In this document: piece after piece, positions 1 through 58,686 of the stretch
How the letters are laid out: every line of letters starts with the position of its first letter
How positions within the stretch are numbered: the stretch's first letter is position 1
Origin: an uncultured Candidatus Saccharibacteria bacterium
Lineage (GTDB): Bacteria; Patescibacteriota; Minisyncoccia; Minisyncoccales; JAGOPM01
DNA length: 58,686 nucleotides
NCBI GenBank assembly: GCA_964596325.1
Contig: CAZQSQ010000001.1
Span: 69,070 to 127,755 of the forward strand
Direction: 5' to 3'
Notes under the pieces: generated by a model
What the model was told of the DNA's origin: nothing
Databases searched by the model: none
Seen by the model: only the letters and a program-made list of their open reading frames with translations
Program-made: the position numbers and the translations under genes

Positions 1-2070
1 GGCAATAAAAACCTCCTCCATGTAATCGGAAGTCTGAACGGATGTATAAGTGCTTAGCAAAGACATATTGGCGCGATCAGAAATATCATAAAAATCTACG
101 TGAGCATTGCCTGCCCCGCTATCATTATCAGAAACTGCCAAAATTTTTCCGCTTAGCGAAAGACCGTTGGCATAATTAGCCGAAGAGGAGCTGATTTTGG
201 AAATTGTTCCGGTCGAATATTGGAAAATGTTTCCGCCATTGATTGTCAAACGTTGGGCCGGTGTGGAGGTGCCCAAGCCTAAACGGTTGTTGGTATCGTC
301 CCAATAAAAATTGGCATTGTCTTGGGCGATCTGACTATTTGCCCCAACAAATAAGGCCGACCCAGCCGTAAAGCCGGAAAGTACAGTTGCTCCCAAGGTA
401 GAAGTGCCATTTACGGTCAATGATGCAATGGTAGTTGTTGCCAACGTGGAGGTGCCGGTAACCGAAAGCATCCCCCCGGTCCATAAATTGCTCGTCAAGG
501 TCAGGGCCGTGCCCGAAGCGGTAGCAAAGGATAAATGCCCGGTAAAAGTTCCCGTTGAGGCGGTAAAATTACTGGCATAAAAATTAGTGGCCGTGGCATT
601 GGTGAAAAACGCACTGGAAGCATTGAGGAGGCTGATGGTCGTGGTGGCCATAGTAGCCGGACCATTAAAGGTTGTCGTATTAAATGTGGCCGAATTGCTC
701 ACATATAAATTAGTGGTAGTAGAGTTGCCTGCCGTTGAATTATAAACATACAAATTGCCCGAGGTAGCATTGGTAAAAGACGCATTTGCCGCATTAACCG
801 TGCTGGCATTAAGAAAAGTCAAGCTGGTGGTGGATAAATAAGTATTACCCTGCACAGTCAAGGTTGTTGAAACTGTCGTAGTCGCCAAGTAAGTATCGCC
901 CAACACCGTAAGCTGGGTGGTTGTCACTGAGCTGCTCGACATAAAATCCGCAACACGATACCCGGTGGTAATCATTCGCGTGCCGTCAAAAACAATTATT
1001 TGATTGGCAGTCAGCTGCCCAGAAGTGGCATTGGTACCACCATTATCAATTCCCAAAGTGCTGGTTACCTGATCGGTAGACAAATTAATTTCCGCCCGCA
1101 AAGCATTGGCAGCCACTTTAAGACCGGCGCCAGTCAAATCGGTTATGGAATCGACTCCTAAAATAAACTGGGTGGTGGAAACCGTGCCCACGGTCAAAAG
1201 CCCGGCCGTGCCCGAATCGGAAAGCGTCAATAATGTATTGGGGCTGGCCGCGCTATCTTTAACCGTCAGGGTGCCAGCAGAATCGCCACTCCCCAAAGTA
1301 ATGGTTGGCGTTGTACTAGTAAACTGCATGGCCTGGGCCACAACTAATTGCGTTGTTGAGGCCACACCGGATTGATTTATAGAAAATAATTCCGCACCGG
1401 AAGCATTGGCGATTTGCAGTTTGTAAACCGTTTGACTGGTTACAATATTTTGCAAAACCATGGAAACCGAAGTAGCGGCACTTCCCGTCCATGCCGAGCC
1501 ATTGAGCAAAAATGAGGCCGAATTAAAATTACCCCCGGCCGTGGCCGTGCCCAAAGCTTCCCCGACAAGAGAATTCGCGCCGCTGTCATAAAAATTACCA
1601 ACGCGCTTGGCATTAAATGCATAAGGAGCGGCCCCAAGTTGCACGCGTGGGCTGGCCTCGGTATTGCTGGATAAATCCGTGCCGATGGTTACGCCCAAAT
1701 AAAGCGTGCTGGTTGTAAAATCCAAATTTGCAGGAAAAGGTATGCAAGAGCCGAGCTTAGCCGTAAAATAACCGCGGTCATCAGGTTGGACTTGGGCGCA
1801 ATTACCAAGGCCTTGGTCATAAAGCTCACTCCATAAAACTGGCCCGCCGGAGGAAGTTGCCTGCGTATTGCCATTGCCGTTGGTGGCGTCGTTATAAATC
1901 GTAAAGCGGATGGAAGTGCTCGCCGAAATCGGGAAGCCCGAAGCATCACGCAACCGCGAATGGTAATTCATGAAAGACGGTGTTGCAGCCCAAGCCGTGA
2001 CGGCCAAAAGCGCCATACCAAACGTCGCGATAATTATTTTAACTGGCAATTGTTTGATGTTTTTAGGCAT
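1..2070 (-). CDS. Large secreted repeat protein with tail-fibre-like motifs. It is partial, with its 3' end beyond the window start.
   Basis: Reverse-strand frame is open from the ATG at 2070-2068 to position 1 with no stop, which I checked codon by codon at several points. The N-terminus MPKNIKQLPVKIIIATFGMALLAVTAWAA is a signal peptide. The body is Thr/Ser/Asn/Gly-rich degenerate repeats including ...NNRLGLGTSTPAQRLTINGGN..., a motif typical of phage tail-fibre-like or beta-helical surface proteins. The ORF track omits it because there is no stop inside the window. Confidence 0.7.
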   Translation of the reverse strand, partial: MPKNIKQLPVKIIIATFGMALLAVTAWAATPSFMNYHSRLRDASGFPISASTSIRFTIYNDATNGNGNTQATSSGGPVLWSELYDQGLGNCAQVQPDDRGYFTAKLGSCIPFPANLDFTTSTLYLGVTIGTDLSSNTEASPRVQLGAAPYAFNAKRVGNFYDSGANSLVGEALGTATAGGNFNSASFLLNGSAWTGSAATSVSMVLQNIVTSQTVYKLQIANASGAELFSINQSGVASTTQLVVAQAMQFTSTTPTITLGSGDSAGTLTVKDSAASPNTLLTLSDSGTAGLLTVGTVSTTQFILGVDSITDLTGAGLKVAANALRAEINLSTDQVTSTLGIDNGGTNATSGQLTANQIIVFDGTRMITTGYRVADFMSSSSVTTTQLTVLGDTYLATTTVSTTLTVQGNTYLSTTSLTFLNASTVNAANASFTNATSGNLYVYNSTAGNSTTTNLYVSNSATFNTTTFNGPATMATTTISLLNASSAFFTNATATNFYASNFTASTGTFTGHLSFATASGTALTLTSNLWTGGMLSVTGTSTLATTTIASLTVNGTSTLGATVLSGFTAGSALFVGANSQIAQDNANFYWDDTNNRLGLGTSTPAQRLTINGGNIFQYSTGTISKISSSSANYANGLSLSGKILAVSDNDSGAGNAHVDFYDISDRANMSLLSTYTSVQTSDYMEEVFIA

Positions 2071-2092
2071 CTTTTTGAAAATTTAATAGTAA

Positions 2093-3139
2093 TTACTGAA
2101 CCAGCTTCCACATTCCTTCCTCGAGAGCGAAAAAATAATTACTCTCCCCGCCCTGCCCATTTCCTAATTTTAATTCCACAGCCATTGGATATTGCACTGC
2201 ATATTGCGGCGAACTCCATGGGCTATGCACATTCGCATCTAAAACAATCAATTCCGGCATTGCTTCATTAAGCTTGTTAAAACTCTTCTGATAGTTTTTA
2301 ACAAACTCATCCAATGATACTTTTTGCTGATTGGCCATGGAGAACATTTCCAGATAAATGCCATCTATCTTATTGCGTGCCTCTAAATCAGCCACCTTGA
2401 TAGCTGCATTATAAAGCATGGGGTCGAAAATAATTTCCTGTTTGCCCTCTTTGGCTCTATAGCGTAAGGGTCGGCTTAAAACCGGGTAGTCGATTTTGAC
2501 GCCCTCGCCTTCCACTATCGAGCCCAAAGCAAACTCCCCGCCCTTGGGCGTTTTGACAACAGTTGCACCCGAGGAAATGCTTATCCCTTCCACGCCTTGC
2601 TTAGTAGCCGGATCCGTGACAAGGCCTTCGATATTTATATGTCTGACATCTTCTTTGGCTTGGCGGGCCAAAGAAGCCAGTGAGGCCTGCATCATATTAT
2701 CCTTCAGGGCCAAGCTTTTTATTAAGCCAAAAGAATAAGAGGCATAAATATAAAGCACGGTCGCCAAAATCATGACTAAAATCCCTAAAACCAAACCTAT
2801 ACCCTTGGCTTTGGATTGGCTGCCATCCTGTTCTTTGGCTTTGCGAGAAAAATAAATCATTCCCAAAGATACCAGCATGGCTGTTAAATAAAGCAGCGTC
2901 ACCCAGAGGAATAAACCTTGCGGCATAATTTCCTTAACCACTTCCTGCGTGACGATTTTTTCCTGCACTATGGTTTTGGTTTCTGTTTCGCCCTTAATAT
3001 CCACCACTACCGCATCCTTATTGCCATCCTGATCAACCGCGGTCACGGCATGTACTCCATTGCTAAAAGTATTAGGAAGATTTATTTCCCAATTACCGTT
3101 TTGATCGGCTGTAACTTCGTATATTTGCGGTTCAGCCAT
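2093..3139 (-). CDS. Membrane protein with an N-terminal Ig-like domain and two TM helices.
   Basis: Track ORF 2093..3151 begins at a TTG. The likely start is the ATG at 3139 (MAEPQIYEV...), which overlaps the upstream stop as TAATATG. Predicted TM helices are LFLWVTLLYLTAMLVSLGMIYF and GIGLVLGILVMILATVLYIYASYSF. I recognise no catalytic motif. Confidence 0.55.
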   Translation of the reverse strand: MAEPQIYEVTADQNGNWEINLPNTFSNGVHAVTAVDQDGNKDAVVVDIKGETETKTIVQEKIVTQEVVKEIMPQGLFLWVTLLYLTAMLVSLGMIYFSRKAKEQDGSQSKAKGIGLVLGILVMILATVLYIYASYSFGLIKSLALKDNMMQASLASLARQAKEDVRHINIEGLVTDPATKQGVEGISISSGATVVKTPKGGEFALGSIVEGEGVKIDYPVLSRPLRYRAKEGKQEIIFDPMLYNAAIKVADLEARNKIDGIYLEMFSMANQQKVSLDEFVKNYQKSFNKLNEAMPELIVLDANVHSPWSSPQYAVQYPMAVELKLGNGQGGESNYFFALEEGMWKLVQ

Positions 3140-3140
3140 A

Positions 3141-5498
3141 TTATTTGACAATTATTTTCAATTTTTGGCCGGGCTGCGCCTTGCCGGTCACTCTGATAGT
3201 TTCTCCAACCTGGGGAATTTCCACGATTTTGATATCCTGCAAGTCATTTTTACCATCCTGCGGCATTCGATCAGCTACGCTCAAAATCGCCAAAAGGTTT
3301 TCCAAAAGCCTGCGGTTTATCGGCTCTACTTTTTGCTCTTCGGCAGCCCTCTCGACGAAACGATATTCTATTTTCGGAATCGAAATGTATTTGGTAATTT
3401 CCTTGGGGATTTCGATAAACTTTGTTTGGGTGGTGGGTGTGCATTTGGCCACTGCCGCCGTGCTTGAGGCAATACATTTGCGGCCGTCCCAACGCGTATT
3501 GGAGCCGCAATAATCCTTGCCCGGCAAGCCACCGCCGCCGCCCGCGCTCATCCCTCCACTTGAAGCAGAACCGATGCAAAGGCTGCCATTCCAAGAGGTG
3601 TTAGAACCGCAATAAGCGCTGCCTAGAGTGGCTGTGCAAGTCAAACCATTCCAAGTTGTGCCGCTAGAGCAGCAATTATTGTCATAACAAGTGCTCGATG
3701 CGCAAGTCGCCGTACCCGCTACCGCCCCATACAAATAACGATGCATTAAATTATTGGAAGTATCGCGGGAAAAAACCTCAATGGGTACCGAACCTGTGGT
3801 AAAAGCCCCTTGTTTTTTCAGTGTAAAAGTATAGCCATTGGCAATAGCGGAAATCCCCGAAGTGTCGCCGGCATAATTTCCCCCGTTAAAATTATTGCTC
3901 GTGGCAAAGGCAATACTGGTTCCACTGGTAGCAATCGTGCCTGAACCGCCGGCATTAGACCACCACAATCCATCAACATAAATAAAAGTATTGGCCAAGC
4001 TCACGCCCACGCCCAAGTCGCGCAAGTTAAAAACTATAGCCGCCGTATCAACAATCGACTGTTTATCAACTGGGTTAACGGGCGTGACATAAGGCGGATC
4101 ATTATCGGCCGTGGCAAATGTCCAAGAAAGGAGCGGATCGGTAGAACTCACATTATTGGCCAAATCATAGCAATTACGAATTCTAACGGAGACTGTTTCG
4201 TTTTGTGCAAAATTGCTGGAAGGATCGATAGTGTAACGGTAACCGTAATTGATGGGCGTAACTGTAACGGTTGAAGTGGCGGAATCGAAGCTTACCCAAG
4301 TGCCGCCCCAAGAAGGAACATTCAAATCTATTTGACAGCTGGTGGAAGAAACGCCCTCGCCGGAAATGTTAGCCGCTTTAATATCGACAATTTCTACAAC
4401 CACATTGGAAGTTGTGGCCACACCCGAAGCTCCGGCAGCCGGCGAAGTCGAAGAAACACTGGGGGCAATAGTGTCAGCCTCAGTGGTAAAGGTCCAAGTG
4501 GAGGCATCCATACTATTGGGGCCGTTAGCTTCTCCGGGGCAAGAGGCATTGGCTTGCGCCGTCGAGGCCCTGTCAGTGTATCCGGAAACATTGATGGTAT
4601 AAGAAGTATTATACTTCCAATTACGCGTATCTCCGGTAATAACCAATGGGCTATCCGGATTCACTGTCGTGGTGCAATTAGTATTCCAAGTGCCCGAGCA
4701 GCTATATGAAGCATAAGCCAAATAACTAGTGGCTCCTGTGCCATCATTAAAGGTCAAAGTCCTGCCGCCGGCGGCCGTATTAATACCCGTGCCAACTCCT
4801 GTATTGCTACTCGAACCGTTCTTGGTATCGCGCAAAGCAAAAATATAACTGAACTCCACGGGCACACTACTTGAGGCATTAGTTATATTAGTCCCGGTGG
4901 CGAAAGGATTTTTCAAATCCGCCCAAATGTGGAAATTAAAATCTTCTTTGCTGTCCAAATAATTAATGCCCTGGTAGGCGATACTGGAAACATCGCCCAA
5001 GCCATCGCTGCTGGTCGTAAAAGAAAGCGTCTGATAACTAGTCGTGGAATAATTACAAGCCGAAGACGTGCCCATTACAAAATCAACATAGCCAAATGTT
5101 CCGGTAGCCGAAGAAACGCCCGACATTCTAGTTCCGGTTAAACGGACAATGCCACTGGAAGTGGCCTGCCCAGTGGAAGGATATTCGGTAAAATAGGAAC
5201 CGGCCAACAAATTAGAAATCGTCAGGTAAGCGGTCGGATAAGTTAATTTGATATTGGCAGCCGTAGTGCCAGTGGACTTTATTTGCACCGTCCCGCGGAA
5301 AGTTTGGCCGACATAATAATAATTGAAATCCGAAGCATCGCCCGTGCCGCCATCTCCGGTAGCATCACTGCCGGTGTAGGTTTGGGCAATTATTTGGAAC
5401 CAATGGTTGCCGCTGGGCGCGGCCGCCACGGCCGTCAGGCCAAAGCACAACAAAAGTGCGGCGATGAAGAAATATGAAATTATATTCTGCGCTTTCAT
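3141..5498 (-). CDS. Secreted Ser/Thr/Gly-rich protein with a C-terminal Cys-repeat module.
   Basis: Track ORF 3141..5558 starts at a GTG. The ATG at 5498 gives MKAQNIISYFFIAALLLCFGLTAVAAA, a signal peptide. The protein carries three C-x6-W-(N/D)-G-x2-C repeats: CSSGTTWNGLTC, CGSNTSWNGSLC and CGSNTRWDGRKC. The C-terminus is Lys/Glu-rich. Confidence 0.6.
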   Translation of the reverse strand: MKAQNIISYFFIAALLLCFGLTAVAAAPSGNHWFQIIAQTYTGSDATGDGGTGDASDFNYYYVGQTFRGTVQIKSTGTTAANIKLTYPTAYLTISNLLAGSYFTEYPSTGQATSSGIVRLTGTRMSGVSSATGTFGYVDFVMGTSSACNYSTTSYQTLSFTTSSDGLGDVSSIAYQGINYLDSKEDFNFHIWADLKNPFATGTNITNASSSVPVEFSYIFALRDTKNGSSSNTGVGTGINTAAGGRTLTFNDGTGATSYLAYASYSCSGTWNTNCTTTVNPDSPLVITGDTRNWKYNTSYTINVSGYTDRASTAQANASCPGEANGPNSMDASTWTFTTEADTIAPSVSSTSPAAGASGVATTSNVVVEIVDIKAANISGEGVSSTSCQIDLNVPSWGGTWVSFDSATSTVTVTPINYGYRYTIDPSSNFAQNETVSVRIRNCYDLANNVSSTDPLLSWTFATADNDPPYVTPVNPVDKQSIVDTAAIVFNLRDLGVGVSLANTFIYVDGLWWSNAGGSGTIATSGTSIAFATSNNFNGGNYAGDTSGISAIANGYTFTLKKQGAFTTGSVPIEVFSRDTSNNLMHRYLYGAVAGTATCASSTCYDNNCCSSGTTWNGLTCTATLGSAYCGSNTSWNGSLCIGSASSGGMSAGGGGGLPGKDYCGSNTRWDGRKCIASSTAAVAKCTPTTQTKFIEIPKEITKYISIPKIEYRFVERAAEEQKVEPINRRLLENLLAILSVADRMPQDGKNDLQDIKIVEIPQVGETIRVTGKAQPGQKLKIIVK

Positions 5499-5554
5499 AT
5501 TTTGATTTCTTTTTTGTTTCTTTCGGGCTTGATTGTTTGGACTTAAAATTTTCC

Positions 5555-6337
5555 TCACTGGTCACCGTGCACATCCAAATTTTTTATCAAAAGCGACAAG
5601 TCTACCGCATTAACAACCGAATCGAAATTCAAATTCCCCCGGTAAGTATCACTTGTAGGGTCGGCCTGATCTAGCTGGGAAATAATCAATGAAGCATCCA
5701 CGGAATTTATCACATCGTCTCCAAGCGTTGAGGTAGTATTGCCGGCGCCGTTCACATCACCAGCCAAAAGCCGCACGCTGCCCTTAGATGAACTGTTATT
5801 AGCTTGGGTGAAATTCAAAACATTAGTCCCGGTGGCAATAGCGACTCCCCGCAACATCTTGGTGATGTGCTGGTTGGTTTTTATCCCGATATCGTAAGAG
5901 CCCGGACCCAAAATGGATAAATCGATTTGCTCACTGGTTGTGCCCGCATGCGAGGTGGTGGCTAAAGGCGTGATTAAAACCGTACTGCCGCCGCCCTTAA
6001 CAATTAAATAAAAAGTAACATGGTCATTGGTCTCGGCCGTACCGCTGCGGCCCTCGGGCGTAGCCCATTTTATGGTGCAAGTGGTACTGGCCTGCTCCTG
6101 ATCCCAGAATGCGCCATGCTCATAAATATAATTAGTCGAGGTAGAAATACCCGAACCCGGTTCCCCTACGACTGCCTTAAAATTATAATTGCTCGTCGAA
6201 GCATTAAAGGGCATGGGGCCGGCATTATCTTGGCTGCTTTTATAGGCATCGGAAGTAGCCGCCTCAACTAAAATATGCACGCTGGTCAGCGATATGAATA
6301 ATATGAAAATTATGTATAACAACCTCTTATACTCCAT
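5555..6337 (-). CDS. Secreted protein with a C-terminal dockerin-like (GDVNGxG...D) repeat.
   Basis: Track ORF 5555..6346 starts at a TTG. The ATG at 6337 gives MEYKRLLYIIFILFISLTSVHILVEAA, a signal peptide. The C-terminus, LLAGDVNGAGN...DDVINSVDASLIISQL and GNLNFDSVVNAVDLSLLIKNL, resembles two dockerin type-I Ca-binding segments. Confidence 0.5.
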   Translation of the reverse strand: MEYKRLLYIIFILFISLTSVHILVEAATSDAYKSSQDNAGPMPFNASTSNYNFKAVVGEPGSGISTSTNYIYEHGAFWDQEQASTTCTIKWATPEGRSGTAETNDHVTFYLIVKGGGSTVLITPLATTSHAGTTSEQIDLSILGPGSYDIGIKTNQHITKMLRGVAIATGTNVLNFTQANNSSSKGSVRLLAGDVNGAGNTTSTLGDDVINSVDASLIISQLDQADPTSDTYRGNLNFDSVVNAVDLSLLIKNLDVHGDQ

Positions 6338-6423
6338 AAAAAGCAACGGCCACGCAAACAGCCTTGCTTGCCTAATTATACTCTGCCCTCGGCAAATTTA
6401 ATACATTTTTGCCTGTGGAAAAT

Positions 6424-6455
6424 TAAAAAAGACCCAGACGGGTTTTGTCTGGGTT
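6424..6455 (-). terminator. Rho-independent terminator after the HD-domain gene.
   Basis: Minus-strand hairpin ACCCAGAC-N8-GTCTGGGT followed by CTTTTTTAATTTT. Confidence 0.5.
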
Positions 6456-6458
6456 TGC

Positions 6459-7205
6459 TCAACTAAAAATCGTAAGGAGGTTAAAGTTACTTTTGGGCCT
6501 ATCAAGTGAGGCGAGCTTATTTTCGAATTCGGTAATTTGGGATTTGATGTTTTGGCGCGCCTTTTCCTCGAACCGCAAAATAAATTCGGGGGTCTGGAAA
6601 ATATAACCTCGCTCCAAAATGCCTCGTAAAAATTTCAGCCGGCCGGTTACCCATTCTTTTTCGCCAAGGTGCATGTATTCGAAACGGATGTCCTCAATGT
6701 CCTCTTTCTGGTGTTCGCCGGTCAAGCGATAGAGGTCAAGATCGCAAATCAGCTGGCAATCAGGATCGATTTGGCGTTCTTGATGGCGGGTGGCCAAAAT
6801 CAGGTCAGTCACTAACTCTTGATTATTGCTGATTTCCTGCGCAGGGCTGTTTGAGGGCATAATCCGGATGGCCGGGATATGGGACAAAATCAATCCCAAC
6901 CAGCCACTGGCCAAAAATGCGCTATTCTTCTCGTTGTCCGACATTTTCGGATTATAGAAAATGTCATGGAGCCAAAAAGCATAAGCAACATGGAAATAGC
7001 TGTTGACCAAGGTGCGATGCTCTTCAAGCAAATCCAAGCCCTCCTCAATATGGGACAAAACATGATAGCGCCGACGAGGTTCACTGTATTGCTTGACGAT
7101 CGTTGAAAAAAACAAGTCCAAAATGTCGTTTGGTTGTCTTAAATCGACACCAAAAAGCCGATACCAAAGAGATTTCATTTTCTTGAGATCAATCCCTTGC
7201 TTCAC
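6459..7205 (-). CDS. HD-domain (metal-dependent phosphohydrolase-like) protein.
   Basis: GTG start preceded by AAGGAGG. Motifs RRYHVLSHIEE...FWLHDIFYNP match the H...HD signature of HD-superfamily proteins. The family assignment is tentative. Confidence 0.5.
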   Translation of the reverse strand: MKQGIDLKKMKSLWYRLFGVDLRQPNDILDLFFSTIVKQYSEPRRRYHVLSHIEEGLDLLEEHRTLVNSYFHVAYAFWLHDIFYNPKMSDNEKNSAFLASGWLGLILSHIPAIRIMPSNSPAQEISNNQELVTDLILATRHQERQIDPDCQLICDLDLYRLTGEHQKEDIEDIRFEYMHLGEKEWVTGRLKFLRGILERGYIFQTPEFILRFEEKARQNIKSQITEFENKLASLDRPKSNFNLLTIFS

Positions 7206-7243
7206 ACAATCCTCCTTTTATATGTAGGTTTTTAATTCTTTAA

Positions 7244-7271
7244 TTATAAACTATTTATAATATTTGTCAAA
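7244..7271 (-). promoter_or_regulatory. Sigma70-like promoter for the HD-domain gene.
   Basis: Minus strand reads TTGACA-16 nt-TATAAT, about 35 nt upstream of the AAGGAGG/GTG start. Confidence 0.45.
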
Positions 7272-7308
7272 TACTTTATTTATTCCCATTTTTGTTGCCA
7301 AGGCGCAT

Positions 7309-7334
7309 AAAAAAACGCACCAAGCGGTGCGTAT
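7309..7334 (-). terminator. Rho-independent terminator after nadE.
   Basis: Minus-strand hairpin ACGCACC-GCTT-GGTGCGT followed by TTTTTTTATG. Confidence 0.5.
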
Positions 7335-7337
7335 TAC

Positions 7338-9185
7338 TTACTTTTCAAGGAGTTGATTAAAGAGCTCTGAGCGGTAAGACATTGCGTTGGGCGGGATGCA
7401 TTCGCGCAAATCAAAGCCGAAAGCCCGGCGCGTCATAATCGGAATAGGCGGGCACTGGGCGTGTTTGAAAATATTATTCTGATACATCGCCCATTTTTGG
7501 CTCAAATCACTAGCAAAGGCTTGGCGGTCAACAAATATCGCGGCCAGCTCCCCGGGGTTTAAGCGCAACAAACTTTCCAGATTGCCTTGGTCATAGCGCT
7601 GCAAAATTTTTCCCGGATCATGGCCAAATTCGATAAAAGCCCTAACCAGCTCATCGTGATAGCGGTAATTGAACGGATCACCCTTACCCTCTTCGATTTT
7701 TTGCGAATCGCTGAGCTCGGCACTGGGAATCACCTCAATAATGCCTTGGGGAATTTTTCTCTCGCTTACCTGATTGTGGTATCTGGCCAGCTGATAAACT
7801 TCCCTTTTCAGGCAATCCCCGATAGGCGCATAAGCCCCAGCCACATCACCATATAGAGTCGAGTAGCCAAAGCAAATCTCAGTCTTGTTGGCATTACAAG
7901 TAAAAATTCCTTTGTAGTGCGCCGCCAGAGAAGCTAGAACCTGCATTCGGAGACGGGCTTGGACATTCTGTTTGTCGAAATCGCCCAAATAGACACCGAC
8001 CCTTTGCAGTTGCAGGAGCGTTTCCTCAAAGAGATCTTGAATGGGAATGACCTTATACTCGATACCCAAATTTCTCGCCAGTTCACAAGCTAAATCGCGC
8101 GTCAGACGGGAATTAAACCTTGTCGGCATATTAACTCCCACCACCCTTTGGCTCCCGATGGCTTCTACCATCAGGGCTGCAGAAACGGCTGAGTCAATCC
8201 CGCCCGAAAGGCCGATGACCACTTTGCCATTAGGCATGTGTCTTTCCAAGATCCGCCTATTGGCATAGAGCAATGAAGTGTAAAGCTCGCGATCGTCATC
8301 GTATTGCTCGGCCACAACACAGGAATTTTGGTGGTTGCCTTCGATTTTCAAATCGACGAAAGCAATTTTTTCCTCATAGAGCGGCAGCTCACAGCTTAGA
8401 TTGCCCTCGCAGTCGTAAACCGAGGAGCGCCCGTCAAAAACAATGTAATTTTTCAAATTGTTTTGCAGGCCGACGCAGTTGCAATAAAGCAAAGGTACGC
8501 AGCAATCGCGCAGCATTTCGCTAACCACTTTATGGCGCATCTGATTTTTGTGCCAAGAAAACGGCGACATGGAAATATTGACCAGAACTTTGGCACCCTT
8601 ATCCACTAAATGGATAGGGGGTTTGAATTCGTAATCCTGAGTCCACATGTCTTCGCAAATCAGCACTCCGACCAAAACTTCTTCGCCGGAAAATTGGAAA
8701 GCAAAAGGTTTTTGCAGAGCGCCCGAACGCATCGCCATGGACTGTTCCAGTTGGAGGCTGGAATAAACATAGCGCTTGTCGTTGAAAAAACGGTAATCCG
8801 GAAGCAGATACTTATAAGTTGAACCGCTCTCATTTCCGCCTTTCACCCAGCGACCGTTTTGGGCCGCAAAGGCCGCATTGTATTTCCTTTCCCGGCCATC
8901 TTCGCCTTTTTTGCTAAAGTCGGTTTCCAAGCCTCCCCAAATAACGGCAATGCCTTGCGAGGCGGCCAGAATGGCCAAATTTGCCTTATTGGCATCCTCG
9001 CAGAATTGACTGTTTTCAAAATGGTCGCCGAACAGATAGCCCGTGGTTGCCAATTCCGGCAAAACCACCAGCTCGCATTTTTGCGCTTTGGCGGCTTCTA
9101 TGGCTTCCAAGCATTTCCGCAAATTGATTGTGATATTCCCGGGAACAACATCGATTTGTCCAATCGCCACTTTTAGATTGTGCAT
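7338..9185 (-). CDS. nadE: Glutamine-dependent NAD+ synthetase (N-terminal CN-hydrolase domain plus NAD synthetase domain).
   Basis: The N-terminal nitrilase/CN-hydrolase fold has the ELVVLPELATTGY...CEDMW motifs. The C-terminal PP-loop is VVIGLSGGIDSAVSAAL. Length is about 615 aa. The ATG at 9185 is preceded by AAGGAGG; the track start at 9188 is a TTG. Confidence 0.9.
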   Translation of the reverse strand: MHNLKVAIGQIDVVPGNITINLRKCLEAIEAAKAQKCELVVLPELATTGYLFGDHFENSQFCEDANKANLAILAASQGIAVIWGGLETDFSKKGEDGRERKYNAAFAAQNGRWVKGGNESGSTYKYLLPDYRFFNDKRYVYSSLQLEQSMAMRSGALQKPFAFQFSGEEVLVGVLICEDMWTQDYEFKPPIHLVDKGAKVLVNISMSPFSWHKNQMRHKVVSEMLRDCCVPLLYCNCVGLQNNLKNYIVFDGRSSVYDCEGNLSCELPLYEEKIAFVDLKIEGNHQNSCVVAEQYDDDRELYTSLLYANRRILERHMPNGKVVIGLSGGIDSAVSAALMVEAIGSQRVVGVNMPTRFNSRLTRDLACELARNLGIEYKVIPIQDLFEETLLQLQRVGVYLGDFDKQNVQARLRMQVLASLAAHYKGIFTCNANKTEICFGYSTLYGDVAGAYAPIGDCLKREVYQLARYHNQVSERKIPQGIIEVIPSAELSDSQKIEEGKGDPFNYRYHDELVRAFIEFGHDPGKILQRYDQGNLESLLRLNPGELAAIFVDRQAFASDLSQKWAMYQNNIFKHAQCPPIPIMTRRAFGFDLRECIPPNAMSYRSELFNQLLEK

Positions 9186-9245
9186 CAAATCCTCCTTTTA
9201 TTATTCGGTTATTAAGCCAAGAAATTGATAATTTCTCGTTATAAT

Positions 9246-9273
9246 ATTATATCATAATATTTCAAAATGTCAA
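9246..9273 (-). promoter_or_regulatory. Sigma70-like promoter for nadE.
   Basis: Minus strand reads TTGACA-16 nt-TATAAT upstream of the nadE ribosome-binding site. Confidence 0.5.
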
Positions 9274-9317
9274 AGTAGAGTAGCTGAGCTTGCAAACGCG
9301 AGCCCAAATTTTGCAAA

Positions 9318-9342
9318 TAAAAACTGCCTATAAGGCAGTTTA
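9318..9342 (-). terminator. Putative terminator after the multi-HTH gene.
   Basis: Minus-strand hairpin AAACTGCC-TTAT-AGGCAGTTT followed by TTATTTGCAAAATTT. Confidence 0.4.
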
Positions 9343-10179
9343 GTCATTTTTAGCCGGCGGCCGGCCTATGGGTAAATTTGGGAATTTGTAACCGCGTTTG
9401 CGCAAAAGCTCGCGGGCCCTGTTTATTTGCACCTTCTTGCATTGGCACTCTCTGGCCATCTGAGCAAGACTACCGACACCTTCATTGCTTAAGCGGAGCA
9501 CTTTTTCCTGAAACTCAGTAAGGGGTGTGCGCGGCTGGTATTTGCGTTCATCGCGGAAATAGAAGCCGAGCTTTTTTAAGTGCGTTTTCATTGGGGCAAT
9601 CGTTCCTTTGGTTGTACCGGCAAGGGCGGCGATTTGTTCATGGCTCAGCCCGCCTTGCTGGCAGAGTTCCAAAACTTTTTTCTCCAAATTGGTTAAGCGG
9701 TCTCTCTTGGGAATTTTTTTCTTTCGCCAAACCCTGGAAGAAATTTTGCCCTCTGCGTAAAGCTTTTTGGCAGTATTGCGGATCACAATTAAACTCACTT
9801 TGTACTTTTGGGCCAAGGCTTCCAAATCAGTAGTAATATAGGTCAATTCTTTGGCAATAACATCCTCGAAAAAAGATTCAGGAAGCATTTTTTTCTTTGA
9901 ACGTAATTCGTAGGCTAATTGACGCAAGCTGTGTTCGGTCAGGCCAAGAAGCTTAGCGAGCCGTGCATTGGGTATGATTCCATAATACTTGAGAATCAGC
10001 TTTTTAGTGGTCATCTTTTCATGTAACTTATTCAACAAGTCGCAGTCCAAATACCATTGGAGAATTCCCCGGAACTCTTCGGGCTCCAAATTACGGGCTT
10101 GGGCCATTTTCAACAGGCTCATCTGCCCGATATTTTGGCGAAGAAATTCCAACATGCCCAATTTGTTTTCTATTGGCAT
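9340..10179 (-). CDS. DNA-binding protein with several helix-turn-helix motifs (sigma70 region-4 or LuxR-like).
   Basis: ATG at 10179 preceded by AAGGAG. At least three HTH-like segments are present: ARLAKLLGLTEHSLRQLAYEL, LSHEQIAALAGTTKGTIAPMKTHLKKLG and GSLAQMARECQCKKVQINRARELLRKRG. Confidence 0.55.
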   Translation of the reverse strand: MPIENKLGMLEFLRQNIGQMSLLKMAQARNLEPEEFRGILQWYLDCDLLNKLHEKMTTKKLILKYYGIIPNARLAKLLGLTEHSLRQLAYELRSKKKMLPESFFEDVIAKELTYITTDLEALAQKYKVSLIVIRNTAKKLYAEGKISSRVWRKKKIPKRDRLTNLEKKVLELCQQGGLSHEQIAALAGTTKGTIAPMKTHLKKLGFYFRDERKYQPRTPLTEFQEKVLRLSNEGVGSLAQMARECQCKKVQINRARELLRKRGYKFPNLPIGRPPAKND

Positions 10180-10220
10180 CGTTACTCCTTTCCCTTTCGA
10201 TTATTAATTTTCTATTGTAT

Positions 10221-10248
10221 ATTATAGCATAAAATAGACAAAAATCAA
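10221..10248 (-). promoter_or_regulatory. Conserved promoter module, copy 1, with extended -10. It drives the multi-HTH gene.
   Basis: Minus strand reads ATTGATTTTT-N11-TGCTATAATATA, that is TTGATT, a 16-nt spacer, then TGcTATAAT. The same module recurs at about 16200 and 16724. Confidence 0.5.
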
Positions 10249-10272
10249 TAGTTTGGGCTATTTTCCCTAGTA

Positions 10273-10301
10273 TTGACAAACATAATATTATTTGCTATAA
10301 T
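10273..10301 (+). promoter_or_regulatory. Perfect consensus sigma70 promoter for the plus-strand gene at 10376.
   Basis: TTGACA at 10273-10278, an exactly 17-nt spacer, and TATAAT at 10296-10301. AAGGAG lies 5 nt upstream of the ATG at 10376. Confidence 0.55.
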
Positions 10302-10375
10302 ATTAACAATCGCCCCTATTACCCGTAGTGGCAGTATCGTATCTTAAAAATCGAAATGGGTAGGAAGGAGATGAC

Positions 10376-10918
10376 ATGGAACAGCAATTTCACCCCTGCA
10401 CCACATCAGATGGCGCACCTGTTCCGGTCAGCGAACCCGGGGCAGGACAAAATTCCCATAACGAACGCCGGCTCTTTGACCGACCGATTATCAATCTGGC
10501 ATACTCCCTTGATGAAAAAAGGCGCGTTTCGCTGGAGCACATAGTCGATGTTATGGTGAAAAAAATGTCTGAAAAAGGCCAAAGCCTTACCAATGGTGTC
10601 CCTTGGCGGTTGGAAGAAAAAAACCTCAATCGCTACCGCGTCCACGATTTCTACAAGATGTTTTGGTACAGCCCTTCTGGGGCGCCCAAACCCAAGCTTG
10701 GATTCAAAATTGAATTCACGCTTTACAAAAAAATCGGCGAAGGGATGCGCCACACTGCCAAAGTTACTATTTTCACCAAATGGCAAAAGGAACTGCAACC
10801 CCTTATGGACCAATTCCGTAAAGAAGCCGTTAAACTAGACATTGACTGCACTTGGTCCTTACGCCGGCCGCCCCAAAGACAGTCGCTCCCACCCGCTATC
10901 AACAATATTCAAACATAA
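10376..10918 (+). CDS. Hypothetical protein (180 aa) with no recognisable domain.
   Basis: ATG with a good ribosome-binding site. The product is Trp/Pro/Arg-rich and the codon usage looks slightly GC-richer than neighbouring genes. A terminator hairpin follows immediately. Confidence 0.5.
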   Translation: MEQQFHPCTTSDGAPVPVSEPGAGQNSHNERRLFDRPIINLAYSLDEKRRVSLEHIVDVMVKKMSEKGQSLTNGVPWRLEEKNLNRYRVHDFYKMFWYSPSGAPKPKLGFKIEFTLYKKIGEGMRHTAKVTIFTKWQKELQPLMDQFRKEAVKLDIDCTWSLRRPPQRQSLPPAINNIQT

Positions 10919-10950
10919 AAGCCCTGAGATTCTCAGGGCTATTTGTTTGG
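10912..10950. terminator. Bidirectional terminator, and copy 1 of a 39-bp repeated palindromic element.
   Basis: CAAACATAAAAGCCCTGAGATTCTCAGGGCTATTTGTTT. The stem GCCCTGAGA/TCTCAGGGC has T-tracts on both strands. It is identical over 39 bp to 13378-13416. Confidence 0.6.
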
Positions 10951-11011
10951 ATTAATTTTTCCTCCGCTTGAGTGGAGGATTTTTAATTAAAAAAAGCAGG
11001 AATGTTCCTGC

Positions 11012-13258
11012 TTATGATTCTTTGCTTTCCGTTGATTCTTTGCTTTCTGTTGGAGGTATTATTGCGGAATTTGTTGCAACTCCTCCTTGGAGTATTTTTG
11101 CAATAAGAGCAGTTGCTATGCTTGTTGTGCTATTATCAGCGCCACCTTCTCCCCCATTGATGAGAATATCGGGGGTAATCTTGAGCCGATTGGCGGCAAT
11201 CGCATTGATGATTTCTATGCTGGCAACAACCTCGGCTCCGCCCATGGCTTTCGTTTTCTCTTCAAGAGCCTTTGCCGCAGCAATACCTTTTTCCCTGATG
11301 ACTGTAGCTTCAGCTTTACCTCTAGCTTCGATGGCCTTTCCTTCAGCTTCTCCGATTCTTTCCTTATATCCGCCCTCGCCATCAGCTCTGGCTTTCTGGG
11401 CGTCAGCGGCGTTTCTGCTGATCTCAATATCGATTTTCGACTTAGCAAGATCGGCCTGTTGGTCGGCCTCGCCTCTGGATTTTTCCATGACCAATCTGGC
11501 GTCTTCAGTTATCTTCTGCTGCTCAAAAGTCTTTTTCTGCTGGACTGCCAATTCGGCATTTTTGAGAACATTCACCAAGTCTTCTGGCGGGATAACATCT
11601 TGGATAAAAACGCCATAACACTCAACCTTGAAATCTTCCAATTTCTGCTTGATGTGGTCGGTAGCCTCTCCTTGAACTCTTTGTCTTTCCTGAATAAATT
11701 GGATGGCCTGCATACCCTGAAGCTTGTCGCGGAAATAGTTTCCGACGGCCGGATGCAAAACCTCAGAGACAAGGTAATCAATCTTTTCCACCATGACAAT
11801 AACATAAGGGGCTTTGGTGTCTGGAATGTGGATTTGCACCTGCAAGTCAATGGCAAACTTGAAGCCCTCTTTGGAGCGGGCATTGATTTGGCTGAGTCTC
11901 TCATCAAGCTTGTGTGCCACAGAAGTTTCGCTGGCCCAGTTGAGCGTGATGATAGAAGTAGGCACAAGCTCTGTCGCATAGATATGCGGGTTAATGAGGT
12001 ATTTTCCCGGGCGCAAAGCCTCGTTCCAAATTCCTCTATGGCCGGGCCTGACAATAAAGCCATGTTTGAAGCTCTCGCCAGAAACATCTTCAGAAGCCAA
12101 ACCAACGCCGGCGCGCACAACCGCCACTTTTCCCTGCGGCACTACTAAACCACGGGATTCTTCTACGCGCACCAAAAACGGATTGAAGTTGTATTTGCCA
12201 TAAGTTATGACATCATGCTGCAAACCTTGGCAACCGCCTGCATCGAAGAATTTCTGCATATCTTGGTAGCTGTTGTGCAATTCTACTTTGCTTTGGAAAA
12301 ACAGCATGTTGATGATATCCAGCCCGAGTTTACGGATTGATTCTTCATATTCCCTTTGAGCTTCGGGTATTTGTTTGATGTTGCGGACTGCTTCGTCGTA
12401 TTCAAGCCTATCCTCGGGCGTCTGCTTGCTTTGATCAAATTTGTCTCTTGCTTTCCTTAACTTTTGTCTTTTCAATTCCTCGCTCTCAACATTTTCTTTA
12501 GCGCCGACCGTCGCCATATCAGCCTCGTATTTTTTCTTCGCCGCCTCGGTCCTCTTCGTCTCCGCATCTTGAATATCGGCAAATCCGCCAATGCGAGAAG
12601 CTGGAGTATTATCTGGGTTGGGCGGACCATCAAGGATGGTTACCAAACCAATAATATCAACATCTGAACCCTGCTGTGTCTTGATTTCGAGGGGCCGGTA
12701 CTTCTGATCCTCATACTGCCCAAAAGTTTCTTCTACCGAATCAGAGAATGGCATGCCAAAAATGCTGGTTGCGGTTTTCACCACAAAAGCAATCGGGTGC
12801 ATGTAGTAGATGTGACCCGGAGAAAGCACGGCTCTCTGAATGCCTTTTTGCCCGCCAGCTTGCATAAATTTTCCCACGTCAGAGTAAATCTCCTCAACGT
12901 CTCCTTTAATCTGGCAAGCGGTTCTCCAACCAACCGGAATATTTTCTCCGACTTGCGAGAAAACAACTCCAATTTCATCTTGGCCAACTTGGACAACCGG
13001 GAACAATTTCACGGTGTAAAGCGGCCAAAACTTAAATCGCCAACCAGGCATCAAACAGTTTGCCTGCCAGCCAACCTCACCTTCGAGGGCAATAATCTGG
13101 TCCCCCTTGAGTTTCTTGATGCCGAAATTTTTCTTCACGGCGCCAATCATGTCAGCTGGGATAAAATGGAACGAGGCTTTGATAAAAAGCAAAACAATCA
13201 AAACCACAATTCCTATTCCAATACCAATTAACCAAGGCATCATTTCTGCAATTTCCAC
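11012..13258 (-). CDS. Flotillin-like SPFH/band-7 protein (YqiK/FloA-type).
   Basis: Likely start is the GTG at 13258 (7 nt after AAGGAGG) or the ATG at 13243; the track start at 13339 reads through the ribosome-binding site. An N-terminal TM helix MMPWLIGIGIGIVVLIVLLFI is followed by an SPFH domain. The long C-terminal region is Ala/Glu/Lys-rich coiled-coil (...EADQQADLAKSKIDIEISRNAADAQKARADGEGGYKERIGEAEGKAIEARGKAEA...) ending in a Gly/Ala-rich tail, as in flotillins. Confidence 0.8.
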   Translation of the reverse strand: MEIAEMMPWLIGIGIGIVVLIVLLFIKASFHFIPADMIGAVKKNFGIKKLKGDQIIALEGEVGWQANCLMPGWRFKFWPLYTVKLFPVVQVGQDEIGVVFSQVGENIPVGWRTACQIKGDVEEIYSDVGKFMQAGGQKGIQRAVLSPGHIYYMHPIAFVVKTATSIFGMPFSDSVEETFGQYEDQKYRPLEIKTQQGSDVDIIGLVTILDGPPNPDNTPASRIGGFADIQDAETKRTEAAKKKYEADMATVGAKENVESEELKRQKLRKARDKFDQSKQTPEDRLEYDEAVRNIKQIPEAQREYEESIRKLGLDIINMLFFQSKVELHNSYQDMQKFFDAGGCQGLQHDVITYGKYNFNPFLVRVEESRGLVVPQGKVAVVRAGVGLASEDVSGESFKHGFIVRPGHRGIWNEALRPGKYLINPHIYATELVPTSIITLNWASETSVAHKLDERLSQINARSKEGFKFAIDLQVQIHIPDTKAPYVIVMVEKIDYLVSEVLHPAVGNYFRDKLQGMQAIQFIQERQRVQGEATDHIKQKLEDFKVECYGVFIQDVIPPEDLVNVLKNAELAVQQKKTFEQQKITEDARLVMEKSRGEADQQADLAKSKIDIEISRNAADAQKARADGEGGYKERIGEAEGKAIEARGKAEATVIREKGIAAAKALEEKTKAMGGAEVVASIEIINAIAANRLKITPDILINGGEGGADNSTTSIATALIAKILQGGVATNSAIIPPTESKESTESKES

Positions 13259-13307
13259 TAATAAACCTCCTTTTAAGTTGTAAATTTTTACCAACAAATG
13301 CTGGCAA

Positions 13308-13325
13308 GTGCTCAATTTTGAGCAC
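13308..13325. promoter_or_regulatory. Perfect 18-bp palindrome at the predicted flotillin transcription start, a possible operator.
   Basis: GTGCTCAATTTTGAGCAC, an 8-bp perfect inverted repeat, lies between the promoter -10 (13331-13336) and the ribosome-binding site. Confidence 0.4.
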
Positions 13326-13330
13326 GCTAT

Positions 13331-13358
13331 ACTATACATTTTTTAATATTTTTGTCAA
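13331..13358 (-). promoter_or_regulatory. Sigma70-like promoter for the flotillin gene.
   Basis: Minus strand reads TTGACA-16 nt-TATAGT. Confidence 0.45.
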
Positions 13359-13377
13359 TAATAATTAGGCTTAAACC

Positions 13378-13442
13378 AAACATAAAAGCCCTGAGATTCT
13401 CAGGGCTATTTGTTTTAGAAAAAGAGCCGCATTGGGCGGCTC
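13378..13442. terminator. Tandem terminators after the 444-aa gene, including copy 2 of the 39-bp palindromic element.
   Basis: Copy 2 at 13378-13416 is identical to 10912-10950. A second hairpin, GAGCCGC-ATTGG-GCGGCTC at 13424-13441, overlaps the TGA stop and is followed by TTTTTCT on the minus strand. Confidence 0.55.
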
Positions 13443-14775
13443 AAATAATAGAGGGAATTCTTTCCATGCCGATTTTGACACAGGCCTCATCATATAAGTG
13501 GCTGCCCACGGCGGCCGAACTGACCACATAATACCATTTTTGCAAATCGCTTTGGCACATTTCTTTGGCATGGCGCACATATTCGTTTTCTGCCACATCC
13601 AAACACATTTTGGCCTCGGTATACCCGGGCGTTCCCTGAGCGGCTTGGATTTTACATTCCAGAAAATAATTATAGCCATTAATAAGCTCAGGCAACGTTC
13701 CTTTGGCTGAGGGTAACCTGTCGGCCACTTCCTTGCGCTTGGCATCGCTGACAAAACGCATGGCGTAACCGATTTCTTCCAGCTCGCAGGCTTGCATGGC
13801 GACAAATTCGGCAAAATTTTTGTAGGCTTCCTCTGGTGCTTTGGAAAAATCCAAAGTTTCAAAGGCAATCCTGGCAAGCACAAATCGCGGGGCACGCTTT
13901 TGGATGGCCAAACGAATAGCTGCCGCCAAACGGGCATTCTTGGGATTGGCAATGACTAAGTTATGTGCACAAATCGCCTCATTCAAACAACCCTTAACCT
14001 GCAAAGCCTTAAAGCATAAATCCTTGGCAAGCTCCTCGGGAATTTCCCCCTCGGAGGCATGCGCCACGTCCATGATATTGGAAACTTTTTCTACCAGACT
14101 TTGGGCGATAGTTTCGTCCCCGCTAACCAAGTCCCAGCCCAAAAGCCTTACGAGCTCAAAGGTTGGGGCAAAATTTTTGGTCAGCCGGCAAGCTTTTTGT
14201 GCCGCACGTTTGGCTAAGATATCCATTTTCTGAACCTTGGCCAAAAAGCAGAGCAAGCTGAGATCTTCAACCTCCTCATCTTCTAAAACCTTTACCACCA
14301 ACCACTTCCCCAAAGGGGAGCGCAGGCTGATATTGGCCTTAAGAATGAGGTCGTAGCAAGTACGCGCCAAATACACGATTCTTTCCCTGACCAACACTTC
14401 TAGGCTGTCAGCAACATCGTCTTGCCAAATATAGCAAGCCAAGGCCCAATCAAGATCACAGCTCGGGTTAAATGCTTCTCTGACCAATTCTCGAAGAGCA
14501 ATAAGTGCGCCCTTATTGAGCAACATTTGTTTGCCCCGAGCAAAATTCAAAGTCATCGCTTGTTCGCTAAACTGTTTGGCCTTTTTGCATAGCCGAATCA
14601 CAAATTGGCTCAGGGTATGCGAATCATTAGAAGGGCCAATTTCTGGCAAGCGCCGCTCCCAAAACGTTGCGAAGTCTAAACCCGCTTCCGGATCTCCAGG
14701 GAAAATGCCCAACTCTGCCGCAATCGGGACGGCCGCGGCCGGATCGAAAACAAATTTATTTGTTTTATCTGCCAT
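13441..14775 (-). CDS. Hypothetical alpha-helical protein (444 aa).
   Basis: ATG at 14775 preceded by AAGGAGG. I recognise no motif. It is probably cytoplasmic, with no signal peptide or TM helix. Confidence 0.55.
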   Translation of the reverse strand: MADKTNKFVFDPAAAVPIAAELGIFPGDPEAGLDFATFWERRLPEIGPSNDSHTLSQFVIRLCKKAKQFSEQAMTLNFARGKQMLLNKGALIALRELVREAFNPSCDLDWALACYIWQDDVADSLEVLVRERIVYLARTCYDLILKANISLRSPLGKWLVVKVLEDEEVEDLSLLCFLAKVQKMDILAKRAAQKACRLTKNFAPTFELVRLLGWDLVSGDETIAQSLVEKVSNIMDVAHASEGEIPEELAKDLCFKALQVKGCLNEAICAHNLVIANPKNARLAAAIRLAIQKRAPRFVLARIAFETLDFSKAPEEAYKNFAEFVAMQACELEEIGYAMRFVSDAKRKEVADRLPSAKGTLPELINGYNYFLECKIQAAQGTPGYTEAKMCLDVAENEYVRHAKEMCQSDLQKWYYVVSSAAVGSHLYDEACVKIGMERIPSII

Positions 14776-14812
14776 TAAACTTTCCTCCTTTTTTCGATTG
14801 TTAATTTATCTA

Positions 14813-14840
14813 ATTATACAATAAATTTACTAGAAATCAA
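14813..14840 (-). promoter_or_regulatory. Sigma70-like promoter for the 444-aa gene.
   Basis: Minus strand reads TTGATT-16 nt-TATAAT, the same TTGATT-type -35 as the conserved module. Confidence 0.4.
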
Positions 14841-14885
14841 GGGTAAGGCTGCCTCCCTTTAACCTTGGAAAATATCGTTTTAACA

Positions 14886-14916
14886 CTATAAAAGCCCTGA
14901 TATTCTCAGGGCCATG
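14886..14916 (-). terminator. Terminator after the nadD-like gene; a diverged third copy of the palindromic element.
   Basis: ATAAAAGCCCTGATATTCTCAGGGCC. On the minus strand the hairpin is followed by TTTTAT. Confidence 0.5.
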
Positions 14917-15519
14917 CTAATCTTGATAAAGCTCATTGATGGAGATGTAGGTTTCAATTTCGGAAGTGACAAGGCCGCGCAGGGAATGGTTTTGCTTTGC
15001 GGCTTGGCGGGCTTTAGTACTGGAACAATCTGTGCCAAGCCAGATAATTTTGCTGTGAGGCGGACAGTCCGGCAAATAGAAACGATATCCCGCCCGCGGC
15101 ATAACGACAAAATTCAAACTTTCCCAAAGCCAACGGCCTTTGCTCCACTTTTTCTGAATTTCCGAGCAACCGTCAGCGCCGCCCAGGATTAGATCTCCGC
15201 CCACCACGTGCCAAATTTCACCCAATCTTTCGTAGTGCTTTTGCATTTCAAAAGTGGTTGTAAATTTGTCGTGCTGGATATCGAAAAAATCCAAAGTGAT
15301 ATTGGGGCGCAGGTTGTAGAAATTCAAATCACACATAGCCATGCGCTCCAAAGCCATCCTCATGGCGTGCGGCTTACCTTTATCTGACCTCTGCCCGCAA
15401 GGAACGATAAAAACATGGTCGAATTCGCTGGACAGTTTTTGGGCTGCCCGGCGGTGTGAAAGCGTTGGCGGGTCAAAACTGCCGCCGAAAACCGCAATTT
15501 TTTTAGCCGTTACTGACAT
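14917..15519 (-). CDS. nadD: Nicotinate/nicotinamide-nucleotide adenylyltransferase-like protein.
   Basis: The ATG at 15519 (MSVTAKK...) is preceded by GGAGGAGG. The nucleotidyltransferase motif KIAVFGGSFDPPTLSHR is present. The track start at 15579 would overlap the upstream gene by 77 nt. Confidence 0.65.
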   Translation of the reverse strand: MSVTAKKIAVFGGSFDPPTLSHRRAAQKLSSEFDHVFIVPCGQRSDKGKPHAMRMALERMAMCDLNFYNLRPNITLDFFDIQHDKFTTTFEMQKHYERLGEIWHVVGGDLILGGADGCSEIQKKWSKGRWLWESLNFVVMPRAGYRFYLPDCPPHSKIIWLGTDCSSTKARQAAKQNHSLRGLVTSEIETYISINELYQD

Positions 15520-16165
15520 ACTTTCCTCCTCCCCTACCTGGGCCCATTTGCTCATCAAACCATTGCGCCCATTGGCCATTATCTATTGGCAACAAATGAC
15601 TGCTCGCTCTAAACACCAATACCAAGACCGTGCTGAATATCCCTAAAGTCCCCTGATCGAGAACTCTGGCAACCGTATTTTCAAATACATTGGACCAGAG
15701 AATATTGCTTGCCTTGATTGTTTCGCGAATATATTCCAAAGACTTTTTCGCAGTTTCGGCCCAGCTTGAATCAAAATCTTCCTTGGGAGTATTGGACAAA
15801 ATCTTTCCGGCTTGAAGAACCTGAAAATCTTTTCTTTTGATTTCAGGAAACAAACCATAAGCGTGGTAAATAGGGCTGAGGATTACGCAGAAAAAGCGGA
15901 AGATATCGCCGATAGTAATCACGCAATTATTATTGACTTCAAGAATCGGCATCTCCTCGGAAAGCGTTGATGTAAAACCATCGCCGTAAAGTTCAATCGC
16001 CTCGACGATTTCCTTGGCCGTCTCCGGATCATATTTGCGCATGGCCAAAAACCATTCCTGCTTTTTCAATATTTCAACATTCCCATTACCCTCTAGCCTA
16101 TCCTGTTCGGCGAGCATGGCTTGGACGTCAGCATCACTAATCGAAAGTTTTTCCCTCTCCATCAT
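15503..16165 (-). CDS. Hypothetical protein (220 aa).
   Basis: ATGATG start with AGGAGG 4 nt upstream. No recognisable domain. Confidence 0.5.
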   Translation of the reverse strand: MMEREKLSISDADVQAMLAEQDRLEGNGNVEILKKQEWFLAMRKYDPETAKEIVEAIELYGDGFTSTLSEEMPILEVNNNCVITIGDIFRFFCVILSPIYHAYGLFPEIKRKDFQVLQAGKILSNTPKEDFDSSWAETAKKSLEYIRETIKASNILWSNVFENTVARVLDQGTLGIFSTVLVLVFRASSHLLPIDNGQWAQWFDEQMGPGRGGGKYVSNG

Positions 16166-16199
16166 TTAACCTCCTTTATGTAATTTTTAATTTACCTAT

Positions 16200-16227
16200 A
16201 TTATAGCATATATTCTATAAAAATCAA
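16200..16227 (-). promoter_or_regulatory. Conserved promoter module, copy 2.
   Basis: Minus strand reads ATTGATTTTT-N-TGCTATAATATA, upstream of the 15503..16165 gene. Confidence 0.5.
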
Positions 16228-16272
16228 TACAACAAAGGGCCGCACTTGCGTGCAGCCCGACCCCTAGGGGTA

Positions 16273-16701
16273 TTACTTTTCCGGAAAATAGAATGTTCCT
16301 AACTGGCCCAATGCAATGAAGGATTCATAAGCACTGGTCTGATAAAGCGTTATCCTTACCCTAAAACCTTCGCCGCGGTATGCCCCAGGATCTCCGGTAA
16401 GCACCCATGGCCCAAGCTTCGTGGTATTGCCAGCTTCGCGCTCTGCATACTGTTGCCACTTCCCGCCCCTTTGCTCTTCATAGGAGAGCTTGGCAAAAAG
16501 CCAACCGGAATCAGGGATCTGTTTAACCTTTAAGGTAAAACAGACATTAGGCTTTTGCGCAGTATATCCGGACATATTGGAAACATACATTGCGTAATCA
16601 TTTTCCAATACGACCCTTTCTTGGTTGCAGAAATAGGCAACGCTCAGAAGGGCAAGAGCAACAACGATTCCAGCAACCAGTAAGATATTATTTTTCTTCA
16701 C
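16273..16701 (-). CDS. Small secreted or membrane-anchored protein (142 aa).
   Basis: GTG start preceded by AAGGAGG. MKKNNILLVAGIVVALALLSVAYF is a signal peptide or anchor. Confidence 0.55.
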   Translation of the reverse strand: MKKNNILLVAGIVVALALLSVAYFCNQERVVLENDYAMYVSNMSGYTAQKPNVCFTLKVKQIPDSGWLFAKLSYEEQRGGKWQQYAEREAGNTTKLGPWVLTGDPGAYRGEGFRVRITLYQTSAYESFIALGQLGTFYFPEK

Positions 16702-16723
16702 TTCTTCCTCCTTATTTAACTGT

Positions 16724-16752
16724 TAATACTTATATTATAGCACATTTTTAGC
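16724..16752 (-). promoter_or_regulatory. Conserved promoter module, copy 3.
   Basis: Minus strand reads ATTGATTTTT-N-TGCTATAATATA, upstream of the 16273..16701 gene. Confidence 0.5.
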
Positions 16753-16852
16753 CAAAAATCAATGCACGAAGTTGCTAATAAAATCAAGCCTTTTAGGCTT
16801 AGGCTCCATTAGCGCCCCGCAGTTTTAACAAAAGATAGCATTTAATATCTCC

Positions 16853-16888
16853 GCAAAAAGTGCCCGCCTATTGTCAGGCAGGCACTTG
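16853..16888 (-). terminator. Terminator after the giant FN3-like gene.
   Basis: Minus-strand hairpin AGTGCCTGCC-N8-GGCGGGCACT followed by TTTTTGCGG. Confidence 0.5.
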
Positions 16889-16907
16889 GGCGTGCTTTGG
16901 GGAATTT

Positions 16908-19900
16908 TTACTTTTTCTCCAGCCAATACATGATAACGTCAAGGGGCACACTATAACCGTCGCGACAGGCGGCTATTTGCCCGCAGCGTTCAGAGTCTAG
17001 ATATTGGCGGCGGGTCACGGCATTGCCGCGGCTGCAGCTTGAATCGGCAATCAAAATCAAATCATCATCACTGGGTTTTTTGTTCGGATCCTTATAAATG
17101 ACATCGCGCAGCAAAAAGAAGTGTTGGCCCGCTCCCCAGCTGCGGCAACAGCGCACCGAGGCGGGTATCCCCTTGCTTAAAGCACGGCGATACACTTCGT
17201 CAAGTAATTGCGAGCGCGACTCCTCACTGTCGCCAGAGGGCAAAATGCTGACCGCCTGCAAATTTGTTTTGCGGCCAAAGGGCAGCGAATTGTCGATTTC
17301 AACCAACTGGTCATTGATTAGCTTCAAATTACCGATAGTGCCATTGCAACCGCTCCCCCCATTAAGAACAAAAGAAGCTTTGGACCAGCTCATGCCCTTG
17401 TAAACATCCTTATCAAACATGTAACCGCGAACGGCATTATCGGAGTCATACCAATACCTGAGCATATTGGCCATAGTCATCATCGGGCAATCCCCATCGG
17501 CAGCGGCGCCGCATTTATCCGGCTCGCGCAAGAAAACATCATAATATTTTCCGTTGGGTATGCAATCCCCGCCATTGTAGCCACAAACTTGCCTATAAAT
17601 CGTGCTGGGATAACCATTGTGGGAAAAATTCGGCCAAGAGCCCATGGAAACGCGCTTCCAGTAATTTTCAAAATGCACCGAAACCATAAATTTGCATCGC
17701 GGCGGAATTTGGCGCAAGGTATCGACAAAAGATATGGTTTGTGTTTCCTCGTCAAAGACGGGATTAGTCAATTTAATAGTCGTCGACTGGCCGCAAAGCG
17801 GATCGTTGGCTCTTTCTGCAGCTGTCGCCACATGATAAAAAGTCGCCTCAGCGGTTTTGCCGTTCTTAGTCCAAGTATTGGAAGCGGGCTTAAAAAGCAC
17901 TTCCACATTATAATTGACATAACCGCTACTCGGCGAAGTTTCTTTAAGTCGAACGTTGATTGTTCCAGCGGTCGAACCAGCCCCGAGATCGGGAAATTGG
18001 AAAGTAAATCCAGAGAGCTCCGCGCTCACACCCGAGGAATTTTTGACCTTGGCGGAAACAGAAACAATGTCATCAGGCTTGATGAACTTAAAATTTTCCG
18101 ATTGGCGGAATTCATTGCGCTGCGGGATAACCATTTCCAAGGTTCGCCTTGAGATATCGACCTCTTTTTGGATATGGAAAGTCTCGGATACGAGCTTAGG
18201 CTTGGCCCGCTTAACCACATAACTAAGATCGATAAATAATTTTTTCCCTTTGTCCCCGGTTTTTCTCAGATCAAAAATGGCCTTGGCGAATAATTCGCTA
18301 TTTATAACGGTTAAACTTTTTTCCGAATCAAATTCACCTAAAGAAACTCTCGGTCCACTGGCCAAAACCAGAAAACGCCAACCATTACCAGGAACAAAAT
18401 AGCTCCCTCTCATCCCCAAAGCGATGGGCTCCGCAGCCAGATAAACGCAATAAGCCTGCCCACCATCCAAATTCAAATTCGTAAAAGTTATTTTCTCCTC
18501 GCCGCTAAATGCGGGATCCTTATATTCCCTTTCCGCCTCCAAAACCGTGCCCGGTGCCGTAGCTTCTGGGCAAGTGCTGTCAACGGGAATTAATTTTAGT
18601 TTATAGCGGATTTTATTGTTTCCCCCCAAAGTCACAATATTAAATGTTGCCTGCCCGGAACCATCGCCATCGAAATACTTAAAAGATGATTTGACTCCGT
18701 TAATTTGCGGCGGCAAAGCCAAAGTCTTAAATTCATCTTGATTGAGCGAATTAAGGGTGGATTTCTGATTACCCAATCTGACACCGACAATCGCGCGAGC
18801 CGTATAATTCGTATTAACGCACAAAGAATTAAGCGGCACGCTTACAGGATTATCAGATGCTAAATTTAATTCTTTCCCTGAAAGAGAATTGCTTCCGCTG
18901 AGCTTGCAGCCCTTTTCCGTAGCTACCGACCCGCCTAAAGCGCCATAACTGACCGTAATTTTGTCTAATTTGTAGCCCCTCCGAACAGCAAGATAACTCG
19001 TATCAACCCAAACATGCGCTTGAGCCGATCTTTCTTTTACTGGATCAGCCGGATACATGCGCACATATTTATCGGATAAATATGTCGAAGCGAATTTTGG
19101 CGCTGAATAATTTGTCCCGGCCTTGTTAACGGATACTAGTTGATAGCAATAATAGTTACTTGCCTCCAAATTATCAAAATCCCAAGCCAAATCCCGCTTG
19201 ATTAAAGAAGTCGAAAAAACCTTCCCCTTTATGACTTTAACCCGATAATTGCCTTTTTTATCTCGAAGTTCAATATTGCAATCCGGCGCGCCATCAAAGG
19301 CAAAAACATCACTTTCGTAAAGCAAGGCGTAAATTTGGCCATTGCCATCACCACCATTATCCTTGAGCTGACCTTCGATTTTGAGTTTATTTGTTCCGAT
19401 TCGCTGCCCGAATTTTTCCTCACGCTCGACAACATCATAAAGCTGCAAATTAGCCGCTTCGTAATCCTGCGTTAAGATTGGCGCAAAAGCGCTTGAAAAG
19501 GTCTTGTTCAAAAAATTTCGTATCCGGGCCTGCGCGCAATAGCCGGAACCGCTTTTTAACCCAGAAAGCACATACTTAAAAGTATCGCCCTGCCTTAATC
19601 CTTGCACCGTGCCCAAAGACAGCCGCACATCATAACGAGCCAATAAATCCTTATACTCTTTGGACTTTTCGTTTTTCCCCGCGGCTTTGAGCTTGGCCAT
19701 GGCGCTTTCGATTTCTTGGCCGACTGACCGGCAAGTTTGGTATGCCGTGCTGGCGGCAATATCGAGTTTCCTATCAGACTTAAAAACCCAAAACCAACCA
19801 TAGGCCCCATCCTCAATCGCGGAAACTTTAGCCTCCAACATCGCCGTTTCGTATCCGGCCAGATGATTTTGGACAATCTCCACCGGGCTGGCAATCTCGA

Positions 19901-21713
19901 AACATTTTTGTCCGGCCAAATCAATCAAAGTCTCGCCGGTAGAATTATTTTTAACCGCGGCCGCATAGCAATAGCTTTGCGCTAAGCCCATACCGCTTTG
20001 GCTGAAAAAAGAACCTTGGAAAAAGCCATCATTGCGGGCAGCAATCAAATATTCTGTAGTTTTTTCCATGCCCTTGCCGATCTTTTTGGTAAGCACTGCG
20101 CTTTTCTGGGCCGTCTTTTCATTAAATTCCTCACCTTGTTTCCAGTAATACACCCAATAGCTGACACTCAGACCATACTGGCTCTGACTAAAACTCCCCC
20201 AAGAAGCCTTAAATCTTATCGGACTGGGAAAATTGTCATAGGAATAGCCGCCAGTCGATAAAGCCGGTGTAGCGGGCTTGAGGGGAGCCGCGGGCGTTTC
20301 TTTTTTACCACCTGCTTCGCTTGGCGGGCCCACGATAGGTTTAGTTTTTGGCAAATTAGGCCAAGAACTTTCCGGCCCGATACAAATTTCTTTACCGTAG
20401 CTGACCCCCGCCTTATTAATCGCCGCCGCTCTGTAACAATAGTCGCCCTGCTTTTTGGCCGCGCTATACCCTGAAATTTTTTGCCCGACTTTGGCATCAA
20501 AGGCTCCAACTTGTTCCAATTTGGCACCGGAGTATCTGGCGCGCACCTCAAACCAAACACGTCCCGGCGCAGCTTGGCCGGCTTTTTGATTGGCTTGATC
20601 TTTAGCGCCACCAAACCCGTCAAATTTTAGGATAGCCGAAATTTCATCTTTGGCCGCTCCTTTATTATTGCCATAATCAAAAGGTTGCGTTTCCACTTTC
20701 GGAAAATAATAAATATTATTACCGCAAATCCGCCCACCATACCATTTGCCCGCCGAATTAGTAGCCACTAAACCATAGCAATAGCCCTTGGGCAAAGAAA
20801 AATCACTGACCGATATCTCCACTGGGCCCATGGTATATTTTTGGGCCGTGGCAATAGTTAAAATATCATCAAAAAAGGCCGTGCCCGCATAACCGGCTTG
20901 GCCTTTGGGATATTTATCCGGGCTGGTTTTCACCTCAGTATTCAAAAATTTGCCAAGCTCAATCTCTGGAAAAATCTGCACTGCAATTTTTGTTTCAGCC
21001 GCGCCGCCCGAACGCTGCAAATTGCCCCTGAAAATAATACTATTGGCAGAAATGCTGGCAAAGTTAGTTTCAATTCTTGGGCCGCTGACTTTGGGTGGGT
21101 TCTCGCAAACCAATAATGGCCGCGTTACCGACTGCGCGTAGACTCTCCCATCTTTGTTCAGCAGGGTGAATTGGAAGCGGCAAAAACAATCGCCTCGGCT
21201 CAAATTCGTCCGAAACTTTGGCCAAACAAATTCCACAACAGAACTCTTGGCTGCTATTTTACCCGCATCCCGAAATTTGTCCTGCGTCAAACTGTCCAAA
21301 TCCTTGGCACAGGCAATTTTGGTATTCAAATCCGTGATCTCGTCGTAGGCTTGCCAACTGCCTGAAGGCTGGCCGGAATTATATATGGAAAACAACAAGT
21401 AATCACCCTTCGCGGGCAATTTGGCAAAATAAATATTTTGTTCCTCGGAGATATTAAAAGAATCGGCCGTATCCGTATAGCCGGCGCGCTCTATGGTATG
21501 AACTTCGCTGCGGAAACTTTTGGCTTTTACGGCTGGGTCGGCCTGGGAGGCATTCTCATAAGCACCAATAAAAAGAGAATTGATTATTAACGGGCAGGGT
21601 CTGGCCACCCCCGAAGAAATGCAGTATTTGCTAGCCTCCATGGCAGAAGCGCTGCCAATACTAAATATGAACAAAAATGCAAAAACCAAAAAATAGAAAA
21701 ATCTTTCGGACAT
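16908..21713 (-). CDS. Giant secreted protein (about 1600 aa) with FN3-like repeats and a possible C-terminal C39-like/papain-fold cysteine peptidase domain.
   Basis: The ATG at 21713 gives MSERFFYFLVFAFLFIFSIGSASA, a signal peptide. Repeated ...YCY-x-L/A-x-x-N-x-AG-x-x-Y... motifs (YCYRAAAINKAGVSYG, YCYQLVSVNKAGTNYS, YCYGLVATNSAGKWYG) suggest FN3-like beta-sandwich repeats. The C-terminus has GDCPMMTMANMLRYW ... GQHFFLLRDV ... DDDLILIAD, with Cys, His and Asp in the order and spacing of peptidase C39-like domains. Confidence 0.7.
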   Translation of the reverse strand: MSERFFYFLVFAFLFIFSIGSASAMEASKYCISSGVARPCPLIINSLFIGAYENASQADPAVKAKSFRSEVHTIERAGYTDTADSFNISEEQNIYFAKLPAKGDYLLFSIYNSGQPSGSWQAYDEITDLNTKIACAKDLDSLTQDKFRDAGKIAAKSSVVEFVWPKFRTNLSRGDCFCRFQFTLLNKDGRVYAQSVTRPLLVCENPPKVSGPRIETNFASISANSIIFRGNLQRSGGAAETKIAVQIFPEIELGKFLNTEVKTSPDKYPKGQAGYAGTAFFDDILTIATAQKYTMGPVEISVSDFSLPKGYCYGLVATNSAGKWYGGRICGNNIYYFPKVETQPFDYGNNKGAAKDEISAILKFDGFGGAKDQANQKAGQAAPGRVWFEVRARYSGAKLEQVGAFDAKVGQKISGYSAAKKQGDYCYRAAAINKAGVSYGKEICIGPESSWPNLPKTKPIVGPPSEAGGKKETPAAPLKPATPALSTGGYSYDNFPSPIRFKASWGSFSQSQYGLSVSYWVYYWKQGEEFNEKTAQKSAVLTKKIGKGMEKTTEYLIAARNDGFFQGSFFSQSGMGLAQSYCYAAAVKNNSTGETLIDLAGQKCFEIASPVEIVQNHLAGYETAMLEAKVSAIEDGAYGWFWVFKSDRKLDIAASTAYQTCRSVGQEIESAMAKLKAAGKNEKSKEYKDLLARYDVRLSLGTVQGLRQGDTFKYVLSGLKSGSGYCAQARIRNFLNKTFSSAFAPILTQDYEAANLQLYDVVEREEKFGQRIGTNKLKIEGQLKDNGGDGNGQIYALLYESDVFAFDGAPDCNIELRDKKGNYRVKVIKGKVFSTSLIKRDLAWDFDNLEASNYYCYQLVSVNKAGTNYSAPKFASTYLSDKYVRMYPADPVKERSAQAHVWVDTSYLAVRRGYKLDKITVSYGALGGSVATEKGCKLSGSNSLSGKELNLASDNPVSVPLNSLCVNTNYTARAIVGVRLGNQKSTLNSLNQDEFKTLALPPQINGVKSSFKYFDGDGSGQATFNIVTLGGNNKIRYKLKLIPVDSTCPEATAPGTVLEAEREYKDPAFSGEEKITFTNLNLDGGQAYCVYLAAEPIALGMRGSYFVPGNGWRFLVLASGPRVSLGEFDSEKSLTVINSELFAKAIFDLRKTGDKGKKLFIDLSYVVKRAKPKLVSETFHIQKEVDISRRTLEMVIPQRNEFRQSENFKFIKPDDIVSVSAKVKNSSGVSAELSGFTFQFPDLGAGSTAGTINVRLKETSPSSGYVNYNVEVLFKPASNTWTKNGKTAEATFYHVATAAERANDPLCGQSTTIKLTNPVFDEETQTISFVDTLRQIPPRCKFMVSVHFENYWKRVSMGSWPNFSHNGYPSTIYRQVCGYNGGDCIPNGKYYDVFLREPDKCGAAADGDCPMMTMANMLRYWYDSDNAVRGYMFDKDVYKGMSWSKASFVLNGGSGCNGTIGNLKLINDQLVEIDNSLPFGRKTNLQAVSILPSGDSEESRSQLLDEVYRRALSKGIPASVRCCRSWGAGQHFFLLRDVIYKDPNKKPSDDDLILIADSSCSRGNAVTRRQYLDSERCGQIAACRDGYSVPLDVIMYWLEKK

Positions 21714-21770
21714 ATTCTTAGCTAATAATAACAAAAAACCCCGGCTAAAAGTAGCAAGGGTTGTGAATAG

Positions 21771-23234
21771 TTATTGCGCATCCAATATTTTTTTTAAGAC
21801 GTCTCTGGCCACATCGGGCTTAGCCCTTCCCTTCATTTCTTTCATTACGCCGCCCACCAAGAACATAATGGCATTCTCTTTGCCTTTTTTATAATCGGCC
21901 ACCGATTTCGGATTTTCTTGGATAACTTTTTGCGCCACTTGGGCTATGGCCTGCGCATCATCAATCTGGGTCAGGCCAAGGTCTTGGATAAGATGGCCCG
22001 GATCGGCGCCCGTGGCAAACATTTTGGCCAAAACAACTTTGGCGCTCGCACTGTTTACTTCCCCGGCATTAACCTTGGCAATAAATTCAGCAAAATTTTC
22101 CGGAGCAATCGGCCACTTATTATCATCTTTTTGGGTGGCCCACATCAAAGCTAAATAATCGTTTATCAGATAATTGCTGGCTAATTTTACCAGTTTTTTG
22201 AAATCCCCCTTGGTTTTTTCCGCCTTGGCCGCTTCGCCCAATTCGGTGCAAATTTTCTCATAATAATCGGCTAATTCCCGATTATTGACTAAAACCTCCA
22301 CGGATTTGAGATCCAGCTCGAATTCCCGCGCAAAACGGGCGCGCTTATCCCATGGCAATTCAGGAATTTCATGCTTCAAAGAATCTATATCCCATTTGGA
22401 AAAATCCAAAACCGGAATATCGGGCTCGGGAAAATACCGATAATCACTAGAACCTTCTTTGCTCCTCTGTGCAACCGTAATTCCTCTGACCGCGTCAAAG
22501 CCGCGTGTTTCCTGCACAATTTTTTCATTGGCCATGATCGCCTTCACCTGCCGGTCGATTTCATAATTAATGGCCCGCTCGGCATTGGCAAAACTGTTGA
22601 TGTTTTTTACCTCAACCTTAGTGCCGAATATTTCACTCTCTGAAACGGAGATATTAACCTCAAGGCGCAACTGCCCCTTTTCCATATCCCCATCGCAAAC
22701 ATTAAGGTAACGCAGTAAAAGCTGCAATTCTTGCCCGAATTTTTTAGCTTCCTCGCCGGAAGTAATATCAGGTTCGGTTACTAATTCCAGCAGAGGCACG
22801 CCGGCCCGATTATAATCAACTAAGGTTTGGCCGTTTTGGTGGAAATTTTTGGCCGCATCCTCTTCCAAATGTATTCTTTTTATCCTGATTTTTTTCTCCC
22901 CGATTACCAAAAACCCATTTTCGCAAATCGGCAGATCGAATTGGGAAATTTGGTAACCCTTAGGCAGATCCGGATAAAAATAATTTTTGCGGTCAAACTT
23001 GGAATTCTTGGCAATGGAACAATTAAGCGCTATGCCGGTTTTGATAACCTCTTTTATCGCTTCTTCATTAGGCACGGGAAGTACTCCGGGTTGTCCGGTG
23101 CAAACAGGACAAATATTTTTGTTGGGCTCGATTTGGTGCGTAGAATTGGCACACGAACAAAACATTTTGCTTTGCGTTTTAAGCTCAGCATGTATTTCCA
23201 AACCAATTGTGGGGCGGAAAGCGCGCTCGGCCAT
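21771..23234 (-). CDS. gatB: Asp-tRNA(Asn)/Glu-tRNA(Gln) amidotransferase subunit B.
   Basis: IGLEIHAEL...KMFCSCANS...ICPVCTGQPGVLPV and the C-terminal GatB/YqeY helical domain; 487 aa. Confidence 0.95.
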   Translation of the reverse strand: MAERAFRPTIGLEIHAELKTQSKMFCSCANSTHQIEPNKNICPVCTGQPGVLPVPNEEAIKEVIKTGIALNCSIAKNSKFDRKNYFYPDLPKGYQISQFDLPICENGFLVIGEKKIRIKRIHLEEDAAKNFHQNGQTLVDYNRAGVPLLELVTEPDITSGEEAKKFGQELQLLLRYLNVCDGDMEKGQLRLEVNISVSESEIFGTKVEVKNINSFANAERAINYEIDRQVKAIMANEKIVQETRGFDAVRGITVAQRSKEGSSDYRYFPEPDIPVLDFSKWDIDSLKHEIPELPWDKRARFAREFELDLKSVEVLVNNRELADYYEKICTELGEAAKAEKTKGDFKKLVKLASNYLINDYLALMWATQKDDNKWPIAPENFAEFIAKVNAGEVNSASAKVVLAKMFATGADPGHLIQDLGLTQIDDAQAIAQVAQKVIQENPKSVADYKKGKENAIMFLVGGVMKEMKGRAKPDVARDVLKKILDAQ

Positions 23235-23304
23235 ATATTTATTGCCTTCAGGATAACAGGAAATTGTAAGCCTTTCAAACCGTTGCTATACTGGATTTGA
23301 ACCT

Positions 23305-25026
23305 ATGAAACCTATAAAAATACTATTTCTCGCCTTGGCCGCCTGCCTTTTTTGGCTTTCCCCGGCGAAGGCCAATGAAATCAGCGCCTTCCACTCGGAG
23401 ATAACCATCAATAAAGACGCTTCTATTTCCATCAAAGAAAATATCGAGGCCAATGTTACCGCCGGCCCCCTGCACGGCATTTATCGGTTTATTCCGGTTA
23501 ATTACCATGCTAAAAACGGCAAAGATTTTTCCTTGCCGGTCCAAAATTTTCAGGTAGTGGATGCTTTTGGCCAACCCCTGCCATTCCAAAAAACCGCCCA
23601 GGGCGATTATTGGAAATTCCGCATCGGCGACCCAAACAATACTTTCAGCGGGAAAAAATTATTTATCATTTCCTACGATATCGCCGCTGCCATAAATTAT
23701 TTTGATAATTTTGACGAATTGTATTGGAATATCACGGGCAATAATTGGGATTGGCCAATAAACAACCCAAGCGCCACAGTTTTTTTGCCAAGCGGCCTAG
23801 CTCCGGAAAAACTGCAAATAGCCTGCTATCAGGGCCCGGTCGGCAGCCAAGCTGGTTGCCAAAGCCGATATAATCCGGAAAATAATTCCGTTTCCTTTCA
23901 AGGAAACCCGGTTCTGCAACCGGGCGAAGGCTTGACCGTTGCCCTCGGCTTTAATAAAGGCTTAGTGGAAATTAAAGAAAGAAAATATGCCCCTCTGGCC
24001 TCCCGGGATACCATTTGGCTCCTGGCAGCTTTGGGAGCGATATTTTTTGCCTTTACTATCTGGCATTTTTGGAAAAATGGGCGGGATCCCAAAGACGATA
24101 AGCCCATTGTGGCACAATACGAACCATTGCCGAATTTAACACCCTTGGATGGCGGAGCCATTTATAATAATTATCATTTTGCCAGTGCGTCTTTGAGCGG
24201 GCAGATAATTTGGCTGGCGGTAAATGGATTTATCCGATTGGTAAAAAAAGAAAAAGAAGGTTTTTGGGGCACAAAATCCGCCAATTATATTTTTGAAGAC
24301 TTAAATAAAGATAATTCTTCCCTGCCCGAACCAGACAGAAAAATTTTAGGCATTGTGGCGGGGAAAAGCCTGGCCTATTTCAAGGGCGAAGAGGCAAAAA
24401 TGTTCGCATCGCGCGCGCCATTGCGCCTAGACATCAAAAATCTGATGGATGTTCCCTTGGAATTTTTTAAGTCACAAGGTTATGCTCAAAACCAACGGAC
24501 ATTAGGCGGATATTTTGCCTACATAGCGAGCAGCGCTATCATCATAATCGGCTTTCTCCTATTGCAAAGCGAAACTAATTTTCCTTTGGCATTATTTTTA
24601 TTATTAATGGGAATATATTGGTTACTGCTTAACTTGTGTTATTCAAAACAGACGCTTCTGGGCAGTCAAACGAAAAATCACCTAAAGGGACTCAAACTTT
24701 ATTTGGGTGTTGCCGAAAAGGACCGGCTCGAATTCCATAATGCGCCGGAAAAAACTCCTGAGCTTTTCGATAAACTCCTGCCCTGGGCTATTATGCTTGG
24801 CGTAGAAAAAAAATGGCAGACGCAGTTCCAAGATATCCAAATGCCCCCGCGCCCTTGGTATGTAGGCTCCAATGTTGGCGATAATTTGGCCCTCGGGGCT
24901 TTAATGAGCGATATTAGCTCTCTAAGCCACGACTTGAATAGCGGTTTTGCCAGTGGCACTTCCGCCTCGGGCGGCGGAGGTTCGGCGGGCGGTGGCGGTG
25001 GCGGAGGTGGCGGCGGAGGTTGGTAA
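23305..25026 (+). CDS. DUF2207-family membrane protein with a poly-Gly C-terminal tail.
   Basis: A signal peptide, then the N-terminal ...ISIKENIEANVTAGPLHGIYRFIPVNY typical of DUF2207, several TM helices, and a C-terminal GGGGSAGGGGGGGGGGGW tail. Confidence 0.6.
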   Translation: MKPIKILFLALAACLFWLSPAKANEISAFHSEITINKDASISIKENIEANVTAGPLHGIYRFIPVNYHAKNGKDFSLPVQNFQVVDAFGQPLPFQKTAQGDYWKFRIGDPNNTFSGKKLFIISYDIAAAINYFDNFDELYWNITGNNWDWPINNPSATVFLPSGLAPEKLQIACYQGPVGSQAGCQSRYNPENNSVSFQGNPVLQPGEGLTVALGFNKGLVEIKERKYAPLASRDTIWLLAALGAIFFAFTIWHFWKNGRDPKDDKPIVAQYEPLPNLTPLDGGAIYNNYHFASASLSGQIIWLAVNGFIRLVKKEKEGFWGTKSANYIFEDLNKDNSSLPEPDRKILGIVAGKSLAYFKGEEAKMFASRAPLRLDIKNLMDVPLEFFKSQGYAQNQRTLGGYFAYIASSAIIIIGFLLLQSETNFPLALFLLLMGIYWLLLNLCYSKQTLLGSQTKNHLKGLKLYLGVAEKDRLEFHNAPEKTPELFDKLLPWAIMLGVEKKWQTQFQDIQMPPRPWYVGSNVGDNLALGALMSDISSLSHDLNSGFASGTSASGGGGSAGGGGGGGGGGGW

Positions 25027-25060
25027 AAAACAAAAGCCCCTGGCGGGGCTTTTTATTTCT
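25027..25060. terminator. Bidirectional terminator between the convergent DUF2207 and mazG-like genes.
   Basis: AAAAGCCCC-TGGC-GGGGCTTTTTATTT, with A/T tracts on both sides. Confidence 0.6.
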
Positions 25061-25439
25061 TCTTTTTTTCCAAAACCTTGCGTTCTTTTTTCAGGTTACG
25101 GTTATTCGCGCAATGCTCGCTGAATTTTTCGCCATAGCGGGCTTTGAGCTTGGCAATGTTGGCTTCCCAAACATCTTCAAAATCCAAATCGAGCGCATTG
25201 CAAGCGATAGCTAAAAACCAAAAAATATCACCCATTTCTTCCTTCAAATGAACTTTATCCAATTCGCGGCCATAAAAAATATGCGCTTTAAGCGGGCTAA
25301 GCAACTCCCCTGCTTCGCTAGCCACGCCCATTAAACCGTGGAGTAATCTGGCGGTTTTTTCATCAACCCTTTTGGCTGGCGGATTATAGTCTTTAGTTTC
25401 GGTGACCTTGGCTAATTCGATATAATCTTTTGAGTTCAT
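25053..25439 (-). CDS. MazG-like nucleoside triphosphate pyrophosphohydrolase (all-alpha NTP-PPase).
   Basis: LLHGLMGVASEAGEL...KEEMGDIFWFLAIACNALDLDFEDVWEANIAKLKARY matches the MazG/dimeric dUTPase-like EExxD motifs. It overlaps the glyA stop by 4 nt. Confidence 0.75.
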   Translation of the reverse strand: MNSKDYIELAKVTETKDYNPPAKRVDEKTARLLHGLMGVASEAGELLSPLKAHIFYGRELDKVHLKEEMGDIFWFLAIACNALDLDFEDVWEANIAKLKARYGEKFSEHCANNRNLKKERKVLEKKKK

Positions 25440-26650
25440 ATTTTTATCTTTTGGAATTTTTTGCGTAAAGCAATCGCCTTTTTGCCAACTGCCTTAGCCG
25501 GTTTCTTTTTTATCAACAGTTCGTGGAAAAGCTTGGCAATGAGCTTCATCTCTTTTTCTTTCATGCCAAAACGGGTCATTTCCTGCGCGCCCAAACGCAA
25601 GCCGCCCGGATTCATGGCACTTTCATCCCCGGGAATCATATTTTTATTGCAAATGATATTGGCGTCTTCAAGTAATTGGGCGCAGGTGGCACCACCGCCT
25701 TGCTTGCCAACGTCTAAAAGAATTTGGTGGGTATGGGTAAAACCCTTGTCTTTATATAAAACAGCAAAACCAAGCTTATCGAGTTCCTGCGCCAAGGCCT
25801 TGGCATTTTTCACTACCTGCTCGGCATATTTTTTTCCATTTTTTTCGAATTCCTTAAATGCCACATACAATGCCGGAATGTGGTGCAAATGATGCGAAGA
25901 CAAAATTCCGGGAAAAACCTTGCGCTGAATATTTTTTTGCTCCTCCTCGCTTAGATTGCCGATTATTATACCTCCTTGAGGCCCGGGAAAAGTCTTGTGT
26001 GTGCTTGCCACTAAGACATCAGCCCCCAGGCTTAATGGGTTTTGGAATACTCCGGCCATTATCAGCCCGAAAACATGCGCCCCATCATAGATAATTTTAG
26101 TGCCGATTCGCTTGCACATTTCGGCCAATTCTTTTACGGGTTGTTCCAGTAAAATAACCGAGCCGCCCAAAATTAGACCCGCAGGTCTAATTTTTTCGAT
26201 CCGGTTGCGCGCGGCAAAAACATTTATCGTCCCATCCGGATTCATGGGTAAATGCTCAATATTAAGGCCGGAAAGCCCGGCCGCGCCGATCTTCTCGTGG
26301 CTGATATGCGAACCACCGGCCAAGCCGAGCGTAAAAATAGTATCGCCACGCTTAAATATCCCGGAAAAAGCCGCTAGATTAGCTACCGCCCCGGAAACCG
26401 GGCGCACTTCGACAAAATTGGCATTAAACTTCTTCTTGAAAGCCTCAACGCAAAGATTTTCCATCTCGTCAAAATATTTGAGGCCCTGATAAAAACGGCG
26501 GCCGGGCAACCCTTCGGCGTAGCGGCCGGCTAAATCTGTGCAATATGCCTTTTTAACCGCTTCCGACATTACATTTTCGGAAGCAATCAAGTTCAGGCAG
26601 CTATTGCGCCAAGCTGTATGCTCTTTTAATAGTTTTTCCATTTTCTTCAT
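25436..26650 (-). CDS. glyA: Serine hydroxymethyltransferase.
   Basis: LIASENVMS...THKTFPGPQGGII carries the PLP-lysine motif; 404 aa. Confidence 0.9.
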   Translation of the reverse strand: MKKMEKLLKEHTAWRNSCLNLIASENVMSEAVKKAYCTDLAGRYAEGLPGRRFYQGLKYFDEMENLCVEAFKKKFNANFVEVRPVSGAVANLAAFSGIFKRGDTIFTLGLAGGSHISHEKIGAAGLSGLNIEHLPMNPDGTINVFAARNRIEKIRPAGLILGGSVILLEQPVKELAEMCKRIGTKIIYDGAHVFGLIMAGVFQNPLSLGADVLVASTHKTFPGPQGGIIIGNLSEEEQKNIQRKVFPGILSSHHLHHIPALYVAFKEFEKNGKKYAEQVVKNAKALAQELDKLGFAVLYKDKGFTHTHQILLDVGKQGGGATCAQLLEDANIICNKNMIPGDESAMNPGGLRLGAQEMTRFGMKEKEMKLIAKLFHELLIKKKPAKAVGKKAIALRKKFQKIKI

Positions 26651-27357
26651 ACTTGCGGCTTTTCGATATGCGCCTCCAGCGCGTTTTCATCTATTACAAA
26701 ATCATCAAAAATAACCGGTATTCTTTGCTTTACATCTTTTAATAAATTAACCATGGCGTGCCTAATCTCCCAGTGCGCCTTCTTATCGCAGCGAAGCTTA
26801 AAAACGTGCCGCCATTCACGCAAATTGGCCGTCATGACTATTTGGGATTCAATGCCGGTGGGCAATAATTGGCGTGCGTCCTCGGGCAGCCAACCGGCAA
26901 GGCGTAAACCCCGATACATCTGTTCATTAAGCGCAACCCAATCTTTTGCGGAAAGTTTCAAAACTGCTTTAACCGGAGCTTCACCAATGATTATCTCCAC
27001 CAGTTTTTCATTTTCGTCTTTATGCGGAGGCAAGACAACGCGAAATTCTTTTTCATCCACATAGCGCGTGCTTTCTTGCGTAAAAGAAGCGACGCGGTGG
27101 CGCACAAGCTCATGGGTCATGCCCCGCGAATATCCGGAAAACTCCACGCTCATAGAGCTATGCTCTAGCACGCTTTCGTGCCCTAGTCTTCTTATCATTT
27201 CACAAAATTTCTCTGCTGTGCCCTGCCCGATTTTATCCCGGCTCTGATAAGCCGTGCGCCCGGCTTCTTCGACTAACTGCAAAGGGTTTTCACCGCTAAA
27301 CCCCGACATTATGCCTAAAATCCGATATTTCCCGGCATTTTTTAATACTTCAGCCAT
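26647..27357 (-). CDS. thyX: Flavin-dependent thymidylate synthase.
   Basis: Contains the ThyX signature RHRVASFTQESTRY (RHRxxSxxxxSxRY). Confidence 0.9.
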   Translation of the reverse strand: MAEVLKNAGKYRILGIMSGFSGENPLQLVEEAGRTAYQSRDKIGQGTAEKFCEMIRRLGHESVLEHSSMSVEFSGYSRGMTHELVRHRVASFTQESTRYVDEKEFRVVLPPHKDENEKLVEIIIGEAPVKAVLKLSAKDWVALNEQMYRGLRLAGWLPEDARQLLPTGIESQIVMTANLREWRHVFKLRCDKKAHWEIRHAMVNLLKDVKQRIPVIFDDFVIDENALEAHIEKPQV

Positions 27358-27962
27358 GTTTTTATTTCTTGATGTATTTCATCTATGCTGCGCTCCCCAT
27401 CAATAACTTTAAGCTCAGGAAAACGCACCACAACTTTCTCATATTGCTTCCAAGTATTGGCCAGCTTTTCTTCCACTTCGAAAAATTTCATCCCCTCATT
27501 GCGTTTGGTAACACGCTGCATACAAATTTTCGGGTTCACTTTGAGCAGGAATGTAAAATCCGGCATCAAAAAATCCTTATTCAGGGATATCAGATAGTCC
27601 AAATCATTGCCATGCGCGGCCCCGAAAGCAAAAGAAGAAAAACAATATCGGTCACAAATAACCAGCTTGCCCTCTTTAAGCGCCGGGATAATTTCCTGTT
27701 CCAAATGCTCTTTTCTGTCTTGGGCAAAAAGCTCTTGCAAGGGCTTGGCCTCCATCTTCACCTTTTTATCCAATACATCCCGGAGGGTTTGCGCCACACT
27801 GGAATGGAATTGGCCCTCCAGCTGAGTAGGCTCTTTGGTCAGCAAAACCTCCCGGCCTTGAGAGATAAAATATTGGCCCAAAAGCCGGGCCTGCGTGGTC
27901 TGCCCACTGCCGTCCAAACCTTCAAAAACAATGAATTTTCCGCCAAACTTATTGGCAATCAT
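27342..27962 (-). CDS. tmk: Thymidylate kinase.
   Basis: Contains the P-loop FIVFEGLDGSGQTTQ and a DRY-like motif (ICDRYCFSS). Confidence 0.9.
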   Translation of the reverse strand: MIANKFGGKFIVFEGLDGSGQTTQARLLGQYFISQGREVLLTKEPTQLEGQFHSSVAQTLRDVLDKKVKMEAKPLQELFAQDRKEHLEQEIIPALKEGKLVICDRYCFSSFAFGAAHGNDLDYLISLNKDFLMPDFTFLLKVNPKICMQRVTKRNEGMKFFEVEEKLANTWKQYEKVVVRFPELKVIDGERSIDEIHQEIKTWLKY

Positions 27963-27963
27963 A

Positions 27964-28521
27964 TTAGCACTTGACCTTAAAACATTTCATCGCACTTTTG
28001 AGCTGGTCTTTAAGCTCGGCAAAGCTGCCATTGTTATCAATGATGAAATCCGCCTTCTGGCCAATTTCCAAAATTGAACGCTCCGTGGAAGCCGAATCCA
28101 TTTCCAAAAATTTTTCAAAAGAGGAATTATCGTCTTTTTTTTCTTTTCTCCCGCGCACCCGCTGCCAACGCGTTTTGGCATCGGCCTTAATGTAAACCAA
28201 CTTGCCCCCGAGTTTTTTTAAGAGCTGGCGTTCACTCTCATAACGAATACCGTTAAGAATAATCAATCCGCCCTTCAAGCTTTTGATTTTGCGCTCAATG
28301 GCACGGGCTAAAACATCCTCTCCAAAGCGCTCGCGCAAAACCCGGCCCAACCACTGCTGATCTTCTTTTTTTATTTCATTGGTAAAAATATTGAGCGCCT
28401 CAGTCAGTGGCGTGGAAAAGCGTAAAAAAATCGCTTTCTTGTTTATTTTTTTTAGCTGCTCACAAAGAGCGTCCTTGCCTGCACCGGTTTGCCCGGTAAT
28501 ACCTATGACTTTCGCTTTCAT
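27964..28521 (-). CDS. P-loop nucleotide kinase resembling the deoxynucleoside-monophosphate kinase of phage T4 (gp1).
   Basis: The P-loop GITGQTGAGKD carries the unusual SGKD/GKD ending seen in T4 dNMP kinase, and the protein is only 185 aa. It sits inside a dTMP operon. It lacks the DAD motif of CoaE. Assignment is tentative. Confidence 0.5.
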   Translation of the reverse strand: MKAKVIGITGQTGAGKDALCEQLKKINKKAIFLRFSTPLTEALNIFTNEIKKEDQQWLGRVLRERFGEDVLARAIERKIKSLKGGLIILNGIRYESERQLLKKLGGKLVYIKADAKTRWQRVRGRKEKKDDNSSFEKFLEMDSASTERSILEIGQKADFIIDNNGSFAELKDQLKSAMKCFKVKC

Positions 28522-29072
28522 TATATTTTTAAGTTTTCTTTATGGTTTTGCTCGGCACCGTATTGGTGCTCATCATCAACAATGTCCTTTTGGCGCCAAT
28601 CATTTACCCAATCTTCCACCGAAAATACTTTTATTTTACCTTCCGAAGTGGTGCAAACCACGCGCCGTAAACCGGAATTAATAATCATCTTTTTGCAGAT
28701 AAAGCAAGGAAAGCTGTCAATTGTTTGGCCGGTTTTGGCTGAGCGGATAGAAATGAACATATCCCCGCCCAAGAGCGAAACCCCCGCGCGGGCAGCATTA
28801 ATTATGGCATTTTGCTCGGCGTGCACGCTCCGACAAATCTCGTAACGAGTGCCATGCGGGATCTGCAATAAATCTCGCACGCAATTTCCGCGCTCAAAAC
28901 AGTCTTTTGACTTTCTGGGCGCCCCGATATAACCAGTAGCCACGATTTGATCATCTCGGACAATTATCGCCCCGCCATGAGAACGATAGCAAGTAGAACG
29001 TTTCCCAACCTGATCGGCGATATTTAGATAATACTCGTCCTTTGTGGGGCGAGCAGTTTTGTTATCTTGCAT
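28521..29072 (-). CDS. dCMP deaminase (cytidine/deoxycytidylate deaminase family).
   Basis: Zinc ligands HAEQNAI and PCFICKKMI (H-A-E ... PC-x2-C); 183 aa. Its stop overlaps the kinase start as TAATG. Confidence 0.85.
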   Translation of the reverse strand: MQDNKTARPTKDEYYLNIADQVGKRSTCYRSHGGAIIVRDDQIVATGYIGAPRKSKDCFERGNCVRDLLQIPHGTRYEICRSVHAEQNAIINAARAGVSLLGGDMFISIRSAKTGQTIDSFPCFICKKMIINSGLRRVVCTTSEGKIKVFSVEDWVNDWRQKDIVDDEHQYGAEQNHKENLKI

Positions 29073-29208
29073 ACACGTGCCGTTATTCTAGCAAGCCCAT
29101 GGCCTTAAACCAACAGGTAAGTTATCCACACATTTATGAGAATATATTAAAACTTCCTGTCAATTTTATATGTAAAAATCCCCCGAGCTAGTCGAGGGAG
29201 GATTTTTA

Positions 29209-32200
29209 TTAACGGGTATTATCAATGGCGGACATTCCGCCAAAACAATAAGGGGCGGATCTGAAAATTTTACCGAATTTATCCTTTATTCCTGCGGTTA
29301 TGCAATAAGGACTATTTTGGGGGAGATATATCGCGTCAGACCAGAAGAAAAAATTCTTATCGCTAGAAAATAATGCGGACACTTTAGCATTGCTGCCTTG
29401 TTCCGAATTATTTGATATTTCAAACCACTGGGAAGCGGCTGAATTTTTCTTGATTGATTTAGTAGCAGCCTTGAAAATACTTCCGCTCAAAGAAGAACTG
29501 GCAGAAACGATAGAAATTTCCGAACTATCAACAAATGGATTCTTAAGATCATTTCCAGTGGCAGCTACATCTTTTTTATCTTTTGACATTAACTTGGGAT
29601 TGGAATCACTGGCACTAGGCAATTTTAATCCTGAAATAGTTTGCATAATCCTAGCTGGCAAAGCCAGTTGAACTTCTTTTTTGGCTGGATTTACATCGTT
29701 TGAAGAATCCTCAAACCATTTCAAATTTATTTTGGGCAAGCCACTGTAAAATGGCATGGTAATATATACCCCGTCTTTGTTGTAGAATCCTAGCAATGAG
29801 TTGTCGCCGCCAGCACCGCTGAGAAAGACCTTATCTTGAAACTTTTTTACTTCATCTGGAGTCAACAAAAACGTGAGTGTAAACATATAGTCACGACTAG
29901 GGTCTAAATTTAGAATTTCATAGTCGGTGACTTTCCATAAATTTTTTTCCAACCTTGCCCCTTTGAAAACAGCCCGTGCCCCCAAAATGGCAACATCGGT
30001 TAGTTTTCCACCGAGACGCCAAATCGACAATATGGAATTTTTTTCTTTAGAAATTCCTTGCCTATCAATATAAAATCGTCCGCTTAACTGAACATGAATA
30101 TTTTTATCTTGGTCCGGGTATATCGAAGCGCCATTCATACAAATAAAGCCTTCTGTAGGAAAGATGTCTTTTTTTATTTGTTTGATTATCTTGTTGCCTG
30201 AGGAAACAGTTATTACAACATCATATGGAGTTAAATTTAAGCGCGACACTTTGATGCTTTCGCTCCAAATGCCATTACTTGATTTAACTTTTGAAAACTT
30301 GCGAATAGTCGGCGGCGCAAATGATCTAGATAAATATGCTAATTCGCTTTTATTTAACATCTGCGCCCATTGATCGGGGCAAGCAAATTTCTTCTCAACA
30401 TTTACCTCCACATCATAAACCGCATCTCGCAAGCCACTTATATTGATATCCAACTTATCATCATTTTCTTCTGATGTATCTATAACGTTTTTTATATATT
30501 CCTGATCAAGAGTAACATCAATCTGCATCCCATCTTCTTTTTTTAATAATTGCGACCCATACCTGCACCAAGGTTGGCTAGTATAAACCCGCAAAGAGCT
30601 TGGTTCACGAGAGAATAAATCAACGCAGACATATTCTGTATCAAAATTTCGCCGATGAGCTGGCGACTCAGGCGTATTATTCGCTGGCAAATAATAAGTT
30701 GCTTTTACCGTAAAAACCCCGCCTTTATTATTATCAAAAATCATCGAGGCGGAATTTCGCCCAAATAAAGAACCTGTCCCTTCCATGTCGGACTTTTGGT
30801 TTATTTTCAATATATACTCAAACTCATAGGCATAATCTTTGGGCACAATAATATCTATCGCCAAATCAAAGAATTCATTCTTAATACTATCTGAATATTG
30901 CTTCAACACTCTTACATCCTTGATTTCTAGTTTTGGCGCTGACCTAGATACTCTTTTCTTGGCAATTTCCTGACATTGTGACAGCTTTCCCGAAAATTGT
31001 ACCATCTTGGCCAAATTGACAGTCTTCACAACTCCTCCCGTATTAAAACTTAAAATATCATCATTAATATTATCAATGATGCAACGCTGGAGCGCCATAT
31101 CATTTTTGGACGCAATACCAAAACGCAGAATATGTGCCATGGCACCAGTTATGTGCGCCACAGAATACGACAGGCCGCCATATGGCCGAATTACATTTCC
31201 GTCCTCCAAAACGGTCGCCCAAATAGGCGCAGCAACATCAAAATTCTGATCGCCATATATAATTTTAGGGAGGGCTTTACATGACACATTTTCTCCAGAT
31301 TTAATATTCAAAATTTTATCCAACTTGTCATCCCCCTGATTCGTTTTAATCATAGGATCCTCCTTACCAGATTTGAATATGTCATATCCTCCAGCACAAA
31401 CAACTGGCTTCACGATCTGACCCCTATAATCAATTTCCGAAACCTTGCATAACCAGCTATCAGAGGTAATTGTAAAAATTCCTCTTTGCCCAGCTTGTCT
31501 AATAGCTTCCGCGACTGCCGGATCTCCTCCCTGTGTATAGACCTTTTCTAAACTTAAATTTACTAAATTGGCAAGATTATTCTTGGCAAAATGCATCCCG
31601 GACACAATTTCGACGCTGCTAATATTATCGCCATAATAACCTTTGTCGATTTTTATAGGCATTATTCTGACATATTGTTCTTTGAAAGATTTGACATTAT
31701 TGATTCCGGCAATAGCAAAATTATTTTCCATTTGGCCAGCAATAAGCGTTGCCATACCCTCTCCATGCTTTCCGTTTGAAAGTTTCTCGTTATAACTACT
31801 ATCAGAATCAAGATATTTTCTAATATCTATCCCTCCAAAAGGACATTTAATTTTTTTGTAATTATAATCGACGCAGACATCATCCTTTGCCTTCCATAAG
31901 ATCGGCGAAATATCAGGACTGATATAAGAGCTGTCGGTCAGACCATCATCAAGAATCGCCACAACAACATCTTGTGTATATTTGCCTTTATAAACTCCAC
32001 GACCTTCATAAACTTTTCTTTCGGTAAAATCCCAAGCTTCGTCAGCGGAAAATCCGATGGATTTATCGTTTATGTAGAACTTAGCAAATAAGTTGCTTTG
32101 CGATTTGAAATACGGATCTGACGGTTTGAAGGTTGGCGTTTGGCTTTGGCCAAGTAGACGATATTTGAAGTTTAGCTGTGCCTCTCCAACTTTTTTTCCT

Positions 32201-32604
32201 TGAAAATAAGCTTTTCTGATTTGTGAGACAACGCTTTTCGCAATAGGAATGTAAACGCCAGACTTTTCTCCATCCAAATCAACCGGAAAAATCCTGACAA
32301 TAGCCAAGTTTTGATCCTTGATAAAGATCATGCTTTTTTCACCTTTAAGATTGCCTGCGACAAAAGGATCCTCCCAGCTCAGGGTATTTATATATTGCAA
32401 CGCCTCCTTTTCTCCGCTTTCCGTCCTAAGATCAAACAATTCTCTATTAAAAGTTATCAAGACTCGTGTTGGCTCGACTTCATATTTCGACGTCGCCCCC
32501 TCATCGTCGTAATGCGAACTATCACTACTAACCTGTGCTTGCACAAAAGAAGTAAAGCCAAATATCGTAATTAGAATTGTTAAAAACACAAAAAGCTTTT
32601 TCAT
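29209..32604 (-). CDS. Large secreted protein (1131 aa) with a subtilisin-like (S8) serine peptidase domain.
   Basis: Signal peptide MKKLFVFLTILITIFGFTSFVQA. The Asp motif is VVVAILDDGLTD, the His motif is NGKHGEGMATLIAG and the Ser motif is GGLSYSVAHITGAMAHI, in D-H-S order. Confidence 0.55.
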   Translation of the reverse strand: MKKLFVFLTILITIFGFTSFVQAQVSSDSSHYDDEGATSKYEVEPTRVLITFNRELFDLRTESGEKEALQYINTLSWEDPFVAGNLKGEKSMIFIKDQNLAIVRIFPVDLDGEKSGVYIPIAKSVVSQIRKAYFQGKKVGEAQLNFKYRLLGQSQTPTFKPSDPYFKSQSNLFAKFYINDKSIGFSADEAWDFTERKVYEGRGVYKGKYTQDVVVAILDDGLTDSSYISPDISPILWKAKDDVCVDYNYKKIKCPFGGIDIRKYLDSDSSYNEKLSNGKHGEGMATLIAGQMENNFAIAGINNVKSFKEQYVRIMPIKIDKGYYGDNISSVEIVSGMHFAKNNLANLVNLSLEKVYTQGGDPAVAEAIRQAGQRGIFTITSDSWLCKVSEIDYRGQIVKPVVCAGGYDIFKSGKEDPMIKTNQGDDKLDKILNIKSGENVSCKALPKIIYGDQNFDVAAPIWATVLEDGNVIRPYGGLSYSVAHITGAMAHILRFGIASKNDMALQRCIIDNINDDILSFNTGGVVKTVNLAKMVQFSGKLSQCQEIAKKRVSRSAPKLEIKDVRVLKQYSDSIKNEFFDLAIDIIVPKDYAYEFEYILKINQKSDMEGTGSLFGRNSASMIFDNNKGGVFTVKATYYLPANNTPESPAHRRNFDTEYVCVDLFSREPSSLRVYTSQPWCRYGSQLLKKEDGMQIDVTLDQEYIKNVIDTSEENDDKLDINISGLRDAVYDVEVNVEKKFACPDQWAQMLNKSELAYLSRSFAPPTIRKFSKVKSSNGIWSESIKVSRLNLTPYDVVITVSSGNKIIKQIKKDIFPTEGFICMNGASIYPDQDKNIHVQLSGRFYIDRQGISKEKNSILSIWRLGGKLTDVAILGARAVFKGARLEKNLWKVTDYEILNLDPSRDYMFTLTFLLTPDEVKKFQDKVFLSGAGGDNSLLGFYNKDGVYITMPFYSGLPKINLKWFEDSSNDVNPAKKEVQLALPARIMQTISGLKLPSASDSNPKLMSKDKKDVAATGNDLKNPFVDSSEISIVSASSSLSGSIFKAATKSIKKNSAASQWFEISNNSEQGSNAKVSALFSSDKNFFFWSDAIYLPQNSPYCITAGIKDKFGKIFRSAPYCFGGMSAIDNTR

Positions 32605-32675
32605 GGCTATATTAGCTAATTATACCTTGCTGTTCTCCCGGCCACAAAGTTGCGTTATACAACTTTTGCACAACC

Positions 32676-32702
32676 AAAAATCCCCCTTGCGGGGGATTTT
32701 CA
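32676..32702 (-). terminator. Rho-independent terminator directly after rplK.
   Basis: Minus-strand hairpin AAAATCCCCC-GCAA-GGGGGATTTT followed by TGGTTGTGCAAAAGTTG. Confidence 0.55.
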
Positions 32703-32705
32703 AAA

Positions 32706-33134
32706 TTACTTATCAATAACTTCCAGTCCCATGGCTTTGGCAGTAGCGGCAATGGTCTTTTTGGCGGATTCCAGATTATCAGTATTCATATCCACCATCT
32801 TGCGCTTAGCTACTTCCTCAATCTGCTTCATGGTTATCTTGCCCACCTTGCGCTTATTGGGCTCGCCCGATCCTTTCTCTAAGCCGATGGCTTTCTTAAT
32901 CAGCTGAGAAGAAATGGGCTGCTTGAGTTTGAATTCGTAAGTGCGGTCTTCAAAAACCGTAATTTCAACCGGGATTTTGTATCCCATCTGCGGGCGGGTA
33001 GCATCATTAAACTTCTTGCAGAAGTCAGCAATGTTAATACCGTGTTGTGCCAAAGTCGGACCGATTGGAGGTGCGGGGTTGGCGGCGCCAGCGTTGATAG
33101 CAAGCTTTACAATTGATTTTATTTTCTTAGCCAT
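32706..33134 (-). CDS. rplK: 50S ribosomal protein L11.
   Basis: NPAPPIGPTLAQHGINIADFCKKFN...KIPVEITVFEDRTYEF...GSGEPNK; 142 aa. Confidence 0.95.
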   Translation of the reverse strand: MAKKIKSIVKLAINAGAANPAPPIGPTLAQHGINIADFCKKFNDATRPQMGYKIPVEITVFEDRTYEFKLKQPISSQLIKKAIGLEKGSGEPNKRKVGKITMKQIEEVAKRKMVDMNTDNLESAKKTIAATAKAMGLEVIDK

Positions 33135-33160
33135 ATTATTTCTCTTTCAATTTCACTAAA

Positions 33161-33706
33161 TTATAATTTCTTGACCTGTAAGGTATCCAGTTCCACTGGG
33201 GTATCACGGCCGAACATATTAACTAACACTTTTATCTTGCCATGTTCATTGTCGATCTCGCAAATCTTGCCGTCATAATCCTTGAATATTCCGTCGACAA
33301 TTTTAACCCTTTCATTAAGCTCAAAATCGATATTAAACTCCGGATTTTCACCACCCATCCTCTTTTTGAGAATTTCAATTTCCTGAGGACTGACCGGAAT
33401 AGGCGTGGTAGAGCTGCCGACAAACCCCGTAACATTGGGCGTATTGCGCACCACATACCAAGAATCGTCGGTTACCATCATTTCCACGAGCACATAGCCC
33501 GGATAAATCTTTTCTTCCACGACTTTGCGCTTTCCATTCTTAATCTTCACCTTCTTTTCGTGCGGGACCAAAACATTGAAAATTTTGTCCTGCATGCCGA
33601 GGTTTTCAACCCTCTGCAAAAGTGATTTGGCAACAGCCTCTTCATAGCCAGCATAGGTATGGATTACAAACCAATTTCTGCCTTGTTGAAGCTCTTGTTT
33701 TGCCAT
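33161..33706 (-). CDS. nusG: Transcription termination/antitermination factor NusG.
   Basis: NGN domain WFVIHTYAGYEEAV...YPGYVLVEM plus a C-terminal KOW motif GKIKVLVNMFGRDTPVEL. Confidence 0.9.
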   Translation of the reverse strand: MAKQELQQGRNWFVIHTYAGYEEAVAKSLLQRVENLGMQDKIFNVLVPHEKKVKIKNGKRKVVEEKIYPGYVLVEMMVTDDSWYVVRNTPNVTGFVGSSTTPIPVSPQEIEILKKRMGGENPEFNIDFELNERVKIVDGIFKDYDGKICEIDNEHGKIKVLVNMFGRDTPVELDTLQVKKL

Positions 33707-33710
33707 ATTT

Positions 33711-33914
33711 TTAATGGATTATAAATTTTTGGATTGCAAAGCGGAACACAGCATCTAAGCCGCCTAAAACAGCAGCAAATGCAAATGCAAAAACCAAGAC
33801 CACGACAGTGTCCTTGATTATTTCCGAACGGGTGGGCCAAGTCACTTTTTTGACCTCGGCTTTAACATCGGAAAAATACGCTTTCAAACTTTCCCAAAAA
33901 CCTTTCTTTTCCAT
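33711..33914 (-). CDS. secE: Preprotein translocase subunit SecE.
   Basis: 67 aa; KAEVKKVTWPTRSEIIKDTVVVLVFAFAFAAVLGGLDAVF. It lies immediately upstream of nusG, as in the conserved cluster. Confidence 0.85.
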   Translation of the reverse strand: MEKKGFWESLKAYFSDVKAEVKKVTWPTRSEIIKDTVVVLVFAFAFAAVLGGLDAVFRFAIQKFIIH

Positions 33915-33943
33915 ATCTTAAAAAAGCCCGCAGGCTCTGATAA

Positions 33944-33972
33944 ATAATAGCCAATATTGGCGTATTTGTCAA
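33944..33972 (-). promoter_or_regulatory. Sigma70-like promoter for secE-nusG-rplK.
   Basis: Minus strand reads TTGACA-17 nt-TATTAT. A short GC hairpin plus TTTTTT lies just before the secE ATG. Confidence 0.4.
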
Positions 33973-34054
33973 TAACGCCAAAACCATAGTATTATCAGGG
34001 ATTTCTGCGCTGGCGCTGCCCAAAATGCTTTGATTTTCTTAACTACTTTATCTA

Positions 34055-34083
34055 TTGATTTTATTCCAATTTTATGTTACAAT
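34055..34083 (+). promoter_or_regulatory. Putative promoter for the small plus-strand gene.
   Basis: TTGATT-17 nt-TACAAT, about 75 nt upstream of the GGAGG/ATG at 34159. Confidence 0.35.
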
Positions 34084-34158
34084 TAATATGCAATCACAAA
34101 ACGATTGCCCGAATTTCCCAAAGAAATTTTTGGACTTCAAAATTCCATAGGAGGAAAA

Positions 34159-34368
34159 ATGAAAGGCAAATGGTATTTGACATATACGCACTTCGGCTAC
34201 ACGGGGCACATAGCAATGACTGAATTTGTAAAGCTTCAGGCAACAAATGAGGAAGACGCCATTAAGGAAGGGCTTAAGAAACTGGAAGAAACCAAAAGAA
34301 TAAGTGACTTCAAGGAGGACATCTGTAAGCCCGAAGTCCACTATATCATTTCTCTTGACGAAAAATAA
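34159..34368 (+). CDS. Small hypothetical protein (69 aa).
   Basis: The ATG at 34159 has GGAGG 6 nt upstream. The track ORF 34105.. translates through the ribosome-binding site. A bidirectional terminator follows. Confidence 0.45.
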   Translation: MKGKWYLTYTHFGYTGHIAMTEFVKLQATNEEDAIKEGLKKLEETKRISDFKEDICKPEVHYIISLDEK

Positions 34369-34380
34369 TCGCCAAAAAAC

Positions 34381-34412
34381 CGCAAAGCCCCGAAGTAATT
34401 CGGGGTTCTATT
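34381..34412. terminator. Bidirectional terminator between the small plus-strand gene and gyrB.
   Basis: AGCCCCGAA-GTAA-TTCGGGGTT followed by CTATTTTTC on the plus strand; on the minus strand the hairpin is followed by TTTGCGGTTTTTTGG. Confidence 0.6.
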
Positions 34413-34416
34413 TTTC

Positions 34417-36348
34417 TTAAATATCCAAATTTTTGACGTGTTGGGCCTGCGTTTGGATAAAACGCTTGCGGCTGGGCACATCCTCCCCCATCAGAACATC
34501 AAATATCTTGTCGGCTTCCATGGCATCGTCAATGGTTACTTGCAGCATGGAGCGCGTAGCCGGATCCATGGTGGTTTCCCAAAGCTGTTCGGGATTCATT
34601 TCTCCCAAACCTTTATAACGTTGAATGGAGATTCCCTTCTCGTTTTCCAATTTCTTCAGCTTTTCTTCCTTTTCAGTATCCGAGTAAGCATACTCGGCAA
34701 TCCGGGCATTGGAAATTTTGTAAAGTGGCGGCTGGGCAATATAAATATGCCCGGCTTCTATCAGCTGCGGGAAATGCCTAAAGAAAAGCGTTAAGAGTAA
34801 AGTTCGAATGTGGGCGCCATCCACGTCGGCATCGGTCATAATAATAATTTTGTAATAGCGCAATTTTTCAATATTAAAATCCTGCCCAATAGAAGTGCCC
34901 AAAGCCAAAACCAAAGATTTGACTTCGCGCGAGTCAAGCATTTTATCCAAGCGCATTTTTTCCACGTTCAGAATCTTACCGCGTAACGGCAATACGGCTT
35001 GGAATTTACGATCACGCCCCATTTTAGCTGAGCCACCGGCTGAATCTCCCTCCACGATATAAAGCTCTGATTCGGAAGCGTCGCGCGAAGAGCAGTCGGT
35101 AAGCTTGCCGGGAAGCGAAAGCCCTTCCAAAACTCCCTTGCGCAAGACCGTTTCCCGCGCGGCCTTGGCGGCCTTGCGGGCGCGCACAGCCAGCAAACAA
35201 TTATCAATAATTGAGCCGGCATCGCTAGGATTGCGCTCTAAGAAATCGGCCAAAGCCTCGGAAACTACTTGCTCCACCGCGGTCTTGGCCTCCACATTGC
35301 CCAATTTGGCTTTAGTTTGGCCTTCAAATTGCGGAGTTTTTATTTTAATAGAAACCACACCATTAAATCCTTCACGCACGTCATCTCCGGTCAGATTATC
35401 TTCATTTTCCTTCAAATACCCATTTTTGCGCGCATAATCATTAAGGCAACGGGTTAAGGCTCCGCGCATACCCGCCAAATGCGTACCGCCTTCCCCAGTG
35501 TGAATATTATTGGCAAAAGAAATCTCAAATGGTTCGCGGTTTTGCGTATATTGCATAGCCACTTCCACCTCAATGTCATTTTTTACGCCCTTGGTATAAA
35601 ATGGCTCTTTCTGCAAAGCTTCCTCGCCACGGGTGATGTGGCGCAAATAAGCCTTGAGCCCGCCTTCAAAATAAAAAGTATATTCAAAAGATTCTTCTTT
35701 GCGCTCGTCAATAAACTTGACACGTACGCCCGAAGTCAAGTAGGCTTGCTGGCGCAAATGCTGCAAAATCTTCTTGGCATCATATTTGATTTCTGGGAAA
35801 ATTGTCGGGTCGGCGTCAAAATAAATCTTGGTGCCGTGCTTGTCGCCGCACTTGCCGTCCTTTTCTACCTGTCCCTGTGGCTTACCGATTTTATATTCCT
35901 GAAAATAGCGGTATCCATCCCGGCAAACTTCGGCACGCATCCATGTCGAAAGCGCGCAAACAACCGAGCTGCCCACACCATGCAAGCCACCTGAGACCTT
36001 ATAAGCGCTGTTATTAAACTTTCCGCCCGCATGCAGGGTGGTCAAAATCGTCTCCAAGGCAGATTTCTTGGTTTGCGGATGGATATCAACTGGAATACCG
36101 CGCCCATCGTCTTCCTCAGAAACCCGATTATTAGGCAACAAGGTCACAGTGATATTCTTTGCATATCCTCCGATGGCCTCGTCAATGGAATTGTCCACAA
36201 TTTCCCAAATCAAATGGTGCAAGCCATCGGGCCCGGTTGAGCCGATATACATGCCCGGGCGCATGCGCACAGGCTCCAAGCCCTTCAAAACATAAATGTC
36301 CGAGGCTGTGTATGATTCTTTTTTCTTTTTTTCTTCGTCTTTGGCCAT
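34417..36348 (-). CDS. gyrB: DNA gyrase subunit B.
   Basis: A GHKL ATPase N-terminus (SIDEAIGGYA...GLHGVGSSVVCALS), a Toprim domain with the EGDSAGG motif, and the C-terminal GyrB tail; 643 aa. Confidence 0.9.
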   Translation of the reverse strand: MAKDEEKKKKESYTASDIYVLKGLEPVRMRPGMYIGSTGPDGLHHLIWEIVDNSIDEAIGGYAKNITVTLLPNNRVSEEDDGRGIPVDIHPQTKKSALETILTTLHAGGKFNNSAYKVSGGLHGVGSSVVCALSTWMRAEVCRDGYRYFQEYKIGKPQGQVEKDGKCGDKHGTKIYFDADPTIFPEIKYDAKKILQHLRQQAYLTSGVRVKFIDERKEESFEYTFYFEGGLKAYLRHITRGEEALQKEPFYTKGVKNDIEVEVAMQYTQNREPFEISFANNIHTGEGGTHLAGMRGALTRCLNDYARKNGYLKENEDNLTGDDVREGFNGVVSIKIKTPQFEGQTKAKLGNVEAKTAVEQVVSEALADFLERNPSDAGSIIDNCLLAVRARKAAKAARETVLRKGVLEGLSLPGKLTDCSSRDASESELYIVEGDSAGGSAKMGRDRKFQAVLPLRGKILNVEKMRLDKMLDSREVKSLVLALGTSIGQDFNIEKLRYYKIIIMTDADVDGAHIRTLLLTLFFRHFPQLIEAGHIYIAQPPLYKISNARIAEYAYSDTEKEEKLKKLENEKGISIQRYKGLGEMNPEQLWETTMDPATRSMLQVTIDDAMEADKIFDVLMGEDVPSRKRFIQTQAQHVKNLDI

Positions 36349-36397
36349 ACAAAATAATTTATAATTTAAGACTGAAAATAACTAAGTTCGAACCCGT

Positions 36398-36429
36398 CTG
36401 CCGCCTGCCTGCCGGTAGGCAGGCGGCAG
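36398..36429. other. Perfect 12-bp GC-rich inverted repeat (a stable hairpin) in the pheT-gyrB intergenic region.
   Basis: CTGCCGCCTGCC-TGCCGGTA-GGCAGGCGGCAG. It lies about 50 nt upstream of the gyrB ATG and about 70 nt downstream of the pheT stop, with no adjacent T-tract. Confidence 0.5.
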
Positions 36430-36496
36430 GTATCTATTCAAATTTTAATATCTAAATCTTAAACGTAAACAATTTTTAATTATTAGATATTTTTCA

Positions 36497-38557
36497 TCAC
36501 TTCCCTTTTATTTCCCAATTTTTAGATTTGATTCTGGCGATAATATTATTGACAACATTGTCCGCATCCTGCGAGGATAAAGTTTTCTCCCTAGATTGCA
36601 AAATTATGTGGAAGGAAAGTGATTTCTTGCCCGAAGGATTATTTTTCCCCTCATAAATATCGAAAAGCTCCACATTTTTGACAAAAGCATTAGCTCCCTG
36701 CTGTATTTCAAAAATAACATTATCCACCAAAACTTCCTCAGGGACCAAAACAGAAAGATCGCGGACAATTGAGGGGAAACGGGAAATTTCTTGATATTGG
36801 TTGTCAAAATCCGCCAGCTTGCAGATCGCGGCAAAATCAACTTCAAAGGCGGCAATACTCAGATTAAGGCCCTTGCGCTTGCCCAGCTCTGGGCTTAGCT
36901 GCCCCAAAAAGCCGACTCTTTGCCCTTCAACTTCAATTATGGCGCAATTACCCGAAACATAAGAATCGGAGGCTTCTTGGCTAGGGATATAATGAATATC
37001 AGTAATTGCCAAACCCTCCAAGCTCGCATTAAGCGCCTGCTTGGCTTCTAAAAAAGCGTCGTGGGCGTCGGGCTTGGCGCAAACACCGGCAAAAATTATA
37101 CGTTCATCCTTGGTTTGGTCGATAAGCTTGCCATGGCGGCGAAATTCCTTGCCGATTTCATAAAAACGCAGATTCTCCGTTGCACTTTGATTGGCCGCAA
37201 GAACTTTTACCAAATTAATAAGCAAGCGGGGGCGCAAAGCACGAAACTCCGAAGAGAGAGGATTCTCAAGTAAAATAAGATCCTCATCTTTTAAGAGCCA
37301 ATTCTTGCTATCGTCTTCACCGATAAAACTGTAGTTAACCGTTTCAAGCCAGCCCAAAGCTTTCATTTCTTGGCGTAAAACATTAGGCCAGACAAATTGG
37401 TCAATCTGGTGGGCCGGCGCAACAATTTCTTTGGGAAATTGCGGTTCGATTTTCTCATAACCCCAAATTCTGATTATTTCCTCGATTAAATCTTCCGGCC
37501 ACTCGATATCCTGCCGCCAAAATGGAACGCCGACATCCAAAACCCCGGGCTTAACCTTTTTGCAAGCAAAACCTAGGCGACCCAGTGTGGCGATAATTTC
37601 TTTTTCTGGCACACTTATGCCCAATACTTTGACGACTTTTTCGATTGTTAAGCGGACAATTTGCTTTCTTTCTTTGGTTTTAGCCGTATCAATCATGCCC
37701 GTTGCCAATTTGCCGCCCGCCGCTTTCAAGATAAGCTCGGCCAAGACATTGGCACCGGTCTGGGCAAACATCGGGTCTAAACCGTGTTCAAAACGAGAAG
37801 AAGCATCAGTGCGCAAACCTAAATCGCGCGACGCCCCCCTTATCAAATGTTGTTCGAAATTTGCCGATTCGATGATAACCGTTTTGGTCTTTGCATCAAT
37901 CTCTGCCGCCTTGCCGCCCTTAATGCCGGCAATGGCTAAGGGTTTTTGCGCGTCAGTAATAAGCAGAATTCTTTCATTCAAAGAATATTCCTTATCGTCA
38001 AGGCAAGAAATTTTCTCCCCTTTCTTAGCATAGCGGACAATTATTTCTTTTTTAGTATGGCCCGCAATCTTATCATAATCAAAGCAATGCAAAGGCTGGC
38101 CATATTGGAGCATCACATAATTGGCTGCGTCGACAATATTATTAATCGGGCGTAAGCCACAAGTTTCCAAGACTTCGCAGAGCCAGCGCGGCGAGGGGCC
38201 CACTTTAACCCCCGCAATCACCCGTGCGCAATAGCGCGGATTAGCTTTTTTATCTTCAGAGACGACAGAGAGAAAGCTGTTAACTTTGAGCTTGCCGTCC
38301 TCTTTAAGCTTAGGCGCAACTAAGGTAATTTTTTGGTTCAAAATGGCGGCCACCTCCCAAGCAATCCCTACATGCGACAAGCAATCCGGCCGATTGGGAA
38401 GGATATCAATATCAATGGCGAAATCCTTGCCTTGTTTTTGCAGCCCGTCGATTTCAAAAACATGCAAAGCAATCTCTTGCGCCAGTTTTTCGGGCGTGGG
38501 CAATTTTTTCTTAAAATAAGATTGGAGGAAATTATAGGAAAACTTCATAATAATCAA
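36497..38557 (-). CDS. pheT: Phenylalanine--tRNA ligase beta subunit (short form without the N-terminal OB-fold tRNA-binding domain).
   Basis: The N-terminus is (MIIM)KFSYNFLQSYF... The sequence passes from ...EIDGL directly to ...IDILPNRPDCLSHVGIAWEVAA, skipping the EMAP-like OB domain, which accounts for 686 aa versus about 800. B3/4, B5 and FDX-ACB-like regions are present. The true start may be the ATG at 38548. Confidence 0.9.
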   Translation of the reverse strand: MIIMKFSYNFLQSYFKKKLPTPEKLAQEIALHVFEIDGLQKQGKDFAIDIDILPNRPDCLSHVGIAWEVAAILNQKITLVAPKLKEDGKLKVNSFLSVVSEDKKANPRYCARVIAGVKVGPSPRWLCEVLETCGLRPINNIVDAANYVMLQYGQPLHCFDYDKIAGHTKKEIIVRYAKKGEKISCLDDKEYSLNERILLITDAQKPLAIAGIKGGKAAEIDAKTKTVIIESANFEQHLIRGASRDLGLRTDASSRFEHGLDPMFAQTGANVLAELILKAAGGKLATGMIDTAKTKERKQIVRLTIEKVVKVLGISVPEKEIIATLGRLGFACKKVKPGVLDVGVPFWRQDIEWPEDLIEEIIRIWGYEKIEPQFPKEIVAPAHQIDQFVWPNVLRQEMKALGWLETVNYSFIGEDDSKNWLLKDEDLILLENPLSSEFRALRPRLLINLVKVLAANQSATENLRFYEIGKEFRRHGKLIDQTKDERIIFAGVCAKPDAHDAFLEAKQALNASLEGLAITDIHYIPSQEASDSYVSGNCAIIEVEGQRVGFLGQLSPELGKRKGLNLSIAAFEVDFAAICKLADFDNQYQEISRFPSIVRDLSVLVPEEVLVDNVIFEIQQGANAFVKNVELFDIYEGKNNPSGKKSLSFHIILQSREKTLSSQDADNVVNNIIARIKSKNWEIKGK

Positions 38558-38637
38558 TTTAGAATTTAGAAATTATAATGCAGAACTTAAATTTATAATT
38601 ACTAATTTTAATTCTGAATTATACATCCTACACTATC

Positions 38638-39669
38638 TTAGAATTGTTCCAAAAACCTGACGTCATTCTGCCTAAAAAGCCTGATGTCGTTAATCTTGTA
38701 TTTCATCATGGCGAGCCTGTCAGCGCCCATACCAAAAGCAAAACCTTGCCACTGGCGCAAATCAAGCTTGGCGGAATTAAAAACATTGGGGTGCACCATA
38801 CCCGCGCCCATGATTTCTACCCAACCGTTTTGTTTGCAGACCGGGCAGCCCTTCCCGCCGCAGGCCAAACAACTCATATCCACTTCAAAACTGGGCTCGG
38901 TGAACGGGAAAAAACTGGGGCGGAGGCGGATTTTCACCTCGCGGCCAAAAAACTTTTTCAAAAATTCCAGAATAACGGTTTTCAAATTAGCTACGGAAAT
39001 ATTTTCGCCAATCATCAGACCCTCAATCTGGCAAATATCAAATTCATGGCTGGCATCAGTAGCCTCATGTCTGAAAACCTTGCCCGGAACAATAATGCGC
39101 AATGGCGGATTATGGCTTTCCATATAGCGCACCTGCATTGGGCTGGTGTGCGTCCTCAAAAGCAATGGCTCGCCCTTGATATTTTTATCCTTCAACCAAA
39201 ATGTATCCCATTTGTCGCGCGCCGGATGGTCTTTAGGAATATTAAGTGCATCAAAATTATACCAAGGAGTTTCAATCTCCGGCCCGTCCACGATGGCAAA
39301 GCCCATCTGCTCGAAAATTTCCTGCGCCTGCCTTAAAACCCGGGACAAGGGATGGATGTGTCCCCTGATTCTTTTCTTGGCCGGGACAGTAACATCGATT
39401 TTTTTTACGGAAATTTGGCCAACTTTCAAACTGTTCTCCTTTTCAAAAAGCGCTTGCCTGATTTGTTTATTCAAATTATTGGCCAGTCCGCCGATTGCCA
39501 CTTTTTCCTCAGCCGACAAATCTTTTAAGCTGCGTAAAATTTTCGTCACTAAGCCTGTTTCTTTGCTTAGGTATTTATCAAAAACCGCGGCTAAATCTCC
39601 GGAATTTTTTACATTTTCCAAATCAATTTCGAACTGCTTTTTCAGTTCTTCGATTGCCATTTTGTCCAT
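38638..39669 (-). CDS. pheS: Phenylalanine--tRNA ligase alpha subunit.
   Basis: Class II aaRS motifs: RPSFFPFTEPSFEVD and GWVEIMGAGMVHPNVF...GFAFGMGADRLAMM. Confidence 0.95.
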   Translation of the reverse strand: MDKMAIEELKKQFEIDLENVKNSGDLAAVFDKYLSKETGLVTKILRSLKDLSAEEKVAIGGLANNLNKQIRQALFEKENSLKVGQISVKKIDVTVPAKKRIRGHIHPLSRVLRQAQEIFEQMGFAIVDGPEIETPWYNFDALNIPKDHPARDKWDTFWLKDKNIKGEPLLLRTHTSPMQVRYMESHNPPLRIIVPGKVFRHEATDASHEFDICQIEGLMIGENISVANLKTVILEFLKKFFGREVKIRLRPSFFPFTEPSFEVDMSCLACGGKGCPVCKQNGWVEIMGAGMVHPNVFNSAKLDLRQWQGFAFGMGADRLAMMKYKINDIRLFRQNDVRFLEQF

Positions 39670-39714
39670 ATATTACAATGAATTTTAGCAAATTTAACCT
39701 TAAAAGTCAAAACC

Positions 39715-41292
39715 CTACTCCCCATACCAACCGTAAAGATCATCATAACAATCCTTGGTCAATTTAAGATTTTTGGCGAACTTCTGAAAACAGGCCCGGC
39801 GAGGGCTCATCTGGGTAGAATATTCGCAAACCGAACCAATACCGGAGTTGGGCCCGGCCCAATACCGGCAAGCGGCCAAATTCTCCGCGTATTCGGTCTT
39901 TTTATTCGCCCCCAAAGCAATCAGATACTTGGCCGCCGCGACAAAATTGGTGCAAACATTAAAAGGGCTGTATTTGGCCGTTGTCACACCGAAGATATAT
40001 TTGGCTGAAGCGGCCGTGGCCTCCATTTTAGAACGATAGGTGGAGGGAATAAATTGCACCTGCCCTACTGCACAATTATATGACATGGGCATCGTTCGGC
40101 ACTTGCTGGCAGGTATGGGCGCCTTATCGCAGATGTAGTAAAAATCCTGCCGATCGGATCTTATGGAGGGAGAGCAATTCCCGATGGCATAACCGCCCAT
40201 ATCGCGGCCAAGCTTTGTCTCTTGGGCGGAAATCGCGGCTAAAAATTCTGGTCTAATCGGCAAATATTGGGAAATCCTTTTCGCAATCGCATAAGCCCGA
40301 TCCGCATTGACTTTATACCCTTCAGTAATGGCATTGCTGCACAAAACGCTCAAATTTGTCGGGGTGGGTTTGTCGGGTATTAAATAGACGTATTCCGTAC
40401 TATTCTCAATGGGTGAACTTTGCCACGGCCGCTTCTGCCGGGTAAAAACTCTCAGCTCATATTTTTGGCCGGGCGAAACATTAAATTTCAACGGGATACT
40501 GAACTCCTGAGAGCCCTTGCGCTTGCCATAGCTTATCTCCTTCTTGGCAATATTATCCCCGTAATATTCCACTAACAATTCATATTCGTCACTAGTCCAA
40601 GCAGTTACCCGCCCATTAATTACGGGATTTTTAGTGTCTTTTTTAGTGAAGTAATAAAACTCCGGAACCGGCGAAAAAGGCAAACAAATATCATCTGAAC
40701 CTATGGCCAGACCACCCTCAACATTAAAGGCGGTAGCGCCAATACAAATGCTTTCATTGGGCATCAAACCCTTAAAAACCGTGGAAACCATGACTGTGCC
40801 GCCATCCTTAACCGAATACTGGGTTTTCCCCGGATGGGTAATAATGTATTGGCTTTGCTCTATTCTCTGAATGGTTGAAAGATTATTAAGATTCCGCTCG
40901 GAGTGATAGCCTAATTTTATATAATATTCGGCTTTGGGATTATTGGAAATCATTTTATAGCCGAACGTCACCTTCTTGGTTTTGACATCATATTTTGGAC
41001 TTATCAAATGGATACCAAAACTGTCATGGTTGATATCGGTATAAATGCCGCTGCTTTCTTGGGCTAAAGTCTTTTGCTGGCCTAGACGGTCAATGGCGCT
41101 TTTAATACCCGAAACAGTTTCTGAAGATATTTGGCTATTGTTAGGCCCCGTGGCGTAATAAACTTTATTTGTCGAATCATAGCTGACTTGGGTTTTATTA
41201 TAGATAAAACCACTGGCCAAATCTTGAGCGGCTAAAACGCCTCCTCCCAAAAATATTCCCGCCAAGAAGATAACTGATAATATTTTTTTCAT
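39715..41292 (-). CDS. Secreted protein with a C-terminal lytic transglycosylase (SLT)-like domain.
   Basis: Signal peptide MKKILSVIFLAGIFLGGGVLAA. The C-terminal AISAQETKLGRDMGGY...AVGQVQFIPSTY matches the E-S/T...GxMQ SLT signature. Confidence 0.6.
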   Translation of the reverse strand: MKKILSVIFLAGIFLGGGVLAAQDLASGFIYNKTQVSYDSTNKVYYATGPNNSQISSETVSGIKSAIDRLGQQKTLAQESSGIYTDINHDSFGIHLISPKYDVKTKKVTFGYKMISNNPKAEYYIKLGYHSERNLNNLSTIQRIEQSQYIITHPGKTQYSVKDGGTVMVSTVFKGLMPNESICIGATAFNVEGGLAIGSDDICLPFSPVPEFYYFTKKDTKNPVINGRVTAWTSDEYELLVEYYGDNIAKKEISYGKRKGSQEFSIPLKFNVSPGQKYELRVFTRQKRPWQSSPIENSTEYVYLIPDKPTPTNLSVLCSNAITEGYKVNADRAYAIAKRISQYLPIRPEFLAAISAQETKLGRDMGGYAIGNCSPSIRSDRQDFYYICDKAPIPASKCRTMPMSYNCAVGQVQFIPSTYRSKMEATAASAKYIFGVTTAKYSPFNVCTNFVAAAKYLIALGANKKTEYAENLAACRYWAGPNSGIGSVCEYSTQMSPRRACFQKFAKNLKLTKDCYDDLYGWYGE

Positions 41293-41293
41293 A

Positions 41294-43258
41294 TTATATT
41301 TCTTTAATAGCTTGAATTACGTCCTCATAAGAATAGCCGGTCTTATAGTAGCAATAATTTGATCCGTTTTTCGAAGACCAAACCCTTTTCCGATAAAGTT
41401 CATTAAAACAAAAAGTGAAATCCGAAACACCCGAGGAATAATTTCCATAATCAATAAACAAGCAAAGGGGCTTAAACAGCCAATGTATATGGCCGTGATA
41501 ATATGTTTGTGAGGCCATTTTTTCGGCGCATTCAGTTCTCTTATCTGCACCATCTCCGGAAAGTTTCGTGGCGGAAAATGTCAAACCCTCGCAAACATTC
41601 CAAGGACTGGGCTCGACGGTATAATTCCATAATTTTTTGATATTCTCGCGGGCGGCCACCCGATTAGCCATCCAAGTTCCGGGCATAAACTGCGAAATTC
41701 CCATAGCCCCGCCATAGACGCCGTCAGCCGGAGCCGAAACGCCAACTTCGCCGCGCTTAAGCCCCAATAAAGAGGTAATCTTATAAAAAGTATCGCATTG
41801 CCAGCCGCCCACTTGGCCAAGCTCAAAACACAGCTCGTGCATCGGATAATAATCAGTGGTCGGCTTATGGTTTAAGCCACTCTCCTGCGAGGCAATGCCC
41901 AATAAAAATCCGGGGCGAATGGCCACCTTCTCGGAAATCTGGCGGGCAATCTGCAAGGCCCGGCCCAATTTGACCTTCCCAATTTCCAGCCTCTTTACGG
42001 AGCAAACATTATTATATTTTTGGGTCTTAAAACAAACCCGCTGCCCCTCATTTTGCTTTTCAACTTTACTATCCGTAATGCCGACAATAGCCCGATAACA
42101 ATATTCGGTTCCGGGTTTGGTATTTATCTGCAAAGTTTTATTTTGCGGCCCAGTTAAATAAATTTTTTCTGAATAATTAACTTTTGATGGCTTAGACGCC
42201 TCTATCCAGCGAAATTGCAGATAATACTTTTTATCCGCGAAATACGGCATGGCCTTAGCCTGAAGTTGCGCACTGTTGGCTTTAACCTCAGAGGGCGGCA
42301 TGGTTTTCACCATGGGAATATTCGGGAAACAAACTTTTTGCCCCCAGGTTACTTTTATGGGGTTCAAATAAGTGGCAAAGGGCTGCATACACCAATAATC
42401 GTTGCGCCCGATTGTTTTCTCCGGTTGCTGAGCAATGGGGATATAGCCGAAAGCCTGATGATATTTTGAACCGCCCTTAACCTTAGAATTTAAGACGACC
42501 AGATTGGGCACCCCATCATCCTTCCACCAAAAAAATCCGTAACCAAAATAACGGTCTTTATTACTCACTAAAAAACTGGCATCCAAAATAGCCTTTTGCG
42601 TCTTGGGAAAATACCGGGCGCTTTCCGTAACCACGGCGATTTTATCATCCTCTGAACCACTGGCCCCGCTAGCCTCAAAAGGCGCGAAAGAATCACCTAA
42701 AACCGTAGGAAGGCCGGCAGTATTTGGCAGGCGGTATTTGGGGTTACTGAAAAGATCATCAGGAACGGCCGGATAAATTTGCTCACTGCCCACGCTGCCA
42801 AAATACTCTTCTTGAGAATTCTTTTCGATAAGCGTTTGAGCACAGGCTTGATCGCACTGATCCTTATCAAAATAACAATTACCGCCAAGGTCCTGCTCAT
42901 CTTGGGTCAGCGCCAAATCACAGGAGTGAACATCATTAAATTTATTACCAGTTTCAACGCACTCGCCCCTATCGCTTTGGCAATAATACATAATTGCCGG
43001 ATTCTCCCGATATTCCCCAAACTCATACATCTTCCGGACGCGGTCAACTAAGTTCTTAGCCGTTCGCTCATCTTTGGCCGAATAAATAAAATTATATCCG
43101 TCGATCTTTTCTTGAAAATAATAATAACTACTCGAAGCGTCTTTTTGGATAGTGAAATTTTTATATGCAAAAACATCCTCAGCCGCTGTTTTAGCCAATG
43201 GACTGAAGGCCAATACCAACACAAAAAACACCAGATAAAGGCGCTTATCCATATTCAC
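41294..43258 (-). CDS. Secreted protein with a C-terminal SLT-like domain; a paralogue of the previous gene.
   Basis: Signal peptide MNMDKRLYLVFFVLVLAFSPLAKTAA. The C-terminal GIASQESGLNHK...GAMGISQFMPGTW resembles the downstream gene's ...RISQYLPIRPEFLAAISAQE... Confidence 0.6.
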   Translation of the reverse strand: MNMDKRLYLVFFVLVLAFSPLAKTAAEDVFAYKNFTIQKDASSSYYYFQEKIDGYNFIYSAKDERTAKNLVDRVRKMYEFGEYRENPAIMYYCQSDRGECVETGNKFNDVHSCDLALTQDEQDLGGNCYFDKDQCDQACAQTLIEKNSQEEYFGSVGSEQIYPAVPDDLFSNPKYRLPNTAGLPTVLGDSFAPFEASGASGSEDDKIAVVTESARYFPKTQKAILDASFLVSNKDRYFGYGFFWWKDDGVPNLVVLNSKVKGGSKYHQAFGYIPIAQQPEKTIGRNDYWCMQPFATYLNPIKVTWGQKVCFPNIPMVKTMPPSEVKANSAQLQAKAMPYFADKKYYLQFRWIEASKPSKVNYSEKIYLTGPQNKTLQINTKPGTEYCYRAIVGITDSKVEKQNEGQRVCFKTQKYNNVCSVKRLEIGKVKLGRALQIARQISEKVAIRPGFLLGIASQESGLNHKPTTDYYPMHELCFELGQVGGWQCDTFYKITSLLGLKRGEVGVSAPADGVYGGAMGISQFMPGTWMANRVAARENIKKLWNYTVEPSPWNVCEGLTFSATKLSGDGADKRTECAEKMASQTYYHGHIHWLFKPLCLFIDYGNYSSGVSDFTFCFNELYRKRVWSSKNGSNYCYYKTGYSYEDVIQAIKEI

Positions 43259-43292
43259 TTATCCCTATTTTAGCATTAGTTTTTCCAAGAAA

Positions 43293-43320
43293 AAAACCGC
43301 CCTTCCACAGGGCGGTTTTT
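43293..43320 (-). terminator. Terminator 3 nt after the stop of the giant gene.
   Basis: Minus-strand hairpin AAAAACCGCCC-TGTGGAA-GGGCGGTTTTTTT. Confidence 0.6.
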
Positions 43321-43322
43321 AC

Positions 43323-46300
43323 TTATTTGAACGGTATCGGGTTAGCTGAATCAACCGGCTTGCCGTTAACATAGATGCGCGCTCCGACACAAAATCCGCT
43401 GTTCTTTAGGAATAAATAGTCAGGATTAAAACTATAAATTCCCTTAGAGTCAACTTTGGTCCCGGCGCGGCCCATTTCAATGGCAATGGCTTTATTGTCG
43501 CAAGGATACAAGATGAATTGTGGCTTATAGTTTGCCGCTGTTCCGGCTTTAGCCCCAATGATTTGGGCTTGCATCTTGGAACCGCCATCCCCGGAAGTAG
43601 CGCTCTTAATCATGACTCTTAAGCCACCAGCCTCAAGACATGGCCCCTCATTGGAGAGGATGTATTTGGCCGCTTCCATCTGGCATTTATCATCAAAGGT
43701 TTGGTAATCGTAGGAGCCCGCACTGCTAAGCACCTTGCCGCAGACCTGACTGCAACCCTTGCTGCAACCGCAATCCGATTTGGTTTCCATGCCCGCACCG
43801 CATTGATTGTTCTCAAATTTTTCAGGCATGGCGTCGATTATGTTTTTCTTCAAATAATTTAACTGGGAATGCTCGCGATCAAAACTGAATCTTCCAACGC
43901 CTTCCCGAAGCTTTAATGAATAATATGCGCCAAAGCCCACTGGCTGATATGTATAGAAAATCCCCACTCCCTTATAGCATTCGCAATTAGAGGCACTACG
44001 ATAATTTGGATTGCTCGCCCATCCATTTAGAACTTCCTTAGCTTTTTTGTCAGCTTCCTCTTCACTCTTAAAGCTTGTCTGAGCTGCTTTCCCATTGTCT
44101 AGATTGGAGCCGGTTATTGACACAGCGTATTCGTTGCATACAGGATTATATTCGACAAAATATGACGTTTTGTTGTAGCAGCGTTGCGAGACCTTAAATC
44201 CGTCAATTTGCTGCCAAATATTATCGTCATCGCCCCGACCGCAAGTATTAGTACATTTCTTGATGCCAGTCATTCCTTGCGAAATAGGAGCTAATTTCTC
44301 GCAACAAGTTTGATTAGCTTTCACCACCTCTCCTTCCTTGATGCAAGTTGACAGGTCAACCTTCTTAACACAAACATCATTCTTTAATTCAAACCCTTCA
44401 CAGCATTTTCCAGCGCCAGTCAAAGGAGATTGGCCATCTTTGCCGCATTTTTCGCAAAGAACATTACTACTATCGTAAAACTCCACCAATCCTGTGCAGC
44501 ACGGCAAATCGCTGCCGGCACCCACAACCATAGCCTCGCCTTCTTTAATGCATTGCCTTATAATCTCACAACTCTGCGCATTGAAATTGGTGGCACCGTT
44601 GACTAATTGGACAACCGTTTGGCCGCTGGCCACCGCAGATGATTTGCCAGCTAAAAGTATTGCCCCGCTATTTTTCTTCACCTTTACCTGATATTTAACA
44701 ATCGTCTGATCTTGAAAATCATTAACCGGCACTTCGACAATGCTACCACTAGCGCTTGTATCTACGACATCAGGATTAAGGAAAAGTTTTACGCTTGCAT
44801 TGCGGCATGTATCGGCTTTGAGCGAACAGGTCAGACTGATATTCAGTTCCTGAGTACAATCGTCCTTGCCAAAAGTTACTACATCGGCTCGGACAATCTT
44901 GCCGCCAGCCTCGGCCGCTCCGTAATTTAAGTAAATCATCTGCGTCTTGAATTGGGAATTAAGCGGGGAGGTTCCAAAGGAATCCTTAAGGGTTGACTCC
45001 TGGTAGAATAAATCCGTCTGACCATTATTCCAAGAAATATAATCAATAGTAGCTTGATAAAATGCATTTTTGAAAGCCGTAAAGGCAAATGCGACTGCGC
45101 ATTTCTTAGTTGTACCCTCGCGGACTAAATAATAATCTCCTTTAATTTCGGCGTCACAACCAATAGTCGAATCGAACTTCGGATGACTCTCGCCACTTGA
45201 CGTTTTAACTGAAAATGAATAGGCACTGGGCGCCACCGATGCCCTTATTGGGAAATAAGCATCCCCGCCGATAGCAGTAATAGAGAACGTAATACTCCCT
45301 TCGGCGCTTTCTGGCTTAATACCTGCTGCGCTGACTTTATTAATCTTTGAGTCAACAAATTTCAATAAGACAGACGCTCCTTCTTTTTTGGGGATAAACT
45401 GCATGCCGCCCTTTGCGACCGCTGTCTTGCAATCTTGGACTGCCGCTTCCACAAAGTATAATTGGCCTTCCTTCAAGCTAGAGCAATCACCGGTGTAAGT
45501 GAAAACGGGATTGGCCTTGGTGGGCATTTGGCTTACATGCAATGGCTCCATGGCCCGACCCGCAAAACCGGAAACATTGAACCAAGCATCTTTAATTTTG
45601 CCAGTAGCGGAAATCACCTCGCCGGTAAGCGTAAGCTTGCCATTGACACAAGTGGCAGGAGCAATGGCTTTGACTTGCAAGGCCTCATTGCCAAAATCCC
45701 CCACGCAAGCGCTTAAACAATTCTTTGCCTCGATGGACGGATTAACGGAAACTTTGGCATTCTTGTACGAGACATCAATCGATATAGACACATCGTCATT
45801 AATTAATCCAAGCAGAGTTGAGGTATATCCATTCGAAGCGGTTGGATGCTCAATGCCTTGGAATCTTGAAGGTCCAAGGTTGAACTCCGGCCAAGCGTCT
45901 TGCACCAGCTTTCCATTTGCATCGAACACCTGCGCCTTAATATTGGCTTGGTATTTGCCAGTTTGAGTATCTAAGCACTTCACGTCCGTCATCCAAGCCT
46001 TGATCGTATAGTCACCCTGCCAATTCTTACAAGCTTCCTCAATGGCAGCAAAGGAAAGATTGGTCTGGGCATTATTATATTTGAATTGGATTTCTTTACC
46101 GGTATAAGTGGTAATAGGAGCACTCATTGATATCCAAGTATTACCCAATGAATCGGTCGGAGAGCTGATCTCAACAAAATCAGAAAATATTGTCCCCGGA
46201 ATTGCATAGGAAATCTTGGCTCCGGAAACAAACTTCTCAGCAATTGCCGCCTCTTTTAAGTTGACATTAACTTTAGTACTGAAATTCTTTCCGTCGGCGC

Positions 46301-49300
46301 AGCGAATATCGCTAAAGCTGGCCGTCATATGCAAGCTGGGCAGATTTGCACAATCCTTACTGCAATTAGCCGCAGTTTCTCCTTTGGCCGTATCACAAGT
46401 GCCATTACCACAGCAATGCTTAACCCTCATGCTCAAAGGCAAGAAAGCCGTACCGCCAACCACGGTTCTACCGGTATCAGAAGTAAATGTTTGCACCGTA
46501 TATTTGCCAAAACTGAAAGTGAATGGGTTGGAAGTCAAAATGCTTGGTGTTGTCGGAATAGTGTAATTGGGCAGCCTGACATTGATGGTTTCGCCCGAAG
46601 CAACGCTAATACCGGAAATTGTAATGGAATATCCCGGGGTCTGAGTATTAATATTCCAGAATGCCGGCGCCGTAGTCCTAACGATTCTGCCGTTTTGCAT
46701 ATAAAGCACGTCCATTGAAACATTCTGGCCGAAAATCGGCTTGCCGTTGAATGGGACAAACTTCATCAAAATTTTGACGCACCTGCCAGTCGCTTCACTG
46801 CCTAGCGGAACCTTGCAATTAGTTGAAAGGTTCATACCTGAGGCCACTTGGCATTCGCCAGTAGTTTTGCAATCAGCCGGTGTAGTGAAATTAGAGCTCA
46901 GCCCTCCCTCATTATTGGCATCGACCTCGTATAAATATTTAGTATTGAGAGCCAAATCGCTGAATCTGGCCGTGTATTGGGCCGGATTGCCAATCGTTTC
47001 GCCGGCTCGCTTTGTAGCGATTTTCCGGCCTTGCGCATCAAAAAGCGTAACATTAACGACTGCATTATCAAGAGTGTATTTACCCATGGTTAAAACATCG
47101 CAATAAATATCCACCCCGGGCTTTTCGGTTATATCAATGCAGTGATTCTGCACAGTGCACTTGGAAAATGCCATAGGACCCTTGCTCCCGCACTGCTGAT
47201 TGGCTGTTATGGAATTGCCTCCGCAGTAGAGACCATCTTTGCAATTACCCACCCCTGCTTCGTCTTCACAAGCTTTTTTGTAGACATTGGGCATTTGCAC
47301 GCACTTTTGGGCAGCGTCACAATAAGAATAATTGGATCTTCCGACGCACTTAGAATCCTTGTCGTAGTTGGAAGTACCCCCGCAATATAAGCCATCTTTG
47401 CAGTTGCCCGCGCCTGCTTCGTCTTCGCAGGCTTTTTTGTAAACGTTAGACATCTGTATACAGCTGCCTAAAGAATTGCAATACGAGTAATTTCCCTTTT
47501 GCTCCTGTCTGCAAATTCCATTCGGAGAAACGGCTGATCCGCCGCAATAAGCCACGGGCATGCAATTACCCACCCCTGCCTCATCTTCGCAGGCTTTTTT
47601 GTAGACATTGGGCATATTGATGCAACTGCCTTGAGCGTTGCAATAAGAATAGCTTCCCCTTTGGGCGCAATTTTCAAATTCCACTGGGGAAGAAATATAT
47701 CTTCGCCCAAGCACATTGCCTAAGACCGAGCTACCCGGCTCGTAAAATATTTGGCCGGGGGCACGACAGAAGTCACTGGTGCATTTTACCTTATAAATAA
47801 CAGTCTTTGCCGCGCTATCGTTAGTCAATATTCCGATATTTTGCGCAATAATCGTATCTTGGCCGCTGGGAATCAAAGTGGCTCCGCTTGGCGCGGCGCC
47901 ATCATAAGCGATGCTGCGCCCGCCATAAAGGACAAAATTGGAAATTAATCCAGTGCCCTTTGTTTGCCCTTGGCAAATGGAATCCTCGCCCTCGCAAACA
48001 AATGATAATTTAACATCAGCCGTACAATCACCGGTTTTTGTGGCATCAACATTAACCACCACTCCTCCGGGGACGCGGCACTCTTTATTGCAAGAACCGT
48101 TAGTGTAGCATTTATTGCCGTCAGGAAGCTTGCCAGTTGCCTTGCACGAATTAATTGCACTTAAATCATAAACCTGCGTGCACTTCGGGCCGCAAGCAAA
48201 ATATCCCGTGCATTTACTATTAGCATCGGCGAAACTTGTGCCTCCGCAATAAGAACCATCTTTGCAGTTGCCAGCGCCCGCTTCGTCTTCGCAAGCTTTT
48301 TTGTAGACGTTATTCATGGCAAGGCATTTGCCATAAGCATCGCAGTAGGAATAGTTGCCTAGGGAAGCGCAACCAGCGCAAAGATTGCGCGGATCAATAG
48401 TAATCGTGGCATTGTCCGGCCCGTATTCAGCCTTAAATGTATAAGTCCGAGTAAAGTCTTTTATATCGGTAATATAAACTTTGGCTTGGCCTTGGTAATC
48501 GGTCGGAATGTTTGTCGGATAATACGACGGATTATCTGGCATGGAAATTTTCACGTAACCACCGCCAACCGGCTGAGTTCCTTTGGTCAGAGTAATGACA
48601 TACCAGCCCTCAAATTTGCACCGCGTACACTTTTCGGCAAAAGCCGGATCGCGGGTAATCTTTACGGAATATCCTCCGCCGCATCTTAAATCCTTATCAG
48701 AAGAACTTCCGCCGCAGTATAAACCATTGATGCAATTTCCCTTGCCCGCTTCGTCTTCGCAGGCAATCTTATAAACTCCGGGCATAGAAATGCATTTCCC
48801 GGTCGAAGCGCAGTATGAATAATCACCTTTTTGCTCGCCGGAACATTGCGCATTGGCGTCAACCGCATTTGTTTTAGAGCAATATTGCCCGGGCCAACAA
48901 GTGCCATGCTCGTTTCTGCAAAGACTCTCGCGGATGGTTGCGCTCTTGCATTGGGTTTTACCCAAAGACGCATCGTATTGGCACCAAGATAATAATTTAG
49001 GAGACTCGCAAGCCGCGTTCATATCATACTGGCTCGTGCCGCCGCAATATAAACCTGTTTTACAATTGCCCACGCCTGCCTCGTCTTCACAAGCTTTTTT
49101 CAAAACATTGGACATGGGGACACAGGTACCGTTAACACTACAGTAAGAATAATTGGCCTTTTGGGCGCACATTGAACTGGCAGTATAAGAAGTGCCGCCA
49201 CAGTACAAACCGTCCTTACAATTACCCACGCCTGCTTCGTCCTCACAAGCCTTCTTTACGACGTTAGACATCTGTACACAAGCGCCACTAATGTTGCAAT

Positions 49301-52103
49301 AAGAATAATTGGCTTTCTGAACACACATCGAACTGGCAGTATAAGAGGTGCCACCACAGTATAAGCCGTCTTTACAATTACCCACACCAGCTTCATCTTC
49401 ACAAGCCTTCTTTACGACATTAGACATTGGGACGCAGCCGCCAGCAGTATTGCAATAGGAATAATTTCCTCTTTGAGCGCATTTAGAATCCTTGTCGTAG
49501 TAAGAGGTGCCGCCGCAGTACTTCCCGATATAACATATACCGTGTTCATCCCGGCACGTGCCTTCAGCTATATAGGCAGTTTGGCAAATACCGCTAACGC
49601 ACCAAGACATATCCTTTTTAACAACACATTTGGAATCCTTATCATAGTTGGAGGTGCCGCCGCAATATAAACCTGTTTTGCAATTACCCACGCCCGCTTC
49701 GTCTTCGCAGGCAGCTTTCAAGACATTGGGCATCTGCACGCAAGTGCCCAAAGAACTGCAATAGGAGTAATTGGCTTTTTGGGCGCACATTGAGCTGGCG
49801 GTATAAGAGGTGCCACCACAGTATAAGCCGTCTTTACAATTGCCTACGCCTGCTTCGTCCTCACAGGCGGCCTTGGCAACATTTTGCATCGGAATACAAG
49901 CTCCGCTGGCACTACAATATGAATAGTTTCCTTTCTGGACGCATTTGGAGTTTTTATCGTAGTAGGAAGTGCCGCCGCAATATTTTCCTAAGATACAGGA
50001 ACCATGTTCATCCCGACAAGTGCCTTCGGCCAGATAGGCGGTTTGGCAAATACCATTGGCATCACACCAAGAAAGATCTTTTTTGATAGCACACCTGGAA
50101 TCCTTATCGTAGTAAGAGGTGCCGCCGCAGTATTTTCCGGCATAGCATGTGCCATACTCGTCGCGGCAAGCCTGTTCACCTATAAAAGATGTTTTGCAAA
50201 TTCCCGAAACATCACACCAAGACATATCTTTTGCGCAGGCATTCTGGCAAGTAGAATCGTTTGCATAACAAATTTGATTCGCACTTGAAAGACCATTGCT
50301 CGCGCACAATAACTTGTCGTTTAAGCTCGTAATCGGCTGGCAACCGCTTGTATTGGAGCACCCGTAATACTTATTGCAATCCGACGGGCAGTTAGTTTGA
50401 GTCTCTCCAGCATCGCAAATGCCATCCCGATCGCATGTCGTCGGCTTTTTGCAGGTATTAGCGCAAGTAGAATCGTTTTTATAACAAGTACGACCGGTGC
50501 AAGAAGCTAAAGCAATCTTATCGCAATATTGGCCATTACCATCGGCATAATTATAACAAGAATAATAAGTGTCCGTGGGCGGGGCCTCTTTGCAATTAGC
50601 GCAAACAGTTCTCGGATCAATAGTGGCCTGAGCCGTAGCTGTGCCGTAATCCACCTTAACCGTATAAGTAGTTGTCAAACTCGCCAAATTGGTAATCGTA
50701 ATAGTATAAGTGCCATCGGAGGCAGTTTTTACCTCATAAGAAGAACCGCTAGGTGTTGTCACGGTCACATAACCGCTCAGCGGATTACTACTACCGTCCT
50801 TTAAGGTAATTTTGAATTGGCCGGAATAATTGCAGTTCGGATAAGTGCCGCAGGTAGGTGTGCCAACAGCAGTAATGGAAAGGCTCGGGCCCGCCGCTTG
50901 CGGAGTATTAAATTTCCCAGCCGAAGAAAGCGTGACCTTGCCAGTGCTAATTTCCTTAACTACAAAATAAACTTCATAAGAAGTGCCGGCCACAAGGTTG
51001 CTACCGTCACTTTGATAAGTGTAAGAAGTTCCGGATTTCTTCGTTGAGTCAAGATCAATAGTTTTTCCACCGCCAATAACCCTAAATAACCCGCTATAAT
51101 CACTAGTCAAAGCGCTCTTGGCGCCAGTACTATCTTCCAGCCAAGCATCAGCCTCAAAATGAGCGGATGTTTTGGTGATATTGGAAATAGAAGGCGTCGT
51201 AACTTTGACCGACTTACTCGCAGTTGAGCAAGTAGAGATAGTCGTAATAATCGTATCAGTTCCCGCATTGCCCTCTGTTCCGGAATTATTAGTAGCATAG
51301 GCTCTAAACTTATAAGTGGAGGCCTTTTGCAGCCCTTTAATGGTCGCGCAGCAGTCCTTAGCTACACTGTCATAAGTGCCAGTATAAGATACGCCGCCAA
51401 AAACAATCTTGCAGGAACTTATGGATCCGCCGTTACCCGTATCAGTGATATAGCCGCAAACCTCTACACTATCCACCTTGCCAGTCTGGGTATTGCAAGT
51501 GCCAAGCGCATTGGAGTAGGACTTGTTTTTGACAAGCGGGGCGCCACAGATACGAAAAGGCCTAGAGTAAATATTGGCCACATCGGAAGGCTGGGCGGCA
51601 CAAATTTCAGTCCTGGAAAAAGCGACCCAAATCTTGCACACATAGCCGGCATAATTGTTTATACTCCAATTATAAGATAAACTGGTGGCCGTCCCCAATT
51701 TTTGGCAACTGCCTATTTGCCCGGAATAAGACCCATCACCATAATAAGTCAAATAACTTTCGGTCGAGTCCCAAAAAGAGGAGCCGGGCACGCAAGTATA
51801 CCAAACGTTGGCTGCTTTAAGTGTGTAGCCTGCCGAATCTTTAAGGGGATTGGTAAAGCTGACTGCCACGCCTCTTCCACCCGAAGTCGGAATAGGCACG
51901 CAACCAGAGCTCATTAAGCTCTTATTAGTACTGGCCGTATTAACAGCCGAGTCAACCATATTGGATTGCCCGATATTAAATCCCTTGAATCCGGATTTCA
52001 GGGTTGAGTCGACTCCCCCGAAACCAAGCGCAGTTTGTGGTAAAACCCACAACGCAACAATCAGCAAAGTTATCTTTGCTATTTGCTTAAAAATATTTTG
52101 CAT
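43323..52103 (-). CDS. Giant secreted protein (2926 aa) built from more than 15 tandem Cys-rich modules of about 50 aa, plus Ig-like domains.
   Basis: Single uninterrupted ORF with signal peptide MQNIFKQIAKITLLIVALWVLPQTALG. The recurring module is YSYC-x4-C-x2-M-x-NV-x-K-ACEDEAGVGNCKDGLYCGGTSY-x6-C. Repeated ...TITIDPRNLCAGC / ATIDPRTVCANC beta-sandwich units are also present. The DNA-level repeats make the many short antisense ORFs in the track spurious. Confidence 0.8.
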   Translation of the reverse strand: MQNIFKQIAKITLLIVALWVLPQTALGFGGVDSTLKSGFKGFNIGQSNMVDSAVNTASTNKSLMSSGCVPIPTSGGRGVAVSFTNPLKDSAGYTLKAANVWYTCVPGSSFWDSTESYLTYYGDGSYSGQIGSCQKLGTATSLSYNWSINNYAGYVCKIWVAFSRTEICAAQPSDVANIYSRPFRICGAPLVKNKSYSNALGTCNTQTGKVDSVEVCGYITDTGNGGSISSCKIVFGGVSYTGTYDSVAKDCCATIKGLQKASTYKFRAYATNNSGTEGNAGTDTIITTISTCSTASKSVKVTTPSISNITKTSAHFEADAWLEDSTGAKSALTSDYSGLFRVIGGGKTIDLDSTKKSGTSYTYQSDGSNLVAGTSYEVYFVVKEISTGKVTLSSAGKFNTPQAAGPSLSITAVGTPTCGTYPNCNYSGQFKITLKDGSSNPLSGYVTVTTPSGSSYEVKTASDGTYTITITNLASLTTTYTVKVDYGTATAQATIDPRTVCANCKEAPPTDTYYSCYNYADGNGQYCDKIALASCTGRTCYKNDSTCANTCKKPTTCDRDGICDAGETQTNCPSDCNKYYGCSNTSGCQPITSLNDKLLCASNGLSSANQICYANDSTCQNACAKDMSWCDVSGICKTSFIGEQACRDEYGTCYAGKYCGGTSYYDKDSRCAIKKDLSWCDANGICQTAYLAEGTCRDEHGSCILGKYCGGTSYYDKNSKCVQKGNYSYCSASGACIPMQNVAKAACEDEAGVGNCKDGLYCGGTSYTASSMCAQKANYSYCSSLGTCVQMPNVLKAACEDEAGVGNCKTGLYCGGTSNYDKDSKCVVKKDMSWCVSGICQTAYIAEGTCRDEHGICYIGKYCGGTSYYDKDSKCAQRGNYSYCNTAGGCVPMSNVVKKACEDEAGVGNCKDGLYCGGTSYTASSMCVQKANYSYCNISGACVQMSNVVKKACEDEAGVGNCKDGLYCGGTSYTASSMCAQKANYSYCSVNGTCVPMSNVLKKACEDEAGVGNCKTGLYCGGTSQYDMNAACESPKLLSWCQYDASLGKTQCKSATIRESLCRNEHGTCWPGQYCSKTNAVDANAQCSGEQKGDYSYCASTGKCISMPGVYKIACEDEAGKGNCINGLYCGGSSSDKDLRCGGGYSVKITRDPAFAEKCTRCKFEGWYVITLTKGTQPVGGGYVKISMPDNPSYYPTNIPTDYQGQAKVYITDIKDFTRTYTFKAEYGPDNATITIDPRNLCAGCASLGNYSYCDAYGKCLAMNNVYKKACEDEAGAGNCKDGSYCGGTSFADANSKCTGYFACGPKCTQVYDLSAINSCKATGKLPDGNKCYTNGSCNKECRVPGGVVVNVDATKTGDCTADVKLSFVCEGEDSICQGQTKGTGLISNFVLYGGRSIAYDGAAPSGATLIPSGQDTIIAQNIGILTNDSAAKTVIYKVKCTSDFCRAPGQIFYEPGSSVLGNVLGRRYISSPVEFENCAQRGSYSYCNAQGSCINMPNVYKKACEDEAGVGNCMPVAYCGGSAVSPNGICRQEQKGNYSYCNSLGSCIQMSNVYKKACEDEAGAGNCKDGLYCGGTSNYDKDSKCVGRSNYSYCDAAQKCVQMPNVYKKACEDEAGVGNCKDGLYCGGNSITANQQCGSKGPMAFSKCTVQNHCIDITEKPGVDIYCDVLTMGKYTLDNAVVNVTLFDAQGRKIATKRAGETIGNPAQYTARFSDLALNTKYLYEVDANNEGGLSSNFTTPADCKTTGECQVASGMNLSTNCKVPLGSEATGRCVKILMKFVPFNGKPIFGQNVSMDVLYMQNGRIVRTTAPAFWNINTQTPGYSITISGISVASGETINVRLPNYTIPTTPSILTSNPFTFSFGKYTVQTFTSDTGRTVVGGTAFLPLSMRVKHCCGNGTCDTAKGETAANCSKDCANLPSLHMTASFSDIRCADGKNFSTKVNVNLKEAAIAEKFVSGAKISYAIPGTIFSDFVEISSPTDSLGNTWISMSAPITTYTGKEIQFKYNNAQTNLSFAAIEEACKNWQGDYTIKAWMTDVKCLDTQTGKYQANIKAQVFDANGKLVQDAWPEFNLGPSRFQGIEHPTASNGYTSTLLGLINDDVSISIDVSYKNAKVSVNPSIEAKNCLSACVGDFGNEALQVKAIAPATCVNGKLTLTGEVISATGKIKDAWFNVSGFAGRAMEPLHVSQMPTKANPVFTYTGDCSSLKEGQLYFVEAAVQDCKTAVAKGGMQFIPKKEGASVLLKFVDSKINKVSAAGIKPESAEGSITFSITAIGGDAYFPIRASVAPSAYSFSVKTSSGESHPKFDSTIGCDAEIKGDYYLVREGTTKKCAVAFAFTAFKNAFYQATIDYISWNNGQTDLFYQESTLKDSFGTSPLNSQFKTQMIYLNYGAAEAGGKIVRADVVTFGKDDCTQELNISLTCSLKADTCRNASVKLFLNPDVVDTSASGSIVEVPVNDFQDQTIVKYQVKVKKNSGAILLAGKSSAVASGQTVVQLVNGATNFNAQSCEIIRQCIKEGEAMVVGAGSDLPCCTGLVEFYDSSNVLCEKCGKDGQSPLTGAGKCCEGFELKNDVCVKKVDLSTCIKEGEVVKANQTCCEKLAPISQGMTGIKKCTNTCGRGDDDNIWQQIDGFKVSQRCYNKTSYFVEYNPVCNEYAVSITGSNLDNGKAAQTSFKSEEEADKKAKEVLNGWASNPNYRSASNCECYKGVGIFYTYQPVGFGAYYSLKLREGVGRFSFDREHSQLNYLKKNIIDAMPEKFENNQCGAGMETKSDCGCSKGCSQVCGKVLSSAGSYDYQTFDDKCQMEAAKYILSNEGPCLEAGGLRVMIKSATSGDGGSKMQAQIIGAKAGTAANYKPQFILYPCDNKAIAIEMGRAGTKVDSKGIYSFNPDYLFLKNSGFCVGARIYVNGKPVDSANPIPFK

Positions 52104-52175
52104 ATTTAATTTTAATGTATTGATTTTTATTATAAGGCTATATATTTATTTTCCCCAAAATTATTATCCACAATG

Positions 52176-54332
52176 TTATTTGACGTTTGCAAAAATTATT
52201 GTCGGAAGGCTTCTCAAGTTGGCATTGGTATATCCGTTGCTTCCCGTATACACTTGCCCATTGCGATAAACAAAGGAGGATCCGCCGCCATCCATATCAA
52301 AAGCATCGGTTATTCCGATCTTTTTTAAGAAGGGAACCAATAAATAGGGGTAAGTTTCCGTAGAGACATAAATAAAATAAGCCGTATTTTTGTTGCGATT
52401 TATTCCAAATACCGAGCGCGGCGCCGGATACCCAAGTGCATCAGTATTAATCAAGCCATCGGCCGAGCTGGGATTATTGGAGCTTAAAACCGTTTGACCA
52501 TTTTTCAACAAGGTCGGCTGGCCGCTAAAAATATATTTGCAGGTTTTCCATCTAGCCAAATTCGCCTCATTGTATTGAGCGGGATTCCATTGTAAAGAAA
52601 CCGGCATGCCAACCCTTAAACACCCTTTGCTGTCTTTGGAACAATCCGTTTTGGAAGAATATCTCCCGCTGAAAGCCATGGCATAGCCACCCTTGGGAAT
52701 TGAGCAGGGACCGACTTTGACAGCCGTAATTTTTCCATTAGCAACCGAAATGCAGGTGTGCCTTACATTTGAAGGTGTGGCATTACCCCATTCCTCGGTG
52801 TAAACATTCACATCATTTGACCCCAGTTGCGCATTAACATCAGAGGCGCCAATATTATTTTTACTTGCTGGGAAATTAGGAGAATTAATTTTCAGGTCCA
52901 AAGAAACCCGGAGTCTGGCAATTTCAAATGTTCCATCCTGATGCATACAAAATGCACTGCCGCCACGGTAATAACGAATAAGCTTCCCATTGCGAGCAAA
53001 GGTGCCATCCGGCAACAAATAATAATCCGAGCGGAAATTATTATTAAAAAATAATCCGGTCATGCCTGCGTCCACGCCGGCATTGCGGGCGACTGTCCCT
53101 GGAGCCGCCCCCTTAAAGAGCCTATTCTCCACAAGCCACAAGCCAATTTCGGCACTTGCCTTGTCGGAATTATCTATAACTACATATCTTCCCGAGAGCC
53201 CATTCTCGTCAATGTTTTTGAAAGTAATTACATTGGCTGGTTTTGATGGAATATTTTTTCCAGTAGTGCAGTCGTCAATCTTGCCCTGATCCGAACCCTT
53301 GGAAACCTTCCCTGTCTTGTCCTGCAGCCTTATTTCAAAGCAATACCTAGCATCGGTGGGCAATCCTTCGGCCACGCCGGACAAATTGGCCGAAGCATTC
53401 AGCCTGTCCTTTACCCCGAGATACTTATAAAACTTCTCGTTTTGCGGCTGACTGCAAAGATAACCCAGAATCCAAGCCTTGGCCGGAGTGCCGGAGCCGG
53501 GATTTTCGATATTACCCTGCACTGAAATTGTTGTGCCGCTAGCCGAACACTTTATATCTCCAAATTTCACACTTGCGGGTTTCGGGACTGCCTGTTCTTT
53601 GGTAGTCTTTTTAATCTGAACATCAATTAAATATTTGCTTTTCAAAAATAAATTGGGATAGAAAATCTCCACTTTGCCGTTTTGGCGGAAAATTCTCTTG
53701 CCTAAAGAAAAAACTAAACTTGTTTTATCCAAAGGCTTCACGCTCAGCTCCGCCTCCACATCTTGCCCGGCTTTAATGTTACGCGCATCGGCATTGATTT
53801 CTGTCCCGGCCGAGCCACTCCAATAACGAACCACCTCGATTTCCGGTTCCCCGCTGGCGCAAATGTAAAATGGTCGGGTATTCTCAAAATATTTGTTACT
53901 GTTCCGATCCACTAGCCAAACCTTGCATACCTGCCCGGCAAAATCCTCCAAATTAAAATTAAATTCGGGGCTGGTAAAATTTCCCGGAAAAGAGTAATTA
54001 GAGCGGAATAAAACTTTCTCGCTCGCCACATCCCCATTCAAAGCAAAATAGCTGCTATTCACGCAGGCAAGACGAAACTGGATATTTTTGAAAGGCAGCG
54101 GCTTCTTCAGATTAAACTTTACAAAATTCTGCCCATTATAAGCGCAGCCATCAAGGGCTTTATATTTTGTCGCAGCCGTAGAGATGGAAACATCCTTGAT
54201 TTCATTTCCGATCTGGATTGAAGAGATGTAGTCATTTAAGGTTCCGCTAAAACCCAAAGAGGTTTTTGGGAATACCATAAAACCAAATATCGCCAACGCG
54301 AAAAAAATTTTCGGAATGTTAATCCCCCTCAT
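52176..54332 (-). CDS. Secreted protein with a C-terminal phosphodiester glycosidase (DUF2233/NAGPA-like) domain.
   Basis: Signal peptide MRGINIPKIFFALAIFGFMVFPKTSLG. The C-terminal ...GINRNKNTAYFIYVS...AFDMDGGGSSFVY... contains the DGGGS motif characteristic of DUF2233. Confidence 0.55.
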   Translation of the reverse strand: MRGINIPKIFFALAIFGFMVFPKTSLGFSGTLNDYISSIQIGNEIKDVSISTAATKYKALDGCAYNGQNFVKFNLKKPLPFKNIQFRLACVNSSYFALNGDVASEKVLFRSNYSFPGNFTSPEFNFNLEDFAGQVCKVWLVDRNSNKYFENTRPFYICASGEPEIEVVRYWSGSAGTEINADARNIKAGQDVEAELSVKPLDKTSLVFSLGKRIFRQNGKVEIFYPNLFLKSKYLIDVQIKKTTKEQAVPKPASVKFGDIKCSASGTTISVQGNIENPGSGTPAKAWILGYLCSQPQNEKFYKYLGVKDRLNASANLSGVAEGLPTDARYCFEIRLQDKTGKVSKGSDQGKIDDCTTGKNIPSKPANVITFKNIDENGLSGRYVVIDNSDKASAEIGLWLVENRLFKGAAPGTVARNAGVDAGMTGLFFNNNFRSDYYLLPDGTFARNGKLIRYYRGGSAFCMHQDGTFEIARLRVSLDLKINSPNFPASKNNIGASDVNAQLGSNDVNVYTEEWGNATPSNVRHTCISVANGKITAVKVGPCSIPKGGYAMAFSGRYSSKTDCSKDSKGCLRVGMPVSLQWNPAQYNEANLARWKTCKYIFSGQPTLLKNGQTVLSSNNPSSADGLINTDALGYPAPRSVFGINRNKNTAYFIYVSTETYPYLLVPFLKKIGITDAFDMDGGGSSFVYRNGQVYTGSNGYTNANLRSLPTIIFANVK

Positions 54333-54465
54333 GTATATATATTTGCTTTAATTATAAAGAAATTTTTCCAAGACAACAAACAATTAGCAGTGGAAAACTG
54401 TTAAAAATCAACCCCTTAACGGCAACACCTGAAATTTTCCAAGGCTAACTGATTGCCAAAACAAA

Positions 54466-54487
54466 GAGCCGGGAATACTCGGCTCTT
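54466..54487. terminator. Hairpin that may terminate the vWA gene (minus) or an unannotated transcript.
   Basis: AGAGCCG-GGAATACT-CGGCTCT, followed by TTTTATGATTTG on the plus strand and TTTGTTTTGG on the minus strand. Confidence 0.35.
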
Positions 54488-54530
54488 TTATGATTTGAAA
54501 TTCGGATTTAATTTTCGAATCTTCCCCTTA

Positions 54531-54610
54531 TTTGACACTTGGATTTAATCTTTGTCCCATGTTTTTTATTTGCCATTTGTCCTTTGACATTTGGATTTGT
54601 CCTCTGTCCT
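54531..54610. repeat. Intergenic direct repeats: two copies of TTTGACAyTTGGATTT plus 3-4 copies of TTGTCC.
   Basis: TTTGACACTTGGATTT at 54531-54546 and TTTGACATTTGGATTT at 54584-54599, matching 15 of 16 positions. TTGTCC occurs at about 54552, 54577, 54597 and 54605. The array lies in a 445-bp non-coding gap. Confidence 0.6.
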
Positions 54611-54777
54611 CTATTTCTTAATATTTCCCCTTTTGGCCAATGATCTCTTGCTCATATGCGATATCCCTTGGCTTTGCCGGGGCGGTTTAGCAGTCTGCTG
54701 ATAGCGCGAGTTATTAGAAAATCTTCCCTTAGGGGACAAAGGATGCAATGTTGATGGTATTTTGGCCATAATAAATA

Positions 54778-57700
54778 TTATTTAATAGAAAAATTTACAG
54801 AATTATTTTGAATTGTCTGGGTTTGGGGCTGCCTGAAAGAATCGTTAAATTTGAATTGGAAGGGAAAAGTTTCCAAGTATTTTTTATAAACATCTATGGC
54901 TTGCAATTTCGGCAAAGAACTTTGGTATTGAATGTTAACCTTGCCAGTCTCACCGGACTTATATGTTTTACCCAAAATCACCTCAAACCCACGGGCCGGA
55001 TAGGTAATGGTTTTTAATGCATAAGGATCGGCGAAAAATCCGAAAAATTCGGAAGGATGATATCCGAGTAATTTTGCATCTTGGCACTCGCCGCCAACAT
55101 CGGCATAGCGCTTGGCCTCAAGTAATTTTTGCACCAAACTGGAACCATCGGTATCCGCGGCTTCGAGGACCAAAATTTCTTTATTGTTCTCGCGCATCAT
55201 TGCTTGGATTTGTTCAAAAAACTCATCGGCCGTCACCCTTTCCGCAGTCGGTACATTATATTTAATAACTACAACCTTGGCTTTTAAGACATCGGTCAGC
55301 CAAATAATCCGCCCATAAGCATCTTCCAAAGCCTGGGCCGGATTGTGCAGGCCATCACAAGTAGTATTGGAGGCGCCATCAGAAAGCAAAATAACCAATT
55401 TATTATTCCTGGAACCTTGCAAAGTGTTATAGGCGGCTTTTAAGCCCGAGCATATATTGGTGTTGGACTGATAAGTGCCTTTATAATCAGCGCTGGTAAT
55501 CTTTGAACAATCGGCCTGATTGCCGAAAATTTCTCCCATGGCCCGATCAATGGAAATTTGAACTTGGGGAATATTATTATTTAACTGGCTGGCCATGTAA
55601 GAAAGATTGCAAAAATAAACCAAAGAAGCGCTGTATAAATTAGATTTTTGATTATAAAGGGAAAGGCTGTTGAGGAACTGCCCGATCGAGCGATTGGCGC
55701 TACACAAAGATCCGCTATTAACCATTGTCCCGGAAGTATCGACAACAACGGCGATATCCAAAGGCTGGCTGGCTTGAGTTTTGCATTCTATGGGCACACT
55801 CATTTGCAAACAAGTGCCCTCGCTAAACTTGCTATTTTCTCCCATGGATTGGCCGTCTTTTTCGATTAAATAGTCGCGGCCATCTTTAGCGCTGGTAAAA
55901 ATCGCCTTAGAGGCTAAATCGTTAATAATCGGCCGCTCCAAAACCGCCGGCTCTTTGAATTTCACTTTGTAATTAAATTTATAAGGCGTTTTGGCGCTAA
56001 TCTTAACATTCACAAACCCCGTGGCCGCATTGCCCTGATTAATCGTGGTTACCTGCGAGTTGCCCACCGGCGGATAAACTGGTGAGCCGATAATTTCTAC
56101 GTCGGAGCGCAAAACGTCGTAAACCTGCTTAATGAGCGTTTGGCCCGGGCCAAAACAAGAAACCGCCACCTCGACATCATATTCGTTTTTGCATTTTACG
56201 GGCGTAATAGTTCTCTTGATTTTTGGCTCGCAAGTTTGGCAATCTTGATTGGCAAAACTGCTCGTTTGGTAGAGTGAATAGGCCCGGCCGCCAAACATTA
56301 CTTGCGATTTATCCTGATTGACAGGGATATCGTCTCCGGGCATATCGAAAGCGACACCATATTCATAAGATATGGTTTGGCCGTCCAAGAAGGTTTTATC
56401 CAAGAGATTGAGCTGCAAATATTTCAAACTCCCCCCATTCATCGCTTCCCAATAATTTATCTCGTGGTCAATCCTCTCGGGAATACCTTTAAGCGTTCCG
56501 GGGATATAGCGCGCCGGTAATTTTTTATATACCCGAGCAAGGGAAGTTTTGTAAGCCGAATCGTTTTCATTGAAGGCAAAAAAATAATCGCTGATAGAAA
56601 CGCCATCACAAGCTTTGCCCGCGGGATCTTTGCATTTGATTTCGACTGAAACTTTAGCTTTATTAGAACAATCGGCAAAAGGCGTCACGCTCTTTTTTAT
56701 TTCCACTTCCGGCGCCAGCACGCCCTGCCGGCAATTAAACTCATTGAGGGCATAGCAGGCTTTGTCCCGGCCAAAACCGGCGGTCAATTTATCCATGGCC
56801 AGGGTGGCGGCCATTGTCGTAGTGTTATTGCCCATTATGGTCGGCTTTGCAAATTGCAGGGAATATTTTAACACTTGGGAGGCTTTTTCGGGCAAGGAAT
56901 AAGGCACAAAAAATTTCAGCTTTCTTGAAGCGGCGTCAAAGGAGATATTTTTAGCTTCAAGCTTCTGGTCGCCAAAATACGCCAAAGAGCCTATCTCCCA
57001 ATAAACATATTCGGGCAGCTCCACGGTGGCTGTAAAATCTTTACATTCTTTTCCCAAATTGGCATTGCAGGTAATTTCCAGAGAGGCCTCGGCTTTGGTA
57101 GCGCACTGCTCGAATTTCGAATCAAAACACCTCAGGCCGAGGCTGGGCTTTTGGCCGGAGCAGCTGGCTTCAGAAAGACACTGGTCGTCAAATTCAATGG
57201 GCGAAGGCAGGGCAATCTCACCATTGGGCAAATACAAATTAAGATAAGGCTGCCCCTCGCTCTTCTCAACCGCGCCGATAAAGGCGCCTTGCGCCTTAAG
57301 AGTAAAACACCTCTTCTGCTCCGCCTCGCCAATTTCTTTATTAACCACCCAGGGCATAGCCACATCTGTGCGGTTAATGGAATCATTCCATTTTATTTCC
57401 GCCGTATTGTCATTTTTCATTACGGTCAGACCGTTAAAAATGGAATAATGCGATTGCCAGCCCGCGCACTCGCGGCTGGCCAGCTTGGCATTGGATAATT
57501 CGCCGGGCGCTTTATCAAAGCAAGATCCGGTTTCGCATATCTCAAAAGTGCACGGATCAATATTGCGGCAAGCCGCCGTAACCTGAGTCTGGGGAAGGTA
57601 AAATTCCGGCTGCTTTTCCACGAAACGTTTAGGTACTGTCGGAGTAGTTGCGCAATCGGCATAGGCGTTGGGCGAGCCCGCTTCCTTTTGCAAAATATCG

Positions 57701-58686
57701 CGAATGCGCTCAAAAAGCTCATCGATTTTTTTAATATTATAAAACGCCCCGCCCGAACCAAGCGATAGAGAGGACATCACTTCCCCATCAATACTGATCG
57801 GAGTTAAAAAACTTTTTTTACTCCGCGGGTCGGTATACCAAGCCATTTTGGGCGCCTCCCCGGGTTTGGGCATGGCACCCAAACCAATGGTATAAATTCT
57901 GGTATTATTAGCCTTGGCCAAAGCGGCAATCTGCTTGGCCATACTTATCATCTGGCTGCGATTGGCGCAAAAATAAAAACTTCCTCTCTTGCAAACCAAA
58001 GAGCTGTTTTCATTGCCGTCGGTAAACAAAATAACCACCTTTTGATAACCGTTTTGGCGCGCCACCTGATAAATTGCCCTTTTGGCCGCGTCAAAAAGCG
58101 CGGTGTCGCCTTGCGCCTTTAGGCCGTTGATAGCAGTGCTGACTTTGGTCAAATCGCCGGTCGGCGACAAAATGGTTGTTTTCGTGTCAAAAGAAATCCC
58201 CTCAATGGCGACTTTATCCTGGGAAGAAATCAGTTTGCTGCCAAAATCAACCACATCTAAAAAAGTTAACTTGGCCAAACTGAGCTTATTGTCAAAAGCC
58301 ATGGACCCGGAATTATCAATAGCCATGGCAATAGCTAATTTTTTCTTAGTGCCCTGCGCCACGCACTGTAAGGGATTGAAATTCTTTCCGGCAAAGATGC
58401 TATCCAAATATGTTTTAGCCTCAGGTAAACCGGAAAAATTCTTAGCCCCGCCCACGCTCTGGCCGGCAATTCTGGCCGGATCCTTGCAGGAACTATCGGT
58501 ATAAAAAATCAAAGCGCTTTTTCGCTTGTCAGCGCTGAAGTAACAGCATTGTTTTTCATTGCGGATCGGGCAATAATCCTCTTTGATAGCCACCTCAATT
58601 TTATAATTAGGCCTCAGGGTTGGCGTCAAATTTACGTCTTTAATGAAAACTTTGAACTTGTTATTGACCACATCGCCCCGCCCGCC
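54778..58686 (-). CDS. Large protein with two von Willebrand factor A (vWA) domains; partial, with its 5' end probably beyond the window end.
   Basis: The frame is open to the window edge, and the first in-window Met is at 58671. MIDAS motif 1 is LAIAMAIDNSGSMAFDNK...VVILFTDGNENSS. MIDAS motif 2 is LDIAVVVDTSGTMVNSGS...LVILLSDGASNT. Confidence 0.7.
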   Translation of the reverse strand, partial: GGRGDVVNNKFKVFIKDVNLTPTLRPNYKIEVAIKEDYCPIRNEKQCCYFSADKRKSALIFYTDSSCKDPARIAGQSVGGAKNFSGLPEAKTYLDSIFAGKNFNPLQCVAQGTKKKLAIAMAIDNSGSMAFDNKLSLAKLTFLDVVDFGSKLISSQDKVAIEGISFDTKTTILSPTGDLTKVSTAINGLKAQGDTALFDAAKRAIYQVARQNGYQKVVILFTDGNENSSLVCKRGSFYFCANRSQMISMAKQIAALAKANNTRIYTIGLGAMPKPGEAPKMAWYTDPRSKKSFLTPISIDGEVMSSLSLGSGGAFYNIKKIDELFERIRDILQKEAGSPNAYADCATTPTVPKRFVEKQPEFYLPQTQVTAACRNIDPCTFEICETGSCFDKAPGELSNAKLASRECAGWQSHYSIFNGLTVMKNDNTAEIKWNDSINRTDVAMPWVVNKEIGEAEQKRCFTLKAQGAFIGAVEKSEGQPYLNLYLPNGEIALPSPIEFDDQCLSEASCSGQKPSLGLRCFDSKFEQCATKAEASLEITCNANLGKECKDFTATVELPEYVYWEIGSLAYFGDQKLEAKNISFDAASRKLKFFVPYSLPEKASQVLKYSLQFAKPTIMGNNTTTMAATLAMDKLTAGFGRDKACYALNEFNCRQGVLAPEVEIKKSVTPFADCSNKAKVSVEIKCKDPAGKACDGVSISDYFFAFNENDSAYKTSLARVYKKLPARYIPGTLKGIPERIDHEINYWEAMNGGSLKYLQLNLLDKTFLDGQTISYEYGVAFDMPGDDIPVNQDKSQVMFGGRAYSLYQTSSFANQDCQTCEPKIKRTITPVKCKNEYDVEVAVSCFGPGQTLIKQVYDVLRSDVEIIGSPVYPPVGNSQVTTINQGNAATGFVNVKISAKTPYKFNYKVKFKEPAVLERPIINDLASKAIFTSAKDGRDYLIEKDGQSMGENSKFSEGTCLQMSVPIECKTQASQPLDIAVVVDTSGTMVNSGSLCSANRSIGQFLNSLSLYNQKSNLYSASLVYFCNLSYMASQLNNNIPQVQISIDRAMGEIFGNQADCSKITSADYKGTYQSNTNICSGLKAAYNTLQGSRNNKLVILLSDGASNTTCDGLHNPAQALEDAYGRIIWLTDVLKAKVVVIKYNVPTAERVTADEFFEQIQAMMRENNKEILVLEAADTDGSSLVQKLLEAKRYADVGGECQDAKLLGYHPSEFFGFFADPYALKTITYPARGFEVILGKTYKSGETGKVNIQYQSSLPKLQAIDVYKKYLETFPFQFKFNDSFRQPQTQTIQNNSVNFSIK

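What the first reader, a model, noticed from the sequence alone, without database searches (positions are those of the whole stretch)
39715..58686. A 19-kb run of five co-oriented genes for giant secreted proteins that could form a cell-surface apparatus
The five consecutive minus-strand genes are:
- two paralogous SLT-domain (lytic transglycosylase) proteins;
- a 2926-aa protein of tandem Cys-rich modules;
- a DUF2233/NAGPA-like (phosphodiester glycosidase) protein;
- a protein of more than 1297 aa with two vWA domains.
All have signal peptides and none has a housekeeping role. Their spacing is tight (2-nt, 64-nt and 72-nt gaps) apart from one 445-bp repeat-bearing gap. The combination of cell-wall cutters, an adhesin-like repeat giant, MIDAS-type binding domains and a glycosidase looks like a dedicated envelope-spanning attachment or cell-wall remodelling system. 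I do not recognise it as any described secretion or pilus system. In a small-genome, possibly episymbiotic, organism this would be a candidate host-attachment apparatus.
Basis: partly seen in the sequence, partly recalled or inferred. Interest (0 to 1): 0.7.

Follow-up and report, generated by a model that had tools for sequence, protein, structure and literature searches.

The report
Surface-protein gene island in a Paceibacterota genome
The five genes are real and do encode exported giant proteins and sugar-cutting enzymes of a tiny, probably symbiotic bacterium, but they look like a fast-changing island of separate surface proteins, a kind already described in such bacteria, rather than a new multi-part machine.

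Summary
Five minus-strand genes at 39715-58686 encode two paralogous GH103-type lytic transglycosylases, a 2926-aa protein (6.3% Cys, 14 six-Cys modules), a NAGPA/DUF2233 glycosidase and a two-vWA protein that runs off the window (1374 aa in full). Each has one N-terminal signal-like segment.

The "dedicated apparatus" reading is not supported:
- The run has no ATPase, membrane platform, pilin or sorting signal.
- Two conserved terminator hairpins followed by conserved -10 elements split it into at least three transcription units.
- 31 of 32 window genes share the strand, so co-orientation says nothing.
- The vWA gene is absent from the same locus in a relative (GyrB 95% identical).
- The giant's middle and the NAGPA catalytic half are swapped between lineages.

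The organism is a Candidatus Paceibacterota (CPR) MAG. The run extends upstream to 7 genes here, and to 10 in a 957-kb relative, including a sortase. Only the transglycosylase-pheS adjacency is deeply conserved (five lineages).

Best reading: a lineage-specific, recombining island of independently exported adhesin-like and glycan-cleaving proteins. Clusters of this kind are known in CPR genomes since 2016.

Modest new points: an N-terminal domain shared by the giant and the glycosidase, and an unmatched six-Cys module.

The parts
39715..41292 (-). SLT1: 525-aa exported protein. It has a variable beta-rich N-terminal part and a C-terminal GH103-type lytic transglycosylase domain (residues ~320-482 = window 39847-40335), with the catalytic Glu358 in 'AQETKLG'.
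41294..43258 (-). SLT2: 654-aa exported paralogue. The likely true start is the ATG at 43252, giving 652 aa as in the relative. The SLT domain is residues ~411-590 (window 41489-42028), with the 'SQESGL' and 'GAMGISQFMPGTW' motifs.
43292..43320 (-). Intrinsic-terminator-like hairpin (12-bp stem followed by a T-run) between the giant gene and SLT2. It is near-identical in the close relative L008 and in the distant L009, and is followed by a conserved TGnTAAAAT (-10-like) element.
43323..52103 (-). GIANT: 2926-aa exported protein, 6.3% Cys. Its parts are a signal peptide, the N-terminal domain shared with the NAGPA protein (residues 8-188 = window 51540-52082), an Ig-like region (424-494), the six-Cys module array, a beta-rich region and a Cys-rich C-terminus.
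47115..50231 (-). Region of the giant that holds 14 copies of a ~52-aa six-Cys module (two subtypes). The relative has 13 copies, a 53-codon indel.
52176..54332 (-). NAGPA protein: 718 aa, exported. It carries the shared N-terminal domain (residues 6-160 = window 53853-54317) and a C-terminal phosphodiester glycosidase domain (530-713 = window 52194-52745) with the DGGGS motif at 681-685.
54463..54488 (-). Terminator-like hairpin inside the 445-bp gap. It is conserved with compensatory changes in L015 and L005. Downstream lies a conserved TATAAT-containing promoter-like element ahead of the NAGPA gene.
54611..54769 (-). Conserved 52-aa basic ORF directly after the vWA gene. It differs from the relative by 10 synonymous and 2 conservative codon changes. 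It is absent together with the vWA gene in the L005 lineage.
54778..58686 (-). vWA protein, cut by the window end (full length 1374 aa, with a signal peptide, in L001). vWA domain 1 is window 57874-58332 with MIDAS DNSGS. vWA domain 2 is window 55291-55770 with DTSGT.

Best explanation
This is a lineage-specific, fast-evolving island of separately expressed, Sec-exported surface or extracellular proteins of a Candidatus Paceibacterota (CPR) bacterium. It is not a machine.

Shown:
- Each product has a single N-terminal signal-like segment.
- The two SLT proteins carry a GH103-type lytic transglycosylase domain with its catalytic Glu.
- The 718-aa protein carries a NAGPA-type glycosidase domain with the family's DGGGS motif.
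- The vWA protein has MIDAS-type motifs: DNSGS in domain 1 and DTSGT in domain 2.
- The giant, and an upstream membrane-anchored 1259-aa protein, are built from six-Cys modules and Ig/Fn3-like domains.
- The giant and the glycosidase share a ~160-aa N-terminal domain.

Inferred:
- The Cys modules form disulfide-stiffened stalks that hold binding domains (vWA, Ig-like) away from the cell.
- The shared N-terminal domain is a common retention or docking module that places the giant and the glycosidase at the same site.
- The glycosidase and the two transglycosylases cut phosphodiester-linked GlcNAc polymers and peptidoglycan glycan strands at the cell-cell interface with a host (or in the cell's own wall), easing attachment or nutrient access.
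- The locus upstream of the conserved SLT-pheS junction acts as a hot spot where such genes are gained, lost and recombined.
For: Domain content and motifs: and PMC13474241 for DGGGS.

Organism and context: a Paceibacterota MAG, with pheS, pheT, gyrB, nusG and L11 immediately downstream.

Extension of the run:
- Upstream lie UP_726 and a >1253-aa Cys-rich protein with a C-terminal transmembrane anchor.
- In the 957-kb relative there are also a Cu_amine_oxidN1 protein, a sortase and a CAP-domain protein.

Fast evolution relative to neighbours, in the ERR3438382 lineage: GyrB 95%, PheS 82.5% and PheT 76%, against SLT1 54%, giant 35-42% in patches, and NAGPA 58% (N-terminal part) and 30% (C-terminal part).

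Mosaicism:
- P0002 is 95% identical to the window NAGPA protein over its first 120 aa but 25-34% in the catalytic half, where it matches P0003 at 60-86%.
- The giant's module array is absent from the L004 and L005 giant fragments and differs by one copy in the closest relative.
- The vWA gene is present or absent between lineages.

Shared N-terminal domain: hhalign probability 96%, E 3e-9.

Separate transcription units: conserved hairpins plus -10-like elements.

SLT immediately upstream of pheS in five lineages, down to PheS 44% identity.

Rarity: 3, 1 and 1 matches for NAGPA, SLT2 and vWA among 5.8 billion proteins; 42 matches for SLT1 among 1.84 billion representatives.

Precedent: clusters of large Cys-rich extracellular proteins in CPR (PMC4736985), and CPR lytic transglycosylases proposed to act on host envelopes (PMC11665869).
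Against: - There is no expression, localisation or activity data.
- Signal peptides are judged from hydrophobicity only.
- Gene order is kept in the two nearest lineages, which is also what a functional unit would show.
- A vWA-containing Cys-rich giant sits in the equivalent locus of a distant relative (L012). This could mean vWA binding and the SLT enzyme do belong together.
- The docking role of the shared N-terminal domain is pure inference. Its AF2 model was unusable (pLDDT 46).
- The host, if any, is unknown, so host-directed and self-directed action cannot be separated.
Confidence: 0.55

Rival explanations
1. Own-envelope housekeeping. The two transglycosylases and the NAGPA enzyme remodel the bacterium's own peptidoglycan and wall polymers during growth and division. 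The giants are structural surface-layer or sheath components. There is no host-directed role.
For: - An SLT gene sits directly upstream of pheS-pheT-gyrB in five lineages, down to PheS 44% identity. That fits an old, vertically inherited core gene.
- dN/dS is as low as for PheT.
- GC content matches the surroundings.
- GH103 enzymes such as MltB are housekeeping enzymes in model bacteria (established knowledge).
Against: - The SLT proteins diverge much faster than the housekeeping neighbours: 54% identity against 76-95%.
- Their N-terminal halves are not alignable beyond the genus.
- The NAGPA catalytic half is swapped between lineages, and the vWA gene is gained or lost. That pattern is more typical of interaction or conflict proteins.
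Confidence: 0.2
2. One reading: the five proteins assemble into one dedicated attachment or cell-wall-breaching apparatus, encoded as a single operon.
For: - Spacing is tight (1, 64 and 72 nt) and all products are exported.
- The order NAGPA-giant-SLT-SLT is conserved in relatives at GyrB 98% and 95% identity.
- The giant and the NAGPA protein share an N-terminal domain that could mediate co-assembly.
- A vWA giant lies upstream of SLT-pheS in L012.
Against: - Conserved terminator hairpins, each followed by a promoter-like element, lie after the vWA gene and after the giant gene.
- The vWA gene is absent from the ERR3438382 lineage locus.
- The run has no energising or membrane-embedded component.
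- The run does not stop at five genes.
- The components are replaced by unrelated giants at GyrB ~75% identity.
Confidence: 0.1
3. Sortase-assembled pilus or sortase-anchored adhesin locus, with the vWA protein as a tip adhesin, as in Gram-positive pili.
For: - A sortase gene (Pfam Sortase, 55 bits) lies about 9 kb upstream of the vWA gene in the 957-kb relative.
- vWA domains with MIDAS motifs are typical of pilus tip adhesins (established knowledge).
- There is a weak match to the 'marine sortase target' model (26.9 bits against a cut-off of 551.65).
Against: - None of the six exported proteins has a C-terminal LPXTG-like motif followed by a hydrophobic segment and a basic tail.
- No pilin-like backbone subunit was found.
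- The NCBIfam match is far below its cut-off.
Confidence: 0.03
4. Mobile element, prophage or polymorphic-toxin cassette that was recently acquired.
For: - The proteins are extremely rare in databases.
- The NAGPA protein has a mosaic architecture, with a constant N-terminal half and a variable C-terminal half.
Against: - There are no PHROG matches except a generic vWA stretch.
- No relatives were found in viral contigs.
- No integrase, transposase or tRNA was found in the Pfam-scanned genes of the window.
- GC content matches the rest of the window.
- The locus is in the same position, next to pheS, in several lineages.
Confidence: 0.02

Closest known systems
Clusters of large, cysteine-rich extracellular proteins in CPR genomes (Peribacteria; Anantharaman et al. 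2016, PMC4736985)
   Same: - Small CPR genome.
- A run of very large signal-peptide proteins, some with 6-7% Cys (giant 6.3%, upstream protein 6.95%).
- No functional annotation.
- Strain-level variation, here a module copy-number change and gene gain or loss.
- A proposed role in attachment.
   Different: - A different phylum-level lineage (Paceibacterota).
- The Cys module here has no Pfam or PDB match and was not shown to be related to the Peribacteria proteins.
- Here the giants are interleaved with recognisable glycan-cleaving enzymes (GH103 and NAGPA) and a vWA protein.
GH103 lytic transglycosylases (E. coli MltB/Slt35, P. aeruginosa SltB3)
   Same: The catalytic Glu in an E-S/T motif and the GAMGxxQF(I/M)P motif align to the solved enzymes (E 3.5e-8).
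   Different: - Only about 125 of the 292 Pfam model positions are matched.
- Scores are at or below the Pfam cut-off.
- There are long, variable beta-rich N-terminal extensions.
- The two paralogues lie in tandem, next to pheS.
- Activity is untested.
NAGPA / DUF2233 phosphodiester glycosidases (human uncovering enzyme; Bacteroides DUF2233)
   Same: The Pfam NAGPA match is well above its cut-off, and the strictly conserved DGGGS loop is present.
   Different: The domain is fused to a ~400-aa N-terminal region that includes a domain shared with the giant. The substrate in bacteria is unknown. Relatives carry DGGAS.
NAGPA-containing multi-domain proteins of Bacillota, interpreted as conflict systems (lipocone paper, PMC12419801)
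   Same: NAGPA is combined with diversifying extracellular binding domains. Recombinational variety between close relatives is read there as an arms race.
   Different: No TelC/lipocone or NlpC/P60 domain was found here, and the enzymes are on separate polypeptides.
Essential surface adhesins of Saccharibacteria found by Tn-seq (Wang et al. 2023, PMC10633639)
   Same: CPR surface proteins with glycan-binding or adhesive domains, implicated in epibiotic growth.
   Different: No sequence relationship was tested or seen, and no genetic evidence exists for this locus.

Membership tests
GH103 lytic transglycosylase (Pfam SLT_2; MltB/Slt35) | Profile match at or above the curated cut-off | tested here: inconclusive
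   SLT1 scores 24.9 bits against 24.3 (just passes). SLT2 scores 18.8 bits (fails). NCBIfam MltB models are far below their cut-offs. A family profile hits the solved SltB3, Slt35 and MltB structures at E 3.5e-8 to 1e-5.
GH103 lytic transglycosylase (Pfam SLT_2; MltB/Slt35) | Catalytic glutamate in the E-S/T motif, plus the G-x-M-G-x-x-Q-F motif | tested here: met
   E358 is invariant in 14 sequences. G410, Q413 and P416 are invariant and F414 is nearly invariant (at least 90%). These positions align to the corresponding residues of 5ao8.
GH103 lytic transglycosylase (Pfam SLT_2; MltB/Slt35) | Cleaves peptidoglycan glycan strands, forming 1,6-anhydroMurNAc | not testable with these tools
   Needs an enzyme assay.
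NAGPA / DUF2233 phosphodiester glycosidase | Pfam PF09992 match above the cut-off | tested here: met
   55.8 bits against 25, covering residues 530-713 and model positions 6-166 of 169.
NAGPA / DUF2233 phosphodiester glycosidase | Invariant DGGGS sugar-phosphate loop (PMC13474241) | tested here: met
   'DMDGGGSSF', residues 681-685. The relatives P0002 and P0003 have DGGAS.
vWA domain with MIDAS | Pfam VWA match above the cut-off, in two copies | tested here: met
   57.7 bits, 2 stretches. The second copy is also seen with VWA_CoxE and BatA models at weak scores.
vWA domain with MIDAS | DxSxS motif | tested here: met
   Domain 1 has D196-N-S-G-S200. Domain 2 has D1055-T-S-G-T, a Ser-to-Thr variant. 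The downstream Thr and Asp MIDAS residues were not formally aligned.
Sortase-assembled pilus / LPXTG-anchored adhesin locus | C-terminal LPXTG-like motif, hydrophobic segment and basic tail on the substrates | tested here: not met
   No such C-terminus in SLT1, SLT2, the giant, NAGPA, vWA or UP_726. The upstream Cys-rich protein has a C-terminal transmembrane segment with a long tail and no LPXTG.
Sortase-assembled pilus / LPXTG-anchored adhesin locus | Dedicated sortase adjacent to the substrates | tested here: inconclusive
   A sortase gene is present in the relative's run but lies about 9 kb upstream of the vWA gene.
Secretion or pilus machine (T2SS/T4P/T4SS-like) | ATPase, membrane platform, and pilin or channel components in the cluster | tested here: not met
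   Pfam and NCBIfam show none in the run or in its 10-gene extension.
Single operon | No internal terminators or promoters; one transcript | tested here: not met
   Two conserved terminator-like hairpins, each followed by a conserved -10-like element. This is sequence-level evidence only, with no transcript data.
CPR cluster of large Cys-rich extracellular proteins (PMC4736985) | Clustered proteins over 1000 aa with a signal peptide and about 5-9% Cys | tested here: met
   The giant has 6.3% Cys and the upstream protein 6.95% (both >1000 aa). The vWA protein (1374 aa) has 2.8% Cys. SLT1, SLT2 and NAGPA have 2-2.8% and UP_726 has 1%, and these four are 525-726 aa. The criterion is therefore met by two of seven members.
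CPR cluster of large Cys-rich extracellular proteins (PMC4736985) | Sequence homology to the Peribacteria proteins | not tested

The most novel reading that the evidence does not exclude
The ~160-aa N-terminal domain shared by the giant and the glycosidase is a CPR-specific docking 'handle'. It fixes interchangeable cargo (adhesive stalks, alternative NAGPA catalytic domains) at one surface site. Together with the deeply conserved tandem GH103 enzymes next to pheS, it forms a recombining toolkit for breaching a host cell wall. That would be a modular, polymorphic-effector-like system without a dedicated secretion machine.
Probability: 0.15. Interest if true: 0.6.

Novelty: new member of a known kind. 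Interest (0 to 1): 0.3.

Why it matters
How CPR/Patescibacteria attach to hosts and feed on them is largely unknown outside a few cultured Saccharibacteria. This locus is a concrete, well-delimited candidate set for a Paceibacterota lineage:
- two transglycosylases with intact catalytic motifs,
- a glycosidase with an intact DGGGS loop,
- a MIDAS-bearing vWA protein,
- two disulfide-rich stalk proteins.

It also shows where the variation lies: the module array, the catalytic-domain swap, and vWA gain or loss. The value is as a candidate list and as an example of how such islands evolve. It is not a new class of machine.

Tried and rejected
- AF2 model of the NAGPA protein from a 4-sequence alignment: pLDDT 46.5, unusable, so no fold search was run on it.
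- AF2 model of two six-Cys modules, using paralogous repeats as the alignment: pLDDT 67, beta-hairpin plus helix. Foldseek against the PDB gave nothing (best E 7.7). A profile against PDB sequences also gave nothing.
- The afdb50 fold library was not available.
- PDB sequence searches for SLT1 alone, the giant, the vWA protein, UP_726 and the NAGPA profile: no hits.
- An 8-sequence SLT alignment was too divergent to seed the genome scan. The 3-sequence version found only the 957-kb relative. The metagenome scan with UP_726 found only the same contig.
- Rosetta-stone idea, that the L012 1777-aa vWA giant carries the shared N-terminal domain: only a motif-level match (hhalign probability 24%), and the domain HMM does not detect it. 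Dropped.
- Similarity of the giant's C-terminus to the L012 829-aa protein: weak (E 7e-4 over 50 aa). Not relied on.
- The giant's module HMM does not detect the upstream protein's modules. Their relationship rests on BLAST at 27% identity only.
- First attempt at overlapping 3-module windows: MAFFT aligned them by overlap, so the alignment was discarded.
- PHROGs and viral contigs: negative. Rfam and tRNA scans of the window: nothing.
- Promoter and terminator counts in the region are no higher than in shuffled sequence. Only the two conserved hairpins are given weight.


Full report
**What is there.** The gaps are 1, 64, 72 and 445 nt. The last ORF has no upstream stop before the window ends. 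On an identical public contig (JGI 3300022666, L001) it is 1374 aa and starts with a signal peptide.

**Domains.**
- Pfam gives SLT_2 at 24.9 bits for SLT1 (cut-off 24.3) and 18.8 bits for SLT2 (below cut-off). It gives NAGPA at 55.8 bits and VWA at 57.7 bits with two stretches.
- The weak SLT calls are rescued by a family profile (alignment A1). It hits the solved GH103 enzymes SltB3, Slt35 and MltB at E 3.5e-8 to 1e-5, across the catalytic Glu and the GAMGxxQF motif. That Glu (E358 of SLT1) is invariant in 14 relatives.
- SLT1 and SLT2 are paralogous only in their C-terminal 185 aa (29% identity).
- The NAGPA protein carries DGGGS (residues 681-685). A 2026 structural paper describes this loop as strictly invariant in the family (PMC13474241).
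- The vWA protein has DNSGS in domain 1 and DTSGT in domain 2.
- The giant has 184 Cys (6.3%) and 14 copies of a ~52-aa six-Cys module in two subtypes.
- Each protein has exactly one hydrophobic segment, at its N-terminus. None has another transmembrane segment or a C-terminal LPXTG-type signal.

**Are the genes real, and is the run more than chance?**
- Against a ~91%-identical relative, all cluster genes have dN/dS of 0.04-0.09. PheT is at 0.064.
- Co-orientation means nothing here: 31 of 32 genes in the window are on the minus strand and GC skew is negative throughout.
- Eleven of 32 genes have signal-like N-termini (ten flagged, plus the truncated vWA). My own rough estimate is that five such genes in a row is only borderline unlikely (about 0.1).
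- The run does not stop at the window edge. Upstream lie a 726-aa exported protein with no Pfam match (UP_726), whose stop overlaps the vWA start. Further upstream is a >1253-aa protein with 6.95% Cys, about 15 related six-Cys modules, Fn3-like and DUF11 domains and a C-terminal membrane anchor.
- In a 957-kb relative the same-strand run also includes an exported Cu_amine_oxidN1 protein, a sortase and a CAP-domain protein. That makes ten genes, about 30 kb.
- So a surface-protein island is real, but the five genes are not its natural boundaries.

**Organism and setting.** The nearest genome is 'MAG: Candidatus Paceibacterota bacterium isolate SO_2017_LW4_116' (JBAZJI010000001.1, 957,374 bp). 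Immediately downstream of SLT1 are pheS, pheT, gyrB, secE, nusG, L11 and nucleotide-metabolism genes. GC content of the run equals that of its surroundings. There are no PHROG matches beyond a generic vWA stretch, no relatives in viral contigs, and no tRNA or Rfam hits. This is chromosomal, not mobile.

**How rare are the proteins?**
- The NAGPA protein has 3 relatives among 5.8 billion proteins.
- SLT2 and vWA each have one, the 94-95%-identical orthologue.
- SLT1 has 42 matches at E<1e-3 among 1.84 billion cluster representatives, and 5 at E<1e-10.

**Conservation of order.** Percent amino-acid identity to the window is.

| Lineage (loci) | GyrB | PheS | PheT | Cluster genes |
|---|---|---|---|---|
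| 957-kb relative (L008, L014, L015) | 98 | 97 | 94 | 92-97, same order |
| ERR3438382 (L005 + L009) | 95 | 82.5 | 76 | UP_726 73; NAGPA 58 (N-terminal part) / 30 (C-terminal part); GIANT 35-42 in patches; SLT1 54; a second SLT protein 24-30 |
| L011 | 76 | 71 | 56 | a fragment like the giant's C-terminus, then one SLT (36), then pheS |
| L012 (GCA_040961665.1) | 74.5 | 62.5 | 45 | see below |
| L016 | - | 44.5 | - | an 876-aa SLT protein again directly before pheS |

- In the ERR3438382 lineage the order is NAGPA-like(777 aa)-UP_726-NAGPA-GIANT ... GIANT-SLT-SLT-pheS. There is no vWA gene between UP_726 and NAGPA.
- There, the UP_726 stop is followed directly by the GAGGACA-type repeats that in the window follow the 52-aa ORF. 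So vWA plus that small ORF behave as one indel.
- In L012 the order is: a relative of the upstream Cys-rich protein's C-terminal part, then a different 1777-aa Cys-rich giant with one vWA domain, then two unknown proteins, then an SLT (26-29%), then pheS.
- A more generic SLT relative (P0012) sits elsewhere.
- The SLT-pheS junction is therefore old. What lies upstream of it turns over.

**Mosaic structure.**
- The NAGPA relative P0002 is 95% identical to the window protein over its first 120 aa. Identity falls to 25-34% in the catalytic half, where P0002 is 60-86% identical to P0003 from another lineage.
- L004's giant is 75% identical over its first 555 aa and then diverges. It lacks the window's module type.
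- The closest relative has 13 modules rather than 14, a 53-codon gap.
- The giant (residues 8-188) and the NAGPA family (residues 6-160) share an N-terminal domain: hhalign probability 96%, E 3.3e-9; BLASTP E 3e-6.
- An HMM of that domain finds only giants and NAGPA proteins among 619 ORFs of all fetched loci.

**Transcription signals.**
- A 12-bp GC-rich hairpin with a T-run lies between the giant gene and SLT2 (43292-43320). It is near-identical in the close relative and in the distant L009, although the flanking genes have diverged strongly. It is followed in all three by TGnTAAAAT.
- A second hairpin in the 445-bp gap (54463-54488) is kept in L015 and L005 through compensatory changes (GCCG/CGGC to GCTG/CGGC and GTCG/CGAC). 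It is followed by a conserved TATAAT element before the NAGPA gene.
- The 72-nt NAGPA-giant gap holds a conserved TATAATAAAA.
- Overall counts of promoter-like and terminator-like sites do not exceed shuffled expectation. Only these conserved elements carry weight.
- They argue for at least three units: (UP_726-vWA-small ORF), (NAGPA-GIANT) and (SLT2-SLT1).

**Interpretation.** The best reading (confidence about 0.55) is an island of independently expressed, Sec-exported surface proteins.
- Disulfide-rich modular stalks (the giant and the anchored upstream protein) would present Ig-like and vWA binding domains.
- A phosphodiester glycosidase and two lytic transglycosylases would act on wall polymers and peptidoglycan at the cell surface, plausibly of a host.
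- The shared N-terminal domain may co-localise the giant and the glycosidase.
- The catalytic and binding motifs are shown. Localisation, substrates, the docking role and the host are inferred.

The main rival (about 0.2) is that the enzymes serve the cell's own wall. The deep conservation of SLT next to pheS fits that. The fast divergence, domain swapping and gene turnover fit it less well. A sortase-pilus reading fails on the missing sorting signals. A mobile-element reading fails on context.

**Comparison with the literature.**
- Clusters of large, signal-peptide-bearing, often very Cys-rich extracellular proteins with strain variation were described in CPR Peribacteria in 2016, including a 14-gene cluster, and were proposed to act in attachment (PMC4736985).
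- A 2024 perspective notes that CPR lytic transglycosylases have been proposed to compromise host envelopes (PMC11665869).
- Tn-seq in a Saccharibacterium found several essential surface adhesins (PMC10633639).
- NAGPA domains combined with diversifying binding domains have been read as conflict systems in Bacillota (PMC12419801).
- This locus is therefore a new member of a known kind.
- Its modest new points are the shared N-terminal domain, the swap of catalytic halves, a six-Cys module without a Pfam or PDB match, and the conserved SLT-pheS anchor with a variable upstream region.

**Limits.**
- Structure prediction failed for the NAGPA protein (pLDDT 46.5) and was only moderate for the module (pLDDT 67).
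- Signal peptides were judged by hydrophobicity only.
- There are no transcript, localisation or activity data.
- Only five lineages could be compared, several on short contigs.

Noticed in passing
window 54611-54769 (-): A 52-aa, very basic ORF (MAKIPSTLHPLSPKGRF...KRGNIKK) lies directly after the vWA stop. Against the 957-kb relative it shows 10 synonymous and 2 conservative codon changes, so it is probably a real small gene. It has no Pfam match. It is absent together with the vWA gene in the L005 lineage.
   Followed up: partly
window 29168-32704: A 3.5-kb segment encoding a 1131-aa exported Peptidase_S8 protein is absent from the close relative L008, where L11 is followed directly by the dCMP deaminase gene. 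Its GC content is lower (0.38-0.41 against 0.44-0.47), suggesting recent gain or loss of another large secreted protein.
   Followed up: partly
window 54494-54620: Three degenerate ~38-nt direct repeats lie between the 52-aa ORF and the terminator hairpin. Their core on the coding strand is AAATCCAAnTGTCAAA. Relatives carry other short repeats at the same spot (GAGGACAG..., and TGTCTAA four times in L005). Function unknown.
   Followed up: partly
window 1-58686: 31 of 32 genes are on the minus strand and GC skew is negative across the whole window, showing an extreme gene-strand bias.
   Followed up: no
window 1-6346 and 16908-21734: There are further exported proteins unrelated to the cluster. 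An ORF open to the window start carries a signal peptide. Big_13, Big_5 and Dockerin_1 domain proteins lie at 2093-6346. A 1608-aa signal-peptide protein with no Pfam match lies at 16908-21734.
   Followed up: partly
L015 2685-3413 and 1498-2583 (957-kb relative, upstream of the run): A sortase gene and a CAP-domain membrane protein open the same-strand run. No LPXTG-type substrate was found among the downstream giants.
   Followed up: partly
L009 10078-10443: A 121-aa 23S_rRNA_IVP-family gene sits between pheS and pheT in the ERR3438382 lineage but not in the window.
   Followed up: no
window 34417-36348 (gyrB) vs L008: Synonymous divergence of gyrB from the close relative (dS 0.98; 86.7% nt identity) is two to three times that of the neighbouring genes (dS 0.25-0.48). 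This possibly reflects recombination at gyrB.
   Followed up: no
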